Position numbers and translations under genes: made by a program. Of a DNA stretch of 64,000 nucleotides, positions 1-64,000 are shown in pieces. Source of the DNA: Candidatus Poribacteria bacterium (GTDB lineage: Bacteria; Poribacteria; WGA-4E; WGA-3G). How positions within the stretch are numbered: the stretch's first letter is position 1; the number at the start of each line of letters is the position of its first letter. Location: positions 864,001 to 928,000 of the forward strand of contig OZ251518.1 in NCBI GenBank assembly GCA_965242965.1, read 5' to 3'. The notes below the pieces were generated by a model, which saw nothing but the letters and a program-made list of their open reading frames with translations, searched no databases and had not been told where the DNA came from.

Positions 1-726
1 GCACTGCTCTGGGAAATACCGATGATCGAGTCGGTGCATGATGTGCGTAAAATAGGTGGCTTTCGGCTGCAGTGCCTCGCTAATTTCCAACGCCTGTCCT
101 ACGGACAAATGCGTCGGATGTCTCGGATTGAAACTCAGCGCGTCGATAACCAGCACCTCAATTCCTTCCAGCAGTGCCTGCGAAGTTGCCGGCAACTGTT
201 TGACATCCGGCAGGTAGCCGAAGTCGTCAATCCGGTATCCGTATGTCTCCATGTTGCCGTGTTCGACAGGAATCGGCGTGATGTCAAAACCGAACAGTTG
301 AAACCGCTTGCTGACAACGTTCGGCAGGAGATGCCCGACACCGCCGCCTTGGAACGTCTCTTTGGTGAACATATAGTCAAAGTTGCGTTGCAAGACGCGA
401 ATCGTCTGCGCGGGCGCGTAGATAGGCATGTCCATCTGCTGTTTGCGGCACGGCATGACGATGTCGTTGGTGCCGCTGACGTGGTCCGCGTGGCAATGCG
501 TGAAAATCACCGCGTCTATCCATTCAATCCGATTCCGAACAATTTGATCCATGAAGTTCGGCCCCAGGTCGAACTGCAGATTTTTTCCGTCCTTTTCAAT
601 ATGGATAGACGAACGGGTGCGATAGTTTTTAGAGCCGAACTGCATCGCGTCTTGGCACGTTTCGCAATCACATTTATACTCCGGCACGCCGGTTGAGGTG
701 CCTGAACCTAAAATCGTAATTTTCAT
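1..726 (-). CDS. PhnP-like metallo-beta-lactamase-fold hydrolase (3' end truncated by window edge)
   Basis: Not in the ORF track. Manual translation from ATG 726 gives MKITILGSGTSTGVPEYKCDCETC...RTRSS...THCHADH, with the LGSGTSTGVP start, CxCxxC and the HxHxDH MBL motif. Confidence 0.85.
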   Translation of the reverse strand, partial: MKITILGSGTSTGVPEYKCDCETCQDAMQFGSKNYRTRSSIHIEKDGKNLQFDLGPNFMDQIVRNRIEWIDAVIFTHCHADHVSGTNDIVMPCRKQQMDMPIYAPAQTIRVLQRNFDYMFTKETFQGGGVGHLLPNVVSKRFQLFGFDITPIPVEHGNMETYGYRIDDFGYLPDVKQLPATSQALLEGIEVLVIDALSFNPRHPTHLSVGQALEISEALQPKATYFTHIMHRLDHRYFPEQC

Positions 727-758
727 TTTCTATCTCCACCTGTTTTGACAAAAAACCT

Positions 759-1568
759 ATGCGAAAATTAACACCCTCCGAATGCCGGAGCCTCGCGAAG
801 CACCTCGGCGATACGCCAATGACAGTCATCACCGCGGCCCGATTACAACAAGGGATGTGCCGCGCTTATGCATCGGGAGCGGGAGGTTTATCCGATGATG
901 CATCGAGACCAGGAGGGCTCGCCTACGGGGATGCGCCTATCGCCGCGCTTGTCTTTGACGAATTTTGTCCGGAAGAACCCATCGGTTTCGGGATGGATGC
1001 CGATGCGCTGTGGACGTTGCTCAAACCGCAGGACGGTTGGAGTTGCATTAACGTTAACGCCGAATGCGCCGAACCCCTCGGTCAGCGCATCGCAGCGGAA
1101 CTGGGACAAACTGTCCGTTACTACGGCGATGTCTGTCACGCGCTCTTAGAACCTGTCGTCGTGTATCCCAACGCCTCTGTTCGCCTTTTGACAGCGGCGG
1201 ATGTGCCTCTGCTGTCCGATGCCCCTCAAGCAGTGCAGGGTAACGGTTACAAAATCGCCACGGACATGGTAACAGAAGGCATCGCCGCCGCTGCTATCGT
1301 TGAAGGAAAAATCGTCGCGATTGCACACGTCTATGCCGAGACAGATTTGCACGCCGACATCGGCGTATCCACGTTGGCGGAATGGCGCGGAAACGGATTT
1401 GCCACCGCCGCGGCCGCTCTCGTTGCATCGCGGCTTCAAGCGCGCGGCAAAGTCCCGGCTTGGAGTTGCGGGGAGGATAATGCAGCATCGCTACGGGTGG
1501 CACAAAAATTGGGTTTTACGGAAATCGAGCGGCGCACCTACGTTATCCCTGAATCCGCCAGCGAGTAA
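759..1568 (+). CDS. GNAT family N-acetyltransferase (contains an in-frame repeat-derived insert)
   Basis: C-terminal GNAT motifs DIGVST..WRGNGFA and N-x-AS-x-RVAQKLGF. Confidence 0.85.
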   Translation: MRKLTPSECRSLAKHLGDTPMTVITAARLQQGMCRAYASGAGGLSDDASRPGGLAYGDAPIAALVFDEFCPEEPIGFGMDADALWTLLKPQDGWSCINVNAECAEPLGQRIAAELGQTVRYYGDVCHALLEPVVVYPNASVRLLTAADVPLLSDAPQAVQGNGYKIATDMVTEGIAAAAIVEGKIVAIAHVYAETDLHADIGVSTLAEWRGNGFATAAAALVASRLQARGKVPAWSCGEDNAASLRVAQKLGFTEIERRTYVIPESASE

Positions 1569-1582
1569 GAGCGGATATCTCG

Positions 1583-2842
1583 CTAACCTAACGCTGCATC
1601 AACCTTATTAATCGCCGCCGCCATTAATCGCGCGTGTTCCTCCTGCATATTGACGTTGAACCCGAACCGCAGCGCGCGGCCGAGGATGGACAGCGTCATC
1701 GGGCACATATCCGGTGAATACGCAACATCGCCGGTATAACTCGGGTCGTTCCATGGATACCCTGAAGGGTGCGGCGAATGTTTAAACAAAATGGAATCCC
1801 AGTAGGCATAGATATGCCTGTCGGGAAAACCAGCGTTGTAAGCGGTTCCGGCGTTAAGTCCTTCCGCCTTGAGAGCCTCGGTATATTTTCGGGCAAGTTC
1901 CTTATCGCCGACAATAATCGCCGCGCTGATGCCACACTCGCCGCTCGGGTCATCGACGTGTTGGCGGCTGTAGCCTTCCGGTTTTTCGGCGAGTTCGGCG
2001 AGAAACGCCTTCTTGAGCCGCCGTGTATGCCCGAGGATATCGCCTAACTTCGACAATTGGACGCGCGCGAGTGCTCCCAGTATTTCACTCGGCCGGTAGC
2101 ATTGGCACGAGAAGGGTTTGTTCTGCCATTCGGCATCGCTCATCCACATCGGCAGTCCGGGTTCCGCTGCGAACGCGGCGCGTTCATAAACGTCGTAATC
2201 GTTGCTGAAAACGAGGCCGCCTTCTCCGCAGGAGATGACCTTGTAGTAGTTGAGGCTCCATGCGCCGGCATCGCCCCAGGTGCCGGCGAACTTGCCTTTA
2301 TATTGCGCGCCGACGGCTTGGCAGCAATCTTCCACAACCTTGAGCTTGTGTTTCCGCGCGAGTTCAACAATTACTTCAAGTCTGCACGGCACGCCTTGCA
2401 TGTGCACCGGTAGAATCGCCTTAGTATGCGGCGTAATTTTCCGTTCCACATCTGCCGGGTCCAACCCGAGTGAATCGTCAATTTCGGCTATCACCGGAAT
2501 CGCGCCGACACCGACGATGGCGGCCGCCGTTGCGATGAACGTATAACCGGGTAAAATGACTTCATCTCCGGGTCCGACACCAATGCCGGTGAGGGCACAA
2601 ACGAGTGCAGATGTGCCAGAGTTTACCATCAAGGCGTGCTTCACGCCGAGTTTTGCGGCGGCTTCCGTTTCAAAACCTTTCACTTGTGAATCTTCAACGA
2701 ACCGGAAGAGTTTCCCGCTCCGTAAGACTTCGGTGACTGCGTTGATTTCCCGTTCGTCTATCACGCTGGGTCCGTGCATGCCGCCCGGTATTGGTTCGGT
2801 GATAACGGGTGTTCCTCCATCTATCGCTAAACGCGCTGGCAT
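1583..2842 (-). CDS. DegT/DnrJ/EryC1/StrS family PLP-dependent aminotransferase
   Basis: LAIDGG start, NSGTSAL, PGYTFIAT, VEDCCQA and SLNYYKVISCGEGG (PLP lysine). Confidence 0.9.
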   Translation of the reverse strand: MPARLAIDGGTPVITEPIPGGMHGPSVIDEREINAVTEVLRSGKLFRFVEDSQVKGFETEAAAKLGVKHALMVNSGTSALVCALTGIGVGPGDEVILPGYTFIATAAAIVGVGAIPVIAEIDDSLGLDPADVERKITPHTKAILPVHMQGVPCRLEVIVELARKHKLKVVEDCCQAVGAQYKGKFAGTWGDAGAWSLNYYKVISCGEGGLVFSNDYDVYERAAFAAEPGLPMWMSDAEWQNKPFSCQCYRPSEILGALARVQLSKLGDILGHTRRLKKAFLAELAEKPEGYSRQHVDDPSGECGISAAIIVGDKELARKYTEALKAEGLNAGTAYNAGFPDRHIYAYWDSILFKHSPHPSGYPWNDPSYTGDVAYSPDMCPMTLSILGRALRFGFNVNMQEEHARLMAAAINKVDAALG

Positions 2843-2956
2843 TTTTGTTCCTCCTGAATTTTTCTGTGCGGTGTTTCCAGTGCCCTACATTTATCCTCTT
2901 GTGGTTACATATTATCAGATACATGTTGTTTTGTCAATAGATATTGTCAGAAAAAT

Positions 2957-2985
2957 TTGACAATTATGTTGCAACATGCTATAAT
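2957..2985 (+). promoter_or_regulatory. sigma70-type promoter with extended -10 and a palindrome in the spacer
   Basis: TTGACA-17 bp-TATAAT with TG at the extended -10 position. ATGTTGCAACAT palindrome at 2966-2977. Confidence 0.8.
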
Positions 2986-3045
2986 AGAATTAGAATCTGA
3001 TTAAACTGGGCGGCAAGCTGTGCCCGGTGAAAGAAACGAGGGAAC

Positions 3046-3591
3046 ATGTCTAAACAAGATATGCTCAAACTTACCTTGGGGCAAATTGTCCTCGGCGGTG
3101 TGGTTGGGCTCATCAGCGGTGGGCTGTGCCTTCTCCTTTTTGAAGGCGTGATTTGGGGGCAGCTCATCGGCGAGCGCGTGACAGATGGGTTTTGGGTAGG
3201 TTTACTCCTGCTCATCTCACTAGGTATTACTTACGGCGTGATGATAGCGGGTGCGAGCGAAGCGGTGCGCTTTGTCAGCAGGAAATTCGGTGCCGAGATT
3301 CCGTTTAAACCGGTGTTCTCTGGTGCGCTACTCGGTCCGCCCGCGATAGTCGGTTTGCAAGCCTTGTTGGATGTCCCGTGGGAGATTTTCGGTGCGCCGA
3401 ATGTTCTTCTGGCGGTGCTTCTTCCAGTGCTGAAAGTATTGGCGTTTGTCGTCTCCTTACCGATGCGCGTATGGCTGCTGAATCTCCAATGGCCTATTGA
3501 GATTTGGTATATTCTTGCCGTGCCGCTCGGCGCGATATTAGGTTACAGATTACCGGCGGTGCAACGTGAACCGCGCGCTGAACCTGTCTAA
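3046..3591 (+). CDS. hypothetical multi-pass membrane protein
   Basis: Several long hydrophobic segments, GAGGG RBS, directly upstream of purF. Confidence 0.7.
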   Translation: MSKQDMLKLTLGQIVLGGVVGLISGGLCLLLFEGVIWGQLIGERVTDGFWVGLLLLISLGITYGVMIAGASEAVRFVSRKFGAEIPFKPVFSGALLGPPAIVGLQALLDVPWEIFGAPNVLLAVLLPVLKVLAFVVSLPMRVWLLNLQWPIEIWYILAVPLGAILGYRLPAVQREPRAEPV

Positions 3592-3603
3592 TTGAGCTAA
3601 ATT

Positions 3604-4983
3604 ATGCGATACGATGATGATAAAGCGAAGGACGAATGCGGTGTGTTCGGTATTTTCGGGCATCCGCGTGCTGTAGAATTAACCTATTTAGGGTTGCGTG
3701 CCTTGCAGCACCGTGGGCAAGAGAGCAGCGGCATTGTCGCTTCAGATGGTGAACGTCTCACGTCTCACCACGGCATGGGGCTTGTCGCCGCGGTTTTCGA
3801 TGCGGATGCCCTCGCGAATCTCCAAGGGGATATTGCGATAGGGCATAACCGGTATTCAACCGCTGGGGAGAGCACTCTTGACAATGCGCAGCCCCTCGTG
3901 CGAAATTATCGGCACGGCCCGCTCGCGCTTGGGCACAACGGCACGCTTGTGAATGCACGGCGGCTCCGCGACGAGTTAGAGCGCGCGGGTTCTATCTTCA
4001 GCACGACGCTGGACACAGAGGTTGTTTTTCATCTCATCGCGCGTTCCCGACTTCCGCTGCTGCCAGAACGGATAGTTGAGGCACTTCGCGCCGTGCAAGG
4101 TGCGTATTCGTTCGTGATGATGAACCAAAACATGCTGATGGGTGCCCGCGACCCGCACGGATTTCGGCCTTTGTGGATTGGGCAACTCGGCGATGCGTAT
4201 GTGCTGGCATCCGAAACGTGCGCGCTGGACGTTATCGAGGCAACGCCGATTCGGGAGGTTGAACCGGGCGAGTTGGTTGTTGTGCGCCCAAACCAGAGCG
4301 GCATAGAATCCATTCAGTTCCAACCGAAACAGGCAGAATTATCGCAGTGCATCTTTGAATATATCTATCTTGCACGTCCAGACAGCCTGATGTTCGGACA
4401 GAGCGTGAACAGCACGCGTCGTGAATTCGGCAGGCAGCTCGCCCGCGAGCATCCAATGAAGGCGGATGTCGTTATCCCTGTCCCTGATTCAGCGACGATT
4501 TCTGCGCTCGGCTACGCGGAGGAATCGGGCATCCCGTTTGATTTGGGGCTTTCGCGAAACGCCTTTGTCGGCCGCTCTTTCATGAACCCTGCGCAGACTA
4601 TCCGCGAACTCATGGTGAAGGTAAAACTCAACCCTATCCGCGATGTGCTAGAGGGCAAACGGGTTATCGTCGTTGACGATTCTATCATGCGTGGGACAAA
4701 CGGCAGGAAACTGGTGAAAATCGTCCGGCAGGGCGGCGCGACCGCGGTGCATTTGCGTATCGCCTCCCCACCGAATAAATTTTCGTGTTTCTACGGCGTG
4801 GATACGCCTACGCGCAGCGAACTCATCGCGAGTTCTCACACGGTTGAGGAGATTCGGAAATACATCCGCGCCGATAGCCTCGGGTATCTGGGGATTGAAG
4901 GGATGCTCAAGGCGATGAACGCGCCGCAGGATTTTTGCACCGCCTGTTTTGATGGGAACTATCCGGTTCCGTTTGAGGAGTAA
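3604..4983 (+). CDS. purF: amidophosphoribosyltransferase
   Basis: Propeptide then CGVFG, LQHRGQES, GHNRYST, VDDSIMRG PRPP motif and C-terminal FCTACF (Fe-S type). Confidence 0.97.
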   Translation: MRYDDDKAKDECGVFGIFGHPRAVELTYLGLRALQHRGQESSGIVASDGERLTSHHGMGLVAAVFDADALANLQGDIAIGHNRYSTAGESTLDNAQPLVRNYRHGPLALGHNGTLVNARRLRDELERAGSIFSTTLDTEVVFHLIARSRLPLLPERIVEALRAVQGAYSFVMMNQNMLMGARDPHGFRPLWIGQLGDAYVLASETCALDVIEATPIREVEPGELVVVRPNQSGIESIQFQPKQAELSQCIFEYIYLARPDSLMFGQSVNSTRREFGRQLAREHPMKADVVIPVPDSATISALGYAEESGIPFDLGLSRNAFVGRSFMNPAQTIRELMVKVKLNPIRDVLEGKRVIVVDDSIMRGTNGRKLVKIVRQGGATAVHLRIASPPNKFSCFYGVDTPTRSELIASSHTVEEIRKYIRADSLGYLGIEGMLKAMNAPQDFCTACFDGNYPVPFEE

Positions 4984-5078
4984 CGTTCGCGCGGGATATA
5001 AAAACGGTAGTTGTCCCTTTTCATGCCACGGGCGAAAATTGAAAACGGAATAGTCCTGGGCGTTTACCGCAAAAAAAC

Positions 5079-5107
5079 TTGACAGTCACCGTGCGTTGTG
5101 ATATTCT
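5079..5107 (+). promoter_or_regulatory. sigma70-type promoter, probably for a leaderless mRNA
   Basis: TTGACA-17 bp-TATTCT. The in-frame ATG at 5114 lies 6 nt after the -10 and has no RBS. Confidence 0.6.
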
Positions 5108-5113
5108 ATGTGT

Positions 5114-6109
5114 ATGGAAAATCACACTCAGACACCCTTTGACTGGAACAATTTGCCCGCGCACCGTTATGATGTCGCAGCGAAGCATGCGGCGCGGGCT
5201 TTTCCAAACGACATGCTGCGCCTGCTACTCGGCACAGTCGATTTTGAATTCATTGAACATCTGGATATAGAATTCCCGGTGATGAATGTCCGACGCATGG
5301 ATAGCCTCACGAAAATCTCCTTGGAAGGAGAACTGACGCTCATCCACCGCGAATATCAGCTGCACGATAGTTATCCCATCCCGATTGAACGCCGCATTGC
5401 CGGCTACCGCGGGAGAGGCGCAGAGAACAACGAACTTCCTATTCGTTCGTATGTTATCTATTTTCACCCAGCTGCCGGACGTAGGGACCCGGGAGGCTTT
5501 TTCCGAAATGCCGACGTGCCGGGACAACGGTTCATTTCAGAATACGAAGTGATTCGGATTCCTGAACTAGCAGGCGGTCCGCTGCTGGAAACGCGCCCGC
5601 CCGGTTTGATGCCGTTTCTGCCGCTGATGCAACCACCGGCGGGTGTGGACAGTCTCGCGTGGCTTCGGCAATGTGTTGAGACGACGCGGCAGCTGCCGCT
5701 AGACACAGCGAATATCGACAACCTATTGATGTCAACGGGGATATTTGGCAATTTAGCCTACGACGAGGAGACAATCTATTCAATTATTTCGGAGGAAGAC
5801 ATGAGAAATTCATCGATTTTCCAACGCCTCATGGAGCAGCCGTTGACAGAGGCACGCCAAGAGGCACGCCAAGAAGGGATAGAACACGGCTTTGAACGCG
5901 GCGAGCAAAAAAGAGCCGTTGATGCCCTCATGGCTGTCTTGGATGTCCGCTTCCAAGACTATGATGTGCAAATCTTAAAGCCCACGTTTGAGGCGATCAC
6001 CGATTTGCAACACCTTGAGCAACTGTTACGCACCGCCGTACAAGCATCAACCATCGATGACATAACCCGAACGCTGGTGCTCCACCGAAACAACGGGACT
6101 AATACATGA
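5114..6109 (+). CDS. Rpn/YhgA-like (PD-(D/E)XK) recombination-promoting nuclease / putative transposase family protein
   Basis: YD..AK, LDIEFP..RRMDSL, LIHREYQ, LMPFLPL and a C-terminal EARQEG..GE..K tail. The ORF track starts at 5108; 5114 fits the promoter better. Confidence 0.75.
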   Translation: MENHTQTPFDWNNLPAHRYDVAAKHAARAFPNDMLRLLLGTVDFEFIEHLDIEFPVMNVRRMDSLTKISLEGELTLIHREYQLHDSYPIPIERRIAGYRGRGAENNELPIRSYVIYFHPAAGRRDPGGFFRNADVPGQRFISEYEVIRIPELAGGPLLETRPPGLMPFLPLMQPPAGVDSLAWLRQCVETTRQLPLDTANIDNLLMSTGIFGNLAYDEETIYSIISEEDMRNSSIFQRLMEQPLTEARQEARQEGIEHGFERGEQKRAVDALMAVLDVRFQDYDVQILKPTFEAITDLQHLEQLLRTAVQASTIDDITRTLVLHRNNGTNT

Positions 6110-6404
6110 GAAATTCATCGATTTTCCAACGCCTCATGGAGCAGCCGTTGACAGAGGCACGCCAAGAGGGGATAGAACGCGGCATTGAACTCGGCTTTGA
6201 ACACGGTGAGAGGAAAAATGCCGTTGATGCCCTCATGGTTGTCTTGGATGTCCGCTTCCAAGACTATGATGTGCAAATCTTAAAGCCCACGTTTGAGGCG
6301 ATCACCGATTTGCAACACCTTGAGCAATTGTTGCGCACCGCCGCACAAGCGTCAACCATCGATGACATAACCCGGACGCTGGTGCCCCACCGAAACAACG
6401 GGAC
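5801..6404 (+). repeat. tandem direct duplication of ~300 bp
   Basis: 5801-6100 and 6106-6404 both begin ATGAGAAATTCATCGATTTTCCAACG and end CACCGAAACAACGGGAC. Confidence 0.95.
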
Positions 6405-6408
6405 CTAA
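6106..6408 (+). CDS. stand-alone copy of the Rpn C-terminal ~100 aa (RpnS-like small protein)
   Basis: Near-identical to 5801-6109. Its start overlaps the upstream stop (ATGA). Confidence 0.75.
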   Translation: MRNSSIFQRLMEQPLTEARQEGIERGIELGFEHGERKNAVDALMVVLDVRFQDYDVQILKPTFEAITDLQHLEQLLRTAAQASTIDDITRTLVPHRNNGT

Positions 6409-6479
6409 TTAGGCGTGCCCGGTTGAAAACCGCGCCTACGGGGCTCGGTGCCCCCTGCGTTAGTTCCAAGGAGATTTCA

Positions 6480-6794
6480 ATGCTTAGTATCAATAGTGGT
6501 GGAAATAAGCGAAGACCGCGTCCGATCGGCACGCCACAAGGCCAACACACACTGATTACGCTCCTCATCTGCGCGATACTCGGTATGGTGCTCAGCCGCG
6601 TGCTGCCGCCGATTCTGCTGAAATTGCGTCCGGCGATGACAGCAGTCGAAGCGCAAGACCTGGGTGTGATGCTCGCCTTAGGCATTAGCGGCGTTGTGAT
6701 GGTAGTGCGACTCCTCAAACCGCCTAAAAAGAAAAAAGGCACCTCTCTTCGGGAACGATTTTTAAAGGAGCAGGAAAAATCGGATGGCAGCTAA
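6480..6794 (+). CDS. hypothetical small membrane protein
   Basis: AAGGAG RBS before ATG 6480, two hydrophobic helices and a basic tail; overlaps the purM start. Confidence 0.6.
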   Translation: MLSINSGGNKRRPRPIGTPQGQHTLITLLICAILGMVLSRVLPPILLKLRPAMTAVEAQDLGVMLALGISGVVMVVRLLKPPKKKKGTSLRERFLKEQEKSDGS

Positions 6795-7818
6795 AAACTC
6801 GTTGACTTATGCCGATGCCGGCGTTTCGTTTGAGGAAGAAGCGAAGGCTATCGCGCGCCTCAAAAAGTTAGTCCAAACCACATACCGGCCCGAAGTCCTC
6901 AGCGATGTCGGCAGTTTCGGTGGACTTTTTGCCCTCGGTTCGTATCAAGAACCGGTGCTTGTCTCTAGCACAGATAGCGTCGGCACGAAACTTAAAGTTG
7001 CGTTTCAAGCGGAACGACACGACACCGTGGGGTTTGACATCGTCGCGCACTGCGGGAACGACATCGTCGTGCAGGGTGCGGAACCGCTCTTCTTTCTTGA
7101 CTACATCGGCATCAACAAGGTATCCGCCGATGTTATTGAACAGATTATGAGCGGGCTCGCAGCGGGATGCAGGGAAATCGGGTGCGCGCTCATCGGTGGG
7201 GAAATTGCCGAACTTTCAGAACTCTATGCCCCAAACGAATATGACCTGGTTGGCACTATAGTCGGCGTAGTTGAGAGGACATCTGTCATCACCGGCGATG
7301 CAATTGAACCCGGTGACGCGCTCATCGGGTTGGGCTCCGTGGGGTTACATACCAACGGCTTCACATTAGCGCGACGCATCGTGTTTGAGCGGTGTAACTA
7401 CGGCGTTGACACCTATCTCCCAGAACTCTCTGCTACGCTTGGAGAGGAACTGCTGAAGCCGCACAAAAGTTATGTCACGTCCATTCTGGAACTCCGCAGG
7501 GTTTGCGATGTGAAGGGGCTCGCGCATATCACCGGCGGCGGGTTGCCGGGAAACGTGCAACGCATTCTGCCAGATGGATGCACGGCGCAGATTCGGAAAG
7601 GCACCTGGGAGATTCCACCGGTTTTCCCGTTTTTACAACAGAAAGGCAATGTTGCCGAGGAAGAGATGGCCCGGGTCTTCAACATGGGCATCGGCATGGT
7701 GATTGCGCTCGCGCCCGATGCTGTTGATGCCGCCGTTGCCGCTCTCAATGCCTCAGGCGAATCTGTCTACCGGATTGGCGAAGTGCTTGCCGGCGAAAAG
7801 GGGGTGCGCCTTGTCTAA
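6784..7818 (+). CDS. purM: phosphoribosylformylglycinamidine cyclo-ligase (AIR synthetase)
   Basis: TYADAGV, GSFGGLF, DSVGTK, GAEPLFFLDY, GLHTNG, AHITGGG and VFNMGIG. Confidence 0.97.
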   Translation: MAAKNSLTYADAGVSFEEEAKAIARLKKLVQTTYRPEVLSDVGSFGGLFALGSYQEPVLVSSTDSVGTKLKVAFQAERHDTVGFDIVAHCGNDIVVQGAEPLFFLDYIGINKVSADVIEQIMSGLAAGCREIGCALIGGEIAELSELYAPNEYDLVGTIVGVVERTSVITGDAIEPGDALIGLGSVGLHTNGFTLARRIVFERCNYGVDTYLPELSATLGEELLKPHKSYVTSILELRRVCDVKGLAHITGGGLPGNVQRILPDGCTAQIRKGTWEIPPVFPFLQQKGNVAEEEMARVFNMGIGMVIALAPDAVDAAVAALNASGESVYRIGEVLAGEKGVRLV

Positions 7819-8518
7819 ACCTTTTGCCGAGACGCAAGAATTGGAGACGCTGCTTGACGAAACGCATCCACAGGTGATTTTGGCGGCGTTACAGCAAGTG
7901 GACGATGCCGATGCCGCGCTCTTTTTGCTCATGCTCAAAACCGCCTCCGATGCGCTCACCGCGCACGCCGGGAAAATCTTCGCGCAATTGCCGTTCGAGA
8001 GACAGGTCAGCATCGCCGAAAAGGTGATTGCGACAGAGATTGTCGAATCGGAACGCGCGAAGCAACTCTGGGACATCCTCGTGGGGAAAATTCAGGAGGC
8101 ACACACCCAGAACCTGTTTTTAGGCGAGGGCGCGGGAAATCTGGCGAAACTGCTCTCACACGCCGATATCGCGACGCAAAGCCGACTATTGGAAGCGTTG
8201 GGAGAGAGACAACCAGAAGTAGTCAATAGCGTTGAGGCACAACTGTTTCCTTTTGATGAATTGGCGCGCTTGGAAGATGAGGCAATCTCAACTATCCTGC
8301 ATGCGTTGGACACCTCCACGTTAGCCCTCGCTTTGCACAACGCGCCCCAGGCGATTCGGGACAGGTTCGTTGAGAACATGTCGGCATCGCAAGCGGAGGA
8401 GCTTGAGGCGGCAGCGGCGCAGTTGACGGTTGAACAGACGCAGCTCGTTGACACGGCGCGCCAATCAGTTGTGAATTTGGTGCGCAATTTCGCGGCGAAG
8501 GGTATGTTGAAGATGTAG
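7811..8518 (+). CDS. FliG C-terminal domain-containing protein
   Basis: LFPFDELARL..LALAL..RDRFVENMS..ARQSVVNLVR resembles FliG_C. Likely TTG start overlapping the purM stop. Confidence 0.7.
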   Translation: MSKPFAETQELETLLDETHPQVILAALQQVDDADAALFLLMLKTASDALTAHAGKIFAQLPFERQVSIAEKVIATEIVESERAKQLWDILVGKIQEAHTQNLFLGEGAGNLAKLLSHADIATQSRLLEALGERQPEVVNSVEAQLFPFDELARLEDEAISTILHALDTSTLALALHNAPQAIRDRFVENMSASQAEELEAAAAQLTVEQTQLVDTARQSVVNLVRNFAAKGMLKM

Positions 8519-8652
8519 AGGATAAGCGAAGGGGAGCGCGCATCGGGCCCACCTCTGTAGTTCGGGAGCGGGTGCTCCCGAACGGATCAGGAGCAGGTGC
8601 TCCTGCCCTACAGGGGTGATGCGCTCTGACAGCCAAACGCACTGGGGCTCAC

Positions 8653-9606
8653 CTAATCTTCCAACGTAAACTCAAAAGGAATCTTCACCCTCTTGCTCAC
8701 CGGTTTTCCTGCCTGCATAGCAGGGGTGAAAGTGGATTTGCGCAGTGCGGCAATTGCCGCGTCTTCAAAGCCGAAACCGAGACTAGTAAGGGGCACGATA
8801 TCCTGGGCGATGCCGTTCTCATCAATAGTGGCTTGCAAAAACACGATGCCCTCTTTTCCTGCGCGTTTCGCGGTTTGCGGATAATCCGGCTTCGATTTGA
8901 ATTTGAACTTTGGGTTGGTGCCCTTGGGTCCAATTTTGATATCCCCGACGTTCAAATCCGGCGCGTCATCTACGGCGAGGGGTTCAACCTTGTCAAGCAG
9001 CGAATCCGAGGAACGCTCCGGTGCAAAATCGAGAGGTTTTATCTCTACCTCATCTGCCCCGGTTGGCCGCTCAAGTCCCTTCCCAAAATCAAGAGCCTTC
9101 AGTCCGCTGGTTGTCGACGGTTCGGGGACTTCCACCGCCGCGTCGGGTGCCTGATCGATGGTGAACCCGGTATCTGCTAACGGCAGTGTCGTAGTCGTCT
9201 GGACAGGTTTCCGCGTTATATTCTTTTGCGTATCCTGCCGCTTGGTTTCAAACTGCTGTTTCGGCCGCGCTCGGAATCTGCGTTTCGTCGATGGATTTTC
9301 TTTCACGACAAGCACCCCATCAATTGTCTCTGTCTCGGAGACAATCCGGTCGGTGATGTAGAAAATGCTGATGAAGAACGCTATAATGACATGAAATGCC
9401 ACGGACACCGTGAGTGCAGTGGAGTTGCGGCCCGCGGTTTTCTGCAAAGTCATCGGCGCGCTCATCGGTTGCGCCTGCGCTTGAGAGACAGCACTCCGCT
9501 GCCCCGTATCAAGCGGCATCCGCTTCAACGGTTTTACCCGCTTCGGCTTTTTACGTTCCGCCCGGCGCTGCTGAAGAGTGGCGACAATGTCGGAACTTCT
9601 ACTCAT
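8653..9606 (-). CDS. TonB family energy transducer
   Basis: SVAFH transmembrane motif, low-complexity linker and TonB_C (PDYPQTAKRAGKEGIV..FTPA..GKPV..IPFEF). Confidence 0.88.
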   Translation of the reverse strand: MSRSSDIVATLQQRRAERKKPKRVKPLKRMPLDTGQRSAVSQAQAQPMSAPMTLQKTAGRNSTALTVSVAFHVIIAFFISIFYITDRIVSETETIDGVLVVKENPSTKRRFRARPKQQFETKRQDTQKNITRKPVQTTTTLPLADTGFTIDQAPDAAVEVPEPSTTSGLKALDFGKGLERPTGADEVEIKPLDFAPERSSDSLLDKVEPLAVDDAPDLNVGDIKIGPKGTNPKFKFKSKPDYPQTAKRAGKEGIVFLQATIDENGIAQDIVPLTSLGFGFEDAAIAALRKSTFTPAMQAGKPVSKRVKIPFEFTLED

Positions 9607-9769
9607 CTCTTTTTCCTCCTATAACTCTAACGTGCGATATCGGGAATCTGTGAGTTACAATACTTAACGTTACGATTCGCAAAAAGTTTACGAATGCGCG
9701 ATTTTTCTAACCCTAATGCGAATTATAGCGTATTTGCGTTATTTTTGTCAAATCAACGAAAATCTAGTT

Positions 9770-10140
9770 AGAACGTAGCGCGGGGGCCTGTTCCCCGCAA
9801 GCGTGGTGTAACGTAGCGCGAGGGCCTGTCCCTCGCGATCTCCATCGTCCCGATGTGTTTTTCCCCCTCTGTAGTTTGTGATCGCCTGATCACAAACAGG
9901 TCAAGATCAGGCGATCTTGACCTACAGGTGTGATGCGGTCTGCCCCCAAAACGCATGGCGAGGGACAGGCCCTCGCCCTACGGTGAAGGGGACTGTTTTT
10001 TATCGTAGCGCGGGGGCCTGTCCCCCGCGATGGTGCATGGCGAGGGACAGGCCCTCGCCCTACGGTGAAGTGCCGTTTTTTATCGTAGCGCGGGGGCCCT
10101 CGGATGCCACACGCGCATCCGAGAGGGTTTCCCCCGCGAG
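9770..10140. repeat. composite REP-like hairpin cluster
   Basis: GTAG-headed hairpins of the CCTGT-loop and GATC-GCCT-GATC families, plus a nested CTCGGATGC/GCATCCGAG hairpin. Confidence 0.9.
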
Positions 10141-10156
10141 CCAATATCTCCAAAAT

Positions 10157-12361
10157 CTACGGATTCCACCAATACGTGAATTTCCCTACCACTGTCGAAT
10201 CCAACAGTGCCGACTTCGTGGTTCTATCCGTATCGTAAGTCTGATTGAAAACAAAGTAGAAATCGCTCCCTGGACGGTAAATGTAGTTAATCAGGAAGTT
10301 CGTCGAGACTATCTGCGAATCGGTGTTCCACTGCGCGAAGAGTTTGGCGAAAAGACTCGTGGAGAACGAATAGTTGAAACGGCTCGTGAAGAGGTTCGCG
10401 TCAAAATTGCCCGCTGGCAGGTTGACGCGGTTAGATTGATAGAACGTCTCCACACTCATCCGACTCGTCGGTTTCAGCGTTACGTGGACATAGAATTTCC
10501 GAATGTCCCCGTTGTAGAAATTCCCGAACTCAAACCCGGTTGTGGTGTTGAACGCCCGGGTGTCACTCGTAGAAATGCGGCCGCCAACCCCACTGAACTG
10601 ATAGTCGCCGATTGGGATGAGCACGCCGTCGCGAATCTCAAAATCTTCGTCTAATCGCTCAAACTCGCGCTTCGCATAAAACAAGATGGAGTCTCCCGTC
10701 GAGAGACTAAACCACTGCGTGTAGTTGACATCCCACTGCTCAACTTCGTTGTCCTGATTGAGGACGATGTCAACTTCGGGGCCCGAGTAAATTTCACGGA
10801 TGCCGTATTTATGCGGCCTGGGTGCCCAGCGGAATTGTCCCTGCATCCGTCGGATGCCGCTTTGCCGGACATAACCCACCGCGGGGTTGAAGTCCTCATC
10901 AATGTCGGTATAAGAACCCGATGCGCGGAAAATGTCATTCCGCCAGCGGGTGCCGAGATACCACGCGTTATTTCTGCCGGACATATCGGGTTCAAACGTC
11001 CGGGACCACATGCCGCGCACATCTAGGTTATTGCTTGGCCGGTATTCAAAGTCCATCCCACCGGCGCGATTGTAACCGTCGATTTCGTCTTTGTTGACAG
11101 CAATCACGCCGATGCGCGAGCCCGCGGCAATGTCCTTGGTAACCCGCATCACAGAATAATTGGTGCGCGGAATGTCAACAGCATCGTCATCTTCAGTCGC
11201 CGCCGAGTAAAATTCGTTTGTCAGCACGTTGAGGATACCGACACCGTAGGAACCGACTTTGCCGGTGGCTTTTCCGCCGAAGACAATGGGGATGGCGTTG
11301 CCTTCGGCGAGCCCGATGCGTCGGCTATAGAAGAGTAGCATCGGGGGCGGCCTGCGGAAGCTGCTCCGCGGCACACCGAAATCAAATAACCCCGCGCCTT
11401 CTAAAAAGAACGGCCGTTTTTCTGGGAAAAAGAGGTTAAATCGGGTGAGGTTAACCTGCTCCTGGTCTGCCTCAACTTGCGCGAAGTCGGTATTATAGGT
11501 GATGTCGGCGATGAGATTTGAGGTGATGCCGTATTTCGCGTCAAATCCCACCTTGAATTCGCGCGTCGTCTCCAACACGTCTCCATCGCCGTTTGCCTGC
11601 GTGATGCCGGGCAGCACATAAGGCAGGACTTCCAAGTGTCGTGAAGGCGCGATGCCTTCCAACCCGACAAGCGAACCGACATTCGCTGTCCGATACTTCG
11701 CTAAGCCGCCGTAAGATGCAGGAACCGGTGCCCAGATGGATTCCTCCTGATTCCGCGGGAGTTCGCGCCCCAAGTTGAGTCCCCATACCATCGGTTCGCG
11801 TTTATCAAAGCGGAGTTGACTGAACGGGATGCTGAACTCCAATGTCCAGTAACCATCGTGGATTTTCGCTTTGCATGCAACGATGGCATCCCAGTCGGAG
11901 TTAAACGTGTCACCGCTATTCGTCACGGCTCTGTCCTGCACTGCGCCGAGTGCGTTCATGCGGAAGAAAAACCCGCTCCGTTTGTCGTTATAGGTATCCA
12001 ACAGGAGAAAAACGTTGTCGTTTTCGTGTATGTCGCGAGAATCGCGACGCATCTCGTTGGCAATGAGTTTTGACATCTCGGAATCGTAGCATGTGAAGCC
12101 GAAGTAGAGATTCTCGTTATCGTAGAGGATGCGCGCCTCCATCGGTTCGGTGAGTGCTTCGCCTTCATACGGTTCGATTTGCGCGAACTCCGTTATCGGC
12201 TCGGCGTTCTGCCAGTCTTCTTCGCCCAAGTCGCCGTCAATCTCAATGTTTTGGTAGGTGCGGTATGCTTTCGTTTGGTATACATCGTTTACCTCAGCTT
12301 GCGCGCCGGGTGCGAAGAAAAGTAACAGCACGCCGATGCATCTAAATAGATAGTTGTCCAA
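10157..12361 (-). CDS. CBM9-like / DUF5916 domain outer-membrane protein
   Basis: Signal peptide, IDGDLGEEDW, WTLEFSIPFSQLRF, NTDFAQVEAD..NLTRF..FFPEKRPFFLEG and LFYSRRIG. Confidence 0.85.
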   Translation of the reverse strand: MDNYLFRCIGVLLLFFAPGAQAEVNDVYQTKAYRTYQNIEIDGDLGEEDWQNAEPITEFAQIEPYEGEALTEPMEARILYDNENLYFGFTCYDSEMSKLIANEMRRDSRDIHENDNVFLLLDTYNDKRSGFFFRMNALGAVQDRAVTNSGDTFNSDWDAIVACKAKIHDGYWTLEFSIPFSQLRFDKREPMVWGLNLGRELPRNQEESIWAPVPASYGGLAKYRTANVGSLVGLEGIAPSRHLEVLPYVLPGITQANGDGDVLETTREFKVGFDAKYGITSNLIADITYNTDFAQVEADQEQVNLTRFNLFFPEKRPFFLEGAGLFDFGVPRSSFRRPPPMLLFYSRRIGLAEGNAIPIVFGGKATGKVGSYGVGILNVLTNEFYSAATEDDDAVDIPRTNYSVMRVTKDIAAGSRIGVIAVNKDEIDGYNRAGGMDFEYRPSNNLDVRGMWSRTFEPDMSGRNNAWYLGTRWRNDIFRASGSYTDIDEDFNPAVGYVRQSGIRRMQGQFRWAPRPHKYGIREIYSGPEVDIVLNQDNEVEQWDVNYTQWFSLSTGDSILFYAKREFERLDEDFEIRDGVLIPIGDYQFSGVGGRISTSDTRAFNTTTGFEFGNFYNGDIRKFYVHVTLKPTSRMSVETFYQSNRVNLPAGNFDANLFTSRFNYSFSTSLFAKLFAQWNTDSQIVSTNFLINYIYRPGSDFYFVFNQTYDTDRTTKSALLDSTVVGKFTYWWNP

Positions 12362-12440
12362 AAAAGTGCCTCCTGCGGGTAAATAGAGTCAGAATTAATT
12401 TTTAGACGCAAAAGAGGCAAATTGGGTTAATTATTTTTTT

Positions 12441-12690
12441 CAGGGTGCTCATAAATCGCTCAACGTTAACAACGGTGACAGGCCCCGCGCTGCGGTGAAA
12501 AAAACGCCGTCCCTTCACGTAGGGCGAGGGCCTGTCCCTCGCCATGCCAAACGCGCATGCGAGCGGGTTTCCCTCGCCACGCGTTTGGATGTCAGACCGC
12601 ATCACCTCTGTAGTTCAGGAGCACCTGCTCCTGACCCGTTCGGGAGCAGGTGCTCCCGAACTACAGAACTGGGCCCGATGCGCCCCCTCG
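12441..12690. repeat. composite REP-like hairpin cluster
   Basis: Degenerate boundary motif at left, then CCTGT-loop and GGAGC/GCTCC hairpins. Confidence 0.85.
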
Positions 12691-12726
12691 CTTTTCTATC
12701 GCAAAAGCGCGCCGGTTTTGGCAAAC

Positions 12727-14802
12727 TCAAAATTCCAACGTCACCGCCAAAAACGGCACGATGGGCAGCTGATAGTTCGGTACCTCTTTCGTGAAACCGC
12801 TGTCATACCGGACCTGGAGGAAATTGGCGCGGTTATAGACATTCCAAATTTCAAGACGCACCTCCACTGTGACTAAATCGCCGAGAGGCTTGGCGTATGC
12901 CATCGCCAGATCCAAGCGGTGATACGGCGGTGTCCGTTGCCGTTCACCGTAAATCGGCACCCATTTCTGCTCTTTAGTAAAGGGATTGGTATACCGTTCC
13001 CGGTCGGCGAGAGGTGAATAGAGCGCGCCGCTCATGTATTGCCACTTCGCACTGACGCGCCACGATTCGCTGCTGTAGCGCGCCGCCGTTGTTACCGAAT
13101 GCGGCCTGTTGTAGGAATAGTCCCGTTCGGCTTCGTTCGGAAAATCACGACGTTTGGAGAGGGTGTAGGCATACGAAAGCCAAGCCTCAAACGCCTCTGA
13201 AATTTGGTGCTGGACAGAGCCCTCAACGCCGCGCGCGAAGCCGACTTGCGCGTTCTGATACTGCCTTTCAGCTTGATTGTAAACAACCAGATCGGTGAAG
13301 GATTTGTGATAGCCAGCGAGGTATATTTTCGTTTGCGATGCCAATTCCTGTTCCAATTCCACGACGTAGTGCGTGGCAAGGCTCGGCGTTAAGTCAGGAT
13401 TGCGATTGCCAAGCACACCCTGGTCTAGCCGTGGACTCTGGGTATAACGGCCATAACTGACGTGCAGGGAGGCATCCGAACCCAACGCGAAACTGAGCGA
13501 ACCGCGTGGTTGAACGGAGAGACTATCTGTCAGATTCAAGTAACTCAGCCGTGTTCCGAGTGTTCCGGATAAAAACGTCAGCGACTGATAACTCGCCTGC
13601 GCGTATCCTTCAAAGCGATGCAGGTTTGAGGTTTCAATAACAGAGACTTTTTCGCCGCTGCGCCGCACTCGGAATTCGTAGTCTTCGTCACCTTCTTCCG
13701 GTCTGCGCGCGCCATCGCTCTGAATTATGGTCGGACTTCTGGAAAGCAGAATCCCGAATGCTACTTCGGTGCTGCCGGCAGCGGCGTAAGTTACGTCGCT
13801 GCGGAGGGAGTAATCAGACGCGGCATCGCGATAGAAATACCCCTCGCCAAACGCCAATTCAATCTCCGAGAACGAACGAGTGAGCGAGGTAATTGAACGC
13901 AGTTTGGGGGAAAACTGCGAGTAGAGATGAACGCCTTGCGCATCAAACGGGTTATCCGAATCAACGGGCCCACGAAGATCGCTTTCGTGAGTCTCGCGCG
14001 CGCCGAGGTATAATTTGGAGGCATCATACGCCGAGACAGCGTTGATAACGATACCGTGGGTAGCATTCAGTTTGTAAACGCCTTTGAGTTGATAACTCCA
14101 GAAACTCGGCACTTCTCTCACCAGTTCTTCTAACTCCACTAGCCGCGAAGCCAGTTGGTAAAACGGACCCAGGTAACTCCGCCTGCCGAACGCATACCAA
14201 TACCCGTGTCCTGCCACCTCATTTTTGAGGAATTCGGCATCGGTGGAAACTGGATACGGTTGTGTTTTCGGGGAGTTGTGTCCTATTTTTCCGCCGAGGA
14301 ATGCCTCGGAATAGATAGGATTGACCTTCACGATTCCATCGAAAAGTCCTGTTGTTCGCGGGCGGGAGTGGATGTCAATTACCGCCTGTGAATCCGCGCC
14401 GAACTTTGCGTCAAACCCGCCCGGGTAAACGTCAATCCGTTCAATGACATCGGCACTGACGACAGAGACGATGCCGAGCAGATGGTAAGGAAACGCCAAC
14501 GGCAGCCGGTCGAGGTAGTAACGGTTATCGCCGGGTGCACCACCTCGGACAGAGAGGACTCCCATGAAATCGTTTAGCGTGCTGATACTCGGATGTAGCG
14601 TTATCGCTCGGAACGGATCATCGGCACTGCCGGGGAGTGCTGTTAACGTTTCGCCATCAATTATCTGCGGTTTTTTGCGGAGCCGCTGCGTCATGACTTC
14701 AATGGGAGCCAGTTGATGCACGTCGTCATCGTTGTCTTGCGCAAAAGGTGCCGTTGGGATGATGAACAGGAGTAAGGTTAAATAGAGAATGGGCCGCGTC
14801 AT
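12727..14802 (-). CDS. TonB-dependent receptor
   Basis: Plug motif SVRGG..DN.YYLD, VYPGGFDAKFG, PPYHRLDL and C-terminal Phe. The upstream ORF extension is repeat-derived. Confidence 0.88.
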   Translation of the reverse strand: MTRPILYLTLLLFIIPTAPFAQDNDDDVHQLAPIEVMTQRLRKKPQIIDGETLTALPGSADDPFRAITLHPSISTLNDFMGVLSVRGGAPGDNRYYLDRLPLAFPYHLLGIVSVVSADVIERIDVYPGGFDAKFGADSQAVIDIHSRPRTTGLFDGIVKVNPIYSEAFLGGKIGHNSPKTQPYPVSTDAEFLKNEVAGHGYWYAFGRRSYLGPFYQLASRLVELEELVREVPSFWSYQLKGVYKLNATHGIVINAVSAYDASKLYLGARETHESDLRGPVDSDNPFDAQGVHLYSQFSPKLRSITSLTRSFSEIELAFGEGYFYRDAASDYSLRSDVTYAAAGSTEVAFGILLSRSPTIIQSDGARRPEEGDEDYEFRVRRSGEKVSVIETSNLHRFEGYAQASYQSLTFLSGTLGTRLSYLNLTDSLSVQPRGSLSFALGSDASLHVSYGRYTQSPRLDQGVLGNRNPDLTPSLATHYVVELEQELASQTKIYLAGYHKSFTDLVVYNQAERQYQNAQVGFARGVEGSVQHQISEAFEAWLSYAYTLSKRRDFPNEAERDYSYNRPHSVTTAARYSSESWRVSAKWQYMSGALYSPLADRERYTNPFTKEQKWVPIYGERQRTPPYHRLDLAMAYAKPLGDLVTVEVRLEIWNVYNRANFLQVRYDSGFTKEVPNYQLPIVPFLAVTLEF

Positions 14803-14807
14803 TTGAA

Positions 14808-15672
14808 TTATTTGAGGGTATTTCATAAATCGTTTTCCCCGGTAGGAGAGACCTCCTGGTCTCGATGCAATAGGGGGCGCGCCGGCAGAAAGCCCCCCCT
14901 TCATTGTAGGGCGAGGGCCTGTCCCTCGCCATCGCTCGCGCACTCCAACACTCGCGGGGGATAGGCAACCGCACTACGAAAAAAACGTCTCTTAGGTCCG
15001 TAGGACCTTAATGTCTATAGCACGTGAAGCTGCGAAGAACGCTAAGGTCCTTTAGGTCCTTAATAGTTTTTGAGATGCCGCGTGCTTTTTTATTAAGGAC
15101 CGAAAGGACCTTGACGTGAACCGGCACGTTTATCTATAGACATGTAGGACCTAAAGGACCTAAAACGCCCCCGCTTGGCGATGGAGATCGCGGGGGACAG
15201 GCCCCCGCGCTACGGTAAAAATAACGCCTGCCTTTCACCGTAGGGCGAGGGCCCTCGCATGCCATACGCGCATGCGAGCGGGTTCCCCTCGCCATCGCTC
15301 GCGCAATCCAACGATCGCGGGGGACAGGCCCCCGCGCTACGATAAAACGCCGCCCCATCACGTAGGGCGAGGGCCTGTCCCTCGCCAGCGTTCGCGCGCT
15401 AGGCTCTGTAGTTCAGGATCACCCGATCCTGACCTGTTTGTGATCAGGCGATCACAAACTACAGACAGGGAAGCACATGACGCTGGCGATCGCGGGGGAC
15501 AGGCCCCCGCGCTACGATAAAAATAACGCCTTCCTTTCATCGTAGGGAGGGCCCTCGGATGCCACACGCGCATGCGAGAGGGTTTCCCTCGCCAATGCTC
15601 GCGCACTCCAACGATCGCGGGGGACAGGCCCCCGCGCTACGGGAAAAATCGAGACCGGGAGGTCTCTCCTAC
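14808..15672. repeat. composite REP-like hairpin cluster including the ~172-bp inverted-repeat element
   Basis: Boundary motif at 14808, multiple GTAG hairpins and the element at 14992-15163. Confidence 0.9.
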
Positions 15673-15688
15673 AACTCTGTGGCAAAAA

Positions 15689-17914
15689 TCAAAACGCCGC
15701 CGAAATGCCTAAATACGGGATGATCGGGAACTGATTCACCGGTTCCTTTGTCTTGTAATCCGCGCTGTAGTTGTATTGCAACAAATTTGCACGGTTATAG
15801 GCGTTGAGGAGCTCCAAGAAGACACCCAACTGCCACCCGCTAAATTTAAAGGTTTTACTGACGCGCAGATCCAACCGATGATAAGGCGGAAGCCGGTCCG
15901 AATTCGTCTCACCATAAGTCGGAATCCAGATGGCTTTTCCGTTTCTCGGGTCGATGCCAGGGGTTGTCGCAATAATAGGCGTGTAAGGGTTGCCAGACCG
16001 GTACTGCCATTTCGCGCCAATTTCCCACGTCGGTGAAAGGTTATAGCTCGCGACGAGAGTGGCGACATGCGTCTGATCAAACGAGTAGAGCCGATAGGGT
16101 TCTTCGGGCCGGTCGCGGCGTTTGGAGAGCGCGTAAGCGTAAGATACCCAGCCGAAAAACCGTTCTCCGATCCGATGCCGGAGGAAAATCTCAGCCCCTT
16201 GCGCATAGCCGGTGCCTTGATTCAGATAGCTGCCCTCGCGATCGGAAGTAACGAGACCTCTGAAATCTTTATAGTAACCAGCCATCTTAATCTCTGTATC
16301 GGGTGACAGCTCCTGTGTCAATTCCATGATGTAGTGACTCGCCTCACTGGCACCCAGGTCTGGGTTTCCAATGGAGGCAGAGAGGAGCCAAGGTTGCGGG
16401 CTCTGGTTGTAAACGCCGTAGGAGAATTGGAGTTCTGAGCTGTTTGGCAGTTCAACGAGGATGCTGCCGCGCGGTTGGATGGAGAGTTCATCGATGCGGC
16501 TGAAATAATCAAACCGCATCCCGAAAACAACGGACAACATCGGTGTCAGTGCGAACCGGTCTTGTAGATATCCTTCAGTTCGTATGCCTCGGACGGACTC
16601 ATCCACGGTCTGCCGTTCCTCAAAGCGAATGTCGTAATCCTCTTCGCCTTCGTCGGGTATGCGACTGAAAGTGCCGGTGACTTGACCCGGTTCCAAGGCG
16701 AGGACGATGCCGGATTCCAACTGATGCTTGGGTGTGACATTGAATGTGAGGTCTTCGCGTAGGACGTAGTCCGGTGCGTCAATGTTGAGTGAAAACGCGG
16801 AACCGATATCAACGTCAAACAAGAAATCGGAACGGGTTAAGGATAAAAAAGAGGTTAACCGTTCTGATAAAAGGGAGCGGAGGTGGATGCCTGCGCCGTT
16901 GAACCCGCTTTGAAATTGCGAGTCGCCCCGGAATTCTTCGTCCACGTCTTCGCCATCTTGCCTGAAAGCGAACCGGTCGCCGGATGCGAAGAGGTTCGCC
17001 GACAATTGATGTTTGTCTCCGAGATCGTAGCCTCCTTTGAGTTGGTAATCCCAGAAGCGTGGAAATGCCGTAATCGCGCCTGTATCAAAGGACAACGAAT
17101 TAATAAACAGATCGATGTAGCTACGTCGTCCTGCGGCGTACCAGTATCCGTTGTCTCCGATGTCGCCTTGGAGGACACCTTCCGAGTAAAGGAGATTCAG
17201 GTTAAATTTTCCGTGCAGTCCGCCACGGCTACTATCTTGTGAATAGATGTCAATGACTGCCTGCGAGTCAATGCCAAATTCTGCGCCGTAGCCGCCGGCA
17301 TAGACATCAATCCTGTCAATAATTTCGGAGCTCACGGATGAGACGAGTCCTCCGAAATGGTAGGGATATCCAAAGGGCACCCTGTCAAAATAGTAAAGAT
17401 TGTCTTCGTCGGAGCCGCCGCGGATATAGAGTGCGCCGCTAAAATCGTTCGCGACACCGATGCCTGGGAGCGCGGGTAAGGCGCGCAGCACATCGCCGCC
17501 GGTGCCGGGTAAACGGGTGAGTTCCTCGGCACCGAGGCTTTTCTTGCTTACCGTTTTCGCCTCCCGTTTATCGGTTACCTCTATGCCTTCCAGTTCATAA
17601 GTCTCCATTTCGACGTTAATTTTGGGATTAGCCGTCTCACCGGCGACGACGGTGACAGCGGTTCGCGTTGTTACATCGGAATTCGGAACCGCGACGACGA
17701 GGGTATAAATGCCTTCGGGGACATCTGTGATGACAAACCTCCCGTTTTCATCGGTGGTTTGAAGTTCGTTTGTCTGGAGAAGGCGGACTTCGGCATTCGC
17801 TAACGGTGTGCCGGTGTCCCGGCGAGAGACGGTGCCTTCAATATTGCCTGTTTGTGCAAGGGCGGCGAAGGGTAATAATAACACCAACGCGCTGTAAAAA
17901 AACTGCTTTACCAT
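15689..17914 (-). CDS. TonB-dependent receptor with N-terminal carboxypeptidase-regulatory-like domain
   Basis: AGGAG RBS before MVKQFF, signal peptide, QTGNIEGTV, LYIRGG..DNLYYFD, RLPPYHRLDL and C-terminal Phe. Confidence 0.9.
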   Translation of the reverse strand: MVKQFFYSALVLLLPFAALAQTGNIEGTVSRRDTGTPLANAEVRLLQTNELQTTDENGRFVITDVPEGIYTLVVAVPNSDVTTRTAVTVVAGETANPKINVEMETYELEGIEVTDKREAKTVSKKSLGAEELTRLPGTGGDVLRALPALPGIGVANDFSGALYIRGGSDEDNLYYFDRVPFGYPYHFGGLVSSVSSEIIDRIDVYAGGYGAEFGIDSQAVIDIYSQDSSRGGLHGKFNLNLLYSEGVLQGDIGDNGYWYAAGRRSYIDLFINSLSFDTGAITAFPRFWDYQLKGGYDLGDKHQLSANLFASGDRFAFRQDGEDVDEEFRGDSQFQSGFNGAGIHLRSLLSERLTSFLSLTRSDFLFDVDIGSAFSLNIDAPDYVLREDLTFNVTPKHQLESGIVLALEPGQVTGTFSRIPDEGEEDYDIRFEERQTVDESVRGIRTEGYLQDRFALTPMLSVVFGMRFDYFSRIDELSIQPRGSILVELPNSSELQFSYGVYNQSPQPWLLSASIGNPDLGASEASHYIMELTQELSPDTEIKMAGYYKDFRGLVTSDREGSYLNQGTGYAQGAEIFLRHRIGERFFGWVSYAYALSKRRDRPEEPYRLYSFDQTHVATLVASYNLSPTWEIGAKWQYRSGNPYTPIIATTPGIDPRNGKAIWIPTYGETNSDRLPPYHRLDLRVSKTFKFSGWQLGVFLELLNAYNRANLLQYNYSADYKTKEPVNQFPIIPYLGISAAF

Positions 17915-18002
17915 GTCGGTAAATTTCTCCTTATTGTGCGAAAATTGGATATGTTTCAATTGTAACATTTCCATCGTCAGAATTGCCAAGAATTGGCGAA
18001 AA

Positions 18003-18490
18003 TTAAAATGAGGGTGTTTCCTAACTCGTGAGACCTTGAACGATTCCGTTTCCCCAGTAGGAGAGACCTCCTGGTCTCGATTTCTTTCTTCTTTCTGTCG
18101 TCGTGCCTACCGGGGCCGCGGTGCCTGTAGGTCAAGATCGCCTGATCTTGACCTGTTTGTGATCAGGCGATCACAAACTACAGAGGAAGAAACACACATC
18201 GTGACGTTGGAGATCGCGGGGGACAGGCCCCCGCGCTACGGTTGTCGAGGCCGTCTTCCTTTCATCGTAGGGCTTGGGCCCTCGCATGCCACGCGCGCAT
18301 GCGAGAGGGTTTCCCTCGCCATCGTTCGCGCGCCAGGCTCTGTAGTTCAGGAGCACCTGCTCCTGAACTGTTTGTGATCAGGCGATCACAAACTACAGAG
18401 GAGGGCACAATGTCTTCCGGGAACATCGAGACCAGGAGGTCTCTCCTACCGGGAATGCATCGAGACCCCGAGGGCTCTCCTACCGGCCCC
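18003..18490. repeat. composite REP-like hairpin cluster
   Basis: Boundary motif at 18003, GTAGGAGAGACC..GGTCTC hairpins at both ends and GATC-family doublets. Confidence 0.9.
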
Positions 18491-18492
18491 CG

Positions 18493-20799
18493 TTAAAATT
18501 CATAAATAATGCCGGTAGAAACAATGAAGGGAAACTGCGGAATCTCCGTTAATTCGTTTAACTCCTCAGCATTAGATTCTTCGTTTTGTGAAACGACTTC
18601 CAGCAACTCATCGGAGAAAACGAATTTCATCACATTTCTGCGGTTGTAGACATTCAATACTTCCACAAATCCAGTGAGCGGGAGTCCCCACAATTCCCGT
18701 TTGGCGTTCATCCGCAGATCTAACCGGTGATACGTCGGCAGGCGTGTCCGGAAGGCAGAGCCCACCTCTCCAGAAAGAAGCGGGTGCATGCCGCGTGTCC
18801 CCGGGTCTTGGATGAGAATCAATTCGCTCAACGGGACAGCAGAAGTGCCGCTGGAAAATTGCCACTTCGCGCCTACCTCAATCCGAGGTGTGAGGCTGTA
18901 ATTGCCCACGATGCTGACGATGTGAGTATTATCAAAGAGATAGGGTTGATACTCGGCATGCGGGTAAGCGCGTCGCTCGGCATGCGTCCATGCGTAAGAG
19001 AACCAACCGAAGAATTTCTCATTGACTCGGTGCCGCACGAAAACCTCCGCGCCGCTAATAGTTCCATCTCCCTGATTGCGATAGCCTTCTGCCTCGTCGC
19101 GAGTGACGAGATTCTCCGATGTCTTGTAATATCCTGCCAATTTGAACTCCGTTTGCGGTGACAAGTCGTGCTCTAATTCGGCGATATAGTGGTGCGCGAT
19201 ACTGGATTTCAAATTGCGGTTTCCTCTTTCGGTAAACAACTGATACGGCTGTGGGCTCTGTTCATAGCGGCCGTAAGCCAACCGAAGCCGGGAACTGTTC
19301 GGCAGCGTGAACACGAAGGCACCCCGCGGCTGAACGGAAAGTTCCTCTGTTAGATTGAGATGATCAAGTCTCACGCCTGCGGCAGCCGACAGAAAGGGGA
19401 CAGGTTCATAGCGCGCCTGCAAGTAACCTTCCGTTCGGCGGACTTGGATGTTGAAATCGTCGCGGGTTTGTCGCCATTCCATCTCTCCATCGTCTCCATC
19501 GTCACCTAATTCAGAAGGGAGGATAGGGACGGTGGATACCTCGAAACTTTTCGGTGAACCGAAGGCAATCAGGAACCCGGGCTCCAACCGAAACTTCGGC
19601 GTTAAGTGATACGTCACGTCCTCGCGGAGGGTGTAGAGAGGCGCGTTCACTACGACGTTGTATCTGAATTCTTCATCGGCATCACTCGCTTCCGCACCGA
19701 AATTGATGTTGAGGAAATTGAGGGAGCGCGTCAGCGATAAATGCGACGTAAGTTCCGGCGTAATCTCCGAACGGAGATGAATGCCGCCACCTTCAAACCC
19801 GTTTTTGAAATAGGCATTGAACGGCGAGACTTCCTCATCTTGCCCTAAATCGGCGTTGGAGAAATCGAAATGATCGTTCGCGCTCAAGGCGTTCAGCGTC
19901 AGGTGATGTTTGTTCGTAAAATCATAAGCGAATTTGAACTGATAATCCGAAACGTAGGGAATCGTGAAATTGAAGAAGAGCCCGAAAATGAGATCGGGAA
20001 TGGAACGGCGCGCGGCGGCGTAGGCGTATCCATTATCCCCGATTTGTCGCTCAACGAACGCTTTCGGATATAAGATGTTCAGGTCAAGGACACCGCCCCA
20101 TTTTTTAGTTGCACGTTCGCGGGAACGGATGTCCAACACCGCCTGCGAATCCATGCCAAATTCCGCGCCGTAGCCGCCGGCATAAATCTGAATCTCGTCA
20201 ACGATATCTACATTTATTGTTGAGACGAGCCCGCCGTAATGGAACGGATAACCGAACGGCACTCTATCAAAGTAATGGAGGGTATCTCCCGGTGCGGCAC
20301 CGCGGATATAGAGGATACCGAAAATGTCATTTGGAATGCCGATGCTTGGCAGCGTCGTGATGCCCTTGAGTGCATCGCGTCCCGTGCCGGGGAGACGAAT
20401 CAACTCGCTTTTGCGAATATCTTTGCGGCTAACAGTCGACGGCAGTCGTTCGCCTTCCACAATAATTTTCTCCAACGCGACGACTTCGTCAAGGCGGATT
20501 TCCACCCGCGTCGTTTCGTCTGCCTTGACGACAAACGTGCTTTGTTGCGGTGTATCAAAAGACGGATGCGAGATGGACACCGTGTAGGTGCCCGGGGCAA
20601 TGCCGGTGAACGTGAATCGTCCTGCTGCATCGGTTGTTTGGTGCATGTCGGTTTCAAGCATAAATATATCGGCACCGGCGAGAGGGGTTCCTGTGTTTTG
20701 ATTGATGACGGTGCCTTCAATCGCGCCGGTCTGGGAAAAAACTATCATTGGCATCGCGAGAATCAATAATAGCGAGAAAAGAGTGCTTATGCTTTTCAC
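18493..20799 (-). CDS. TonB-dependent receptor with N-terminal carboxypeptidase-regulatory-like domain
   Basis: Paralogue of the previous two: QTGAIEGTV, LYIRG, YAGGYGAEFG, RLPTYHRLDL and C-terminal Phe. Confidence 0.9.
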   Translation of the reverse strand: MKSISTLFSLLLILAMPMIVFSQTGAIEGTVINQNTGTPLAGADIFMLETDMHQTTDAAGRFTFTGIAPGTYTVSISHPSFDTPQQSTFVVKADETTRVEIRLDEVVALEKIIVEGERLPSTVSRKDIRKSELIRLPGTGRDALKGITTLPSIGIPNDIFGILYIRGAAPGDTLHYFDRVPFGYPFHYGGLVSTINVDIVDEIQIYAGGYGAEFGMDSQAVLDIRSRERATKKWGGVLDLNILYPKAFVERQIGDNGYAYAAARRSIPDLIFGLFFNFTIPYVSDYQFKFAYDFTNKHHLTLNALSANDHFDFSNADLGQDEEVSPFNAYFKNGFEGGGIHLRSEITPELTSHLSLTRSLNFLNINFGAEASDADEEFRYNVVVNAPLYTLREDVTYHLTPKFRLEPGFLIAFGSPKSFEVSTVPILPSELGDDGDDGEMEWRQTRDDFNIQVRRTEGYLQARYEPVPFLSAAAGVRLDHLNLTEELSVQPRGAFVFTLPNSSRLRLAYGRYEQSPQPYQLFTERGNRNLKSSIAHHYIAELEHDLSPQTEFKLAGYYKTSENLVTRDEAEGYRNQGDGTISGAEVFVRHRVNEKFFGWFSYAWTHAERRAYPHAEYQPYLFDNTHIVSIVGNYSLTPRIEVGAKWQFSSGTSAVPLSELILIQDPGTRGMHPLLSGEVGSAFRTRLPTYHRLDLRMNAKRELWGLPLTGFVEVLNVYNRRNVMKFVFSDELLEVVSQNEESNAEELNELTEIPQFPFIVSTGIIYEF

Positions 20800-20814
20800 T
20801 AAAAAACGCCTCTC

Positions 20815-21125
20815 CTTTCCGTAGGGCGAGGGCCTGTCCCTCGCCAGTGCTCGCGTACTCCAACGCTCGCGGGGGACAGGCCCCCGCGCTACGATAAAAA
20901 ACGCCTGTCCCTCACCGTAGGGCGAGGGCCTGTCCCTCGCCGTGCCTAGATCTGCACGGGAAACGGCCTTGGTCTGCGTGCGGTTTTCGCGCGGATCGAA
21001 CGATCGCGGGGGACAGGCCCCCGCGCTACGGAAAAAAACGTCTCTTGAACGATCGCGGGGGAAACCCGCTCGGATGCGCGTGTGGCATCCGAGGGGCCCC
21101 GCGCTACGATAAAAAACGTCTCTTG
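20815..21125. repeat. composite REP-like hairpin cluster
   Basis: Alternating inverted CCTGT-loop hairpins. Confidence 0.9.
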
Positions 21126-21224
21126 AGCCAATGAAATCAACATTGCATTTAACGTTAGGGGAGGCTTTTGGGTTGACCTGAATACGGAAGACAGAGATAG
21201 AAATTTCCAGACGGCAGGCAATAA

Positions 21225-22061
21225 TCAGCGTGCTAACAGATTCGCCAAGGCTGCGAATTCAGCAATATCCAGCGTTTCGGCGCGCCGCTGAGGAGATATA
21301 TCAAGTGCTTCAAACGCCGAAGTTAACGCCTCGGCTGAGGCAAACTTGCCTTTCGCTAAGGCGTTTTTCAACATCTTCCGACGCATCCGAAACGCTGTTC
21401 GGACTACTTGAAAGAAGTGCGCTTCGTCATCAACGGCGACTGGCGGGACATCGCGCATCGTTAATTTCAGGAGTGCCGATTCTACTTTGGGAGGCGGGTA
21501 AAAGTTGTCGGGGGACAGCAGCGCGATAAACGTCGCTTCGGCGTAATATGAGACACCGATTGTCAACGCGCCGTAATCTTTGCCGCCGGGTGAGGCGACG
21601 ATTCGTTCCGCTACTTCTTTCTGCATCATTAAGACGCAGCTGTCAAGCCGCTCATGATGCGCTAAGAGTTTCCACAAGATAGGCGTTGTGATGTGATAGG
21701 GCAAGTTGGCGATGACCTTGGGCGGCGTATCTGCTTCCAACAACACGTCAAGGTCCGATTTGAGGATATCGGCGTGGATAAGTCGGACATGTGAGTTCGC
21801 TGAAAATTGCGCTTTCAAGGCGGCGGATAACAGCGCGTCCACTTCAACGGCGATTACTTGTTTCGCTTGCGCGGCTAGGACGGTGGTGAGGCAGCCTAAC
21901 CCGGCACCGATTTCTATCACGGTGTCGGTATCGGTTACCTCGCCTGTTTCAAGGATAAGTGTCAGCGCGTCGGGATTTATGAGGAAGTGTTGTCCTAAGT
22001 GCTTTTTGGGTCGGGTGTCGTTGATTGCGAAGAAGTCGCGGATTTGTTGTTGGAGTGTCAT
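21225..22061 (-). CDS. rsmA: 16S rRNA (adenine1518/1519-N6)-dimethyltransferase
   Basis: KKHLGQHFL, VIEIGAGLG, ANLPYHITT, MMQKEVAERI, PPPKVESA and RRAETL. Start moved out of the repeat. Confidence 0.96.
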   Translation of the reverse strand: MTLQQQIRDFFAINDTRPKKHLGQHFLINPDALTLILETGEVTDTDTVIEIGAGLGCLTTVLAAQAKQVIAVEVDALLSAALKAQFSANSHVRLIHADILKSDLDVLLEADTPPKVIANLPYHITTPILWKLLAHHERLDSCVLMMQKEVAERIVASPGGKDYGALTIGVSYYAEATFIALLSPDNFYPPPKVESALLKLTMRDVPPVAVDDEAHFFQVVRTAFRMRRKMLKNALAKGKFASAEALTSAFEALDISPQRRAETLDIAEFAALANLLAR

Positions 22062-22089
22062 GGTTTTTTTTGTATTGGGGCGTTTTGCA

Positions 22090-22560
22090 GTGGGAAAAAA
22101 ACGCCGCCCCTTCCCGTAGGGCGAGGGCCTGTCCCTCGCCATCGTTTTGCTGCCAGACCTCCTCCCCTCTGTAGGTCAGGATCGCCTGATCCTGACCCGT
22201 TTGTGATCAGGCGATCACAAACTACAGAGGAGCGAAACGTCCCCCGTCACCGTAGGGCGAGGGCCTGTCCCTCGCCATGCCTCGGTCTATCGAACGATCG
22301 CGGGGGACAGGCCCCCGCGCTACGGTTGTGGAGGCTGCCTTCCCGTTACCGTAGGGCGAGGGCCTGTCCCTCGCCATCGTTTTGCTGCCAGACCGCATCA
22401 CCTCTGTAGGTCAGGAGCGCCTGCTCCTGACCTGTTTGTGATCAGGCGATCACAAACTACAGAAGGGGAAATACACATCGGGACGATCGCGGGGGCCTGT
22501 CCCCCGCGCTACGATACTCGCACGCGCCAACGATCGCGGGGGCCTGTCCCCCGCGCTACG
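22090..22560. repeat. composite REP-like hairpin cluster
   Basis: CCTGT-loop hairpins and two GTCAGG../TTTGTGATC doublets. Confidence 0.9.
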
Positions 22561-22580
22561 GTAGGGAGACGGTTTCGGAC

Positions 22581-23915
22581 TCAATAGACTGCCAAATAAT
22601 TATCAGTCTCCCACTGGCTGACACTGCGATTGTAGCGATTCCACTCGGCGCGCTTGACTTCAATGTAGTAGTCGGCGTAATCCGCACCGAGCGCGTTCTT
22701 GATAACCTCATCGTGTTCAAGATAATCAAGCGCATCGCTGAGCGTCGTCGGTAGAAAACCGATGTTCCGACGTTTGAGTTCATCTTCCGGGACTACGTAA
22801 AGATTGTCGACATTCCGTTCCCCAGGATCGATCTGGTTTTCAATGCCATCTAATCCGGCGGCGAGGAGGACTGTCATCGTCAGATACGGGTTCGCCGCGC
22901 CATCGCCCAAGCGGTTCTCAATGCGTCCCGGCGCAGGAATGCGAATCATCTGCGTCCGATTATTGGCACCATAAGTAACATAAACGGGTGCCCACGATGC
23001 CCCAGACCTCGGCGCACCACGGACGAGACGTTTGTAACTGTTGACGAGTGGATTCGCAACCGCCGTGATGGCCTTCGCATGCTTCAGAATCCCGCCGGTA
23101 AACCAATAAGCGAGTTGCGTCAAACCGCATTCATCGTCCTCATCGAGGAACAGGTTCGTCTGATTAGGCTCGTCCCAGAGGCTCATGTGAAAGTGCGCGC
23201 CGTTGCCGGTCAGATTGGTGAACGGTTTCGGCATAAACGTCGCCAACAGCCCGTTTTCTTCCGCGACCGTTTTAACCATCCACTTGAAAAAAGTGTGCCG
23301 GTCTGCTGTCGTCAGCGCGTCGGCGTATGTCCAGTTTGTCTCGTATTGACACGTCGCATCCTCGTGGTCATTCGCGTAAGGATCCCACCCTAATTCTTGC
23401 ATGTATTTGATTAAGGTAGTCATCATGTCAAGATTGCGATGCAATGCGCGCAGATCATAGCACGGTTTATCCAGCGTGTCAAGCGTGTCCCACGGGGCGT
23501 ATTGCCCCCTTTCGTCCTGCTTCAACAGCATGAATTCCGCCTCAACGCCGACGTTGAAAACGTAACCTTTCGCCTCCGCTTTCTCCAATTGCTGACGGAG
23601 GATGGTGCGCGGACAGCAATGCCACGATGCGCCTTCGACATACATATCGCCTGCTACCCAGGCGAGGTTTTTGCGCCACGGGACGATGGTGAGTGAATTG
23701 AAGTCGGGGATGCACGCCATTTCAGGTTCGTGGGGCCATTGCCCGATTTCGCCGGCGGCGAATCCGCCGAAGCCGGCACCTTCTTCTGCCATATCGTCAA
23801 GGTGCGTTGCGGGGATGACTTTCGCCTTCGGCGCGCCGCTCATTTCTACGAAAGAGCAGAGGAAAAATTCGATGCCTTCTTCTTCGATTAGATATTTGAC
23901 ATGGTTTCGTGTCAT
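22581..23915 (-). CDS. GlnT-type glutamine synthetase / possible gamma-glutamylmethylamide synthetase
   Basis: GAGFGGFA, NDHEDA, TFMPKPF, TGNGAHFHMS, SGASWAP and NRTQMIRIP; GGAG RBS. Confidence 0.85.
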   Translation of the reverse strand: MTRNHVKYLIEEEGIEFFLCSFVEMSGAPKAKVIPATHLDDMAEEGAGFGGFAAGEIGQWPHEPEMACIPDFNSLTIVPWRKNLAWVAGDMYVEGASWHCCPRTILRQQLEKAEAKGYVFNVGVEAEFMLLKQDERGQYAPWDTLDTLDKPCYDLRALHRNLDMMTTLIKYMQELGWDPYANDHEDATCQYETNWTYADALTTADRHTFFKWMVKTVAEENGLLATFMPKPFTNLTGNGAHFHMSLWDEPNQTNLFLDEDDECGLTQLAYWFTGGILKHAKAITAVANPLVNSYKRLVRGAPRSGASWAPVYVTYGANNRTQMIRIPAPGRIENRLGDGAANPYLTMTVLLAAGLDGIENQIDPGERNVDNLYVVPEDELKRRNIGFLPTTLSDALDYLEHDEVIKNALGADYADYYIEVKRAEWNRYNRSVSQWETDNYLAVY

Positions 23916-23960
23916 AAGATGGTTCTCCGTGTTGGGACGATAAAAAACGTCTTCTTTCAT

Positions 23961-24650
23961 CGTAGGGCGAGGGCCTGTCCCTCGCCATGCCTCGATCTAC
24001 CGAACGCTCGCGGGGGACAGGCCCCCGCGCTACGGGTGTCAAGACCGCCTTCCCCTCACCGTAGGGCGAGGGCCTGTCCCTCGCCATGCTGCGGTCCACC
24101 GGAAACTCGCGGGGGACAGGCCCCCGCGCTACGGGAAAAATAACGGTTTTTTGAGCTCAATAAAAACACCCCTTCATCGTAGGGCGAGGGCCTGTCCCTC
24201 GCCATGCCTCGGGGCACCGAACGATCGCGGGGGACAGGCCCCCGCGCTACGGGAAAATAACGGTTTTTGAACTCATAAAAACGTCACCCCTCATCGTAGG
24301 GCGAGGGCCTGTCCCTCGCCATGCTGCAGTCTACCGAACGCTCGCGGGGGACAGGCCCCCGCGCTACGGGAAAAATAACGGGTCTTGAGCTCAATAAAAA
24401 CGTCACCCGTCACCGTAGGGCGAGGGCCTGTCCCTCGCCATGCTCCGGTCTACCGAACGATCGCGGAGGACAGGCCCCCGCGCTACGATAAAATAACGCC
24501 TTCGCGCGTTCCAACGATCACGGGGGACAGGCCCCCGCGCTACGGTTGTCGAGGCCGCCTCCCCTCACCGTAGGGCGAGGGCCTGTCCCTCGCCATGCTC
24601 CGGTCTATCGAACGATCGCTGGAGAATCGAGACCAGGAGGTCTCTCCTAC
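23961..24650. repeat. tandem array of REP doublets (REPIN/BIME-like)
   Basis: CGTAGGGCGAGGGCCTGTCCCTCGCCAT starts at 23961, 24060, 24178, 24295, 24414 and 24569. The first five are each followed ~20 bp later by an inverted CGCGGGGGACAGGCCCCCGCGCTACG-type unit. Confidence 0.92.
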
Positions 24651-27600
24651 GGTATTGCATCAAGACCGGGGAGGACGATGCCGCGGGCGGCGAGGAACTC
24701 CCGTTCACGCGATAAGGCACAGGCATCTTCCGCTGACGTGCCAGGGATGCCGTATTCGGCGCGCTCCTTTGCCAAATCTGTCTTACTTTTTTTTACGCCA
24801 CGAATGCTCGGTTCAGCGGCTAGCATTTCACGGAAAGGCTGCATCGCCGCGTGAACAGCAGGCTCATTGATGCCGAGTATCGTCAGCACCCATGCATCCA
24901 AAACCGCGCGCCACTCGTCGACAGCGCACTCGTTATACGGCAGGAATCGACGCGTCTTGATACGCTCCAGCACCACCTCCGCCTCCGCCAACTGTGCATC
25001 GTCAAGTTGACTGACATTGAGGGTAGGAAGAAACTCCAGAGCTCCAAGAGATGTCCTACCACGTTCCTTCTGCTGTTTACCGGCAAACATCCAATGCAAA
25101 AGCAACCCCAGAGAAGAATTCGCCCAGAGTGTCCACATCGCTTCATGCGACGGGTTGTCAAACCGAGCATTCGTCATCGAACTGACACCGAGGGATGGCC
25201 GTTCTGTCCAAGTTGCAAGCATCGAGTTGGCTGAATACGTAATATTGAGATGATAATGCGCGCGACTCATAAGTTTACGAATCTCATTCGCCTTCTTAAT
25301 CTTCGCAGGCTTCGCCTTCGCCTTGTAGTCGGGTTTTGACACAATTGCGCGCTGCGTCTCGGCTTGCGTCTGCCATAATGCATCAGTTCCTTCGTTTGGT
25401 GACTGCGCATAGGGATACATCTCAAACGCACCCATAGTCTTATGCTTAATAACGGTGTGACTTATTCCCCTCTGCGCAATCTCCTTAAACTCGCAAATCG
25501 GAACGGAGATTCCCTCTGCGGTTTCAGGTAAGTGTAACACACTATTTTCTAGATGGCGCCCTACTTGCACTAATTGAAGCGATACTGTCCGTGTCGCGCT
25601 CCATGCGGAAGTGTTCAGCGGGCAATCTAGCATTTTCCCGATAGTTGTCTCGCCTATACGAAGTGTGTCACTGCCTTCAGGTGTATCTTCAAGGCGACGT
25701 GTTGCAGGCATCTCCCGAATTTCCCTTGCCAGCATTTCAGCCGAAATCAGGTCTGCGGGACGTTCTGTAATGCAGACGAACTTTGCGCGTCCTGTATTCT
25801 CGCCTACGCCTTTCGTTGCTACCACGATGCATTCTGCCATCCCCGTATCGTGAGAGAATGCGCAATCATATATTTCTGCTGCTGCAACCGTAACCACGAT
25901 CACGTCGTGATATTCTGTCGCCCATAGTTTTCGCGCCTTCTCTCCTGCGGTGCCGGACAGGGTTGCGATGGGTAAGATAAATCCCATCCGTCCATCGTCA
26001 CGCAATTTCAAGTCGGCGAGTTCGACGAAATAGGAGCCGAGTCCGTTAGCCATGTCGCCGACTCTCGGATTTTTCGTCTTAAGTGCGGCGAGCATCGCTT
26101 TTTTATCATCGTGCGTATGTCCGCTACCGTCAAATGCGGTTTTCTTGACCTGGCTGTTGCTATCGGCATTAGCGGCGGCAAACGGCGGATTCTGTATTAT
26201 GATATCAAACTCGCCGTTGGCAAAGGTCCGTTTGAAGTCTACCGTTACCCCGCGGTGCCCGCCGAGCTGCTCTGCTTGATGCGTGAGTTCGGAGATTTCA
26301 AGTTGTTCGCTGTCGAGCAATTCGAGTGAGCCGATGGCGTATGTCCTGTCTTCCTGTTCGCCGTAGGGAGCGGTAATTACCCTTGTTGCGCCGAGTATCT
26401 CCTTTGGAAACGCGCCTGCCATCGCTGCGAATGTCAGGTGTGTGCAGTGCGGGTAGATGTCACTGCCGGCGAGGTTATTTTCCAGCATCTCGACGTGGAT
26501 GTCGCGTGGGTTATTGCCTTGCACTTCATGGAGCCGCTGGATACGTTTGTAAACGCCGTTCAGGAGCGCGCCTGTCCCGCACGCCAGGTCTGCCACTTTC
26601 GGTAAGGTGTCATCTTCGGGCAAGTTTGGACAGACAAGTGCGGAGAGCAAAGCCGCGCTTTCTGGCAATGTGTAGTTTGCCTTGACAAACTTGCGATCTA
26701 CGATAAGTTCTTGGAGGACTATGCCGAGGAGTTCATGAACTTGTCCCAGTTGCGTTTCGTTGACTCGCAGTGCGGCGTTGCATAACGATTGCAACACCGT
26801 GTTAACGCGCATGTCATACTTGGCGATTGCGTTGACAAGCGATACCGCCACCTTGAAAATGGGGTAGTAGTTGACTTCGAGGATCCAGTTCCAGTCGTCA
26901 ACAACTTCGCGCCAGTCGGTGTTATGCGAGTGCCAATTCGGGGAACGGACTTCGCCGAGTTCCTCGTAGTTTTCGTCGTTCCCGGCTATTGCGGATTGAA
27001 AAGCGAACGCCTCCATGATGATTAAGCAGGACATCCGATATGTCTGAATTCCGGAGGGTTGGTTTAAAATTCCTGCGAGTTCTTCGCCGATGGCGGGGTG
27101 GTGTTTCACGGCTTTCTGCAGTTCGTCGGCTGCGGCGTTAATCTCCTGTTCGAGTTTCTCCGTTGCTGCAGTCAGCGTTTCCATTGGCACTGCGCCGAGG
27201 TGCAATGCCATCGCTACGTCGGCTAGCGAGCCTTTGGCGAATCCTGCGCGCGGGAAGCGCGTTTCTCCATCCCGATATCGGTTTATCAGCATGTATTCAA
27301 ATTCGGTGCAGGCTGCAACCGCTTTTTCGAGTTGTGCTTCTGGCTCTTCCTTCAAGTAGACAGGATATTTGAGTGCCATTACTGCCTGCACGCTGTTGCC
27401 GTATTCGTTGAACGGGGGTTTCAGTTTTTTGCCGAAATGCGAGCGCGCTTGTGCTAGGACATCGTTCGTCTTGGCTTGGCTGTCCGCCCATTTCGCCTCA
27501 ATGACGATTGGGTGGTGACTCGCCTTTGTCATGAAGATGTCGGGCCGGCGGGCCTGATTGACTAGGACGCGTTCTTCTGTGCGGAGCGTCCAAGATTGAC

Positions 27601-27658
27601 TCTTTTGCTGAAGAATTGGTGCGACTTTCTGTGTAATTTTTTCTTCGATGTGTGCCAT
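24647..27658 (-). CDS. Type IIG-like restriction endonuclease / N6-adenine methyltransferase fusion
   Basis: N-terminal RRPD..IEAK (PD-(D/E)XK), MTase motif I DLACGTGALL, motif IV IIQNPPF and a C-terminal TRD-like region. Confidence 0.82.
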   Translation of the reverse strand: MAHIEEKITQKVAPILQQKSQSWTLRTEERVLVNQARRPDIFMTKASHHPIVIEAKWADSQAKTNDVLAQARSHFGKKLKPPFNEYGNSVQAVMALKYPVYLKEEPEAQLEKAVAACTEFEYMLINRYRDGETRFPRAGFAKGSLADVAMALHLGAVPMETLTAATEKLEQEINAAADELQKAVKHHPAIGEELAGILNQPSGIQTYRMSCLIIMEAFAFQSAIAGNDENYEELGEVRSPNWHSHNTDWREVVDDWNWILEVNYYPIFKVAVSLVNAIAKYDMRVNTVLQSLCNAALRVNETQLGQVHELLGIVLQELIVDRKFVKANYTLPESAALLSALVCPNLPEDDTLPKVADLACGTGALLNGVYKRIQRLHEVQGNNPRDIHVEMLENNLAGSDIYPHCTHLTFAAMAGAFPKEILGATRVITAPYGEQEDRTYAIGSLELLDSEQLEISELTHQAEQLGGHRGVTVDFKRTFANGEFDIIIQNPPFAAANADSNSQVKKTAFDGSGHTHDDKKAMLAALKTKNPRVGDMANGLGSYFVELADLKLRDDGRMGFILPIATLSGTAGEKARKLWATEYHDVIVVTVAAAEIYDCAFSHDTGMAECIVVATKGVGENTGRAKFVCITERPADLISAEMLAREIREMPATRRLEDTPEGSDTLRIGETTIGKMLDCPLNTSAWSATRTVSLQLVQVGRHLENSVLHLPETAEGISVPICEFKEIAQRGISHTVIKHKTMGAFEMYPYAQSPNEGTDALWQTQAETQRAIVSKPDYKAKAKPAKIKKANEIRKLMSRAHYHLNITYSANSMLATWTERPSLGVSSMTNARFDNPSHEAMWTLWANSSLGLLLHWMFAGKQQKERGRTSLGALEFLPTLNVSQLDDAQLAEAEVVLERIKTRRFLPYNECAVDEWRAVLDAWVLTILGINEPAVHAAMQPFREMLAAEPSIRGVKKSKTDLAKERAEYGIPGTSAEDACALSREREFLAARGIVLPGLDAIP

Positions 27659-27691
27659 TTTTTGGGTTCCTTTGGAGGTTTATTTTTAATT

Positions 27692-27720
27692 ATGATACCA
27701 TAAAGGGGTTGAAATGTCAA
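27692..27720 (-). promoter_or_regulatory. sigma70-type promoter of the RM gene
   Basis: Minus strand TTGACA-17 bp-TATCAT with TG extension. Confidence 0.7.
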
Positions 27721-27739
27721 TTTTTTCCGTTTTTTCTCA

Positions 27740-28570
27740 TTTGAAGGATCGCGGGGGACAGGCCCCCGCGCTACGGTAAAATAACGGTTTTTGAGCTCGA
27801 TAAAAACGCCCTTTCATCGTAGGGCGAGGGCCTGTCCCTCGCCATGCCTCGCGCGAGGGAAAATACGTCTTTTCCTCATTTGAAGGATCACGGGGGACAG
27901 GCCCCCGCGCTACGGTGAAAAAAAACGCCATCCTTCCTCGTAGGGCGAGGGCCTGTCCCTCGCCATCGTTCACGCTGCCAGACCCCTTCCCCTCTGTAGG
28001 TCAAGAGCGCCTGCTCTTGACCCGTTTGTGATTAGGCGATCACAAACTACAGAAGGGAAACTGTCCCTCGCCAGTGCTCGCGCAATCCAACGATCGCGGG
28101 GGACAGGCCCCCGCGCTACGGTGAAAACAAACGCCTTCCGTTATCGTAGGGCGAGGGCCTGTCCCTCGCCATCGTTCACGCTGCCAGACCCCTTCCCCCC
28201 TCTGTAGGTCAAGAGCGCCTGCTCTTGACCCGTTTGTGATCAGGCGATCACAAACTACAGAAGGGGAACACGCATCGTGCCGATAGAGATCGCGGGGGAC
28301 AGGCCCCCGCGCTACGGTGAAAATAACGCCTGCCTTAAAAAACGCCTGTCCCTCGCCATCGTTTTGCTGCCAGACCCCTTCCCCCCTCTGTAGGTCAAGA
28401 GCGCCTGCTCTTGACCTGTTTGTGATCAGGCGATCACAAACTACAGAAGGGAACTGTCCCTCGCTAGTGTTCGCGTACTCCAACGATCGCGGGGGACAGG
28501 CCCCCGCGCTACGGTGAACAATGGGGCTTTGAGAGATCGCGGGGGACAGGCCCCCGCGCTACGATAAAAA
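27740..28570. repeat. composite REP-like hairpin cluster
   Basis: Three copies of the GTAGGTCAAGAGCGCCTGCTCTTGAC / GTTTGTGATCAGGCGATCACAAACTAC doublet, interleaved with CCTGT-loop hairpins. Confidence 0.9.
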
Positions 28571-28607
28571 AAACGGTTCTTGAGCCATCGCTACGGGGCC
28601 AGGCAGG

Positions 28608-29828
28608 TTATTTCGTATTTCGCATGGAAACGACCCGCGTTAAAATCTTATCAGCGACGGCGCGTTTGGAGAGACGCGGGAGCTGTTCGCACGTGCCATC
28701 CCAATCTAATAAGGTGACAATGTTCGTATCTACCTCAAACCCTGCACCCTCGGCGAGAATATCGTTCGCGACGATGAGATCGCAGTTTTTTCGGACTAAT
28801 TTTTCTTTCGCGTTGGCAAGCAGTTCTTCCGTTTCGGCGGCGAAGCAGACAAGAAATTGGTGCGTTTTCCGTTCGCCGAGGTCCTGCGCGATATCCGGAT
28901 TCCTTTCAAACGTGAGCGCCAATGTCAACGGCGAGTCTGTCTTCTTTATTTTCTGCGGTGCGCGTTGCGTTGGCCGATAATCGGCGGGTGCCGCCGCCAT
29001 CACGACGATGTCTGTCTCGTCGAAAGCGCGCAAGACTTCCTCGTGCATCTCCACCGTAGTCCCGACGCGCCGAGTCTCAATGCCGCCGGGGGCCGGCACG
29101 GTGGTATGCCCACAGATGAGTAGCACCTCGGCACCGCGGGCTTTCGCCGCCGCCGCGATGGCGTATCCCATCTTGCCGCTGGAAGGATTCGTGATAAAGC
29201 GGCCCGGGTCGATGTATTCGCGCGTCGCCCCGGCAGTAACCAGCACCCGTATCCCTTGCAAATCGGCGTTTTCCTGAAAGCGCGCGCCGAGGATTTCAGT
29301 GGCGCGTTGGAGGATAACGTCTACCGTATTCAGTCTGCCAACGCCTTCATAACCGCAGGCTAAATCGCCGCTGGCGGGTTCAACGAAGTGGACCCCGTGC
29401 GTTTTCAGCGTCTCCATATTCCGTTGCACCATCGGATTGTGGTACATGTGTCCGTTCATCGCGGGTGCGAGGAGTATCGGGCAATGCACGGAAATAGCGA
29501 CGGTAGAGAGCGCGTCATCGGCGATGCCGTTCGCCATTTTCCCGATGATGTTGGCAGTCGCCGGCACGATAATGAGCAACGCGCCGTTGTCAGCGAGTTC
29601 GATGTGGGGAGGCTTCCAATCTGTCCCTGCGGCAAACAGGTCTGACAACACTGGGTTTCGTGAGATAACTTGGAATTGCAGCGGCTGCACGAGGCGCGTG
29701 GCGTTGGGTGTCATCACGGTATGCACATCGGCACCGCGCTTGACGAGTTGACTCGCCAGGTCTAGCGATTTGTGGATGGCGATGCCGCCGGTAACGCCTA
29801 AGATGATTGTGTGGTTGCTGAGTTCCAT
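28608..29828 (-). CDS. coaBC: bifunctional phosphopantothenoylcysteine decarboxylase / phosphopantothenate-cysteine ligase
   Basis: GVTGGIA, PATAN..KMANGIAD, APAMN, LACG..G.GR, TAGATRE..SSGKMG and FAAET. Confidence 0.97.
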   Translation of the reverse strand: MELSNHTIILGVTGGIAIHKSLDLASQLVKRGADVHTVMTPNATRLVQPLQFQVISRNPVLSDLFAAGTDWKPPHIELADNGALLIIVPATANIIGKMANGIADDALSTVAISVHCPILLAPAMNGHMYHNPMVQRNMETLKTHGVHFVEPASGDLACGYEGVGRLNTVDVILQRATEILGARFQENADLQGIRVLVTAGATREYIDPGRFITNPSSGKMGYAIAAAAKARGAEVLLICGHTTVPAPGGIETRRVGTTVEMHEEVLRAFDETDIVVMAAAPADYRPTQRAPQKIKKTDSPLTLALTFERNPDIAQDLGERKTHQFLVCFAAETEELLANAKEKLVRKNCDLIVANDILAEGAGFEVDTNIVTLLDWDGTCEQLPRLSKRAVADKILTRVVSMRNTK

Positions 29829-29846
29829 GTTGTGCTGCCTTTATAG

Positions 29847-30287
29847 TTAAATGAGGGTGTTTCATAATTCCGTTTCGGATTTATCCCGCCTTGGAGGGTG
29901 GGATAACACCAGAAGGCATCGGGCCCACCTCTGTAGTTCGGGATCGCCCGATCCCGAACGGGTCAGGAGCAGGCGATCCTGACCTACAGGGGTGATGCGC
30001 TCTGCCAGCCAAACGCATGGCGAGGGACAGGCCCTCGCCCTACGGTAACCCGGGGCGTTTTTTTCTGTCGATCCGTTCGGGATCAGGCGATCCCGAACTA
30101 CGGTCTTTTCCAAGGTCTGGGCACGGCGAGGGAAACCCGCTCGGATGCGCGTGTGGCATGCGAGGGCCCAAGCCCTACGCGAAGGGGTGGCGTTTTTTTA
30201 TCGCAGCGCGGGGCCCTCGGATGCCACACGCGCATCCGAGAGGGTTTCACCGCGACGTTGAGCGAGTTATGAAACACCCTCAGTTAA
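29847..30287. mobile_element. inverted-repeat-bounded, REP-filled non-autonomous cassette (MITE-like)
   Basis: Left end TTAAaTGAGGGTGTTTCATAA (29847-29867), right end TTATGAAACACCCTCAgTTAA (30267-30287). The interior consists mainly of GTAG hairpins. Confidence 0.55.
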
Positions 30288-30378
30288 ATGCATCGAGACC
30301 AGGAGGTCTCTCCTACTCCCCATCTGTAGTTTGTGATCGCCTGATCACAAACGATGCATCGAGACCAGGAGGGCTCTC

Positions 30379-31023
30379 CTACCGAGTGAATCGTTGATTA
30401 ATTGTTTTCACCAAACCTGCGTCGATTCGGCAACGTTCCGCCGCAATAATCGCCTGAATCTGAGCCACAGCCTGTTTTATCCCACCGTCATGGTTAGTAA
30501 CGCAATAGTCGTAGTGCTGAATTTGGGCGATTTCGGATGCCGCGATGTCCAAGCGTTGCATCAGTTCCGATTCCGATTCCGTTTTCCTGCCGCGGAGTCG
30601 TTTCTCCAAATCGGCAAACGATGCAGGGACGATGAAGATGAGTAGACTCCTAACAGTTCCATGTCCTATCCGTTGGCGCGCTTGTAGCGCGCCTTGGACT
30701 TCGATCTCCAAAACCGAGGCTTTCCCTGCGTTTTGTCCGAGCGCGATTTCAGACATGAGTGTGCCGTAGAAATTGCCGCCGTATTCTGCCCATTCGAGGA
30801 ACCCTTCCTGCTGAATCAGTTCCTCAAATTCGGATTTTGACAGAAAGTGATAGTCCACGCCGTCCACTTCGCGTGGGCGCGGCGTGCGCGTCGTTGCGGA
30901 AACGGCGAGTCTCAACGTCTCATCTGCTTTGCAGAGTGCATTGACGACGGTGCTTTTACCGGAGCCCGAAGGACCCGAAATAACGACGACTAAATTGGGT
31001 TGATAGAAATCCTTATGTGCCAC
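30379..31023 (-). CDS. gmk: guanylate kinase
   Basis: SGPSGSGKS, VSATTRTPRPREVDGVDYHF, FLEWA..YGT and LEKRLRGR. Confidence 0.97.
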   Translation of the reverse strand: MAHKDFYQPNLVVVISGPSGSGKSTVVNALCKADETLRLAVSATTRTPRPREVDGVDYHFLSKSEFEELIQQEGFLEWAEYGGNFYGTLMSEIALGQNAGKASVLEIEVQGALQARQRIGHGTVRSLLIFIVPASFADLEKRLRGRKTESESELMQRLDIAASEIAQIQHYDYCVTNHDGGIKQAVAQIQAIIAAERCRIDAGLVKTINQRFTR

Positions 31024-31038
31024 GACGATTTTCTGCGC

Positions 31039-31497
31039 TCAACCCGCCGCATCCTCAAGTTCTAACAGCACCGGGGATTCAATGCGAATTGCATCTTTGA
31101 TGCAGACTTCTTCACAGAGTTTGCATCCGACGCAGTCCTTCGGTTTGACGAGTTCGCAAATTCCGAAGAAACTTTCGGCATGTTCGCCCGTCTCGGGGTC
31201 TTTCAGTTCGAGGCAGTCCCACGGACAGATATGGACGCAGAAGTCGCATCCGGAGCAGAGTTCTTCGTAGATAACGGCGATAGGACGGTGCGTTGGGCGG
31301 CGAATGAATTTGCAGACTTCGCCGAACTGGTCGCGGATTGCCTCTACCGGGCAAACCATCCCGCACGCGCTGCAATCAATACAGACACCCGGGTCGATGA
31401 TGTGCAACATATTCCGGTCGCCGGTAATCGCATCGACCGGGCAATTGGTAAGGCACGCCATGCACCCGATACATTCATCAGTGATATAATAGGCCAT
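31039..31497 (-). CDS. polyferredoxin with four [4Fe-4S] motifs
   Basis: Four CxxCxxCxxxC motifs; GGAGG RBS. Confidence 0.9.
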   Translation of the reverse strand: MAYYITDECIGCMACLTNCPVDAITGDRNMLHIIDPGVCIDCSACGMVCPVEAIRDQFGEVCKFIRRPTHRPIAVIYEELCSGCDFCVHICPWDCLELKDPETGEHAESFFGICELVKPKDCVGCKLCEEVCIKDAIRIESPVLLELEDAAG

Positions 31498-31649
31498 CAG
31501 TTGTTTACCTCCGATTCTATTTTACCACAAGGTTTGTGGATTTTCAAGGTGTATTTTCGGTTTCTGTTGTGTAAGGTCCTCAGCACAGATTCATGATATT
31601 ATATATTATACCTAATTTGCAGAAAAAATGCAATGAAAAAAATGCTGTC

Positions 31650-32303
31650 GTTTCATCGTAGGGCGGTAGGAAAACCTGTCCCTCGCGATGCATTTTGGTG
31701 TCAGACCGCATCACTCCTGTAGGTCAAGATCGCCTGATCTTGACCCGTTCGGGAGCAGGCACTCCCGAACTACAGAGGTGGGCGATGCCTTCCGGTAGGA
31801 GAGACCTCCTGGTCTCGATGTTCCCGTAGCGCGGGGGCCTGTCCCCCGCGATCTCCATCGTTACGATGTGTGTCCCCCCTGTAGTTTGTGATCGCCTGAT
31901 CACAAACAGGTCAGGATCGCTTGGCAAAGATGCCAGAGCTTCAGACGATCCTGCCCTACAGGGCCCGGCGCGTGAACGATAGCGAGGGACAGGCCCTCGC
32001 CCTACGGTGAAGGATGGCGTTATTTTTTTCGTATCGCGGGGGCCTGTCCCCCGCGATCTTCATCGTTACGATGTGTGTTTCCTCTCTGTAGTTTGTGATC
32101 GCCTGATCACAAACGGGTCAGGATCAGGCGATCCTGACCTACAGAGCCTGGCGCGTGAACGATGGCGAGGGACAGGCCCTCGCCCTACGATGAACGGGGG
32201 GGTTTCTGCCGCCGCGGCCCCGGTAGGCGAGCCGCCCTATTGCATCGAGACCGGGAGGTCTCTCCTACACGAACACATCGAAATATGAAACACCCTGAAT
32301 TAA
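31650..32303. repeat. composite REP-like hairpin cluster
   Basis: Multiple GTAG hairpin families; boundary motif at 32285-32303 faces right. Confidence 0.9.
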
Positions 32304-32306
32304 AAA

Positions 32307-32336
32307 TTGGCATTTTCCTAGCAAATCTGCTATAAT
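32307..32336 (+). promoter_or_regulatory. sigma70-type promoter
   Basis: TTGGCA-18 bp-TATAAT with TG extension. Confidence 0.65.
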
Positions 32337-32407
32337 AGAGAATAGCCTATCTAGAGATGGGAAACTACGTATCTTTAAAAAGAAAAACGTTGAAAAAGAG
32401 GAACACA

Positions 32408-33178
32408 ATGAATTTAGGACTTAAGGATAAAGTGGTGATTGTAACCGGCGCGAGCCGCGGTATCGGGCGCGCCATCGCGCACGGCTTCGCCGATGAAGGA
32501 GCCCGGCTCAGCATCTGCGGCAGGACTCCCGAAACATTACAGAATGTAACGGACGAACTCATCGCGAAAGGTGCCGCGGTCTTCGCGAAACCGACAGATG
32601 TAACCGACACCGAACAAGTCAACGCCTTTATGACAGCAACCGTCGAAAAATACGGCAGGATTGATGTCGTTGTGAACAATGTCGGTGGCAGCCGGAAGAC
32701 ACCGTTGTCAGAGATTTCGGATACCGAATGGCACGAGGTGCTTGATTTGAATCTCATTTCGGCGGCTCGGATTAACCAACACGCTATTCCGTCGATGCAG
32801 AAACAGGGAGGCGGGGTTATCTTGATGATAGCCTCGATTTACGGCAGGGAAGGCGGCGGACATATTACCTATAACGCCGCGAAAGCCGCTGAGATTAGCA
32901 TGGCGAAATCGCTCGCGAAAGAACTCGCGCCGGACAATATCCGTGTGAACAGCATCGCGCCCGGGTCTATCCTATTTCCCGGTGGTGGTTGGGCGCGCCG
33001 AATGGCGGCAGACCCGGCGGCGATGGATGCTTTTGTGAAGAGTGATATGCCGTTGGGCCGCTTCGGGAAACCGGAGGAAATTGCCGACGTAGTCGTCTTC
33101 CTCGCTTCGGCGCGCGCGAGTCTTGTCACGGGTGCCTGTATTAACGTTGATGGGTGTCAGTCGCATTCCAACATCTGA
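32408..33178 (+). CDS. SDR family oxidoreductase
   Basis: TGASRGIG, VNNVGG, YNAAK catalytic motif and IRVNSIAPG; GAGG RBS. Confidence 0.92.
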   Translation: MNLGLKDKVVIVTGASRGIGRAIAHGFADEGARLSICGRTPETLQNVTDELIAKGAAVFAKPTDVTDTEQVNAFMTATVEKYGRIDVVVNNVGGSRKTPLSEISDTEWHEVLDLNLISAARINQHAIPSMQKQGGGVILMIASIYGREGGGHITYNAAKAAEISMAKSLAKELAPDNIRVNSIAPGSILFPGGGWARRMAADPAAMDAFVKSDMPLGRFGKPEEIADVVVFLASARASLVTGACINVDGCQSHSNI

Positions 33179-33184
33179 TCCCGC

Positions 33185-33785
33185 GAAACCTCTTTAGGAG
33201 AACCCTCCCGGTCTTGATGCGCCCCGTATCGGGACAAGGATGTCCCGCCTACCGGAAGGCCTCGGGCGCACCTCTGTAGTTCGGGATCACCCGCTCCCGA
33301 ACAGTTCAGGAGCAGGCACTCTTGACCTACAGAAGAAGAGAAGGGGGGGGATCTGGTGCAATAACGATGGCAAAGGACAGGCCCTCGCCCTACGGTAAGG
33401 GGAGACGGCCCGGACAACCGTAGCGCGGGGGCCTGTCCCCCGCCATCGTTCGATCGCGCGGACGATTCGCGCCACCACATTTGTAGTTCGGGAGCACCCG
33501 CTCCCGAACGGTTCAAGAGCAGGTGCTCTTGAACTACAGTGGGGAGGGAGTCTGGCGCGCGGAACGATGGCGAGGGGAACCCGCTCGGATGCGCGTGTGG
33601 CATCCGAGGGCCCTCGCCCTACGGTAAAGGGATAGCGTTCTGGATACCGTAGCGCGGGGGACAGGCCCCCGCGCTACGGGAACATCGAGACTAGGAGGTC
33701 TCTCCTACCGAGGACATCGTTCGCATCGAGACCGGGACGGCGCGCCGACAGGGAAAAATCGAGACCGGGAGGTCTCTCCTACCAA
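33185..33785. repeat. composite REP-like hairpin cluster
   Basis: At least four hairpin families intermixed. Confidence 0.9.
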
Positions 33786-33946
33786 TCAGAACTCCTTCCA
33801 CCGCTTCCCAACCAATATCAACCCCTAAATTTTTCCTATCCCCCTATCTACTCCGGAAAAACTCACGGAATAATGACATTGTATCATTTTTGCAAATTGA
33901 ACGTTAAGATAAAAAAGAAATCGTCTCAACAAGGAGCTATTGTGTT

Positions 33947-35683
33947 ATGCAGTTAAAAATTATCAGCATCATCAGTCTAATCGCTGTCCTGCTTGCGGGT
34001 TTGTGGAGCATTGACGCGGATGCATCGGGCATCGGACATCGCGATATTTTCGTTGGAGCAAGCGCGCGCGCAGTCGGAATGGGGAGTGCTTTCACCGCCG
34101 GGCCCTCGACAAATAACGCCTTCTTATGGAACCCCTCCTCACTCGGATTCATGAACGGGTTAGAATTTGCGTTCGGTGGCGTGCCGGTTACAGGGAATAC
34201 CTCAGGCAGAGATGGCGCGTTTTCAGTGGCGGCGAGCCCGAACGCGCTGGGTATAACCGAGAAAAATGTCGGCAGTCTCTCCGTCGCCTCGTGGATCGAC
34301 GGTTGGAACACGCCTAACACTGACACCGATGTTACCCAGATTGTGCTGTTAGGTTATGGCTTCGCCATCAGCGAACAGGCATCAGCCGGCGCGAATGTCC
34401 GCTATTATCAGAATATGGATGCCATCCGGACCAACTACCTCTGGAGTGCAGACCTCGGGGTGCAGCTCACCTATCCTCTTGAAAAATGGGACGACACCCT
34501 CACAATGGGGCTGAGCCTGAACGAGGTAAGCAGCGGCATCCGGGTAGATGGACAGGTAATTGAACCGGCACCTATCGCCGCACGGTTGGGAATGACTTAC
34601 GCCTGGGGCAGTGAAACTCTGTTTTCCGCGGATTTCGCGCACTATGTGCAAAATCGACTGGACCGGACGGAACGGTTTCGGTTGCACCTCGGCGCGGAAC
34701 GGTGGCTTTTCAATGGACACTTCGGTTTGCGGACCGGGTATACCGCACTCACCGCCGCCGAGCGGTTCCAGAACGGCGAATGGACAGGCGGAGTCAGCCT
34801 CCGCAACGATTATGGACAACTAGACTACGCCTACGTCACTGGCAGGGAATTGGAGCAGAACTTGCACTGGATTTCGGCGACGGTGCGCTGGGGAGATAGG
34901 CACTCGCATTCGGTAGCGGCGAACGTGAATACCAAAAAAGTCAGCACATCAATTGAGACAAAACCTCGCGTCACGACATCACCGATTTTAATGCCGAAAA
35001 CGCTAGAAACTGAGGTTCCGGTAGAAAAAGCACGGGAACCCGTTGCTAGTCAGGTTGCACTGCGAGTCTCCGAACTCACAATTTCACCGAACAACGATGG
35101 CATCGCGGATAGCACGGCATTCCGGTTTGAAGTCGGCAAAAACGATGCATGGACATTGACAATCCGTGACGAATACACGGAAGCGGTGTGGGAACAATCG
35201 GGGAGCGGTTCGCCGCCACCGAAAGGAATTGTGTGGAACGGCACGGCGAGCACCGGCAAACCGGTAATCGCAGGAATCTACGAGGCGCGCCTGAGCGTGG
35301 GGGATGCGCAAAACGTAAGTAGCCAAAAAATCCTTGTAGACATCAAACCCCTGCCGATGAAAAAGGAAACTGTCGCCGCACCGAGAGCGGTAAGTAAGCA
35401 AAAAACTGAACTACCATTGATGAAAACGAAAGCCGCTGTCTCGCCGATGTGGTGCTTGATGGTAGGCTCCTTCGCATCACAGAATAACGCCGAATCGCTG
35501 GCGGCAGAGTTACGCCGTTTGCATCCGGGTGAGAAAGTGTCGGTCTACGCCGTGTCCATCAACGAGCAAACGATGCATCGAGTGACGATTGGGGCATTCG
35601 CTGAGCGTGCGGAAGCAGCGGTGCTCACACAAGAGATTAAAGCCGCACAGGGGGTGGAACCGGTGTTGATTGTGTTGCAATAA
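33947..35683 (+). CDS. PorV/PorQ(UPF0164)-like beta-barrel + FlgD-Ig-like + SPOR domain protein
   Basis: Signal peptide, GASARAVGMGSAF..WNPSSL, ISPNNDG..D and WNG...GIY, then C-terminal VGSFAS..NA..HRVTIGAF. Confidence 0.72.
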   Translation: MQLKIISIISLIAVLLAGLWSIDADASGIGHRDIFVGASARAVGMGSAFTAGPSTNNAFLWNPSSLGFMNGLEFAFGGVPVTGNTSGRDGAFSVAASPNALGITEKNVGSLSVASWIDGWNTPNTDTDVTQIVLLGYGFAISEQASAGANVRYYQNMDAIRTNYLWSADLGVQLTYPLEKWDDTLTMGLSLNEVSSGIRVDGQVIEPAPIAARLGMTYAWGSETLFSADFAHYVQNRLDRTERFRLHLGAERWLFNGHFGLRTGYTALTAAERFQNGEWTGGVSLRNDYGQLDYAYVTGRELEQNLHWISATVRWGDRHSHSVAANVNTKKVSTSIETKPRVTTSPILMPKTLETEVPVEKAREPVASQVALRVSELTISPNNDGIADSTAFRFEVGKNDAWTLTIRDEYTEAVWEQSGSGSPPPKGIVWNGTASTGKPVIAGIYEARLSVGDAQNVSSQKILVDIKPLPMKKETVAAPRAVSKQKTELPLMKTKAAVSPMWCLMVGSFASQNNAESLAAELRRLHPGEKVSVYAVSINEQTMHRVTIGAFAERAEAAVLTQEIKAAQGVEPVLIVLQ

Positions 35684-35709
35684 CGCGATGCCCGATAGCA
35701 GGGTTTGCC

Positions 35710-36549
35710 TTACAACGCATAAAACGCTAAAGCATTCTGATAGAAGAGACGATTTTTCTCGGCATCGGAGGCATCGGCGACGGCGTAGAGGAGCGCGTCC
35801 ACCCACTCGCGATAGGTGGCGGCGAGGGTGCATACAGGCCAATCACTCCCGAACATGAGCCTGTCATACCCGAACGCCTCCACGAGGTGCAGGATGTAAG
35901 GCTTCAGTTCTTCCGATGTCCAATTTGGGCTGGCCATCGTCACGATGCCAGAGACTTTGCAATGGACGTTCTCAAAGGCGGCGAGTTCGCGGACGTGGGT
36001 TGCCCACGGCTCGAATTTGCCGCCTTTTACGTCCGGTCCGCCGCAGTGATTCATCGCGTGTCTCACATCGGGTGTCGCCTTCACCAATTCAATCGCCGCG
36101 GGGAGTTGCGCGTGATTTGCACAAAGTTCAAACGAGAGATTGAATTTCGGCAGCAATTTTACACCGGCGATGAGTTCGGGACTGGCATAGAAGCGATTGT
36201 CTGGGATGTGCCACGCCATGCGCCGCACGGCGACGACGAGTTCAAACGCGGCGAGTTGTTCCAAGACAGCTTCGGCGTTCGGTTTTTCGAGGGGTGCAGC
36301 GGCGGCTATCGCGCCTATCATCCCATCTTTTTCAGCGATGTCGGTTAGCCATTGAACTTCTTGGACGACTTGCGTTTCGCCCGGGTCGCCTTCAACGTGA
36401 ACGGATTTGACGACGTTCAAATCGCCGATGGCATCGCGATAATCTTGTGGGGTATACCGTTTCCGCAGCGAGTCAACATCGTCTAGCCACGGGTATTCTA
36501 GTTGTGCGGTATCCCAGAGGTGTTGGTGTGTATCAATGATTTTGCGCAT
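35710..36549 (-). CDS. amidohydrolase_2 family protein (lactonase-like)
   Basis: IIDTHQHLW, NHCGGP, NVHCKVSG and FGYDRLMFGSDWPV. Confidence 0.9.
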   Translation of the reverse strand: MRKIIDTHQHLWDTAQLEYPWLDDVDSLRKRYTPQDYRDAIGDLNVVKSVHVEGDPGETQVVQEVQWLTDIAEKDGMIGAIAAAAPLEKPNAEAVLEQLAAFELVVAVRRMAWHIPDNRFYASPELIAGVKLLPKFNLSFELCANHAQLPAAIELVKATPDVRHAMNHCGGPDVKGGKFEPWATHVRELAAFENVHCKVSGIVTMASPNWTSEELKPYILHLVEAFGYDRLMFGSDWPVCTLAATYREWVDALLYAVADASDAEKNRLFYQNALAFYAL

Positions 36550-36618
36550 ATTTTGTCCTCAGGTTTATACCAAATGAAGTTGATTTGTTTCGTCCCAGTA
36601 GTTCTGGTTTCTTTGGTA

Positions 36619-37470
36619 TTATACCGTATTGATGAAGATATCCAAATGTTCTTGGCTATCGTTTTCAGGATTGAACGTCCGTAATTCTTCGCGTTTTGCT
36701 GCTCTCACGAGCCGCTTATCGGAGCATACCAAAACCAGGTCACCTCCGGCAGCTCGCAAATTGTTTGCTTCATCAAGCGCGCATTGAAGGATAAGGGCAT
36801 CGCTACTGTTGATGGCGTGAGCCGCAATCAGTTTGCGCGCAGCAATTTTCTGATTAGGGGTTGCCTCTAATTGTACTACCTCGGCATGATTGACAACTTC
36901 CGCCTCAAATTTTTCGATGGCTTGATCGTGGTCAGGTTGAATCAGCCCTCCATCCGGCTTCCGAAGTTTTCTAGCCATAACAGCATAGACTTCGTTGAGA
37001 CTATCAACCAAACAGAGGATTCGCGAGGTGGGGATGTGCACGAAGAAATAGTTGATTAGTTGCGTGCCTTTTTCATCAACGTACCGTTTGGCGAAAGCAT
37101 TGGCATCAACCCAGAAATAAATTAGGCTATTGCGTTGCGGGATGATGCTGATTTCTTCAACTTCTCTCTTAACCGCCCTCTCATTGGCTTGTGTCCGTCG
37201 CCACTTTACGTCCTTTAACCATTCGTCACGATACCGAGTCACTAGGGGAGCATCCAATTTACGTCCAAATCCACCTGTAATTTGTGTCTGGTTATGGTGC
37301 TCAAGACAAAGAACAACGAGGTTTTCCAAAGTGTTATTGCTTGGCTCTCCATCAATGTGATGAATTTGAACGGTTTTCCCGTTTTCGCGACAGACACAAC
37401 AGGTTCTATCGGCGGCAAACATGACATCTGCCGCTAAGTCCTTTGGAATCGGTATTCGTTTTTTCTTCAT
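36619..37470 (-). CDS. HNH endonuclease - PIN (VapC-like) fusion protein
   Basis: N-terminal CCVC..QIHHIDG..NN..NLVVLC..HH. C-terminal VDANAFAKRY..E, DAL and SDKRL..AA. Confidence 0.8.
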   Translation of the reverse strand: MKKKRIPIPKDLAADVMFAADRTCCVCRENGKTVQIHHIDGEPSNNTLENLVVLCLEHHNQTQITGGFGRKLDAPLVTRYRDEWLKDVKWRRTQANERAVKREVEEISIIPQRNSLIYFWVDANAFAKRYVDEKGTQLINYFFVHIPTSRILCLVDSLNEVYAVMARKLRKPDGGLIQPDHDQAIEKFEAEVVNHAEVVQLEATPNQKIAARKLIAAHAINSSDALILQCALDEANNLRAAGGDLVLVCSDKRLVRAAKREELRTFNPENDSQEHLDIFINTV

Positions 37471-37570
37471 GTGCGTCCTAGAAATCCCTAGAGGAAGCAG
37501 TCCTCGCGTGCATCATTTGCGCCGAAATATAGGCCGGCGACGGAAGCGGTTGTCAGTGTTTTCCGCCATC

Positions 37571-40500
37571 TCAATCATGATACTCATCGTAAAGAGTTCT
37601 TAAGAAGTCAAACCCGGCTTCCCCATAGAGATTGCAGATCCGATCGGCAATCTGCTTCTGTCCGGCACGATACAGAATGCGGACGGTTTCCTCAATATCA
37701 GTCCGATCGTAATACGGGTACGTTTCATTGGCTAGCATGTCAGATAAATCTCCCCAACTTCCGCGGGGGTTTTGGAGACATGCAGTCGCAACGCCTCAAC
37801 GAAAAATGCGACCTTGTGACGTTTGATGGAACTTATTGACAGTTTTAACCAGTTGAGAACTTCCGCGTCTATCTGATCGACTAAGGCTACCCATCCAGAC
37901 AAACGGGAGAAGACCTCCTGATATTCCGACACGTCCTCTTTTCGGGAAAGCGATTCACACAAGGCACGCCATGTCGGCCGAACCTTTTCCTTCAATTTCG
38001 CCGGGAGAGCATCCCTTTGCCGCCAGAAAAAATGAATCAGTGCGGAGAGAAGTTCCGGGGATCCGTGGTTTATCAACTGATAAATGAGGCTCGTCTCATC
38101 TTCCAGCGTCTCTGCCGAGCCAATTGCCCAACCGACACAAATGTGGGTAACGAGAGTTTCCCTTACCCCACGCGCCTCCGTCTCATTACCAAAATTTGTC
38201 TCTAAAGCCCACTGATAGTGGCCATGTTCCTTATCCTTAAGCAAGGCATAGAGATCGGAGTAGACTTGGCTGGAATAGAACAGGTATCCCGAAAAAGCGG
38301 CATGCCAATGAACGTCATTCTCCTGCGGGAAAATGCGATCGACATTGGCGATGACCCACGCCTTGTCTAGGTAAAACAGATTCGGCAAGTAGGCACCCAG
38401 CGTGAAGGAAAATTCCAAAGCGTATTCCACCCGCCGGTCTAGTCTTTTCGTGAATTCCTCACGAACGGCGTGCGGCCATCGACTACCGTCCTTTTCGGCA
38501 GTGTCGTTCGTGCGCGCGAACCGTAAGGCGTAGTTTATCATCGTCGAAAACACCTTACCTCTACCCGAATTCAGAACAGTAAAAGGCAGATTTTTCAAGG
38601 CAGTCACGCTCGGTTTCACCTTCTCTACCAGAACGAAAAGGATTTGTTCGGCGAGCGGCAAGAGATTGACATCAAACGCATGATTATCATCCTCTGTCCC
38701 GGCTGCTATCAAATCTACCGTGGCAGAAAGAATCCAGTTCCGATGACTCAAGCGAGGCATTTGTTGCTCGGCCCAGAATGTTTCGGACGAGAGGCATTGA
38801 TGGATGAATGCCAGCAACGCCTCCCAATTGACCTCCCTTTTCTCGCGCCACGCTTTCAAGAACCCTTGTAAGATCGAAGTTTGATACAGGGGAGGAACAT
38901 ATTGAAAAGACAGCAGGTTCTCCGTAAACCGTTCGGGATCCGTGGCAACGCATTCTTCAAGTGTATTCCCTAATCCGAGCGCAGTCGGTACCGACGGGTC
39001 TATCAGTGGAGTTTCTTTGAAGTTTCGCAGATATGCAGCGATTTCGGCATTAGACATCCCAGCCAGAACTTCAACTGTGATGGGACTTGTCTCTCCTACC
39101 CAGAACCCCGGAGTTGTAGAAAAATGGAGTCCAGGCATCTCAAGTTTCGCAGGATTAATCTGCTCATACTTCTCAATGGCGGTTAAAACCTTTTCGTTGC
39201 CTGTTCCTACGAGCGCGGAGAGCCACTCTCGCTTTTCGTTCGCTCGTTCTTCAGCATCCTCGGGTAACGCAGCATCCTGATATGACTCTATCCAGTGCAA
39301 AAGCTGCTCTATTTCGGCATCACTAAACGCCGTGCAGTGGGTTTGGATGAGGTCGTAAAGTCCCGGCTTCAGCAAAACCTCTTCAAGGGGATTACCTTGC
39401 CATTTCCAGAACAGCCTCTTCAAGTCCGCGTAATGGTGCTTGATTGCATTTAGTGCTATCAAACCGAAAATAGCGCGCGACTCGCGCCGCGATTCTTGGA
39501 GCAATGCCTCCACCGTTTCGGCGATGCTCTCAGGTGTAGCAAACTGAAGCAGCCTGCAGGTGAAACGGACCGCGAACTCCGGATAGTCTTCGTCAGCGTG
39601 CTTGGAAGCATCTCCTTCAACTAACTGTATCCAGAAAAACACGTGAGGGTCATCAACTATCAGCGTTTGAATGCGCTTCAGTCCTAACTGTGCTGCCTCA
39701 ACGCCACATAACCGCGCAATGGTTTGCTCCCTATTTCTCAACGCGTCCTTAAGGGAATAGGCATCAACCGACTCATCAAGAACTACTTTGAGCAGCCCGA
39801 GGGTTAACTCTTTCGCGCCGGCATCGAGAAGTTTGGGCAAAATCGTTTCGCCGACTTCTTCAATTAACAACGGGCCTACCTCTACGCCGCTGGTTTTCAA
39901 GGCTGTGCCGATAAAAGCGATATGACGCGCGTCTATCATGCCCACAGGCAATGTCCCGATAATGTCGATGAGCCGCCAAGCCGTATGACTGTTAACGATA
40001 CCCCCACTAGCGTCAGCGGCATTGACGATGTATTCAACGATGTCATTGACGATTTTCACAAGAACACCGACAGGTCTATCTGGATGCTTGGCAACCCGTG
40101 CGACGTAATTTAACGCGTACCAGGTAGGCATATGGTAGTTTCCGGGTGAACCAACGACTTCCTGCGGCGCGGGATTCCGCTCCGGATTAAACCAACCGTC
40201 TACTTTTAGGGGCTTCAACCAGGCAGGAGAATCCAACTTGGAGAAGAAATACGCGCGGCGGACATCCGATGCCAAAAGATTGGGCAACGTCTTTACGATC
40301 TGCTCGTTCGGTTCCTTAAGTTCAAGGAACCGGTCCAACCGACTAAGGAGATTGAAATGGTTTCCCACCAGATCTACCAAAACGTTCTCAAAATCGTTCC
40401 ACAGCGGCACAAAAACATCTCTTGTCCGAGGCGGTTTCCACGCACCGTGGCGATGGGCAAACTTAGCGAAGCGTTTCGCTACCTTTATCCACCTTTTAGC

Positions 40501-40944
40501 AATTGGCGAGTCTTCGTCGGTGCCAAGAAATTGCAAGATTGAATCTTTGTGTCCACCTTGCTTCTTTTTGTAACTCAACTTGACGGTCCCCGGCACATTG
40601 ATGTCAAACTCAAGGTGCTTTCCCATCTCCTGCTCGTCCGTTAATCTCCCACCGTCCGGAGTTTGAACAACGACTTCCAAGGCATCTCTTCTTTTTACCT
40701 TGAGAACATCCGTCAAGCCGCCCTCAATCTCACGCGCAATATGCGCGAGAAGATAGGGGGCAGACTCTAAATCGTTGTCGCGCAAAACCTTTATCCCGGA
40801 AAGATAAAAGGCAGCGATTTCAGGTCCGATAGCCTCCAAATTCCGGTAAATTTCCGCTTGCCGGGGAGACATCTCCAATTCGCGGTTTTGGAGACTCTCC
40901 GGCACGTGCGATAAGTCTGGTGTCTCGTCAAAATTGCTATACAT
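37571..40944 (-). pseudogene. large alpha-helical protein with possible N-terminal HEPN-like domain; frameshift near 37740
   Basis: The 1070-aa ORF ends abruptly EIYLTC*. An overlapping frame (37738-37571) continues MLANETYPYYDRTDIEETVRILYRAGQKQIADRICNLYGEAGFDFLRTLYDEYHD*. Confidence 0.6.
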
Positions 40945-41340
40945 AATTCCACCTTCCTGGTTTGACTAAAGATTGATGCACGCCGTCCGGTCCGAGTGCC
41001 GCCTGCTGTCGCGACGTTCACGAACCAACGTATCTAGTCTACCCTAAAAACCTCAAATTTGCAAACAAAAAACGCCGAGTGTCATCAACAATAGGTGCTA
41101 ACCGTATATATGTTAACACATATTCAAGCGAATGTCAAATTATTTTTTTCGCCGCATCGTGCCTGGTTCTGTAGTTCGGGAGCGCCTGCTCCCGAACGGG
41201 TCAGGATCAGGCGATCCTGACCTACAGGTGTGGCGGCGGCGTGCTGGCCGCCGCGCGTGTTGGGTTGCGCGAGGCATGGCGAGGGACAGGCCCTCGCCCT
41301 ACGGTGAAGAGGTGGCGTTTTTTTCACACCCTGACATTTT

Positions 41341-42126
41341 CTATCGACGCGCCTTGAGATCTCCCCAGGTTGTGGCGAGTTTATCCTGCGGTTGCACCGA
41401 AAGAAATTCGCCATCCATTACCTCTTTAATCTCGGCCTCTGATAACGCACGGTTGAAGATGTAGAATTCATCCATGAGACCATCGAACCATCTCCCATTT
41501 TTATGATGCCCGATTGCGGCTTGGACATCCCAGTTATCGGAGAGTTCCCCGTCGCCTTTCGCCTCATGCGTTTCTTTCCCATCAACGTAGGTTCGCGTCG
41601 TGCCGCCTTTGCTATCGTAGGTGCCGGTAAAGTGAACCCACTTGCCGCCTTTGATAATCGGCCCCGGATTGATGTTGAATACCTCTTTCTCGGCACCATC
41701 CCGATGAAACCACCGGAAACCGGCAGGCCGGATTTCGACGTGGTAAAGCCCACTACCGTGGTCCGTCCCGATGGCATCAAAGATACTCTGCGGTTCTGCC
41801 GAGTCGTTGTGATTCACCCAAACGGCGATAGTGATGCCTTCAAGCGGAACGTTTTCAAACTCCGGGCCATTCAGATTTACCCACGTGTTGGGCTCCAAGA
41901 CGATGGCTTTTTCGATTACCCCGTCTTCGCGGGCGGCTTTCCCTTCAATTTTCCCATCGTTGCCATAGATGGAGCCATCTTTGACGGTATCACCGTTGCC
42001 GTCAAAGTTGTAGTAGACAGACAACGTCGGATCGCTGAGGTCTGCCGCCGCTGAAAGCGCGCATGCAACTGTCATGCACACGACAGCGAGGAAAACGTGA
42101 AAGGATTTTATGGAATTGTAAGACAT
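41341..42126 (-). CDS. secreted LamG / concanavalin-like domain protein
   Basis: Signal peptide, YYNFD, ITIAVWV, WVHFTGTYD, YVDG, FDGLMDEFYIFNRALS and C-terminal VQPQDKLATTWGDLK. Confidence 0.88.
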   Translation of the reverse strand: MSYNSIKSFHVFLAVVCMTVACALSAAADLSDPTLSVYYNFDGNGDTVKDGSIYGNDGKIEGKAAREDGVIEKAIVLEPNTWVNLNGPEFENVPLEGITIAVWVNHNDSAEPQSIFDAIGTDHGSGLYHVEIRPAGFRWFHRDGAEKEVFNINPGPIIKGGKWVHFTGTYDSKGGTTRTYVDGKETHEAKGDGELSDNWDVQAAIGHHKNGRWFDGLMDEFYIFNRALSEAEIKEVMDGEFLSVQPQDKLATTWGDLKARR

Positions 42127-42415
42127 TTGAGCCTCCTTAAAATTGTGTCGGTTTGTATTTTTAGCGTTTCGCGTTGATTAATCGAACGCTCGCGAGGGAC
42201 AGGCCCTCGCACTACGGTAAAGTAAAATCCGTTCGGGAGCAGGCGCTCCCGAACTACAGAGGGGACAGGTCCTCGCGCTACGGTAACGTTAAAATTGCGC
42301 GGTTGCATCGAGACCGGGAGGTCTCTCCTACCAGGCCCTCGCGCTACGGTAACGTTAACATTCCGTTGCAAACATTATAGCATTAAACCATTAAAAATGG
42401 AAATGCCATTTTTTC

Positions 42416-42444
42416 TTGACAAAATTACGCAAAAATGCTAAAAT
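42416..42444 (+). promoter_or_regulatory. sigma70-type promoter
   Basis: TTGACA-17 bp-TAAAAT with TG extension. Confidence 0.7.
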
Positions 42445-42569
42445 CCTAAACGGTGTGGTTTCCATCCGCCGGAAGCCTTTTGTTTACAAAATTTTGAACG
42501 TCGGTAACTTGTCCGATAGATAATTGCTAACGGGCAAATCCCCAACGAATCCTAAAAAGGAACGATGCT

Positions 42570-45500
42570 ATGAATTTCTATATTACTTTGAAACGCGCTA
42601 TCGTTTACGCGCCGTTTACGGCGGCGCGCGCCATCGGCACCGCATATAGCCGATTTAACCCCCCCCTATCCACGTCTGTTAACCTTGCCAAGGTTAGCAT
42701 TCTTCTGGCGTTGCTGGTGATTTCGTCCGCTTGCTGCTGGCTCCCAGTCGCTTCCGCACAGAGTCCCACTGTGAACATACCTGACACCGTTCTAGCCGCC
42801 GCAGTGGGCACCCAACTCTTTAACTCGGGAATAATAATGAATCTTGGGGATACCATTACGCGAGCACACATGTCCAACATCTGGTTCCAAGCCCTCGTCG
42901 TCAACGCCCCGGCGGATCCTACGAAGAAGATAAAAGACTTAACCGGGCTAGAGTTCGCGCCGAACTTAGTGACACTGTCGATCGAGGCTCATGACATCCG
43001 CAGCCTGGAACCTATTAAAGATTTGACAACTTTGAAGTATCTTAGGTTCACGGGCAGTGAGAATCTTGGCGACATTAGCCCAATCCGAGGTTTGACGAAT
43101 CTCGAGGAATTACAACTTGGGAACACAGGTATAAGCGACATTACGCCGCTCGCAAACTTGACAAACTTGGAGCACCTAGACCTGAAAAATAATGAGATTC
43201 ACGACATCTCTGCCCTTGCAAACTTGACAAAGTTGACGTTTCTCAACCTCTGGAACAACGCACCTCGCGACCAGCCGGAACTTAAGGGGAACAATCAGGT
43301 CCGCGATATCGGACCGCTCGCAAACTTGACAGCACTGACGCATTTGTATCTTGATGGGAATCAAATCAGCGACCTGACACCCCTCGCAAACTTGACAGAA
43401 TTGATACTCTTAGAAATTCAGGATAATCAAGTTCGCGACATCTCACCGATCACGGGAATAGCGCACAGGTTGAGGACTTTATTCCTTGATGGGAACCCAC
43501 TCAGTTATCGCTCGATTTACACGCATCTCCCAACCATCCGATCCAGAATAATCCCATCCAGAATAAACTTTGTCACGTTTGAGACTCCATCAGGGGATGC
43601 TACCCGAATTCCAGGGGGCCTTGTATCAATTTCTGGCGATGAACAAACCGGCATGTCCGGTGCGCCGCTGGCAGCACCGTTCGTTGTTGAAACGCGCGAC
43701 AGCGAAGGCGCACTCTTTGCCGGTGTCCCTTTGACTTTCACCATCACCGAGGGCGGCGGGACACTTAACCCCGTCCCTACGGAAACGGATGACGATGGGA
43801 GAGCTGAGGCGACGCTCACGCCGGTGACAACACTCGGAAGGCACACCGTGGCGGTAACCGTGATTCATGAAGGGACGACGCTAAGGACCGCGTTTACTGC
43901 GGATGTGCTGCCTGTCGCGCTGGCAGCACCCACGTTGGAGGATGCATTGCCTACGACACTGCAGGTGAGTTGGCCTGCGCCGGCGTATCCTGTTGAAGGC
44001 TACGAGGTCCGCTATCGGGTTAAGGACAGCGAGGCATGGACAGATGCAACCCATGAGGGGACAGGCACCAACATCACGCTCACCGATTTAATTCCCGGCA
44101 CGGCTTATGAGGCGCAAATCCGGGCGCAGACTACGGCGGGACCTAGTCCCTGGTCACCTTCGGTGAGCGGTATGACAGCGTATGTGCTGTTGACAACGCG
44201 GGAGTTAGCCCCTTCGCCTGTCGCCTCGGATCGCCTCGTTTTTAACGAACTGCGCAACGCCAATGATGATAAACACGATTGGCTGGAGGTGAAAAACATC
44301 AGCGATGCGGACATCCCACTTGCCGGTTGGGAAATCAGCATCGTCGCATCGGCAGGCGGTGCAGCCGATCAGGATGTTGACATCATCACGTTTCCGGCAT
44401 ACACGTTGCCTGCGGGGGAAGTCTTGCTCATCGTCAACACGTCGCCGAGTCAGACGGACCTGGCGAGTGGTGTGAACATTGCAACAGGCACCGGGAAGAA
44501 AGGCGCGAAACACCGGTATCTCGTCTCAGGCAAACTGAAGTTACCGCAGACATCCTATCTGTTACTATTGCGCAGCGTCACCGATAAAAATGGCACCGCC
44601 GAGGCGTTGGAGGATGTCGCGGGGAATTACTTCCGAGAAACCGGGGACCTCTTATTTGGTGACGAGGGAACGCAAGTATGGCCCCTTCAAGATACGGAGC
44701 GTCCCAGTCCCGCCGATGCCGCGTCGTTGGCAGTGGGTGAAGCCTGGGCGCGGATTTCAACGGAGCAGCGAGGTTACTTCGCCGCCGCCTGGTCCCGGAG
44801 TGGGTATCAAGCCGGGCTCGGGTATCGACCTAACGCCGTGACAGAGCCCACGAGTGTCGGCACACCAGGGTATGCAAATACGGCTGTCACTGGGGAGGCA
44901 CCGAGCGGCCGCGTCAGTATCAGCGAGTTGATGTTCTCTACCAAATCCGGTCGCCGCACGGTGCCGCAGTGGCTGGAGCTCTACAATAATTCCATGACGG
45001 AGGCAGTGAAGTTAGAAGGCTGGCGGTTGGAGGTGGAATACCTGACTGGGAAACCCGCGCGTCGGCATCGGTTCGATGCCGTTTCGCTCACGCCGCTCAC
45101 CGTGTTGCCGAATCAGACGGTCTTGCTGGTGACATGGCGTGCGGAGACATCCGGGCATTTTCCAGAAGGGAAACTCTACAACCTCTACTTTGAGCATCCG
45201 ACTGCATTTAACCAACGCGAGCGGCGGAATGACGTGTTGAATGCGGCGGGGTTCTCGGTGCGGCTCTTGGATGCAGGTGGCACTCTTGTCGATAGTGTTG
45301 GGAACTTGGATGGCGTGGCGCGCACGAAAGATGCACCGACTTGGGACGTGCCATCGGGAACAACCGCCGATGGCGCGCGGGTGTCTCTCCTCCGAAAATA
45401 TGAAGACAGCGCGCCGCTGCCGGGCACCGAGGCAGACAGTTGGGTGAGCGCATCGGAGGTGAAACTCGCAGTGTCCACCTATTATGGATGGGAGTCAGAC

Positions 45501-45899
45501 CTCGGGACACCTGGGTATCGGGACGGCGGTCCGCTGCCGGTTGTGTTATCGCACTTCCAGTCGGTTCGGACAGATGCGGGGGTTGTGATTCGTTGGACAA
45601 CCGAGTCGTCGTTGGAGAATGCGGGGTTTAACCTGCTGCGCGGGGAGAGCCGCCCAGGTCCGTTTACGCAAATCAACCGTGGTTTGATTGCCGGTGCCGG
45701 CACGACAGGCGAGCGTCGGACGTATACGTTCACGGATAGTGCTGCGAAACCGCGCGTGAGTTATTATTATCGTTTGGAGGAGGTTTCGTTTGGTGGTGTG
45801 CGTCAGGTGCTTGCGACGACGCGCGTAAGAGGGTCCGTGATGGCGAGTGGTAAACTTACTATGCGGTGGAGTCAGCTTAAGTCTCCCTCAGGCCCGTAG
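42570..45899 (+). CDS. secreted internalin-like LRR + Ig-like + FN3 + lamin-tail-domain protein
   Basis: IPD..L..AV cap, 22-aa LRRs (LANLTNLEHLDL.NN.I.DI), SGDEQ.G Ig domain, FN3 (YEVRYR..LIPGTAYE), two ISEL/FNEL..WLEL LTD units and PLPVVLSHF. Confidence 0.85.
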   Translation: MNFYITLKRAIVYAPFTAARAIGTAYSRFNPPLSTSVNLAKVSILLALLVISSACCWLPVASAQSPTVNIPDTVLAAAVGTQLFNSGIIMNLGDTITRAHMSNIWFQALVVNAPADPTKKIKDLTGLEFAPNLVTLSIEAHDIRSLEPIKDLTTLKYLRFTGSENLGDISPIRGLTNLEELQLGNTGISDITPLANLTNLEHLDLKNNEIHDISALANLTKLTFLNLWNNAPRDQPELKGNNQVRDIGPLANLTALTHLYLDGNQISDLTPLANLTELILLEIQDNQVRDISPITGIAHRLRTLFLDGNPLSYRSIYTHLPTIRSRIIPSRINFVTFETPSGDATRIPGGLVSISGDEQTGMSGAPLAAPFVVETRDSEGALFAGVPLTFTITEGGGTLNPVPTETDDDGRAEATLTPVTTLGRHTVAVTVIHEGTTLRTAFTADVLPVALAAPTLEDALPTTLQVSWPAPAYPVEGYEVRYRVKDSEAWTDATHEGTGTNITLTDLIPGTAYEAQIRAQTTAGPSPWSPSVSGMTAYVLLTTRELAPSPVASDRLVFNELRNANDDKHDWLEVKNISDADIPLAGWEISIVASAGGAADQDVDIITFPAYTLPAGEVLLIVNTSPSQTDLASGVNIATGTGKKGAKHRYLVSGKLKLPQTSYLLLLRSVTDKNGTAEALEDVAGNYFRETGDLLFGDEGTQVWPLQDTERPSPADAASLAVGEAWARISTEQRGYFAAAWSRSGYQAGLGYRPNAVTEPTSVGTPGYANTAVTGEAPSGRVSISELMFSTKSGRRTVPQWLELYNNSMTEAVKLEGWRLEVEYLTGKPARRHRFDAVSLTPLTVLPNQTVLLVTWRAETSGHFPEGKLYNLYFEHPTAFNQRERRNDVLNAAGFSVRLLDAGGTLVDSVGNLDGVARTKDAPTWDVPSGTTADGARVSLLRKYEDSAPLPGTEADSWVSASEVKLAVSTYYGWESDLGTPGYRDGGPLPVVLSHFQSVRTDAGVVIRWTTESSLENAGFNLLRGESRPGPFTQINRGLIAGAGTTGERRTYTFTDSAAKPRVSYYYRLEEVSFGGVRQVLATTRVRGSVMASGKLTMRWSQLKSPSGP

Positions 45900-46170
45900 G
45901 GCGAGGGCCTGTCCCTCGCCATGCACCGATCGCCAGGCTCTGTAAGTCAGGATCGCCAGATCCTGACCCGTTTGTGATCAGGCGATCACAAACTACAGAG
46001 GGGAAACACACATCGTGACGACAGAGATCGCGGGGGACAGGCCCCCGCGCTACGATAAAACGCCCCTTCGCTAACCAACGATCGCGGGGGACAGGCCCCC
46101 GCACTACGATAAAAAACGCCTCTTCGCTAATCCAACGATCGCGGGGGACAGGCCCCCGCGCTACGGTAAC
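45895..46170. repeat. composite REP-like hairpin cluster
   Basis: Starts at the stop codon of the LRR gene; three tandem GATCGCGGGGGACAGGCCCCCGC units. Confidence 0.9.
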
Positions 46171-46215
46171 ACAGCGGAAGGAACGGAATCTCCCTGAAAA
46201 ACAACGCAAAATCTC

Positions 46216-46244
46216 TTGACATTTGCATCTATATTTGGTATCCT
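46216..46244 (+). promoter_or_regulatory. sigma70-type promoter, probably leaderless or very short leader
   Basis: TTGACA-17 bp-TATCCT; the ATG at 46253 lies 8 nt downstream. Confidence 0.6.
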
Positions 46245-46252
46245 ATAGATAT

Positions 46253-47440
46253 ATGGAAAACGCAATCACAACTGATACCACAACATTAATGCTCCCACCG
46301 ACGGTGATTACCGGTCCCGGTGCATCCGATACCGTCGGCGAACAAGCGAAGCGGCTCGGCGCAACTTGCGCGCTAATTGTTACCGACCCGGGTATCGCAA
46401 AGATTGGATACGCGGACAAGATCTCGCAGCATTTGCGTGCCGCGGGGATAGGCACAACGTGCTTCGCCGATGTCACCCCAGATCCGACGTTGCAGAACGT
46501 CACGGTTGGACTCAAGCAGTACCGAGAGGTATCGTGCGATGTGATTGTCAGCATCGGCGGTGGCAGCGCGATTGACTGCGGCAAAGGCATCGCGATGAAG
46601 TTGACGAACGATGGCGATTTCGCCGATTACATGGGGATAGATAAAATTCCGAACCCCGGCGCGCCGCTGATTGCCATCCCGACTACCGGCGGCACGGGCA
46701 GCGAAGTCTCGAAAGTCACCGTGATTACGGACACTGAACGAAATGTTAAGATGATGCTCAGTAGTCCGTGTTTGCTTGCGCGCGTGGCAATCGTCGATGC
46801 GTTGCTTTCGCTCACAACGCCGCCGCACTTGACATCGGCAGTCGGCGTTGATGCGTTGACGCATGCGATAGAGGCGTTCATCTCCAAACGCGCGCAGCCG
46901 ATAACCGACGCGCTAGCATTGAAAGCGATTGCGTTGATTTCCGGTTCGCTGCGGCAGGCGTGGGCAGATGGCACCAACGTATCGGCGCGAACGGATATGA
47001 TGCTCGGCGCGTCTATCGCGGGGATGGCGTTCAGCAACTCCTCTGTCGCCTTAGTCCACGGCATGTCCCGTCCGATCGGTGCTTATTTTCATATTCACCA
47101 CGGGTTATCAAACGCTGTTCTGCTTCTTGACGTGATGGAGTTTAGTGTTGTCGGCGCGCCGTCACGCTTCGCAGCCATCGCGCGCGCGATGGGTGAACCT
47201 GTTGACGGTTTATCCCCGATGTCGCAGGCGGATACCGCCATTTCGGCTGTGGAACGACTCGTCACCGATATCCAGATGCCGCGCCTCGGTGACATCGGCA
47301 TTTCAAAAGATAAGTTTGATGCAGTCGTTGAACAGATGGCACGAGATGCGCTGGCGAGCGGCAGTCCGGCGAATAACCCGCGTCAGGCCACCGCGGAAGA
47401 GATAGTCGCTTTGTATCAGAAGTGCTACGCGCCGCGCTAA
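46253..47440 (+). CDS. iron-containing alcohol dehydrogenase
   Basis: GGGSAIDCGK, PTTGGTGSE, DALTHAIEA, VHGMS and HHGLSNA. Confidence 0.93.
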   Translation: MENAITTDTTTLMLPPTVITGPGASDTVGEQAKRLGATCALIVTDPGIAKIGYADKISQHLRAAGIGTTCFADVTPDPTLQNVTVGLKQYREVSCDVIVSIGGGSAIDCGKGIAMKLTNDGDFADYMGIDKIPNPGAPLIAIPTTGGTGSEVSKVTVITDTERNVKMMLSSPCLLARVAIVDALLSLTTPPHLTSAVGVDALTHAIEAFISKRAQPITDALALKAIALISGSLRQAWADGTNVSARTDMMLGASIAGMAFSNSSVALVHGMSRPIGAYFHIHHGLSNAVLLLDVMEFSVVGAPSRFAAIARAMGEPVDGLSPMSQADTAISAVERLVTDIQMPRLGDIGISKDKFDAVVEQMARDALASGSPANNPRQATAEEIVALYQKCYAPR

Positions 47441-47453
47441 ATCGGAGGAACTT

Positions 47454-48413
47454 GTGGACAGACTCAAAATCGTTGTTCCCGGCGATGCGCCGCCGCAAAT
47501 TCAAGGCTCGCCGCATCTGGAACGCCTGAAACCTTACGGCGATGTGGTGGTATACAACGACAGACCGGGGACTCCTGAAGAGAAACTTCGGCGCGCCGCT
47601 GATGCAGATATTCTCATCAATTCGCGCGGGTTGGTAAAGTGGCCCGCGGAAATTCTACGGCAGCTGCCCAAACTGAAACTCATCTCGCTGTGCTCTATTG
47701 GCACAGACATGATTGCGCTAGACGCGGCGAAAGAGCGAGGCATTGTCGTCTGTAATCAACCGGGCCGCACCGCGCCTGTCGTCGCCGAGCACAGTTTCGG
47801 GCTCATGTTCGCGCTGGCTAAACGCGCGGCATTCCTGACAGCGGCAGTGAAAGCCGGTGAATGGCCGCGCAGGGATAACGTCTATTTGCAAGGGAAGACG
47901 CTCGGCGTTATTGGCACGGGGCATATCGGTTCAGAAATGGCGCGCCTCGGCACCGCAATCGGCATGAACGTTATCGCATGGACATATCACCCCTCTGAAG
48001 AACGCGCGAAGCAGTTGGGTGTGCAATTCGTTGCGTTTGACGAGCTGCTCCGCGATTCGGATGTCGTCAGCCTGCATGTCAAGTTGACAGCGGCCAGTCG
48101 GCATCTCATCGGCGAGCGCGAATTGGGGTTGATGAAACCGAACGCGCTTTTAATCAACGTCGCGCGCGGCGGTGTGCTGGACACAGATGCCCTCGTCCGT
48201 GCCTTAAATAACGGATACCTCGGCGGTGCCGCCATTGATGTCTATGATGAGGAACCGCCACCGGCAAATCATCCGCTCCTGTCATGCGAACAGGTGATTT
48301 TCACGCCGCATTGTGCGGATATGACACCGGAAGGCGTTGAATTGCTCAATGAAGGCGCGGTGGATAATGTCATCGCTTTTTTGGAAGGGGAACCACAGAA
48401 TGTGGTGGGTTGA
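47454..48413 (+). CDS. D-isomer-specific 2-hydroxyacid dehydrogenase
   Basis: GKTLGVIGTGHIG, DVVSLH, LINVARGG, DVYDEEP and TPH; GGAGG RBS with GTG start. Confidence 0.92.
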   Translation: MDRLKIVVPGDAPPQIQGSPHLERLKPYGDVVVYNDRPGTPEEKLRRAADADILINSRGLVKWPAEILRQLPKLKLISLCSIGTDMIALDAAKERGIVVCNQPGRTAPVVAEHSFGLMFALAKRAAFLTAAVKAGEWPRRDNVYLQGKTLGVIGTGHIGSEMARLGTAIGMNVIAWTYHPSEERAKQLGVQFVAFDELLRDSDVVSLHVKLTAASRHLIGERELGLMKPNALLINVARGGVLDTDALVRALNNGYLGGAAIDVYDEEPPPANHPLLSCEQVIFTPHCADMTPEGVELLNEGAVDNVIAFLEGEPQNVVG

Positions 48414-48414
48414 G

Positions 48415-48925
48415 TGAGGGTGTCTCATATTTCGATGCGTTTCGGTAGGAGAGACCTCGGGTCTCGATTTCTTCGGATAGGCGCGCCCTCCTGGTCTCAA
48501 TGTGTTTCGTATCGGGACAAGGATGTCCCGCCTACCGGAAGGCATCGGGCCCATCTCTGTAGTTCGGGAGCGCCTGCTCCCGAACGGGTCAGGAGCAGGC
48601 GCTCCTGAACTACAGAGGAGATGCGCTCTGCCCGCCAAACGCATGGCGAGGGACAGGCCCTCGCCCTACGGTGAAAGGGGGCTTTCCTCCACCCGTACCG
48701 CGGGGGCCTGTCCCCCGCGATCGTTGGGTTGCGCGTGCATGAACGCTGGCGAGGGACAGGCCCTCGCCCTACGGTAACGCACGCCGTTTTTTATCGTAGC
48801 GCGGGGGCCCTCGGATGCCATACGCGCATCCGAGAGGGTTTCCCCCGCGATCGTTGGAGTGCGCGGACGATATTGAGACCGGGAGGTCTCTCCTACGGGG
48901 ACGCACATTCACAAAATGCGCGGGT
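48415..48925. repeat. composite REP-like hairpin cluster
   Basis: Boundary motif at 48415 followed by several hairpin families. Confidence 0.9.
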
Positions 48926-48954
48926 GGAAACCGCGCCACCTAATAAAAAGAAAA

Positions 48955-50970
48955 ATGGAAAAACAGCACGGAAATCCAAAAATCGGCGTTGATACCGGTG
49001 GCACCTTCACAGACATCGTTATGTTCGTCGATGGAACGCTCATGACGCATAAAGTCCTCTCCACGCCGCTGAACCCGGCGCACGCCGTGATACGAGGTGT
49101 CCACGACATCGTGGAAAGGCTTGCGCCGCGCCAAAATGCCGATATTGTGCACGGTTCGACGGTTGCCACCAACGCGCTTCTTGAACGGAGAGGTGCCAAA
49201 ATCGCATTGGTTACCACGAAAGGGTTTGAAGATGTCCTAGAAATTGGGAGGCAGGCGCGCCCAAGCCTTTATGATTTCTGGGTGGAACGCCCGGCTCCCC
49301 TCGTGCCAGCCGAAAGACGATTCGGAGTTGCCGAAAGGACACTCCACACCGGTGTCACCGAAACCCCGATTGACACGGAGCAGTTAGACACGCTCGCAAA
49401 ACATCTCGCGACGTTATCACTCGATGCGATTGCTATCTGCTTCCTCTTCTCTTACGTGAATCCGCAGAACGAACAGATTGCCGCCGAACACCTGGCCACG
49501 CTCAACATTCCGATTTCGTGCTCTCACGAAATTTTGCCGGAATACCGCGAGTATGAACGCTTCAGCACCACAGTGGCGAATGCTTATATCCGGCCCACTT
49601 TGGAACGCCACCTCTCCACGCTGAGCGAATCTCAGCGGTTTCCAAAGTCTTTCCGTTTGATGCTGTCCAATGGGGGCAGTATTTCGGCGAGGAATTTCCA
49701 CGCTGCGGGTATCCGGACTGTGCTTTCTGGACCCGCGGGTGGTGTTATCGGCGCGTATCACGTCGCGAAAACCGCCGGTTATCAGAAAATCATCACGTTT
49801 GATATGGGCGGCACCTCCACCGATGTCAGTCTGTGCGATAACGGCATATCCATGACCACCGAGAGCACTATCAGCGGGCTCCCCATCAAAGTGCCGCTCA
49901 TTGATATCCACACCGTCGGCGCGGGCGGCGGCTCCATCGCGAGTGTGGATGCCGGCGGTGCCCTGCGCGTCGGACCGGAAAGTGCAGGCGCAGACCCGGG
50001 CCCCATCTGTTATGGAAAGGGAGAAGAGATTACCGTTACCGATGCGAACCTCTTTTTAGGTAGGATTGAACCGAATCGGTTTTTAGGCGGGAAGATGCAA
50101 CTCGCATCCGACGCGACCCGGGAGCATCTGGAAAAATTCAGTGTTGGACTTGGAATGTCGCCGGTGGAAGCCGCCGATGGCATTCTGAAAGTGGCGAACG
50201 CGACGATGGAGCGCGCCATCAAAGTCATCTCTGTTGAGCGCGGTTTTGACACGCGCGATTTCACGCTGGTTTCCTTCGGCGGCGCGGGCGGTTTGCACGC
50301 CGCATTCTTGGCAGAAAACCTCGGCATTCAAACAGTGCTTATTCCACCGAACGGCGGCTTACTCTCCGCCTACGGCATGCTCTTCGCCGATGTCGTCAAA
50401 GATTATTCGCAAACGGTGCTGTGGACGTTCCAAAGCACGGGTGACACTCCAACGGAACAACTCACTGCCGGTTTTACGACACTCCTCGCCAGGGCGGAGA
50501 ACGAAATGCAAACGGAGGGGTTCGCGCCGCATCAACTCAACATCGCGTGTTCACTTGACATGCGATATGAGGGACAATCTTATGAGTTGAATATCCCTTA
50601 CCTTGAGACAGATTTCATCGCCAAATTCCACGCCGCCCACGAACAGCGGTTCAGTTATGCGCGTCCCGAAGCAGCAGTAGAAGTCGTCAACCTCCGTCTC
50701 ACTGCCATCGGCGAAACCGAAAAGCCGGCGATTCTTCCTGAACGCCTTACCGATTCCGAGGTTTCTCCAAGTGCCCGCGTCGCGACAATGCCTGTCGTTT
50801 TTGAAGGGAAAGCGCGCCCAACCGATTTCTATCGCCGCGAGGCATTGTGTCCGGGTAACGAGATTGAAGGACCGGCTATCATCACAGAATTCAGTGCGAC
50901 TACCGTCGTGCCGCCTGATTTCCGCGCCACCGTCGATGCCTATCGGAATCTCATTTTGCGGCATCAGTAG
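48955..50970 (+). CDS. hydantoinase/oxoprolinase family subunit A
   Basis: IGVDTGGTFTD, HGSTVATNALL, SGPAGG, DMGGTSTD, GAGGGS and GPESAGADPGPICYG. Confidence 0.93.
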   Translation: MEKQHGNPKIGVDTGGTFTDIVMFVDGTLMTHKVLSTPLNPAHAVIRGVHDIVERLAPRQNADIVHGSTVATNALLERRGAKIALVTTKGFEDVLEIGRQARPSLYDFWVERPAPLVPAERRFGVAERTLHTGVTETPIDTEQLDTLAKHLATLSLDAIAICFLFSYVNPQNEQIAAEHLATLNIPISCSHEILPEYREYERFSTTVANAYIRPTLERHLSTLSESQRFPKSFRLMLSNGGSISARNFHAAGIRTVLSGPAGGVIGAYHVAKTAGYQKIITFDMGGTSTDVSLCDNGISMTTESTISGLPIKVPLIDIHTVGAGGGSIASVDAGGALRVGPESAGADPGPICYGKGEEITVTDANLFLGRIEPNRFLGGKMQLASDATREHLEKFSVGLGMSPVEAADGILKVANATMERAIKVISVERGFDTRDFTLVSFGGAGGLHAAFLAENLGIQTVLIPPNGGLLSAYGMLFADVVKDYSQTVLWTFQSTGDTPTEQLTAGFTTLLARAENEMQTEGFAPHQLNIACSLDMRYEGQSYELNIPYLETDFIAKFHAAHEQRFSYARPEAAVEVVNLRLTAIGETEKPAILPERLTDSEVSPSARVATMPVVFEGKARPTDFYRREALCPGNEIEGPAIITEFSATTVVPPDFRATVDAYRNLILRHQ

Positions 50971-51019
50971 GAGAGACCTCCCGGTCTCGATGCGCGCCCA
51001 GTAGGAGAGACCTCCCGGT

Positions 51020-51245
51020 CTCGATTGCCCCCGTATCGGGACAAGGATATCCCTCCTACCCACACCCGTTCGGGACAAGGATGTCCCGCCTACCCAAACG
51101 CATATCGGGACAAGGATGTCCCGCCTACCCAAACGCGATGCCCCCAGTAGGAGAGACCTCCTGGTCTCGATGCAATTCCCGTATCGGGACAAGGATGTCC
51201 CTCCTACCCACACGCATTCGGGACAGGGATGTCCCTCCTACCCAC
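51020..51245. repeat. tandem CGGGACAAGGATGTCCC(G/T)CCTAC hairpin family
   Basis: Five copies here, with single copies near 33226 and 48509. On the minus strand each reads GTAG + GGGAC/GTCCC stem. Confidence 0.85.
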
Positions 51246-51269
51246 ACGCGGAGGAGAGCCCTTCCTGCC

Positions 51270-52181
51270 TCACCAATTCGTATCATAATCCCAATTCACG
51301 CGTTGTCTACCGTAGCGTTTACCCGCAATTTCAGTCTGGTGACAATCAAAACATCGATGGAAATCCCCAACGCCGTGCAATTCGTGCGCTTCTTGAATTT
51401 CGGGCGTGTTATGCACGTGGCAGACAATGCACGTATAACTGCGATAGGCATTATCGGCGTAGATGCCGAGTTTTGCGTTGTTTTCGCCCGCGCTGACATG
51501 ATAGACGCGCCCACTTTTTTCATCGGTAATTTTCCACGCGCGTCCCTCCGTTTTCACGGCAACCGGCGAAGTCTGCGAGATGTTAATGCCGTGTTGCAAA
51601 AGCCACCAATGAATATCGTCAGGGACAACTCCCGCGGTATCCAACTCTGGCTGAACAGCTGCATCGACGTGGAACAACAGCGGTTCGGAGGTATGACACC
51701 TCGCGCACGGGACATCGTGGACATCGGTGAGCGGGAAAAATGCGTCGTGCTCCAACTTTTTCTGTCCATGGAACACAATGCCGATTAATAGCACCGGCGC
51801 GAGGATGAGATGACACCGTAGCAGGATCTGCCGCGTGCGGCGCGTTGTGAAACTGACAGCGAGCCCTGTCCCTAAATTCGCCATCGCCAGCAAAAAGGTC
51901 AGCCACGAATGCCACTCAAGCGGTTGGAAAGCGGAGTGGATAAGCACTAAGCACAATCCTAATGAGGCGAAGCGTTGATGGTATCTCAACCAGACTTGTC
52001 TACTTCCCCAGCGAATCCATCGCACTCTAAAGAAATAGAGCGCGGCGATGACAATGGCGATAGCACCGATGATGCTTAGCGGGTGTCTCGCCTCGCCGAA
52101 ACTGCCATACCGCCAGATGCAGAGTATTGAGATGAGAACGGCACCGATAACGCCGTGCGCGATGTTGATGAAAACTTTCAT
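51270..52181 (-). CDS. membrane protein with C-terminal three-heme c-type cytochrome domain
   Basis: About five N-terminal TM helices with His residues (HQRF..LIH, CHL..FH), then CARCH, CIVCH and CFDCH. Confidence 0.72.
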   Translation of the reverse strand: MKVFINIAHGVIGAVLISILCIWRYGSFGEARHPLSIIGAIAIVIAALYFFRVRWIRWGSRQVWLRYHQRFASLGLCLVLIHSAFQPLEWHSWLTFLLAMANLGTGLAVSFTTRRTRQILLRCHLILAPVLLIGIVFHGQKKLEHDAFFPLTDVHDVPCARCHTSEPLLFHVDAAVQPELDTAGVVPDDIHWWLLQHGINISQTSPVAVKTEGRAWKITDEKSGRVYHVSAGENNAKLGIYADNAYRSYTCIVCHVHNTPEIQEAHELHGVGDFHRCFDCHQTEIAGKRYGRQRVNWDYDTNW

Positions 52182-52229
52182 GAGATAAACGTTATCACAA
52201 ATCGTTCGTGAACGCAAGAAAAAAGTTCT

Positions 52230-52824
52230 TTACGGTGACAAAACGCTGCCCCTTCACGTAGGGCGAGGGCCTGTCCCTCGCCATCGCTCGCACTACGGAA
52301 AAAACGTCTCTGGTTCTCTTCAGGTCCGTAGGACCTGCATGTCTATAGCACGTGAGGCTGCGAAGAACGCTAAGGTCCTTTAGGTCCTTAATAGATTTTG
52401 CCAGGGCCGCGCGTATTTTTTATTAAGGACCTAAAGGACCTTGAAAACGGGACGACACGTGTTTCTATAGACATTAAGGACCTAAAGGACCTAAAACGAT
52501 GCGTAGGAAAAAAAAACGGCGTGCGTTACCGTAGGGCGGGGGCCTGTCCCTCGCCATCGTCCGTGCACTCCAACGCTCGCGGGGGACAGGCCCCCGCGAG
52601 CTCCATCGTCATGAGGTGTGCTTTCCCCTCTGTAGTTTGTGATCGCCTGATCACAAACGGGTCGGGATCAGGCGATCCCGAACTACAGGGTCTGGCGCGA
52701 GAACGCTGGCGAGGGACAGGCCCTCGCCCTACGATGAAAGGGGGGATTTCTGCCGCCCTATTGCATCGAGACCGGGAGGTCTCTCCTACTGGGAAGACAT
52801 TGAGATATGAAACACCCGCAATTA
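52230..52824. repeat. composite REP-like hairpin cluster including the ~175-bp inverted-repeat element
   Basis: Element at 52320-52494; boundary motif at 52805-52824. Confidence 0.9.
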
Positions 52825-52829
52825 TTTTC

Positions 52830-52859
52830 TTGACATATCTCCGCGAAATTTGCTAAAAT
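52830..52859 (+). promoter_or_regulatory. sigma70-type promoter
   Basis: TTGACA-18 bp-TAAAAT with TG extension. Confidence 0.65.
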
Positions 52860-52919
52860 GAAAAAAGCATTCAGGAAATTGGAAAATTGCTTGACGCACG
52901 ATGGATTGAGGAGAAATAT

Positions 52920-54284
52920 ATGGCAAATACACAAAAACCTAACGTCCTTGTCTTTTTTACAGACCAGCAGCGGTGGGATACTTCTGGATTACACGGCAAT
53001 CCACTGGATCTGATGCCGAACTTTGACCGGATGGCGCAGCGGGGGACGCACGTTCACCGTGCCTTCACGTGTCAGCCGGTGTGCGGACCGGCGCGTTCCT
53101 GCTTGCAGACAGGGCTCTATGCTACGCGCACCGGATGCTTCCGCAACGGCATCCCGTTATCGCCAAACCTGAAAACGCTCGCGCACCACTTCGGTGAGGC
53201 AGGATATGCCACCGGCTATATCGGCAAGTGGCACCTCTATAGTGGGCGCGGCAAGGGCCCGGGACCTGTCCCTGCCGGGCATCGCGGCGGGTATGATTAC
53301 TGGTTAGCCTCCAACACGCTGGAGTTCACGTCCGATGCTTACCAGACGACGCTTTACGATAACGACGAACAGCCGGTGGATTTGCCCGGCTATCGCGTAG
53401 ACGCGCTCACCGATGCCGTGATCCGGTATATTGATAACCATAAGCAGGAGCCGTTTTATCTGTTTACCTCTTACATTGAGCCGCATCACCAGAACCATTT
53501 GGACGATTATCCGCCGCCAGATGGATATCGGGAACGGTATACGGGGAAGTGGATTCCGCCGGACCTCGCCGCGCTGGGCGGCTCAACGCACCAGCACCTC
53601 GGCGGCTACTACGGCATGGTGAAACGGCTCGATGAAGCATTGGGACGCATCTTGGACGCGCTCAAGAGTCTCAACCAGCTTGATAACACGATTCTCCTCT
53701 TCACGTCAGACCACGGGTGTCACTTCAAAACCCGCAACGGCGAGTATAAGCGTTCGTGCCACGAAAGTTCCATTCGCGTGCCGACAGCGTTTCACGGGCC
53801 GGGGTTCATCAACGGCGGGCAAATCCAAGAACTAGTTAGCCTCGTCGATCTGCCGCCAACGCTGTTAGATGCCGCGGGCTTGGAAGTGCCGGGTGAGATG
53901 CAGGGACGTTCCATCATGCCGCTCCTAAGTGGTGATAACACTGAGTGGCCGGAAGAGGTCTTCGTGCAAATTAGCGAGGCGCAAGTAGGACGCGCGGTGC
54001 GAACACAACGCTGGAAGTATGGCGTTGATGCACCGGAGAAAAACGGCGGCAGGGACGCAGGTTCGTCGCATTATGTAGAGCAATACCTCTACGATTTGCA
54101 GGCGGATCCTTATGAATTGCGGAACCTCATCGGTTTGCAATCACATGAGATTGTGACGGAGGTGATGCGGGAACGGCTCATCCGCAGGATGCTTGAGGCG
54201 GGTGAAGAGGCACCGACAATCGGAAAGGCACCTACGCAGCGAAGTGGGCAACGCAGCGTTACTGAAGCAGAGGCAAGGAGTTGA
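52920..54284 (+). CDS. formylglycine-dependent (Cys-type) sulfatase
   Basis: PNVLVFFTDQQR, CGPARSCLQTG (CxPxR), GYATGYIGKWHL and TSDHG. Confidence 0.93.
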   Translation: MANTQKPNVLVFFTDQQRWDTSGLHGNPLDLMPNFDRMAQRGTHVHRAFTCQPVCGPARSCLQTGLYATRTGCFRNGIPLSPNLKTLAHHFGEAGYATGYIGKWHLYSGRGKGPGPVPAGHRGGYDYWLASNTLEFTSDAYQTTLYDNDEQPVDLPGYRVDALTDAVIRYIDNHKQEPFYLFTSYIEPHHQNHLDDYPPPDGYRERYTGKWIPPDLAALGGSTHQHLGGYYGMVKRLDEALGRILDALKSLNQLDNTILLFTSDHGCHFKTRNGEYKRSCHESSIRVPTAFHGPGFINGGQIQELVSLVDLPPTLLDAAGLEVPGEMQGRSIMPLLSGDNTEWPEEVFVQISEAQVGRAVRTQRWKYGVDAPEKNGGRDAGSSHYVEQYLYDLQADPYELRNLIGLQSHEIVTEVMRERLIRRMLEAGEEAPTIGKAPTQRSGQRSVTEAEARS

Positions 54285-54285
54285 T

Positions 54286-55431
54286 ATGAAAATTACAGAT
54301 GTCAAAACCCTCGTGATGGGGACGAGTTGGCGCAATCTTACCTTCGTTAAGGTAGAAACCGATGAAGGCGTGACAGGCATCAGCGAAGTGCGGATGAATA
54401 ACCGCACCGATGCGCTCGTCGCTTATTTAGACGGCGTGAAGAAACGGCATGTCATTGGCTGCGATCCGTTCAATACGGAAGACCTTTATCAACGGATGTT
54501 TCGCAACGACTATGGCCGCGCCGGTGAAATCGTGGCTACCGGCATTAGCGTTGTGGAAATCGCTTGTTGGGATATTATCGGCAAGGTGCTTAATCAACCT
54601 GTCTATCGCCTGCTCGGCGGCGCGTGCCGCAACGAGATCAAGGCGTATGCAAACGGCTGGTATCGCGTTGAACGCGAGCCGGCAGAGTTTCACGCCGCCG
54701 CGAAAAGGGTGCTGGAGAAAGGCTACAAGGCACTTAAGTTCGATCCGTTCGGTGCGGGCTACTACGAACTCTCTTATGAAGAGAAGTTGAAGTCGGTATC
54801 CCTCGTCGAAGCGGTGCGCGATGCCGTCGGTGCTGACGTTGAGATTCTGGTTGAGATGCACGGCAGGTTTAGTCCCTATACCGCCATCGAAATCTCGGCG
54901 GAATTGGAGCAGTTCAAGCCGAGTTGGGTAGAGGAGCCGGTGCCGCCGGATAATATTGCCGCGCTCGCAAAGGCGGCGGATAAAATTAATCTACCTGTCG
55001 CTACCGGCGAACGCCTCCACAACAAGTATGAATACCGCGAGCTGATTAACCTGCAGGCGGCGGACATCTTGCAACCGGACATTACGCAGACAGGCGGCTT
55101 TTCTGAAACCAAGAAAATCGCGGCGATGGGGGACATGTGCTATATGACTGTGGCACCGCACAACGTCGGCGGGCCTGTCTCTACAGCGACGGCTCTCCAT
55201 TTCGCCGCGTCCACGCCGAATTTCAAGATTCAGGAGCATTTCAACGATTTCTCCGAGGCGTGGGTGAAGGAGGCGGCGACCGGCTGTCCGGAAGTCATTG
55301 ACGGCTATTTCAGTCTTCCCGACGGACCCGGCCTCGGCATGGAATTGAACGAGGAGCTCATCGCTGAGCATCCTTATCGCGAGGGTTCGTTCAATCTCTG
55401 GGAAGAGGATTGGCATAAGCGGGAGTATTAA
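54286..55431 (+). CDS. mandelate racemase / galactonate dehydratase-like enolase superfamily protein
   Basis: WDIIGK..QPVYRLLGG, YANGWY, KALKFDP, EMHGR, EEP, ATGE and QPD; AAGGAG RBS. Confidence 0.9.
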   Translation: MKITDVKTLVMGTSWRNLTFVKVETDEGVTGISEVRMNNRTDALVAYLDGVKKRHVIGCDPFNTEDLYQRMFRNDYGRAGEIVATGISVVEIACWDIIGKVLNQPVYRLLGGACRNEIKAYANGWYRVEREPAEFHAAAKRVLEKGYKALKFDPFGAGYYELSYEEKLKSVSLVEAVRDAVGADVEILVEMHGRFSPYTAIEISAELEQFKPSWVEEPVPPDNIAALAKAADKINLPVATGERLHNKYEYRELINLQAADILQPDITQTGGFSETKKIAAMGDMCYMTVAPHNVGGPVSTATALHFAASTPNFKIQEHFNDFSEAWVKEAATGCPEVIDGYFSLPDGPGLGMELNEELIAEHPYREGSFNLWEEDWHKREY

Positions 55432-55434
55432 TGT

Positions 55435-56210
55435 GAGCGTGCCTATTCCGTGCCTATTCCGTAGGGCGAGGGCCTGTCCCTCGCCATCGCTCGCACAATC
55501 CAACAATCGCGGGGGACAGGCCCCCGCGCTACGGTGAAAAAAACGGTTTTTATTACCGTCGCGGAGGACAGGCCCCCGCGCTACGATGGAAAAACGCCAC
55601 CCTTCACCGTAGGGCGAGGGCCTGTCCCTCGCCAGGCCGGGTCACAAAGACAATGTTAATTATCGTAGGGCGAGGGCCTGTCCCTCGCCATGCCTAATGT
55701 CCCCAAACCCCGTTTTGACTGTTTTTCCGAAACGGAATTATTTCGGTTTCCGCGGCGATCGCGGCACGACGAGGGACAGGCCCTCGTCCTACGGTTAAAA
55801 GCAGCCATCTCGGTTTCCCCGGCGCGCGGCACGACGAGGGACAGGCCCTCGTCCTACGGTTAATTGAGGGTGTTTCATAAATCCGCATCGGGCCCACCTC
55901 TGTAGTTCGGGAGCGCCCGCTCCCGAACGGGTCAGGATCAGGCGATCCTGACCTACAGGGGGTGATGCGGTCTGACAGCAAAAACGCACGACGAGGGACA
56001 GGCCCTCGTCCTACGGTGAAGGGCAGCGGTAGGAGAGACCTCCCGGTCTCGATTTTCGCGGCGATCGCGGCACGACGAGGGACAGGCCCTCGTCCTACGG
56101 TTAATTGAGGGTGTTTCATAAATCCGCATCGGGCCCACCTCTGTAGTTCGGGAGCGCCCGCTCCCGAACGGGTCAAGATCAGGCGATCTTGACCTACGAA
56201 GGGCCGCGCC
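55435..56210. repeat. composite REP-like hairpin cluster with an internal ~130-bp direct duplication
   Basis: GACGAGGG/CCCTCGTC variant four times; ~55826-55957 is repeated at ~56067-56198. Confidence 0.9.
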
Positions 56211-56217
56211 AATTTGA

Positions 56218-57513
<1,296 letters not shown>

Positions 57514-57514
57514 T

Positions 57515-58075
57515 TGCCTGGAGCAGGATTTGAAGCAGGATTTTCAAGATTTCGCACGATTTCGCAAGATTATAGGTTTTGATGGGTCGAATAGCTCGTG
57601 GCGTGCCAAAACCGCGCCGGCGCATCGGAGACCTAATCCTGGTAAATCTTGTATAATCGTGAGAATCCTGCTCCGGATTTGCAAGATTAGGGGTTTTTAT
57701 TCCGCCGAAACGTCTCTTTAGGTCTGTAAGACCTTAATGTCTATAGCGCGCAGCGACGCGAAGATGGCTAAGGTCTGTAAGACCTTAATGTGTTTGTAGT
57801 TATCCAAATCGCGCCGCCTTCACCGTAGTGCGAGGGCCTGTCCCTCGCAAGGCGGATAGCCAGAGCCGCCCCCTTCCACCGTAGCGCGAGGAGAAGGCGC
57901 GCCTACTGCATCGAGACCGGGAGGTCTCTCCTACCGCTCCATTCCACCGTAGTGCGAGGGCCTGTCCCTCGCAATGCAGATGGCCAGAGCCGCCCCCATT
58001 CCACCGTAGCGCGGTGGGAAAACCTGTCCCTCGCAATGCGATGAGTTCACGGGGGACAGGCCCCCGTGCTGTGTT
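57515..58075. repeat. composite repeat cluster (GATTT-periodic repeat, partial 175-bp element, REP hairpins)
   Basis: CAGGATTT/AATCCTG inverted unit at 57517-57677, AGGTCTGTAAGACCT twice and GTAGTGCGAGGG variant hairpins. Confidence 0.85.
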
Positions 58076-58094
58076 CAAGGAAATCTCGCTCATC

Positions 58095-59102
58095 TTACAA
58101 CCACTTCTCCAAAAACGCAATCCCGGGCTCTACATCAATCTCATGCTCACCAAGGAAATGATCGAGGACGAGATTCTCCCGTTTGCCAGAGGCGGCGTAG
58201 ATACCGTCTAAATGCCCGAACGCCGCCACCGCATCTTCGACAATAAAACATTTATCATAAGAGCCGACTTGCACCATGCAAGGACGCGGTGCGATGAGCC
58301 CTGCCACATCGGCGATGTCACCGTGCTTTCGCAGCCCGAACATAAACTGCGAGCCGCACGTATTGCCGCGGCCCCTGTCGTTCAGCGCATCTGTCAAAGT
58401 GCTCAGATAGCAGACGATTACCGCCGCCTTGACGCGCCGATCCAGCGCGGAAATATAGGTTGTCATCGTGCCGCCGAAGGAGCAGCCCATGCATCCCAAA
58501 CGCTTGCTGTCTACTTCTGGCATCGATTGCAGATAGTCAAGGCATCGCTGTCCATCGGAGATGTGGAGTTGGAGCAACTGATATCCAAAATAGCCGAGTG
58601 CGAGATAGGCGATGTTGCATCCGTCGCGTCCGGGGCGGCGTGCCCATTCGTCTCTATCCTTTCGTTCGCCGAAGCACCGCCAATCTGGTGCCATCGTGAC
58701 GAAGCCGCGCTTAGTCAGTTCCACGGCGTATTGCTTCTGATAATCCTCGACAATGCCGACTGCGCCATCTTTGCCAACGCCGTGTCCGTGTGCGCAAAGC
58801 ACTGCGGGTGCCGGGTTCGCCGCGCTCGCGCCATCAGGAATTAAGACATAGGCAGGGATAGAAGAGAACGCATCTGGGTTAAAGATAATCTTCTCCCGCG
58901 TGTAGCCGTCAAGTTGCGTCCGTTCCAGCGTTTCCACTTTGAGCGGCACCGCTTCCGGTTTCGGTCCCAGATGTTTCACTAGGTTGCGTCGGAATTTCCT
59001 GCGCCAGTCCTGCCATTCGGATTGCGTTGTGCCGTTGAAGTGGAGGGGTGGCGTTGTTTTGAGGAGGTGTTGGACGCTTTGTTCTGTGGTTAGGAATCTC
59101 AT
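58095..59102 (-). CDS. alpha/beta hydrolase (dienelactone hydrolase / acetylxylan esterase-like)
   Basis: PAVLCAHGHG, GCSFGG nucleophile elbow, IAPRP and C-terminal GEH. Confidence 0.85.
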   Translation of the reverse strand: MRFLTTEQSVQHLLKTTPPLHFNGTTQSEWQDWRRKFRRNLVKHLGPKPEAVPLKVETLERTQLDGYTREKIIFNPDAFSSIPAYVLIPDGASAANPAPAVLCAHGHGVGKDGAVGIVEDYQKQYAVELTKRGFVTMAPDWRCFGERKDRDEWARRPGRDGCNIAYLALGYFGYQLLQLHISDGQRCLDYLQSMPEVDSKRLGCMGCSFGGTMTTYISALDRRVKAAVIVCYLSTLTDALNDRGRGNTCGSQFMFGLRKHGDIADVAGLIAPRPCMVQVGSYDKCFIVEDAVAAFGHLDGIYAASGKRENLVLDHFLGEHEIDVEPGIAFLEKWL

Positions 59103-59132
59103 GGGGTTTGTCTCCGTGTTGATTTTCGTGAT

Positions 59133-59764
59133 TGTCTGGAGCAGGATTTCCAAGATTTCCAGGATTTGCAGGATTAGAGGGCTCTTGGCGAGGCAAATCA
59201 GCTTTCCTACCGTAGCGCGGGGGCCTGTCCCCCGCGATCTACCAACCTATGCGGAAAACGTCCGCAACCCAGAGACTACGGATGTTTGCTGCTAAGATCG
59301 GCGCATGGCGAGGGACAGGCCCTCGCACTACGTACCATGCGGCGATTGCCTATTTCTTACCGTAGCGCGGGGGCCTGTCCCCCGCGAGCCTCTTGTTGTC
59401 TGGAGCAGGATTTCCAAGATTTACACGATTTACACGATTATCTCCCGCGCAACGAGCATTCCTTTTGCAATGGATGCCTCTTAGGTCCTTTAGGACCTAC
59501 ATGTCTATAGAAAAACAGACATGCCCCCGTTTTCAAGGTCTGCTAGGACCTTAATGAAACGAGACATACGGCACAACTACACATTAAGGTCCTACGGACC
59601 TTAGGTTCATCGTGTCGCGAGGAGCTATAGACATTAAGGTCTTACAGACCTTAGGCATAGCGAGGGACAGGCCTTCGCCCTACGTGAAAGGGCGGCGTTT
59701 TTTCACCGAATCGCAGGTGCCTGTCACCGCGACGTTGAGCGAATTATGAAACACTCGCAATTAA
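59133..59764. repeat. composite repeat cluster
   Basis: GATTT-periodic units, REP hairpins, 174-bp element at 59481-59654 and boundary motif at 59744-59764. Confidence 0.85.
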
Positions 59765-59829
59765 CCTGAATCGTTCGGGCTCGCTCAATGCCGAACTAGA
59801 GGCGCGAGACGTATCAAGTTAATTTCATA

Positions 59830-60225
59830 TCACACAGTGCCATCCATAGGTTCTAAGGCAAGCATGTCCTCGGTATACGCATTGACATCGTCGTTGACAA
59901 CGGCGCGATCTACGCAGACGCGGGTGTGAAACCCTAACCCCGTGAGAATTTCAAATAAATTATCTAGGGACAGCGCGTGCTTTGCCTCAAGCGTTCTGTA
60001 GAGACGTTGCAAGCTGCCATTTGTGCGCGCTGCCAATTTCTCAACCCCGCCCTGTGCTTCAACTACCGTGCGGATGGCGTTGGCGAGGATTTCGGTATTG
60101 CCGTCCTTCTCATATTCCTCTAGAGAGACTTCCAGATAGTGCTTTGCAGACTCTGGGTTTGCGAGGAATTTGAGGAGGAAGTCGCTGAAGTTTCCGGTGC
60201 GCCGAAGAATGAAGTCATTGTTCAT
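59830..60225 (-). CDS. putative addiction module antidote (HTH) protein
   Basis: YLEVSLEE..AIRTVVEAQGGV..LA..LYRTL..LGF; overlaps the toxin stop; AGGAG RBS. Confidence 0.8.
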   Translation of the reverse strand: MNNDFILRRTGNFSDFLLKFLANPESAKHYLEVSLEEYEKDGNTEILANAIRTVVEAQGGVEKLAARTNGSLQRLYRTLEAKHALSLDNLFEILTGLGFHTRVCVDRAVVNDDVNAYTEDMLALEPMDGTV

Positions 60226-60556
60226 CAGCATTTCTCCTAAATTCATTCCAATAGTTTTGGGCTCTTGCAATATCGCGATGCTGCGTTCCTTTTGTTCCGC
60301 CGCAAAGCAAGATCACAACGTTGTTGCGAAAAACCCCGAAATAGATTCGATAGCCGGCCCCATAGTGGATCCTCAATTCATATAAGTTGCTATCTAACCT
60401 CTTGTAGTCGCCACGGTGTCCTTGCCGCAGACGCTCAATCCGCTCGGTAATGAGAGCCTGCACTTTGGTATCGCGAAGCTGCATGAACCATTGTTCAAAA
60501 GGATTGCGCCCCGCGGGTGTAAGATAGTAGAGGATCCTTCTCCGTTTCATTTGCAT
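60215..60556 (-). CDS. RelE/ParE-family addiction module killer toxin
   Basis: PFEQW..RIERL..G.GDYK..ELRIHYGAGYRIYF..LLCGG.K.TQ..DI. Confidence 0.88.
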   Translation of the reverse strand: MQMKRRRILYYLTPAGRNPFEQWFMQLRDTKVQALITERIERLRQGHRGDYKRLDSNLYELRIHYGAGYRIYFGVFRNNVVILLCGGTKGTQHRDIARAQNYWNEFRRNADEQ

Positions 60557-60562
60557 GTTTTA

Positions 60563-60591
60563 AGTATAAAATATTTTTAGCAAATTGTCAA
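60563..60591 (-). promoter_or_regulatory. sigma70-type promoter, leaderless TA operon
   Basis: Minus strand TTGACA-17 bp-TATACT; ATG 6 nt downstream. Confidence 0.65.
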
Positions 60592-61103
60592 ACGAGGTCC
60601 GGAGGCGGCATCGCGGCTGTTGTCTGAATCAGGATTTGCAGGATCATGTCTACAGTAAAGACATTTCTGCAGGAAGAAGGACGATTAGGAAAACCTGATT
60701 GTCTTGACAGGCGTAACCCTGCAGAGATGACCATTTATAGGATTTGCAGGATTAGGGGTTTTGTTGAAGCAAACTTCCTTCCCTCGTAGAGCAGGAGCCT
60801 GTCTCCGGTGCCCGTAGTCACCTTGCGAGGGACAGGCACTCTCGCTACGAGGCTGAGGGACGGTTTCAGCAACGCAATTTTCTCTCGCGTAGTTTCGGGC
60901 TCTCCCGATTTCAGTCAAGTCAGGCTCAGGAAGTCTTGACTTATAAATGAATTTGATATAACCGCCCACGAACTAATAGGAAAAGTGCAACGATTTTCAT
61001 GATAATCCTCCGTGATAGTCAGCAGGAATCCGCACCTGCCCCTATCAGATGTGTCATGCAGGGACATCCGTGTGTCCCCGCATGACTGACTAGAGCAACT
61101 TCG

Positions 61104-61345
61104 TCAGTGGTGAAGAAGTTTATTCAACTCTTCAGTTGCCGAGAGGATCGTTTTTTCGTTTTCACGAATCGCCTTATCCAACTCAATTGCTGTCTCGGCA
61201 GAACACTCCTCGGCGTAGAATTTTTTTTCTTGAGGAGTTCGTTCCGCTTTTCGGCTTCATCAATAACGCGCTGAGCATTCTTACGAACATCATCGCGTAT
61301 TTCACCAGCCTCTTTTATGAGCTGGTTCATCTGACTGCGTCCCAT
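61104..61345 (-). pseudogene. small coiled-coil protein apparently frameshifted at an A8 run
   Basis: GAGG RBS. A shift at 61221-61228 gives ...LLKKK-FYAEECSAETAIELDKAIRENEKTILSATEELNKLLHH*, which continues the acidic coiled-coil character. Confidence 0.45.
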
Positions 61346-61649
61346 GAGTTTACCTCTTTTTGAATTTCTTGGAGTTGATCGGTATTGTTCAATTGCAAGT
61401 TCCGGGTTTGACGCGAATAAAATCGGCGCGTCATGATTTACTAAGCGCGATACGGCACGTTCATTCGCGCGCCGCTATAAGTCCGAGTGCCGCCCCGACG
61501 ACGCGACAGAGGCGATTCACGAACTCGCACTATTGACAACAGTTAATAGGATACCACAAAAAACACAATTTTGCAAACAAAAAATGTTCGCGAGATTTTG
61601 TTGACAGGATTTTCGAGAAAACTCTCCGGTCTCAAGTGAAGGGAGTTTG

Positions 61650-61895
61650 TCATTCTTCTCCCCGTATCGCCTTCCCCAATTCCCGGACCCTGTCCAATAT
61701 GAACTGCCACAAAATTTTGGGAATCAGGATAACATGTACCAAAAATGCGGCGAAGATTGCAAAGGCAAAATGTTTACCTTCAAGATCACTAGAATAATTA
61801 TTTGCATCGGCAATCAACAGGACCAAAATAAAAATTGCTATTGATCCTACAATTGCGGTAACAATCCTTTTGTTGCTATAGAACCTATTGTTCAC
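61650..61895 (-). CDS. small two-TM membrane protein
   Basis: GAGGA RBS with GTG start, two hydrophobic helices and low GC. Confidence 0.6.
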   Translation of the reverse strand: MNNRFYSNKRIVTAIVGSIAIFILVLLIADANNYSSDLEGKHFAFAIFAAFLVHVILIPKILWQFILDRVRELGKAIRGEE

Positions 61896-62071
61896 GTTTT
61901 TACTTCCTCGCTATTCTGAAAAGTGAGGAATAGGCCTTGCCACCCCGTTTCCCCTTCGTCAACCTCACTTAATCATTAAGCGAGGTTCTGCGGAAAACCC
62001 GTCCTTAAACGGTTTCGCCATCGGCGATTTTTAATAAGATACCATGTGATAACAAAAAAGTCAACCGTTTT

Positions 62072-62680
62072 TTAGACAATCTCATCAATCGCTTCACAAA
62101 CGTCTTCAATGAAATCGACCGCCTGCTCCGAATCAGCAGCAGAAATCGGCCAACGAATCGCAGGCTGACCTGGGGAGCTCGGGGCCCAGTCTGCCTCATG
62201 CGCAATCTGATTTCGGCGATCGACGATGGCAAGGAGCCGATTTTTTACCTCTGGAACGGTTGAATTAAGTTTCGCAGCGACAGATGGCCACAACTCACAT
62301 CCGGAAAAGAGCCGCACTGCATCGGCTATCTTGTCGGGGCGTTGGAATGCCTGATATCCATGCTTTTCGCGAATCTCCTCCTCAAGCCACTCATTACGTC
62401 CCGGTCGGACAATTGCTTTTATCACTGCATCCATGGCGACTTGGAAGCGCGAGAAGGCGTTCGTCTGCGGACGTTTCCCATCGTATCCCTCTAACATACC
62501 GATGCGTGTGATTTCGTGGATGTAGAGATCCATCGCGCTGACGGCCAAAACGATTTGCGAGCGGAGGAGATCTGTCAAATCCACAGCAGGGGTTGTCAAT
62601 TGCCCGAAGGCGTGATAGAGACCGCCGAGGGCGCGAACCCGTTCCATATTTTCTCTGAATTGCTTGATAGGGTTATTCAT
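62072..62680 (-). CDS. HEPN domain protein (RiboL-PSP/MAE_28990-like)
   Basis: DLLRSQIVLAVSAMDLYIHE helix and RRNQIAH (RxxxxH) motif. Confidence 0.8.
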   Translation of the reverse strand: MNNPIKQFRENMERVRALGGLYHAFGQLTTPAVDLTDLLRSQIVLAVSAMDLYIHEITRIGMLEGYDGKRPQTNAFSRFQVAMDAVIKAIVRPGRNEWLEEEIREKHGYQAFQRPDKIADAVRLFSGCELWPSVAAKLNSTVPEVKNRLLAIVDRRNQIAHEADWAPSSPGQPAIRWPISAADSEQAVDFIEDVCEAIDEIV

Positions 62681-63779
62681 CTTTTGTTAGTGCGATGATC
62701 CGCTCCGCGCCTGCAGCGAAGAGTTCGCGAAACTTCAGCATCGCCTCCTTGGTATTTTCGAGAGCGTTTCCAGTTCGTCCGATTTGCGCATCAGTCAAAT
62801 CGAAAACCGGGGCTTTATGCTCTTGTGAAAGCGCGATGAGACTGTTGAAGTCTGACATCTGAAGGAGCGGCCGTGCTATGACCAGATTCGGAAATAGAAG
62901 CGGTAATAAGAGAGGGATAGGTTCTTCGGCATCTGAGGCAATCTGGCTTGCCTCTTCATATCGTTCTACCGGAAGTAGCATGTCGTTTTCCCTTAACGCA
63001 GGGATGAGTTTTGTCTCAATTCCATCTCTGATTTTGTCAATCCACCTTTGAAAGGCGGCAGCAGGAATCCCCTCCCTGACGCGATAATTCTGGATTATCG
63101 TTCCGAGAAACTTGGGCGACTTATCAGGGAACGGATAAATCGCATCTTGTAAGAGAGATGAGGCTTTCACGTGCTTTGCCCACCCTGACCACTTCGGCAG
63201 GAAAGAGGCGAGGCTCTCCGTTGCCATGGCAGAGAAGTAGTCCGGAAACATTGGCACGATGAAATAGTCGCATGTCATGAGCAGATTCTGGTTCATCGGT
63301 CCCACGCTTGGGCTCATGTCAACCAAGATAAAATCGGCATCATATTCTTCCGCGGTTTGCTGGAAAAGATAGTGAAGAGAGCCCGGCAAATTCTTGAGGG
63401 TGACGAGAGAGCCAGACAGTTCTTGGGCAATGCCCAAAGTGACTTCGTATTCGGCGAGCCTGATGTGCCCTGGCAGCAGATACATGTTCGGTTGAGATTT
63501 AACCTGCGCGCAGACTACCGGTTTAATGACCACTGGCCGCGATTCAAAAGCGGGGGAAAGTCCATCGCGGATATCCCGAACCTCTTCGGACTCGTAAATC
63601 AATTCAAAATCTCTGGCACCCCTGAAACCGAGCACCATGCCGGTGAGGTTACACTGCGGATCGCAGTCAACGATGATAACCTTCTTTCCTTTGTTGGCGA
63701 GCATCCAGCCGAGGTTGAAGGTAGTCGTCGTCTTGCCGACTCCGCCTTTATGGTTGAAAAGCGCGATCTGTTTTGCCAT
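62673..63779 (-). CDS. ParA/Soj-like ATPase (conflict-associated type)
   Basis: FNHKGGVGKTT deviant Walker A, VDCDPQCNLT, ILVDMSP and FIVPMFPDYFS. Confidence 0.88.
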   Translation of the reverse strand: MAKQIALFNHKGGVGKTTTTFNLGWMLANKGKKVIIVDCDPQCNLTGMVLGFRGARDFELIYESEEVRDIRDGLSPAFESRPVVIKPVVCAQVKSQPNMYLLPGHIRLAEYEVTLGIAQELSGSLVTLKNLPGSLHYLFQQTAEEYDADFILVDMSPSVGPMNQNLLMTCDYFIVPMFPDYFSAMATESLASFLPKWSGWAKHVKASSLLQDAIYPFPDKSPKFLGTIIQNYRVREGIPAAAFQRWIDKIRDGIETKLIPALRENDMLLPVERYEEASQIASDAEEPIPLLLPLLFPNLVIARPLLQMSDFNSLIALSQEHKAPVFDLTDAQIGRTGNALENTKEAMLKFRELFAAGAERIIALTKDE

Positions 63780-63812
63780 TGCAATTCTCCGATTGAGAGT
63801 TGTTTTGTGTTA

Positions 63813-63841
63813 ATTTTATCATGAATTGTTGTTGATGTCAA
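63813..63841 (-). promoter_or_regulatory. sigma70-type promoter of the ParA-HEPN operon
   Basis: Minus strand TTGACA-17 bp-TAAAAT with TG extension. Confidence 0.7.
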
Positions 63842-63855
63842 GGGAAAATTGTGAA

Positions 63856-64000
63856 TTAATAGAGGGCGTTTCATATCTTGATGGCTTCCCCGTAGGAGAG
63901 ACCTCCTGGTCTCGATGCAATACCGTAGGAGAGTCCTCCTTGTCTCAATATCGTCCGCGCAACCCAACGATCGCGGGGGACAGGCCCCGCGCTACGAAAA
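63856..64000. repeat. composite REP-like hairpin cluster (runs off window)
   Basis: Boundary motif at 63856, then GTAGGAGAGACC hairpins and a CCTGT-loop hairpin. Confidence 0.85.

Follow-up and report, generated by a model that had tools for sequence, protein, structure and literature searches.

The GTAG-headed hairpin clusters of the window (the whole stretch of 64,000 nucleotides that was analysed) are very probably GTAG-type REPs in BIME- and REPIN-like doublets and arrays, which serve as non-autonomous partners of RAYT/TnpA-REP HUH transposases and have been greatly expanded in this Poribacteria lineage. REPs are a known kind of bacterial mobile repeat; their density here was unusual and was matched by one RAYT gene.

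A sequence-only reading of the window had proposed a REP/REPIN-like system of about 25 clusters, and this description held. Family patterns allowing up to two substitutions identified 155 GTAG-headed REPs in 26 clusters (AB 78, D 48, C 22, F 7), arranged in REPIN- and BIME-like doublets and arrays. All five consensus forms quoted in that reading (A, B, C, D and F) were present as written, the F hairpin being parsed as GTAG-GC-GGGACA-TCCT(T)-TGTCCC. Palindromes of 20-40 nt with an unpaired 5' GTAG tag, which define a REP, were visible directly in the window sequence. The A and B heads (12-mers, at most one mismatch) gave 46 and 45 matches in the window, compared with 0.24 and 0.42 expected from shuffles, and none of 100 shuffles reached these counts, so that chance was excluded. 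The system had been said to extend from 8535 to 64000, but one cluster precedes this start, a single C REP on the minus strand (905..926) in the 5' part of ORF 759-1568 (GNAT domain, residues 171-257). Whether it occupies one sixth of the window depended on the measure: the REP-carrying intergenic regions summed to 11,375 nt (17.8%, from a crude ORF map) and the spans from first to last REP to 7,978 nt (12.5%).

The window was a sample of a genome-wide REP system. With the family patterns, 8,379 REPs in 1,944 clusters were found in the 5.70-Mb genome of this sponge symbiont; AB was the largest family (4,484 copies) and C the second (1,751). Perfect hairpins consisting of GTAG, a stem (6-11), a loop (3-8) and the returning stem occurred 7,821 times, with A, B, C and D as the top classes, and hairpins made up 3.5% of the genome. 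The two 64-kb bins of the window contained 134 REPs each, the genome mean being 94 and the maximum 187; the window was therefore denser than average but not the extreme. On a crude longest-ORF gene map, REP centres lay outside ORFs in 7,386 of 8,377 cases (88%), and REPs occupied 1,577 of 3,573 intergenic regions. High copy number and mainly extragenic placement, the second mark of REPs, were thus also observed.

Three structural systems were present, namely A+B, D, and C/F. A and B serve as the arms of a single imperfect long-hairpin doublet, often in tandem. Genome-wide, 720 of 809 outward-headed AB pairs combined A with B (13 were A-A and 17 B-B). The 769 A-B outward-headed pairs had a gap of 24 nt most frequently (248 pairs), followed by 12 nt in 107 and 72 nt in 57, and the 733 inward-headed A-B pairs had a gap of about 25 nt. 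The A-B unit folded into a single long hairpin of -29.3 kcal/mol (z -5.7), and none of 200 shuffles was as stable; inverted REPs that pair into a long hairpin make it a REPIN. D formed tight twin hairpins, of which roughly half were nested within A...B doublets, and 654 of 692 D pairs in the genome had a gap of exactly 5 nt. As the two arms of the D doublet differ and fold as separate twin hairpins, this doublet is not a REPIN. The inverted doublets that had been claimed (A with B, D with D') were borne out by these counts. C was often paired with F and frequently stood at cluster ends as a cap; 395 C-C direct pairs and 208 C-F pairs were counted genome-wide. Two REP types in alternating orientation, separated by linkers and repeated in tandem with periods of 99 and 118 nt, correspond to a BIME.

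The clusters of the window illustrate this architecture. D appeared alone as a twin-hairpin doublet (8557..8611), together with A (A + D doublet, 12519..12664; D doublet + A, 41171..41302) and between an A-variant and C (42192..42331). Larger clusters contained seven REPs (B, B, D doublet, A, B, A; 9775..10063), eight (B, B, A, D doublet, B, B, C; 15190..15672, with non-GTAG 51-nt modules just upstream at 15046-15160) and ten (F, D doublet, A, B, D doublet, B, C, C; 33230..33782). A BIME-2-like array of tandem A-B doublets (118 nt x 3.8; 99 nt x 1.8) ended in a C REP (23962..24650), and an array of 15 REPs (27751..28562) repeated the composite A + [D doublet] + B, with half-A remnants after the D doublets. 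A, a D doublet and three B-type REPs with a tandem period of 57 nt were found at 45896..46164, and a C/F array of about six copies with a 34-35-nt tandem period at 50967..51241. The cluster B, A-variant, B (59212..59385) lay between the copies of an imperfect direct duplication of 45 nt (alignment score 33), and a single Ba-type REP was located on the minus strand at 60825..60848. Clusters grow when insertions land beside or within REPs already present and when composite units are duplicated locally in tandem; a composite of A, spacer and D doublet with conserved spacers was present in 77 copies. A minority of REPs is carried within a MITE-like shell, which has a target duplication of 7-8 bp. 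The view of distinct families shuffled combinatorially was overstated, as A and B belong to a single type of doublet and C pairs with F. The mosaics are explained by D nested in A...B, by tandem duplication of composites and, for a minority, by the MITE-like shell; they are covered by the BIME pattern as it is described in passages of PMC3333891 and PMC3733652.

Several RAYTs encoded elsewhere had been suggested as the driving force. A search of the genome did find a RAYT, but only one intact gene (P0001) in a single copy, and it was flanked by one family. The 154-aa product scored 120.6 bits on NCBIfam NF047646 (cut-off 80) and 47.3 bits on Pfam PF01797 Y1_Tnp (cut-off 23), and its HxH and YxxxNP residues H66, H68, Y126, Y128, N130 and P131 were invariant in an alignment of 14 relatives. 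D hairpins were present on both sides of P0001, with 19 D REPs within 2 kb compared with 1.2 expected. A REPtron, that is, a RAYT with the same REPs on its flanks, is thus present for D in this genome. Within 5 kb of P0001 there were no AB or C REPs, although 7.9 and 3.1 were expected, and this depletion was counted against the RAYT explanation. A RAYT gene flanked by C/F or A/B was found neither in this genome (G000) nor among 80 metagenome loci. A second Y1 hit was rejected as a RAYT; it is a broken IS200/IS605 tnpA with two TGA stops, located beside tnpB.

RAYTs scored above the cut-off in 22 of 41 relatives' genomes, and a GTAG hairpin family stood beside the gene at 15 of 20 RAYT loci examined. 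None of 38 genomes from outside the genus contained the A/B pattern. Only the sister species G002, which lacks a counterpart of P0001, yielded candidate cognate genes for C/F and A/B. One was a C/F-flanked RAYT. The other was an A/B-flanked, RAYT-like Y1 gene (Pfam Y1_Tnp 29.8 bits, cut-off 23; NF047646 57.4 bits, below the cut-off of 80), which occupies the same slot as P0001 in G000, both flanks being syntenic. Exact D matches numbered 1,297 in G000, 43 in G001 and 0 in G002. A/B and C copies were 7 to 10 times fewer in G002 than in G000, so these families were commoner where they lacked a cognate RAYT than where candidates were present. This is against the correlation stated in published work (PMC2817692; PMC3686654; bioRxiv 10.1101/2021.07.10.451892) and was likewise counted against the RAYT explanation.

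The alignment of filled and empty sites proposed earlier was carried out on 167 collinear gaps between G000 and G002. These contained 590 REPs in G000 versus 27 in G002, and 120.9 kb versus 65.5 kb of gap DNA. REPs occupied 74 gaps in G000 only, 14 in G002 only and 28 in both, and 51 were occupied in neither. The orthologous gaps of the sister species were mostly empty, and the REP clusters are lineage-specific gains between conserved housekeeping genes. In the window, two A-B doublets (20821..21029) were missing from the orthologous G002 gap, a cluster of eight REPs with D doublets nested after A hairpins (22116..22460) corresponded to a G002 gap of 68 nt, and a cluster of 11 REPs with a MITE-like end (32284-32297) as its last element (31719..32297) was missing from a G002 gap of 58 nt. 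The 14-REP cluster at 55461..56197 has an outer A-type pair orthologous to a G002 doublet, and its interior contains a local duplication of a unit of A-variant, MITE-like end and D doublet. REP cluster spans totalled about 0.45 Mb and the genomes of G000 and G002 differed by about 0.5 Mb; the REP clusters account for most of this difference in size.

The system resembles the REP/BIME-2 and REPtron of E. coli (TnpA-REP = RAYT, yafM) in its GTAG-headed hairpins, in the inverted alternation of two REP types (y and z2 in E. coli, A and B here) with short linkers and in tandem, in conserved arms with variable linkers, and in a single Y1/HUH gene flanked by REPs (PMC3333891). Unlike the E. coli REPs, the stems here were perfect palindromes without a bulge. 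There were about 8,400 copies compared with about 600 in E. coli, and hairpins made up 3.5% of the genome compared with about 1% (PMC3333891). Three structurally different systems also faced one RAYT, which only one of them flanked. As in the SMAG/group-3 REPtrons of S. maltophilia and the REPIN-RAYT systems of P. fluorescens (PMC2817692; PMC3686654; PMC3733652), the palindromes were perfect and GC-rich and had short loops, the genome contained several families, head-to-head dimers and clusters were formed, and abundance differed about 10-fold between relatives. In those published systems each family normally has its own flanked RAYT, whereas the two largest families here have none in this genome. 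Against the 7,821 perfect GTAG hairpins found here stand published counts of 37-427 perfect copies per repeat (PMC2817692), a maximum of 'over a thousand' per class (PMC3686654) and a total of over 1,600 REPs in S. maltophilia (PMC3333891).

Target duplications were found at 54 of 235 isolated C clusters, mostly of 24-33 nt, and perfect duplications of about 30 nt at isolated C copies abutted GTAG. At least 11 C-only clusters lay between perfect duplications of 21 to 33 nt that were unique in the genome. For two C insertions (31- and 32-nt duplications), G001 and G002 each have the target as a single copy and no C REP; in one of the two cases a different hairpin follows downstream in the relatives' gap. 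No description of target duplications of about 30 nt abutting GTAG was found in the papers searched. HUH/Y1 chemistry, sub-terminal hairpins and a guide tetranucleotide 5' of the hairpin are shared with IS200/IS605 elements such as IS608 and ISDra2, for which replication-fork coupling is described (PMC8266576; PMC3333891) and here proposed. However, a passage in PMC2817692 states that elements of this type make no sizeable target duplication. The long duplications at C copies are not expected from such chemistry and were therefore counted against the RAYT reading, as was their presence at only some of the isolated C clusters.

A mechanism compatible with these footprints would begin with the RAYT nicking single-stranded DNA exactly 5' of GTAG. 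The nicked GTAG end would then be joined to a free 3'-OH at the replication fork, and resolution on the original template about 30 nt back would produce the long duplications around isolated copies. Coexisting GTAG families, HH/TT/HT dimers and tandem clusters have been published (PMC3733652), as have REPs that are conserved while their linkers vary, 5'-phosphotyrosine chemistry and a model for BIME amplification (PMC3333891). For a group-3 TnpA-REP, cleavage is reported in PMC8266576 to require GTAG and a perfect stem, the stem sequence being less important. A more complete scheme, doubtful as a whole, would combine several elements. The 5' GTAG end would be joined precisely and the other end left ragged, about 30 bp of target being duplicated, through HUH strand transfer to a nascent 3' end at the replication fork and then a template switch back. 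At least two families (D and C) would be moved by one fast-evolving RAYT, P0001, which would have taken over a chromosomal slot previously occupied by another kind of RAYT-like gene. If this were true, few REP loads described to date would be as dense as the one that resulted. The mechanisms of REP dissemination are called 'poorly understood' in a passage of PMC8266576, and this genome offers hundreds of lineage-specific insertions with empty sites in the sister species, and fresh-looking footprints with precise GTAG junctions and perfect duplications of about 30 nt. The mismatch of hairpin families and RAYT genes between sister species, including the swap of RAYT type at one locus, is a natural experiment, and the REP load bears on how the genome of a host-associated bacterium inflates with non-coding DNA.

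It is possible, though on balance somewhat doubtful, that P0001 is promiscuous and mobilises C/F, and perhaps A/B, besides the D hairpins that flank it. Recognition would then depend on the shared 5' GTAG, the perfect stem and a loop containing CCY, a motif found in the loops of all four families. The perfect duplications and the two empty targets indicate recent C activity in a genome with no C/F-flanked RAYT; the G000 site syntenic to the C/F RAYT of G002 contained no RAYT, and tblastn gave no second copy in G000. P0001 is 55% identical to this C/F RAYT and lies on a long branch in the tree. The D arms already tolerate very different stems, changes of stem sequence had no drastic effect in experiments on group-3 TnpA-REP described in PMC8266576, and B-type arms and D were abundant only in G000 and G001. 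Nevertheless, D alone was enriched around P0001. The first loop base, described in PMC8266576 as critical for the S. maltophilia enzyme, also differs here (G or A for D, T for C and C for A/B), and other RAYTs may have been lost very recently.

A tentative alternative, plausible but short of probable, is that A/B and C/F are orphan populations whose bursts were driven by RAYTs that later disappeared (C/F) or were supplanted at their locus (A/B). The remaining copies would be decaying, or be kept by a host-level benefit or gene conversion. The retained C/F RAYT of G002 and the A/B-flanked gene in the syntenic slot of P0001 suit this history, and a scenario in which over-expansion is followed by loss of the RAYT has been published (bioRxiv 10.1101/2021.07.10.451892; PMC3686654). 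The spacers of the A-B doublets were very diverse (601 distinct among 720), as expected without recent copying of whole doublets, and an old doublet common to G000 and G002 has decayed in both. In the window, such a decayed doublet common to G002 lies at about 58,000-58,050, at the right end of the gap containing A-variant, C, A-variant (57825..57972). AB was nevertheless the least decayed family, with 3,809 of 4,484 exact pattern matches and arm positions 90-99% conserved compared with about 40-90% at spacer positions. The perfect long duplications around C argue for very recent insertion, while shrinkage and decay are the expectation after RAYT loss in the relevant part of bioRxiv 10.1101/2021.07.10.451892.

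It is improbable that the clusters were spread chiefly by a DDE-type MITE (inverted ends GAGGGTGTTTCATA, target duplication of 7-8 bp) that carried them along, instead of by a RAYT. The genome contained 1,025 such ends and 301 pairs under 1.5 kb, with an exact 8-nt flanking duplication in 64 of the 301; at least one REP lay within 292 of 296 short pairs, and clean filled/empty cases with 7-8-nt duplications exist. The window has a complete shell at 29853..30281, whose inverted ends are GAGGGTGTTTCATA and which is flanked by the 8-nt duplication AGTTAAAT; the shell encloses most (by position about 5 of 7 REPs) of the cluster D doublet, A, D, C, D, C (29933..30382). A composite island of MITE-like end, C, D doublet, B, D doublet and C (18010..18463) has TTAAAAT on both flanks and is missing from the orthologous G002 gap. 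Further ends precede C and A REPs (end 14814-14827; 14814..14929), seven REPs in the order F, D doublet, A, B, A, C (end 48416-48429; 48416..48896) and two C REPs with a B-type REP at the window edge (63862..63995). They also accompany six REPs with internal 51-nt non-GTAG modules at 52374-52491 (end 52806-52819; 52258..52819) and a single A REP (end 59745-59758; 59660..59758). However, recognisable pairs contained only 1,331 of 8,377 REPs (16%), and the 11 ends of the window formed only one clean pair. The longer pairs showed no transposase ORF between them, no autonomous partner was found, and isolated REPs with long duplications occurred without such ends.

It is hardly credible that the arrays were produced by misassembly of a repeat-rich metagenome-assembled genome: although Logan short-read contigs break at REPs, and the unit order inside arrays is known from the assembly alone, the same families were present in two other assemblies of the genus and the genome is in two contigs. 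In Logan contigs from four runs of three studies, the REP-bearing bins had about 50 to 300 times the summed depth of the gene bins, so the repeats are multi-copy in independent data, and the units within arrays differed from one another by point substitutions.

The GTAG hairpins of the window are elements of an already known type, found here in a state that is both extreme and internally mismatched. The 12-nt head of family A matched the window 46 times against 0.24 matches expected by shuffling, and the head of family B matched 45 times against 0.42 expected; in neither case did any of 100 shuffles reach the observed number. With family patterns tolerating up to two substitutions, 155 REPs were found, comprising 78 A and B hairpins counted together (AB), 48 D, 22 C and 7 F, and these were grouped into 26 clusters. 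The sequence-only reading had proposed a grammar of GTAG plus a hairpin, which was borne out on direct inspection of the window sequence. It had also put the occupied share at about one sixth of the window, a value matched by the whole REP-carrying intergenic regions of a crude ORF map (11,375 nt, 17.8%); measured only from the first REP of each cluster to the last, the share was 12.5%. A non-GTAG repeat with the core GGACCTAAAGGACC and a spacing of about 51 nt lay inside or beside the REP clusters at 15046-15160, 52374-52491 and 59484-59497 (7 window matches against 0.21 expected; about 550 copies genome-wide). The genes of the window were ordinary housekeeping genes, and a search of the whole window with Rfam at gathering thresholds gave no matches. 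None of the clusters was spanned by the listed short Logan contig pieces, and the many apparent joints were repeat-to-repeat cross-matches.

The whole genome (5.70 Mb in two contigs, the window being C1:864001-928000) contained 7,821 perfect GTAG hairpins and 8,379 pattern matches (4,484 AB, 1,751 C, 1,756 D and 388 F), arranged in 1,944 clusters that contained 4.3 REPs on average and up to 19. The hairpins occupied 198,914 nt (3.5% of the genome) and the cluster spans 449,776 nt (7.9%). In a k-mer count, all of the commonest 14-mers in the chromosome were fragments of GTAG hairpins. Passages of PMC3333891 put E. coli at about 600 REP copies (about 1% of its genome) and S. maltophilia at more than 1,600 copies, and a passage of PMC2817692 gives 37-427 perfect copies per repeat. 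Among the papers listed by our literature searches, none connected Poribacteria with REPs, RAYTs, REPINs, MITEs or repeats in general. On the crude ORF map, REP centres fell between ORFs in 88% of cases, and REPs occupied 1,577 of the 3,573 intergenic regions; the median length was 429 nt for occupied regions versus 71 nt for empty ones. There was only a weak preference for gap type, with 53% of convergent, 45% of divergent and 42% of tandem gaps occupied. Within tandem gaps no orientation bias was present (REPs on the gene strand versus the other strand: A 624/510, B 698/652, C 468/432, D 526/538, F 114/100), and no replichore pattern was seen across 20 bins along the chromosome.

GTAG-hairpin families were seen, as the sequence-only reading had described, but its distinct families A and B are not independent of each other. 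Among 809 outward-headed AB pairs, A was paired with B in 720, with 13 A-A and 17 B-B pairs. The A-B unit folds into a single long hairpin whose mismatches are symmetric (-29.3 kcal/mol, z -5.7). Outward-headed and inward-headed A-B junctions were equally common (769 and 733), so that the units form alternating arrays with periods of 99 and 118 nt. The arms were conserved at 90-99% per position while the 24-nt spacers were conserved at about 40-90%, and 601 distinct spacers occurred among the 720 units; the same contrast of conserved arms and variable spacers is described for E. coli BIME-2 in a passage of PMC3333891. D occurred as tight inverted pairs with a gap of exactly 5 nt in 654 of 692 cases, and since the two D arms have different stems, the pair takes a twin-hairpin fold. 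About half of the D pairs had an A on one side and a B on the other (adjacent bigrams: 386 and 323). The A-to-D spacer was conserved across 77 copies of one subtype, from which it follows that composite cassettes were copied as units. C often capped the cluster ends; there were 395 direct C pairs and 208 C-F pairs. The motif CCY was present in all four loop types.

Further hairpins were found within the hairpins and doublets. In A-B doublets with a 72-nt spacer (57 copies genome-wide), a conserved inner hairpin was followed by a T-run, an arrangement that looks like an intrinsic terminator module inside the doublet. At about 21030-21110 and 30090-30230 of the window a small hairpin (stem CTCGGATGC, loop GCGTGTG) split a B- or A-type loop, and in the sister species (G002) a different hairpin was inserted in a B loop.

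Some REPs were enclosed by a MITE-like shell, an element with inverted ends and a target duplication of 7-8 bp. The inverted end GAGGGTGTTTCATA occurred 1,025 times genome-wide and formed 301 end pairs of less than 1.5 kb, 64 of which had an exact 8-nt flanking duplication. In the window, ten solitary ends were present beside one clean pair (29853-30281, flanking duplication AGTTAAAT). Only 1,331 of 8,377 REPs were located inside shell pairs, and the shell is a minor vehicle of the REPs. No autonomous partner was detected among 26 end pairs of 900-4,000 nt, which bracketed ordinary ORFs.

The sequence-only reading had considered several RAYTs (REP-associated tyrosine transposases) encoded elsewhere as a possible driving force. 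This was not supported by whole-genome searches with Pfam Y1_Tnp and NCBIfam REP_Tyr_transpos (NF047646), which yielded one intact RAYT (P0001, 154 aa) at C1:3147502-3147963, with a score of 120.6 bits (cut-off 80), and one broken gene. The latter was the tnpA of an IS200/IS605-type element at C1:3123891-3127127, interrupted by two TGA stops and adjoining an intact 408-aa tnpB-like ORF. The family flanking the intact RAYT was D, with hairpins on both sides of the gene and 19 D REPs within 2 kb versus 1.2 expected. No AB or C REPs were found within 5 kb, versus 7.9 and 3.1 expected. A RAYT above the cut-off was present in 22 of 41 genomes of relatives, and a GTAG hairpin family lay beside the gene in 15 of 20 RAYT loci scanned. 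A metagenome scan outside the genus, with an alignment of 14 RAYT sequences as query, returned 80 loci (the best 51% identical), none of which had an A/B, C, D or F hairpin at up to three mismatches.

The families were distributed unevenly among the relatives. Exact A/B matches numbered 3,670 in the genome under study (G000), 700 in a second relative of the same genus (G001, 86% complete) and 378 in the sister species. The corresponding numbers were 1,043, 11 and 148 for C and 1,297, 43 and 0 for D. A/B was absent from all 38 genomes of other genera, and C was found outside the genus a single time, in one other genus. The RAYT locus of G001 was probably lost at a contig break. The RAYT of the sister species (127.6 bits, 55% identical to P0001) had C and F hairpins at its flanks. 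This species has a second Y1 gene (179 aa, 26% identical to P0001), which was flanked by A/B-type hairpins, passed the Pfam Y1_Tnp threshold (29.8 versus 23) and remained below that of NF047646 (57.4 versus 80). The locus of this second gene (L108) occupies the same slot as C1:3143678-3149380 of G000, syntenic on both flanks with neighbours 80% and 78% identical, and the two slots hold non-orthologous Y1 genes with different flanking REP families. The G000 site syntenic to the C/F-flanked RAYT contained D and AB REPs only. Thus, A/B and C copies are most numerous in G000, yet this genome has neither candidate cognate gene. With these copy numbers and the candidate cognates present in the sister species only, G000 reverses the correlation published in passages of PMC2817692, PMC3686654 and bioRxiv 10.1101/2021.07.10.451892.

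The clusters were gained in a lineage-specific manner. A 19.5-kb region of the sister species syntenic to 14-37 kb of the window contained 3 REPs versus about 90 in G000, and its gaps were short and empty. Over 400 kb of the sister genome, 167 collinear gaps contained 27 REPs in G002 versus 590 in G000, and the gap DNA amounted to 65.5 kb versus 120.9 kb. The filled and empty sites sought by aligning orthologous gaps were found: of the 167 gaps, 74 were filled in G000 only and 14 in G002 only, while 28 were filled in the two genomes alike and 51 were empty in both. As the families are confined to the genus, the ancestral gaps were more likely empty than filled. Doublets common to both species were enlarged from within in G000 by insertions and by duplication of a composite unit of about 240 nt.

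A 4.6-kb segment (window 23933-28605) was present in G000 and absent from the syntenic gap of the sister species (144 nt). Its gene at 24647-27658 encodes a 1,003-aa Eco57I-like restriction-modification methylase and has REP arrays on both sides. The matching neighbourhood of G001, adjoining coaBC, carries a CRISPR array instead, and the orthologous REPs of G000 and G001 were not comparable there.

Insertion footprints were searched for by matching the two 80-nt flanks of each of the 1,944 clusters against one another, with shuffled pairings as control. An exact direct repeat of at least 12 nt was present in the flanks of 93 clusters versus 6 in the control, and one of at least 20 nt in 28 versus 0; in 56 of the 93 cases the repeated sequence occurred exactly twice in the genome. 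For isolated clusters, defined as one or two same-strand REPs, a duplication was called at a local score of at least 11. Flanking duplications were found around 54 of 235 C clusters (1 in the control; the other 181 were without), 20 of 185 AB clusters (5), 7 of 33 D clusters (0) and 2 of 11 F clusters (0). The C duplications were mostly 24-33 nt long. They ended exactly at GTAG in 19 of 54 cases, while the other junction lay 2-49 nt beyond the hairpin. No target motif before GTAG was apparent by eye at the abutting junctions among the matches listed, where the bases varied (AT, TT, CC, CG, AC).

In two of three cases checked, the target was present in both G001 and G002 as one copy lacking the C REP, and at one of these two empty sites the gap of the relatives contained a different hairpin downstream. 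In the third case (G000 3,558,098) no alignment of the G002 gap was possible. The 400-kb comparison added three more duplications, one of 18 nt and two of about 30 nt, and a C copy of G002 was surrounded by a duplication of about 31 nt. In the window, the cluster at 59212-59385 was the only one with a long flanking repeat. At C1:4618174 a 32-nt duplication around a C REP spanned the ribosome-binding site and first codons of the downstream gene, so that the gene start was kept in the second copy.

The perfect duplications around C argue that this family moved recently, in a genome whose sole RAYT is P0001. A RAYT would nick single-stranded donor DNA 5' of GTAG and form a 5'-phosphotyrosine link, a chemistry described for TnpA-REP in a passage of PMC3333891. 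It would transfer the GTAG end to a free 3'-OH at a fork; copying would continue for a variable distance beyond the hairpin before switching back, some 30 nt upstream, to the original template, and the target would thereby be duplicated. Later growth of the arrays may have occurred by slippage or by RAYT-driven BIME amplification. The footprints are a mechanistic clue open to testing. Duplications of this kind were not described in the passages searched: PMC3733652 contains none of the terms 'duplicat', 'direct repeat' or 'target site', the passages of PMC2817692 mention target duplication for IS200/IS605 alone, and those of PMC3116915 do not treat REP target duplications; the supplements of these papers could bear on the point.

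The window contained further features. Four tandem minus-strand genes of 734-768 aa were located at 10157-20799 with a REP cluster between each; two had CarboxypepD_reg or TonB-dependent-receptor-like domains, one had DUF5916/CBM9, and one gave no Pfam match. A 305-nt tandem duplication at 5799-6409 (2.0 copies, 91% identical) lay across the junction of the ORFs at 5108-6109 and 6106-6408. At 62072-63779 a gene for a RiboL-PSP HEPN protein was adjacent to one for an AAA_31/ParA-like ATPase, and the pair resembles a small module of a defence or toxin type.

Follow-up and report, generated by a model that had tools for sequence, protein, structure and literature searches.

Why does one short word of about 20 bp recur along this stretch of a Poribacteria genome at the junctions between repeat clusters and unique DNA, with its TTAA side turned outward? 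A preliminary description of the window (the whole 64,000-nt stretch analyzed here) listed 12 copies and offered two readings: the terminal inverted repeat (TIR) of a non-autonomous element with REP cargo, or a protein-binding boundary between hairpin arrays and promoters. We favor the first. The motif very probably forms the outermost 16-18 bp of the TIRs in a MITE family derived from a ~1.1-kb IS982-like DDE insertion sequence (IS), a parent type that is common in Poribacteria. This reading is directly supported by the inverted pairing of the ends, target duplications, the occurrence of the same ends on an autonomous IS of a relative, transitional forms, absences from congeners, and the lack of an intact transposase here. 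The family is a known kind of mobile DNA at an unusual scale, with ~1000 ends in the genome of a sponge symbiont.

All 12 copies exist, and their coordinates had been given correctly to within 1-5 bp. A mismatch search of the 64,000-nt window recovers 11 of them at ≤3 mismatches, against 0 in shuffles; the copy listed at 12441 is more degenerate, was missed at that threshold, and was recognized by its core together with the subterminal ATCGCTCAACG. The copies are distributed as follows:

12440..12461, plus strand: degenerate TIR copy, capping cluster 12440-12720, outer side toward the 5' end of the DUF5916 gene
14808..14828, plus strand: TIR with a TTAA-like flank, capping a one-capped REP cluster that reaches ~15675
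18004..18024, plus strand: TIR, capping the one-capped cluster 18009-18494
29852..30282, no strand assigned: complete 431-bp MITE, with TIRs at 29852-29867 (+) and 30267-30282 (-)
32283..32303, minus strand: TIR, capping cluster 31650-32303, outer side toward the SDR gene start
48410..48430, plus strand: TIR, capping cluster 48415-48900
52805..52825, minus strand: TIR, capping the cluster on its left, outer side toward the sulfatase gene start
55860..55880, plus strand: internal TIR copy flanked on either side by REP DNA, the first of two
56101..56121, plus strand: internal TIR copy, the second of the pair
59744..59764, minus strand: TIR, capping the cluster on its left, outer side toward the 3' end of a 146-aa ORF
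63856..63876, plus strand: TIR, capping a cluster that runs past the window end, outer side toward the ParA-like gene start

The complete MITE is flanked by a 6-bp target duplication, GTTAAA, at 29846-29851 and 30283-30288. GTAG-headed REP hairpins fill its interior, and the element folds along its whole length (-157 kcal/mol, z -17), its two ends pairing with each other. The whole one-capped cluster at 18009-18494 is bracketed by the direct repeat TTAAAA, and the two internal copies, 241 bp apart, have near-identical flanks. At 48410..48430, the upstream 2-hydroxyacid dehydrogenase gene (47454-48413) has its stop codon within the flank. By ORF coordinates, seven of the nine edge copies in the window do face a gene 5' end. 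Pfam bears out most of the identities first proposed for the neighbors, namely DUF5916, one Plug/TonB-type receptor (TBDR), CoaBC (DFP + Flavoprotein), SDR, sulfatase, and a ParA-like ATPase; a second presumed TBDR (12727-14802) returned no match in a Pfam search at 1e-6.

The same arrangement extends across the genome, where short-repeat DNA makes up ~15% of the sequence. There are 339 exact matches to the 16-bp core and 943 at ≤2 mismatches, compared with 0-1 in a shuffled genome, and a 22-bp weight matrix finds 1032 copies scoring at least 12 bits, compared with ~10 in shuffled sequence. The conserved block reads A.TTAA.TGAGGGTGTTTCATAA[A/C]TCG.T, and its outer edge is sharp: repeat occupancy, measured as 12-mers with at least 15 copies, is ~10% on the TTAA side and 82-95% on the opposite side. 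Among the 1032 caps, 767 lie at a cluster edge and point outward, as the preliminary description had it, versus 4 that point inward; 238 are internal and 23 fall outside clusters. The motif alone does not fold into a hairpin (0 to -0.6 kcal/mol).

The caps also pair. In a mismatch scan, consecutive convergent pairs (+ then -) less than 1.5 kb apart with a repeat-filled interior make up 268 of 334, and the weight matrix yielded 307 convergent pairs of this kind. These 307 elements, whose termini read 5'-TG...CA-3', range from 71 to 1131 bp (median 372 bp) and total 128,417 bp, or 2.25% of the genome. Perfect direct repeats lie flush with the TG/CA ends in 121 of the pairs, where 1.6 are expected from shuffled partners (80 of 6 bp, 35 of 7 bp, 4 of 8 bp, and 2 of 9 bp), and another 60 pairs have a duplication with one mismatch (expectation 18.4); in the other 126 no target duplication was recognizable. 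The consensus of the 6-bp duplications is nTTAAn. TTAA as a fixed cut site was considered and rejected, since the target duplications are AT-rich, vary over 6-7 bp, and have the tetranucleotide as their core. No recognized partner was found for 418 of the 1032 caps, and these solo caps are probably remnants of two-ended elements. A full-length partner exists for 87 of the 307 elements; because the other 220 lack one, insertion may have preceded the arrival or rearrangement of much of the cargo. In one family, 53 copies of ~268 bp with a median identity of 86%, there are 23 perfect target duplications and 9 with one mismatch.

A transposase gene bounded by the same ends, anticipated by the non-autonomous reading, was found in G022, a relative in the same family but another genus. 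There the exact motif bounds elements of 1109 bp, each with 18-bp TIRs, 6-7-bp duplications, and a single 332-aa ORF. Seven identical intact copies are present; among four examined, two are identical across all 1109 bp, and the target duplications are GATAAT, ATTAAT, ACTAATT, and ATTAAAG. The 1109-bp IS, with identical 16-18-bp ends and 6-7-bp duplications, occurs in G024 as well as in G022. The exact 18-mer is almost confined to Poribacteria (55 of 62 among the loci listed), and several of these listed loci are pairs ~1.1 kb apart.

The 332-aa protein, labeled 'hypothetical' in the named public records, scores above the Pfam cut-offs for DDE_Tnp_1_3 (PF13612; 39.3 bits, cut-off 27) and DDE_Tnp_1 (26.9 bits, cut-off 23). 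Its best NCBIfam model is IS982 (NF033520), at 55.2 bits, far under the equivalog cut-off of 130. A tblastn search against plasmids matched 76 records, and the annotated features among the matches listed are all 'IS982 family transposase' at ~25% identity; PF13612 is present in all listed homologs with precomputed domains. IS982 elements are ~1 kb long, with one ORF, short TIRs, and short, variable direct repeats. The parent IS may resemble them in its ~1.1-kb length, its short TIRs, and its short variable duplication; its single DDE ORF scores above the PF13612 cut-off, but it differs in its low equivalog score and ~25% identity to annotated IS982 transposases. Judged by NCBIfam and Pfam scores and plasmid-match identity, it appears to be a distant relative or sister group of IS982.

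The expansion is specific to this genome among those compared: the 16-mer at ≤1 mismatch has 733 copies here versus ≤15 in each of 40 relatives. There is one copy in the close congener G002 and there are eight in G001, so the motif is not a conserved regulatory site. In G001 there is no counterpart of the window stretch 29844-30358, which contains the 431-bp MITE. The intergenic regions at the 32283 cap, the 48410 cap, and the 55860 copy measure 57, 99, and 153 bp in G002, compared with 740, 530, and 816 bp here. The duplicated word occurs just once in G002 at the site of the 18004 cap, as CTAAAAT. Empty sites in relatives, which the preliminary description proposed as a check, are partly borne out: only one comparison with a relative yields an empty site that is base-exact, and in the others the intergenic DNA has diverged or been replaced.

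This genome lacks an intact cognate transposase; tblastn yields fragments only (the assembly is 94.7% complete by markers). PF13612 and PF01609 profile searches of this genome gave nothing above cut-off, and a protein search for the G022-type transposase found no match in G000, G001, or G002. Remnants do survive here: six decayed left ends of the IS, which span its positions 1-138 and are 71-75% identical to it, and transitional elements, among them one of 896 bp (C1:2778079-2778974) that consists of an IS left end, REP arrays, and a right TIR and is flanked by a 7-bp target duplication. We infer that a G022-type transposase moved these MITEs, and that either a burst was followed by loss of the transposase or the enzyme was supplied from elsewhere. 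Because no intact cognate transposase remains, current mobility of the family is undemonstrated.

By analogy with DDE enzymes of the IS4, IS5, and IS982 types, the transposase would bind the two inverted ends and cut the element out. The cut ends would then be joined to a 6-7-bp staggered cut in AT-rich DNA with an nTTAAn core, and repair of the stagger would leave the 'TTAA' outside each end. Here, GTAG-headed REP arrays of a separate RAYT/REP system have taken the place of the transposase gene, which is why each transposed unit has the form of a REP cluster with outward-pointing caps.

The MITE interiors are GTAG-headed REP hairpins of the resident RAYT. We consider it possible, though doubtful, that two unrelated selfish systems have merged here, with RAYT REP hairpins riding in and spread by DDE-type MITEs while the REP arrays remodel the interiors and erase one end in ~40% of cases. 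A subset of clusters, such as that at 18009-18494, may then have moved with only one canonical end. If true, a genome now devoid of the transposase gene has undergone a burst to ~1000 ends. Either a transposase brought in from co-resident Poribacteria would then have mobilized the elements in trans, or every autonomous copy would have been purged after a very recent burst.

A secondary, selected role of these transposon-derived ends at gene boundaries, as stop codons, read-through barriers, or outward promoter elements, seems unlikely to us. The TIR flank and end do carry stops in all three incoming frames (the TAA of TTAA, TGA at the tip, and TAA in CATAA). Relative to the TG end, the stop codons of 159 called genes start anywhere from 8 bp on its outer side to 16 bp on its inner side; 37 of these genes terminate within the TIR end itself. 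Many caps also lie close to start codons, with 146 of the 506 that face 5' ends sitting 0-40 bp from a called start. However, stops at TAA-containing targets follow from target preference alone, and the distances are approximate, resting on a home-made ORF caller. Nor is there a consensus for a sigma-70-like outward promoter among the 1032 ends, in which 73 loose matches occur, ≤10 at any single position and spacing.

Could the caps instead belong to the REP system, as ends of a unit moved by the resident RAYT (HUH/Y1) or another single-strand transposase? The GTAG-headed interiors would fit, as would the absence of a DDE transposase from this genome and the Y1_Tnp gene at C1:3147583-3147918, flanked on both sides by a REP family also found within MITEs. 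Y1 HUH transposases (IS200/IS605 family), however, work on ends that form hairpins and leave the target unduplicated, whereas these ends are non-folding inverted repeats with 6-7-bp duplications and flank a DDE gene in relatives. REPs have a GTAG or CGTC head by a G+C-rich palindrome, a feature of the cargo but not of the motif. The genome holds 6407 perfect GTAG hairpins, ~20 times the shuffled control, and REPs spread without the motif, since 3990 of them lie in uncapped clusters. We regard this alternative as highly improbable. The likeness to REP/BIME/REPIN systems with RAYTs, in the parts of the account concerned with them (PMC3733652), lies in the G+C-rich GTAG hairpins alternating in orientation and the Y1 gene flanked by the same REPs; the motif differs in lacking head and hairpin, in duplicating its target, and in being dispensable to REP clusters.

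A host-protein binding site that keeps hairpin arrays apart from neighboring promoters or delimits the arrays would suit the one-way orientation at cluster edges, the seven of nine window copies turned toward gene starts, and the proximity of many caps to start codons, but we give it very little credence: the 5' bias suggested by the window does not persist genome-wide (506 caps toward 5' ends versus 436 toward 3' ends), the ends show no conserved promoter geometry, an inserted unit ending in the motif fully accounts for the edge position, and the target duplications and same-ended IS show a transposon origin.

With the TIR reading, the recurring boundary word becomes the end of a transposed unit and not a regulatory signal, and the parent IS of the most visible MITE family of this genome is identified. 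The 18-bp end and 6-7-bp duplication provide a handle for masking elements and correcting gene ends. REP cargo, ~1000 ends, and no resident transposase together make a useful natural case for MITE-REP interplay and for how bursts end. Correia/NEMIS elements and other bacterial MITEs are TIR-bounded, intergenic, and high-copy, form long hairpins when transcribed, and lie next to gene starts and ends, and the present family shares these bounds, placement, copy number, folding, and neighbors. In Correia elements the duplicated target is TA and the body is a fixed 100-160 bp, whereas 6-7-bp duplications and variable REP arrays are found here. The relevant part of one account names the Correia/NEMIS elements of Neisseria and other bacterial MITEs as comparators (PMC3733652).

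Another parallel is MITECca01 of the Cardinium endosymbiont cOegib, which, in the sections of that study devoted to it, has 169 copies, makes up 3.5% of the chromosome, and is the most abundant mobile element there (PMC9769881). Its parent is ISCca4 (IS982 family), intact copies of which are thought to maintain the MITE in Cardinium (PMC9769881). Both families, as far as those sections describe MITECca01, are gene-less, bounded by IS982-type inverted repeats, and expanded in one host-associated lineage (PMC9769881). By comparison with what is given there, the family described here has no intact parental IS in its genome, a transposase only distantly IS982-like, ~1000 ends, lengths of 71-1131 bp, and modular GC-rich REP arrays in place of an IS remnant (PMC9769881). 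What this analysis adds is the parent IS, the cap statistics for the whole genome, and the absence of the transposase. Finally, four studies include metagenome contigs whose match extends as far as the CA end (window 30282-30287), beyond which they diverge into many sequences.

In the window, 11 copies of the motif were recovered at three mismatches or fewer, against none in shuffles; with site 12441, a further copy that is more decayed and leads into the usual subterminal sequence, this accounts for all twelve copies in the preliminary description. Across the genome (G000; 5.70 Mb in two contigs, 54% G+C), in which the window is C1:864001-928000, the 16-bp core TGAGGGTGTTTCATAA has 339 exact occurrences, or 943 when two mismatches are allowed, compared with 0-1 in shuffled sequence. 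A genome scan with a 22-bp weight matrix, proposed in the preliminary description, returned 1032 copies versus about 10 in shuffled sequence. The aligned copies share the conserved block A.TTAA.TGAGGGTGTTTCATAA[A/C]TCG.T, with a sharp edge on the TTAA side and a slow fade of conservation on the opposite side. The 21-mer alone does not fold, in agreement with the original view that the motif is no hairpin, and no known RNA family in Rfam matched anywhere in the window at gathering score. Two same-orientation copies at window 55860-56121, spaced 241 bp, share near-identical flanks of 60 bp to either side and resemble a local tandem duplication within a repeat cluster.

Masking every 12-mer with at least 15 occurrences covered 15.4% of G000, and the merged mask gave 3196 clusters (775 kb in all). 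Masked bases make up about 10% of the sequence on the TTAA side of the motif and 82-95% over 200 bp on the opposite side. Most copies (767 of 1032) cap a cluster edge and point outward, compared with four at an edge pointing inward, 238 internal to clusters and 23 outside them; the orientation rule drawn from the nine edge copies of the window is therefore valid genome-wide. Of the 3196 clusters, 2605, mostly short and totalling 518 kb, lack a cap and carry GTAG-headed hairpins right at their edge.

As a rule, consecutive caps face each other. Convergent neighbours that enclose a repeat-filled interior of under 1.5 kb numbered 268 of 334 in a mismatch scan and 307 pairs in the matrix scan, the latter being 71-1131 bp long (median 372 bp) and summing to 128,417 bp, or 2.25% of G000. 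Perfect direct repeats lie flush outside the TG...CA termini in 121 of the 307 (80 of 6 bp, 35 of 7, four of 8 and two of 9), and single-mismatch repeats in another 60; when left flanks were matched with the right flanks of other elements, the corresponding counts were 1.6 and 18.4. The consensus of the 6-bp duplications is nTTAAn, so the TTAA first noted beside the motif forms the core of an AT-rich target duplication and lies outside the element. Inverted ends, target duplications, small size, lack of a gene and high copy number identify these units as miniature elements (MITEs), one of which is complete in the window:

Window 29852-30282: complete MITE, GTTAAA on both sides, its two ends pairing with each other.

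Of the two readings offered at the outset, that of a terminal inverted repeat (TIR) of a non-autonomous element with REP cargo was right, given the inverted pairs, the duplications and an insertion sequence (IS) with identical ends in a relative. Solo ends make up roughly 40% of all ends. A diverged partner for them (up to three errors including indels, within 1.5 kb) was found 46 times on the inner side versus 57 times in the outer-side control. In 14 of 308 one-capped single-motif clusters, against 1.2 expected, the far edge repeats the 7-bp word that stands outside the cap, and several of these 14 show a decayed second end; the other 294 have no such recurrence.

Around the window, G000 and its two congeners (G001 and G002) share the same gene order, with nucleotide identities of 78-92%. 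Window 29844-30358 (513 bp holding the complete MITE) has no counterpart in G001, and intergenic lengths at the other caps differ from those in G002 as follows:

Intergenic lengths at caps in the window and in the congener G002
Cap 18004: 540 bp here, 144 bp in G002
Cap 48410: 530 bp here, 99 bp in G002
Caps 55860 and 56101: 816 bp here, 153 bp in G002
Cap 32283: 740 bp here, 57 bp in G002
Cap 12441: 346 bp here, 424 bp in G002 (longer in G002)
Cap 52805: 681 bp here, 1285 bp in G002 (longer in G002)

The search for empty sites in relatives yielded a base-exact case at cap 18004, where G002 has a single CTAAAAT and G000 has TTAAAA, the whole 486-bp cluster and TTAAAAT; the other congener comparisons are blurred by diverged or replaced intergenic DNA. 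This cluster (18009-18494) has one cap and no recognisable second TIR, and is bracketed by the direct repeat TTAAAA. It seems that the unit was inserted whole with one canonical end, or that its second end was replaced exactly. At the complete MITE, contigs of four metagenome studies agree with the window as far as the CA terminus (30282-30287) and beyond it diverge into many different sequences, the pattern expected where a multi-copy element ends. Contigs in two public metagenome runs (X4 and X6) span the left junction at 29852. The metagenome contigs from four runs break at repeats, and none of those listed reads cleanly through a site lacking the element; the public runs listed include no RNA data set.

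The core at one mismatch or fewer is present in 733 copies in G000 and in no more than 15 in each of 40 related genomes scanned. In G022, a relative from another genus of the same family, the copies form pairs spaced exactly 1093 bp. The four elements examined there are 1109-bp insertion sequences whose 18-bp inverted ends are identical to the motif and whose target duplications (GATAAT, ATTAAT, ACTAATT and ATTAAAG) are 6-7 bp long and AT-rich, as in G000; two of the copies show 0 differences over 1109 positions. Each IS holds one 332-aa ORF, matching the Pfam models DDE_Tnp_1_3 (39.3 bits, cut-off 27) and DDE_Tnp_1 (26.9 bits, cut-off 23), and thus supplies the transposase bounded by the same ends that the preliminary description had suggested looking for. 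The best NCBIfam model is the IS982 equivalog, at 55 bits and below its cut-off of 130. A tblastn search of plasmids found 76 records at about 25% identity, and the annotated features under the plasmid matches listed are all "IS982 family transposase". On these matches we call the parent element an IS982-like IS; given a score below the curated model's cut-off, we stop short of placing it in the family itself. A metagenome protein collection contains 1329 relatives of the protein (E <=1e-5); among the best 120, the few with an organism name are each a "hypothetical protein" of Candidatus Poribacteria.

Among the loci listed for the exact 18-mer, 55 of 62 are Poribacteria records, often with pairs about 1.1 kb apart, and in two fragmented Poribacteria MAGs the 18-bp end forms the exact start or finish of many contigs, which suggests that there too the element has a high copy number and breaks short-read assemblies. 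The contigs concerned are:

Loci L057, L066, L069-L072, L074, L082, L083, L087-L089 and L103: contigs starting or ending at the 18-bp end.

A one-base variant end, TGAGGGTGGTTCATAA, recurs in G006, G019 and other relatives, often at contig ends, and is probably that of a sister IS lineage.

An intact transposase of the G022 kind is absent from G000. Protein searches with the G022 transposase found seven identical copies in G022 and matches at E <=1e-10 in nine other genomes of the 41 searched, with none in G000, G001 or G002. A tblastn search of G000 gave two fragments only (C1:2371353-2371663, 43-47% identity); the genome has no match to PF13612 and none over cut-off to PF01609, and a Pfam scan of its 20 largest protein families (>=70% identity) found no transposase. 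The hunt for an autonomous copy covered 36 convergent pairs, spaced at most 6 kb, that did not qualify as MITEs, and all plus/minus cap pairs 0.7-10 kb apart with flanking direct repeats of at least 5 bp. The ORFs of the six best candidates encode ankyrin, Type ISP restriction-modification, PhoU, LRR, di-haem oxidoreductase and methylase proteins, with no transposase. These pairs are neighbouring elements facing each other across genes. The parent has nevertheless left remnants in the form of six decayed IS left ends, which extend from the TIR through the leader into the first codons and are 71-75% identical to the G022 IS. At least two of these run directly into REP arrays, and one element preserves both ends:

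C1:2778079-2778974: 896-bp transitional element with a 7-bp duplication, an IS left end, REP arrays in the gene's place and a right TIR.

We read elements that combine an IS left end with a REP array as intermediates between IS and MITE.

Our own ORF caller gave 3888 genes and 80% coding sequence. On the unique side, caps face a gene 5' end in 506 cases and a 3' end in 436, and 146 genes start 0-40 bp from a cap; the bias towards 5' ends described earlier holds for the window (seven of nine) but not for the genome as a whole. A scan for outward-reading sigma-70-like geometry gave 73 loose matches over the 1032 ends, and these favour no particular position. Whichever of the three frames enters the element, flank and end between them supply a stop codon, which makes insertions at gene ends cheap for the host. 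In 159 called genes the first base of the stop codon falls in the interval from 8 bp outside to 16 bp inside the TG end (54 are the TAA of TTAA, 24 the TGA at the tip and 13 the TAA of CATAA). These stops are due to a target preference that includes TAA, and we do not take them as evidence of a selected function; a secondary role of the ends at gene boundaries is unlikely. It is very improbable that the motif is the binding site of a boundary protein, the other reading first offered, which we consider wrong: caps are split evenly between 5' and 3' gene ends, the units they bound have transposon hallmarks, and the motif is nearly absent from the congeners.

The MITE interiors consist of G+C-rich hairpins headed by GTAG, of which G000 has 6407 perfect examples, about 20 times the shuffled control. 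Capped clusters hold 2022, uncapped clusters 3990 and the rest of the genome 395; REPs spread without caps as well. One of two Y1_Tnp (IS200-like) genes, at C1:3147583-3147918 (L008), has GTAGTTCGGGAGC hairpin arrays on both flanks, and the same hairpin family is found inside MITEs. This classical arrangement suggests a REP-associated tyrosine transposase (RAYT) with its REP family; the second match (C1:3125391-3125627) has two in-frame TGA codons and no surrounding repeats. The MITE cargo is thus true REP DNA, presumably mobilised by an enzyme of its own. That a RAYT also moves the motif-bounded unit is hardly credible, because the HUH Y1 transposases of IS200/IS605 use hairpin ends and leave no duplication, unlike the non-folding, duplication-flanked inverted repeats here, and the same ends flank a DDE gene in another genome.

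A full-length partner is present for 87 of the 307 MITEs. One family has 53 copies of about 268 bp (median pairwise identity 86%) with a fixed layout of TIR, REP, REP doublet and TIR, and its duplications are perfect in 23 and have one mismatch in nine. Some MITEs moved together with their cargo. Each of the remaining 220 has a layout of its own, so REP modules must commonly be inserted, duplicated or recombined once an element has transposed. In the cluster capped at 14808, window 14990-15170 is an AT-richer module of AGGTCCTTA- and TAAGGACC-type words, unlike the GTAG hairpins.

The motif-bounded units of G000 are a known kind of element, the MITE, in a new form. Passages of PMC3733652 cover GTAG REPs, RAYTs and the general definition of bacterial MITEs, and the passages found in PMC3184786 contain nothing relevant on MITEs containing REPs. 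Searches that left subscription journals and supplements outside their scope found no paper on MITEs in Poribacteria and, within the literature on IS982-related MITEs, no Poribacteria study by title. The closest described case found is MITECca01 of a Cardinium endosymbiont, which passages of PMC9769881 describe as an IS982-derived MITE that occupies 3.5% of the chromosome in 169 copies and whose continued mobility is attributed to the intact parental ISCca4. Set against that description, G000 differs in scale (about 1000 ends), in cargo (modular REP arrays of a second mobile system), in its share of solo ends (roughly 40%) and in having no intact parental IS in the genome. This analysis contributes the parent IS and its family placement, statistics on caps over the whole genome, the transitional forms, and the finding that the transposase is missing.

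Several other multi-copy families were observed in G000. Thirty-seven paralogous proteins of about 201 aa have no Pfam match, are often in tandem (up to 13 in a row), and carry by eye a D...EAK motif reminiscent of PD-(D/E)XK nucleases; they show no association with caps and lie outside the window:

G000 C1:1383756-1392077 and about 10 other places: the 37-member family of ~201-aa proteins.

A 17-member family of about 300-400 aa, at window 5108-6109 and 16 other places in G000, has no Pfam match at 1e-5 or 1e-6 and presumably resembles Rpn/YhgA-type PD-(D/E)XK "transposase-like" proteins. Restriction-modification genes are also multi-copy, with 14 N6_N4 methylase paralogues and two Type ISP-like protein families of nine and seven paralogues. 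Many eukaryote-like repeat proteins are present in G000 as well, including WD40, ankyrin, LRR, TPR and FGE-sulfatase proteins.
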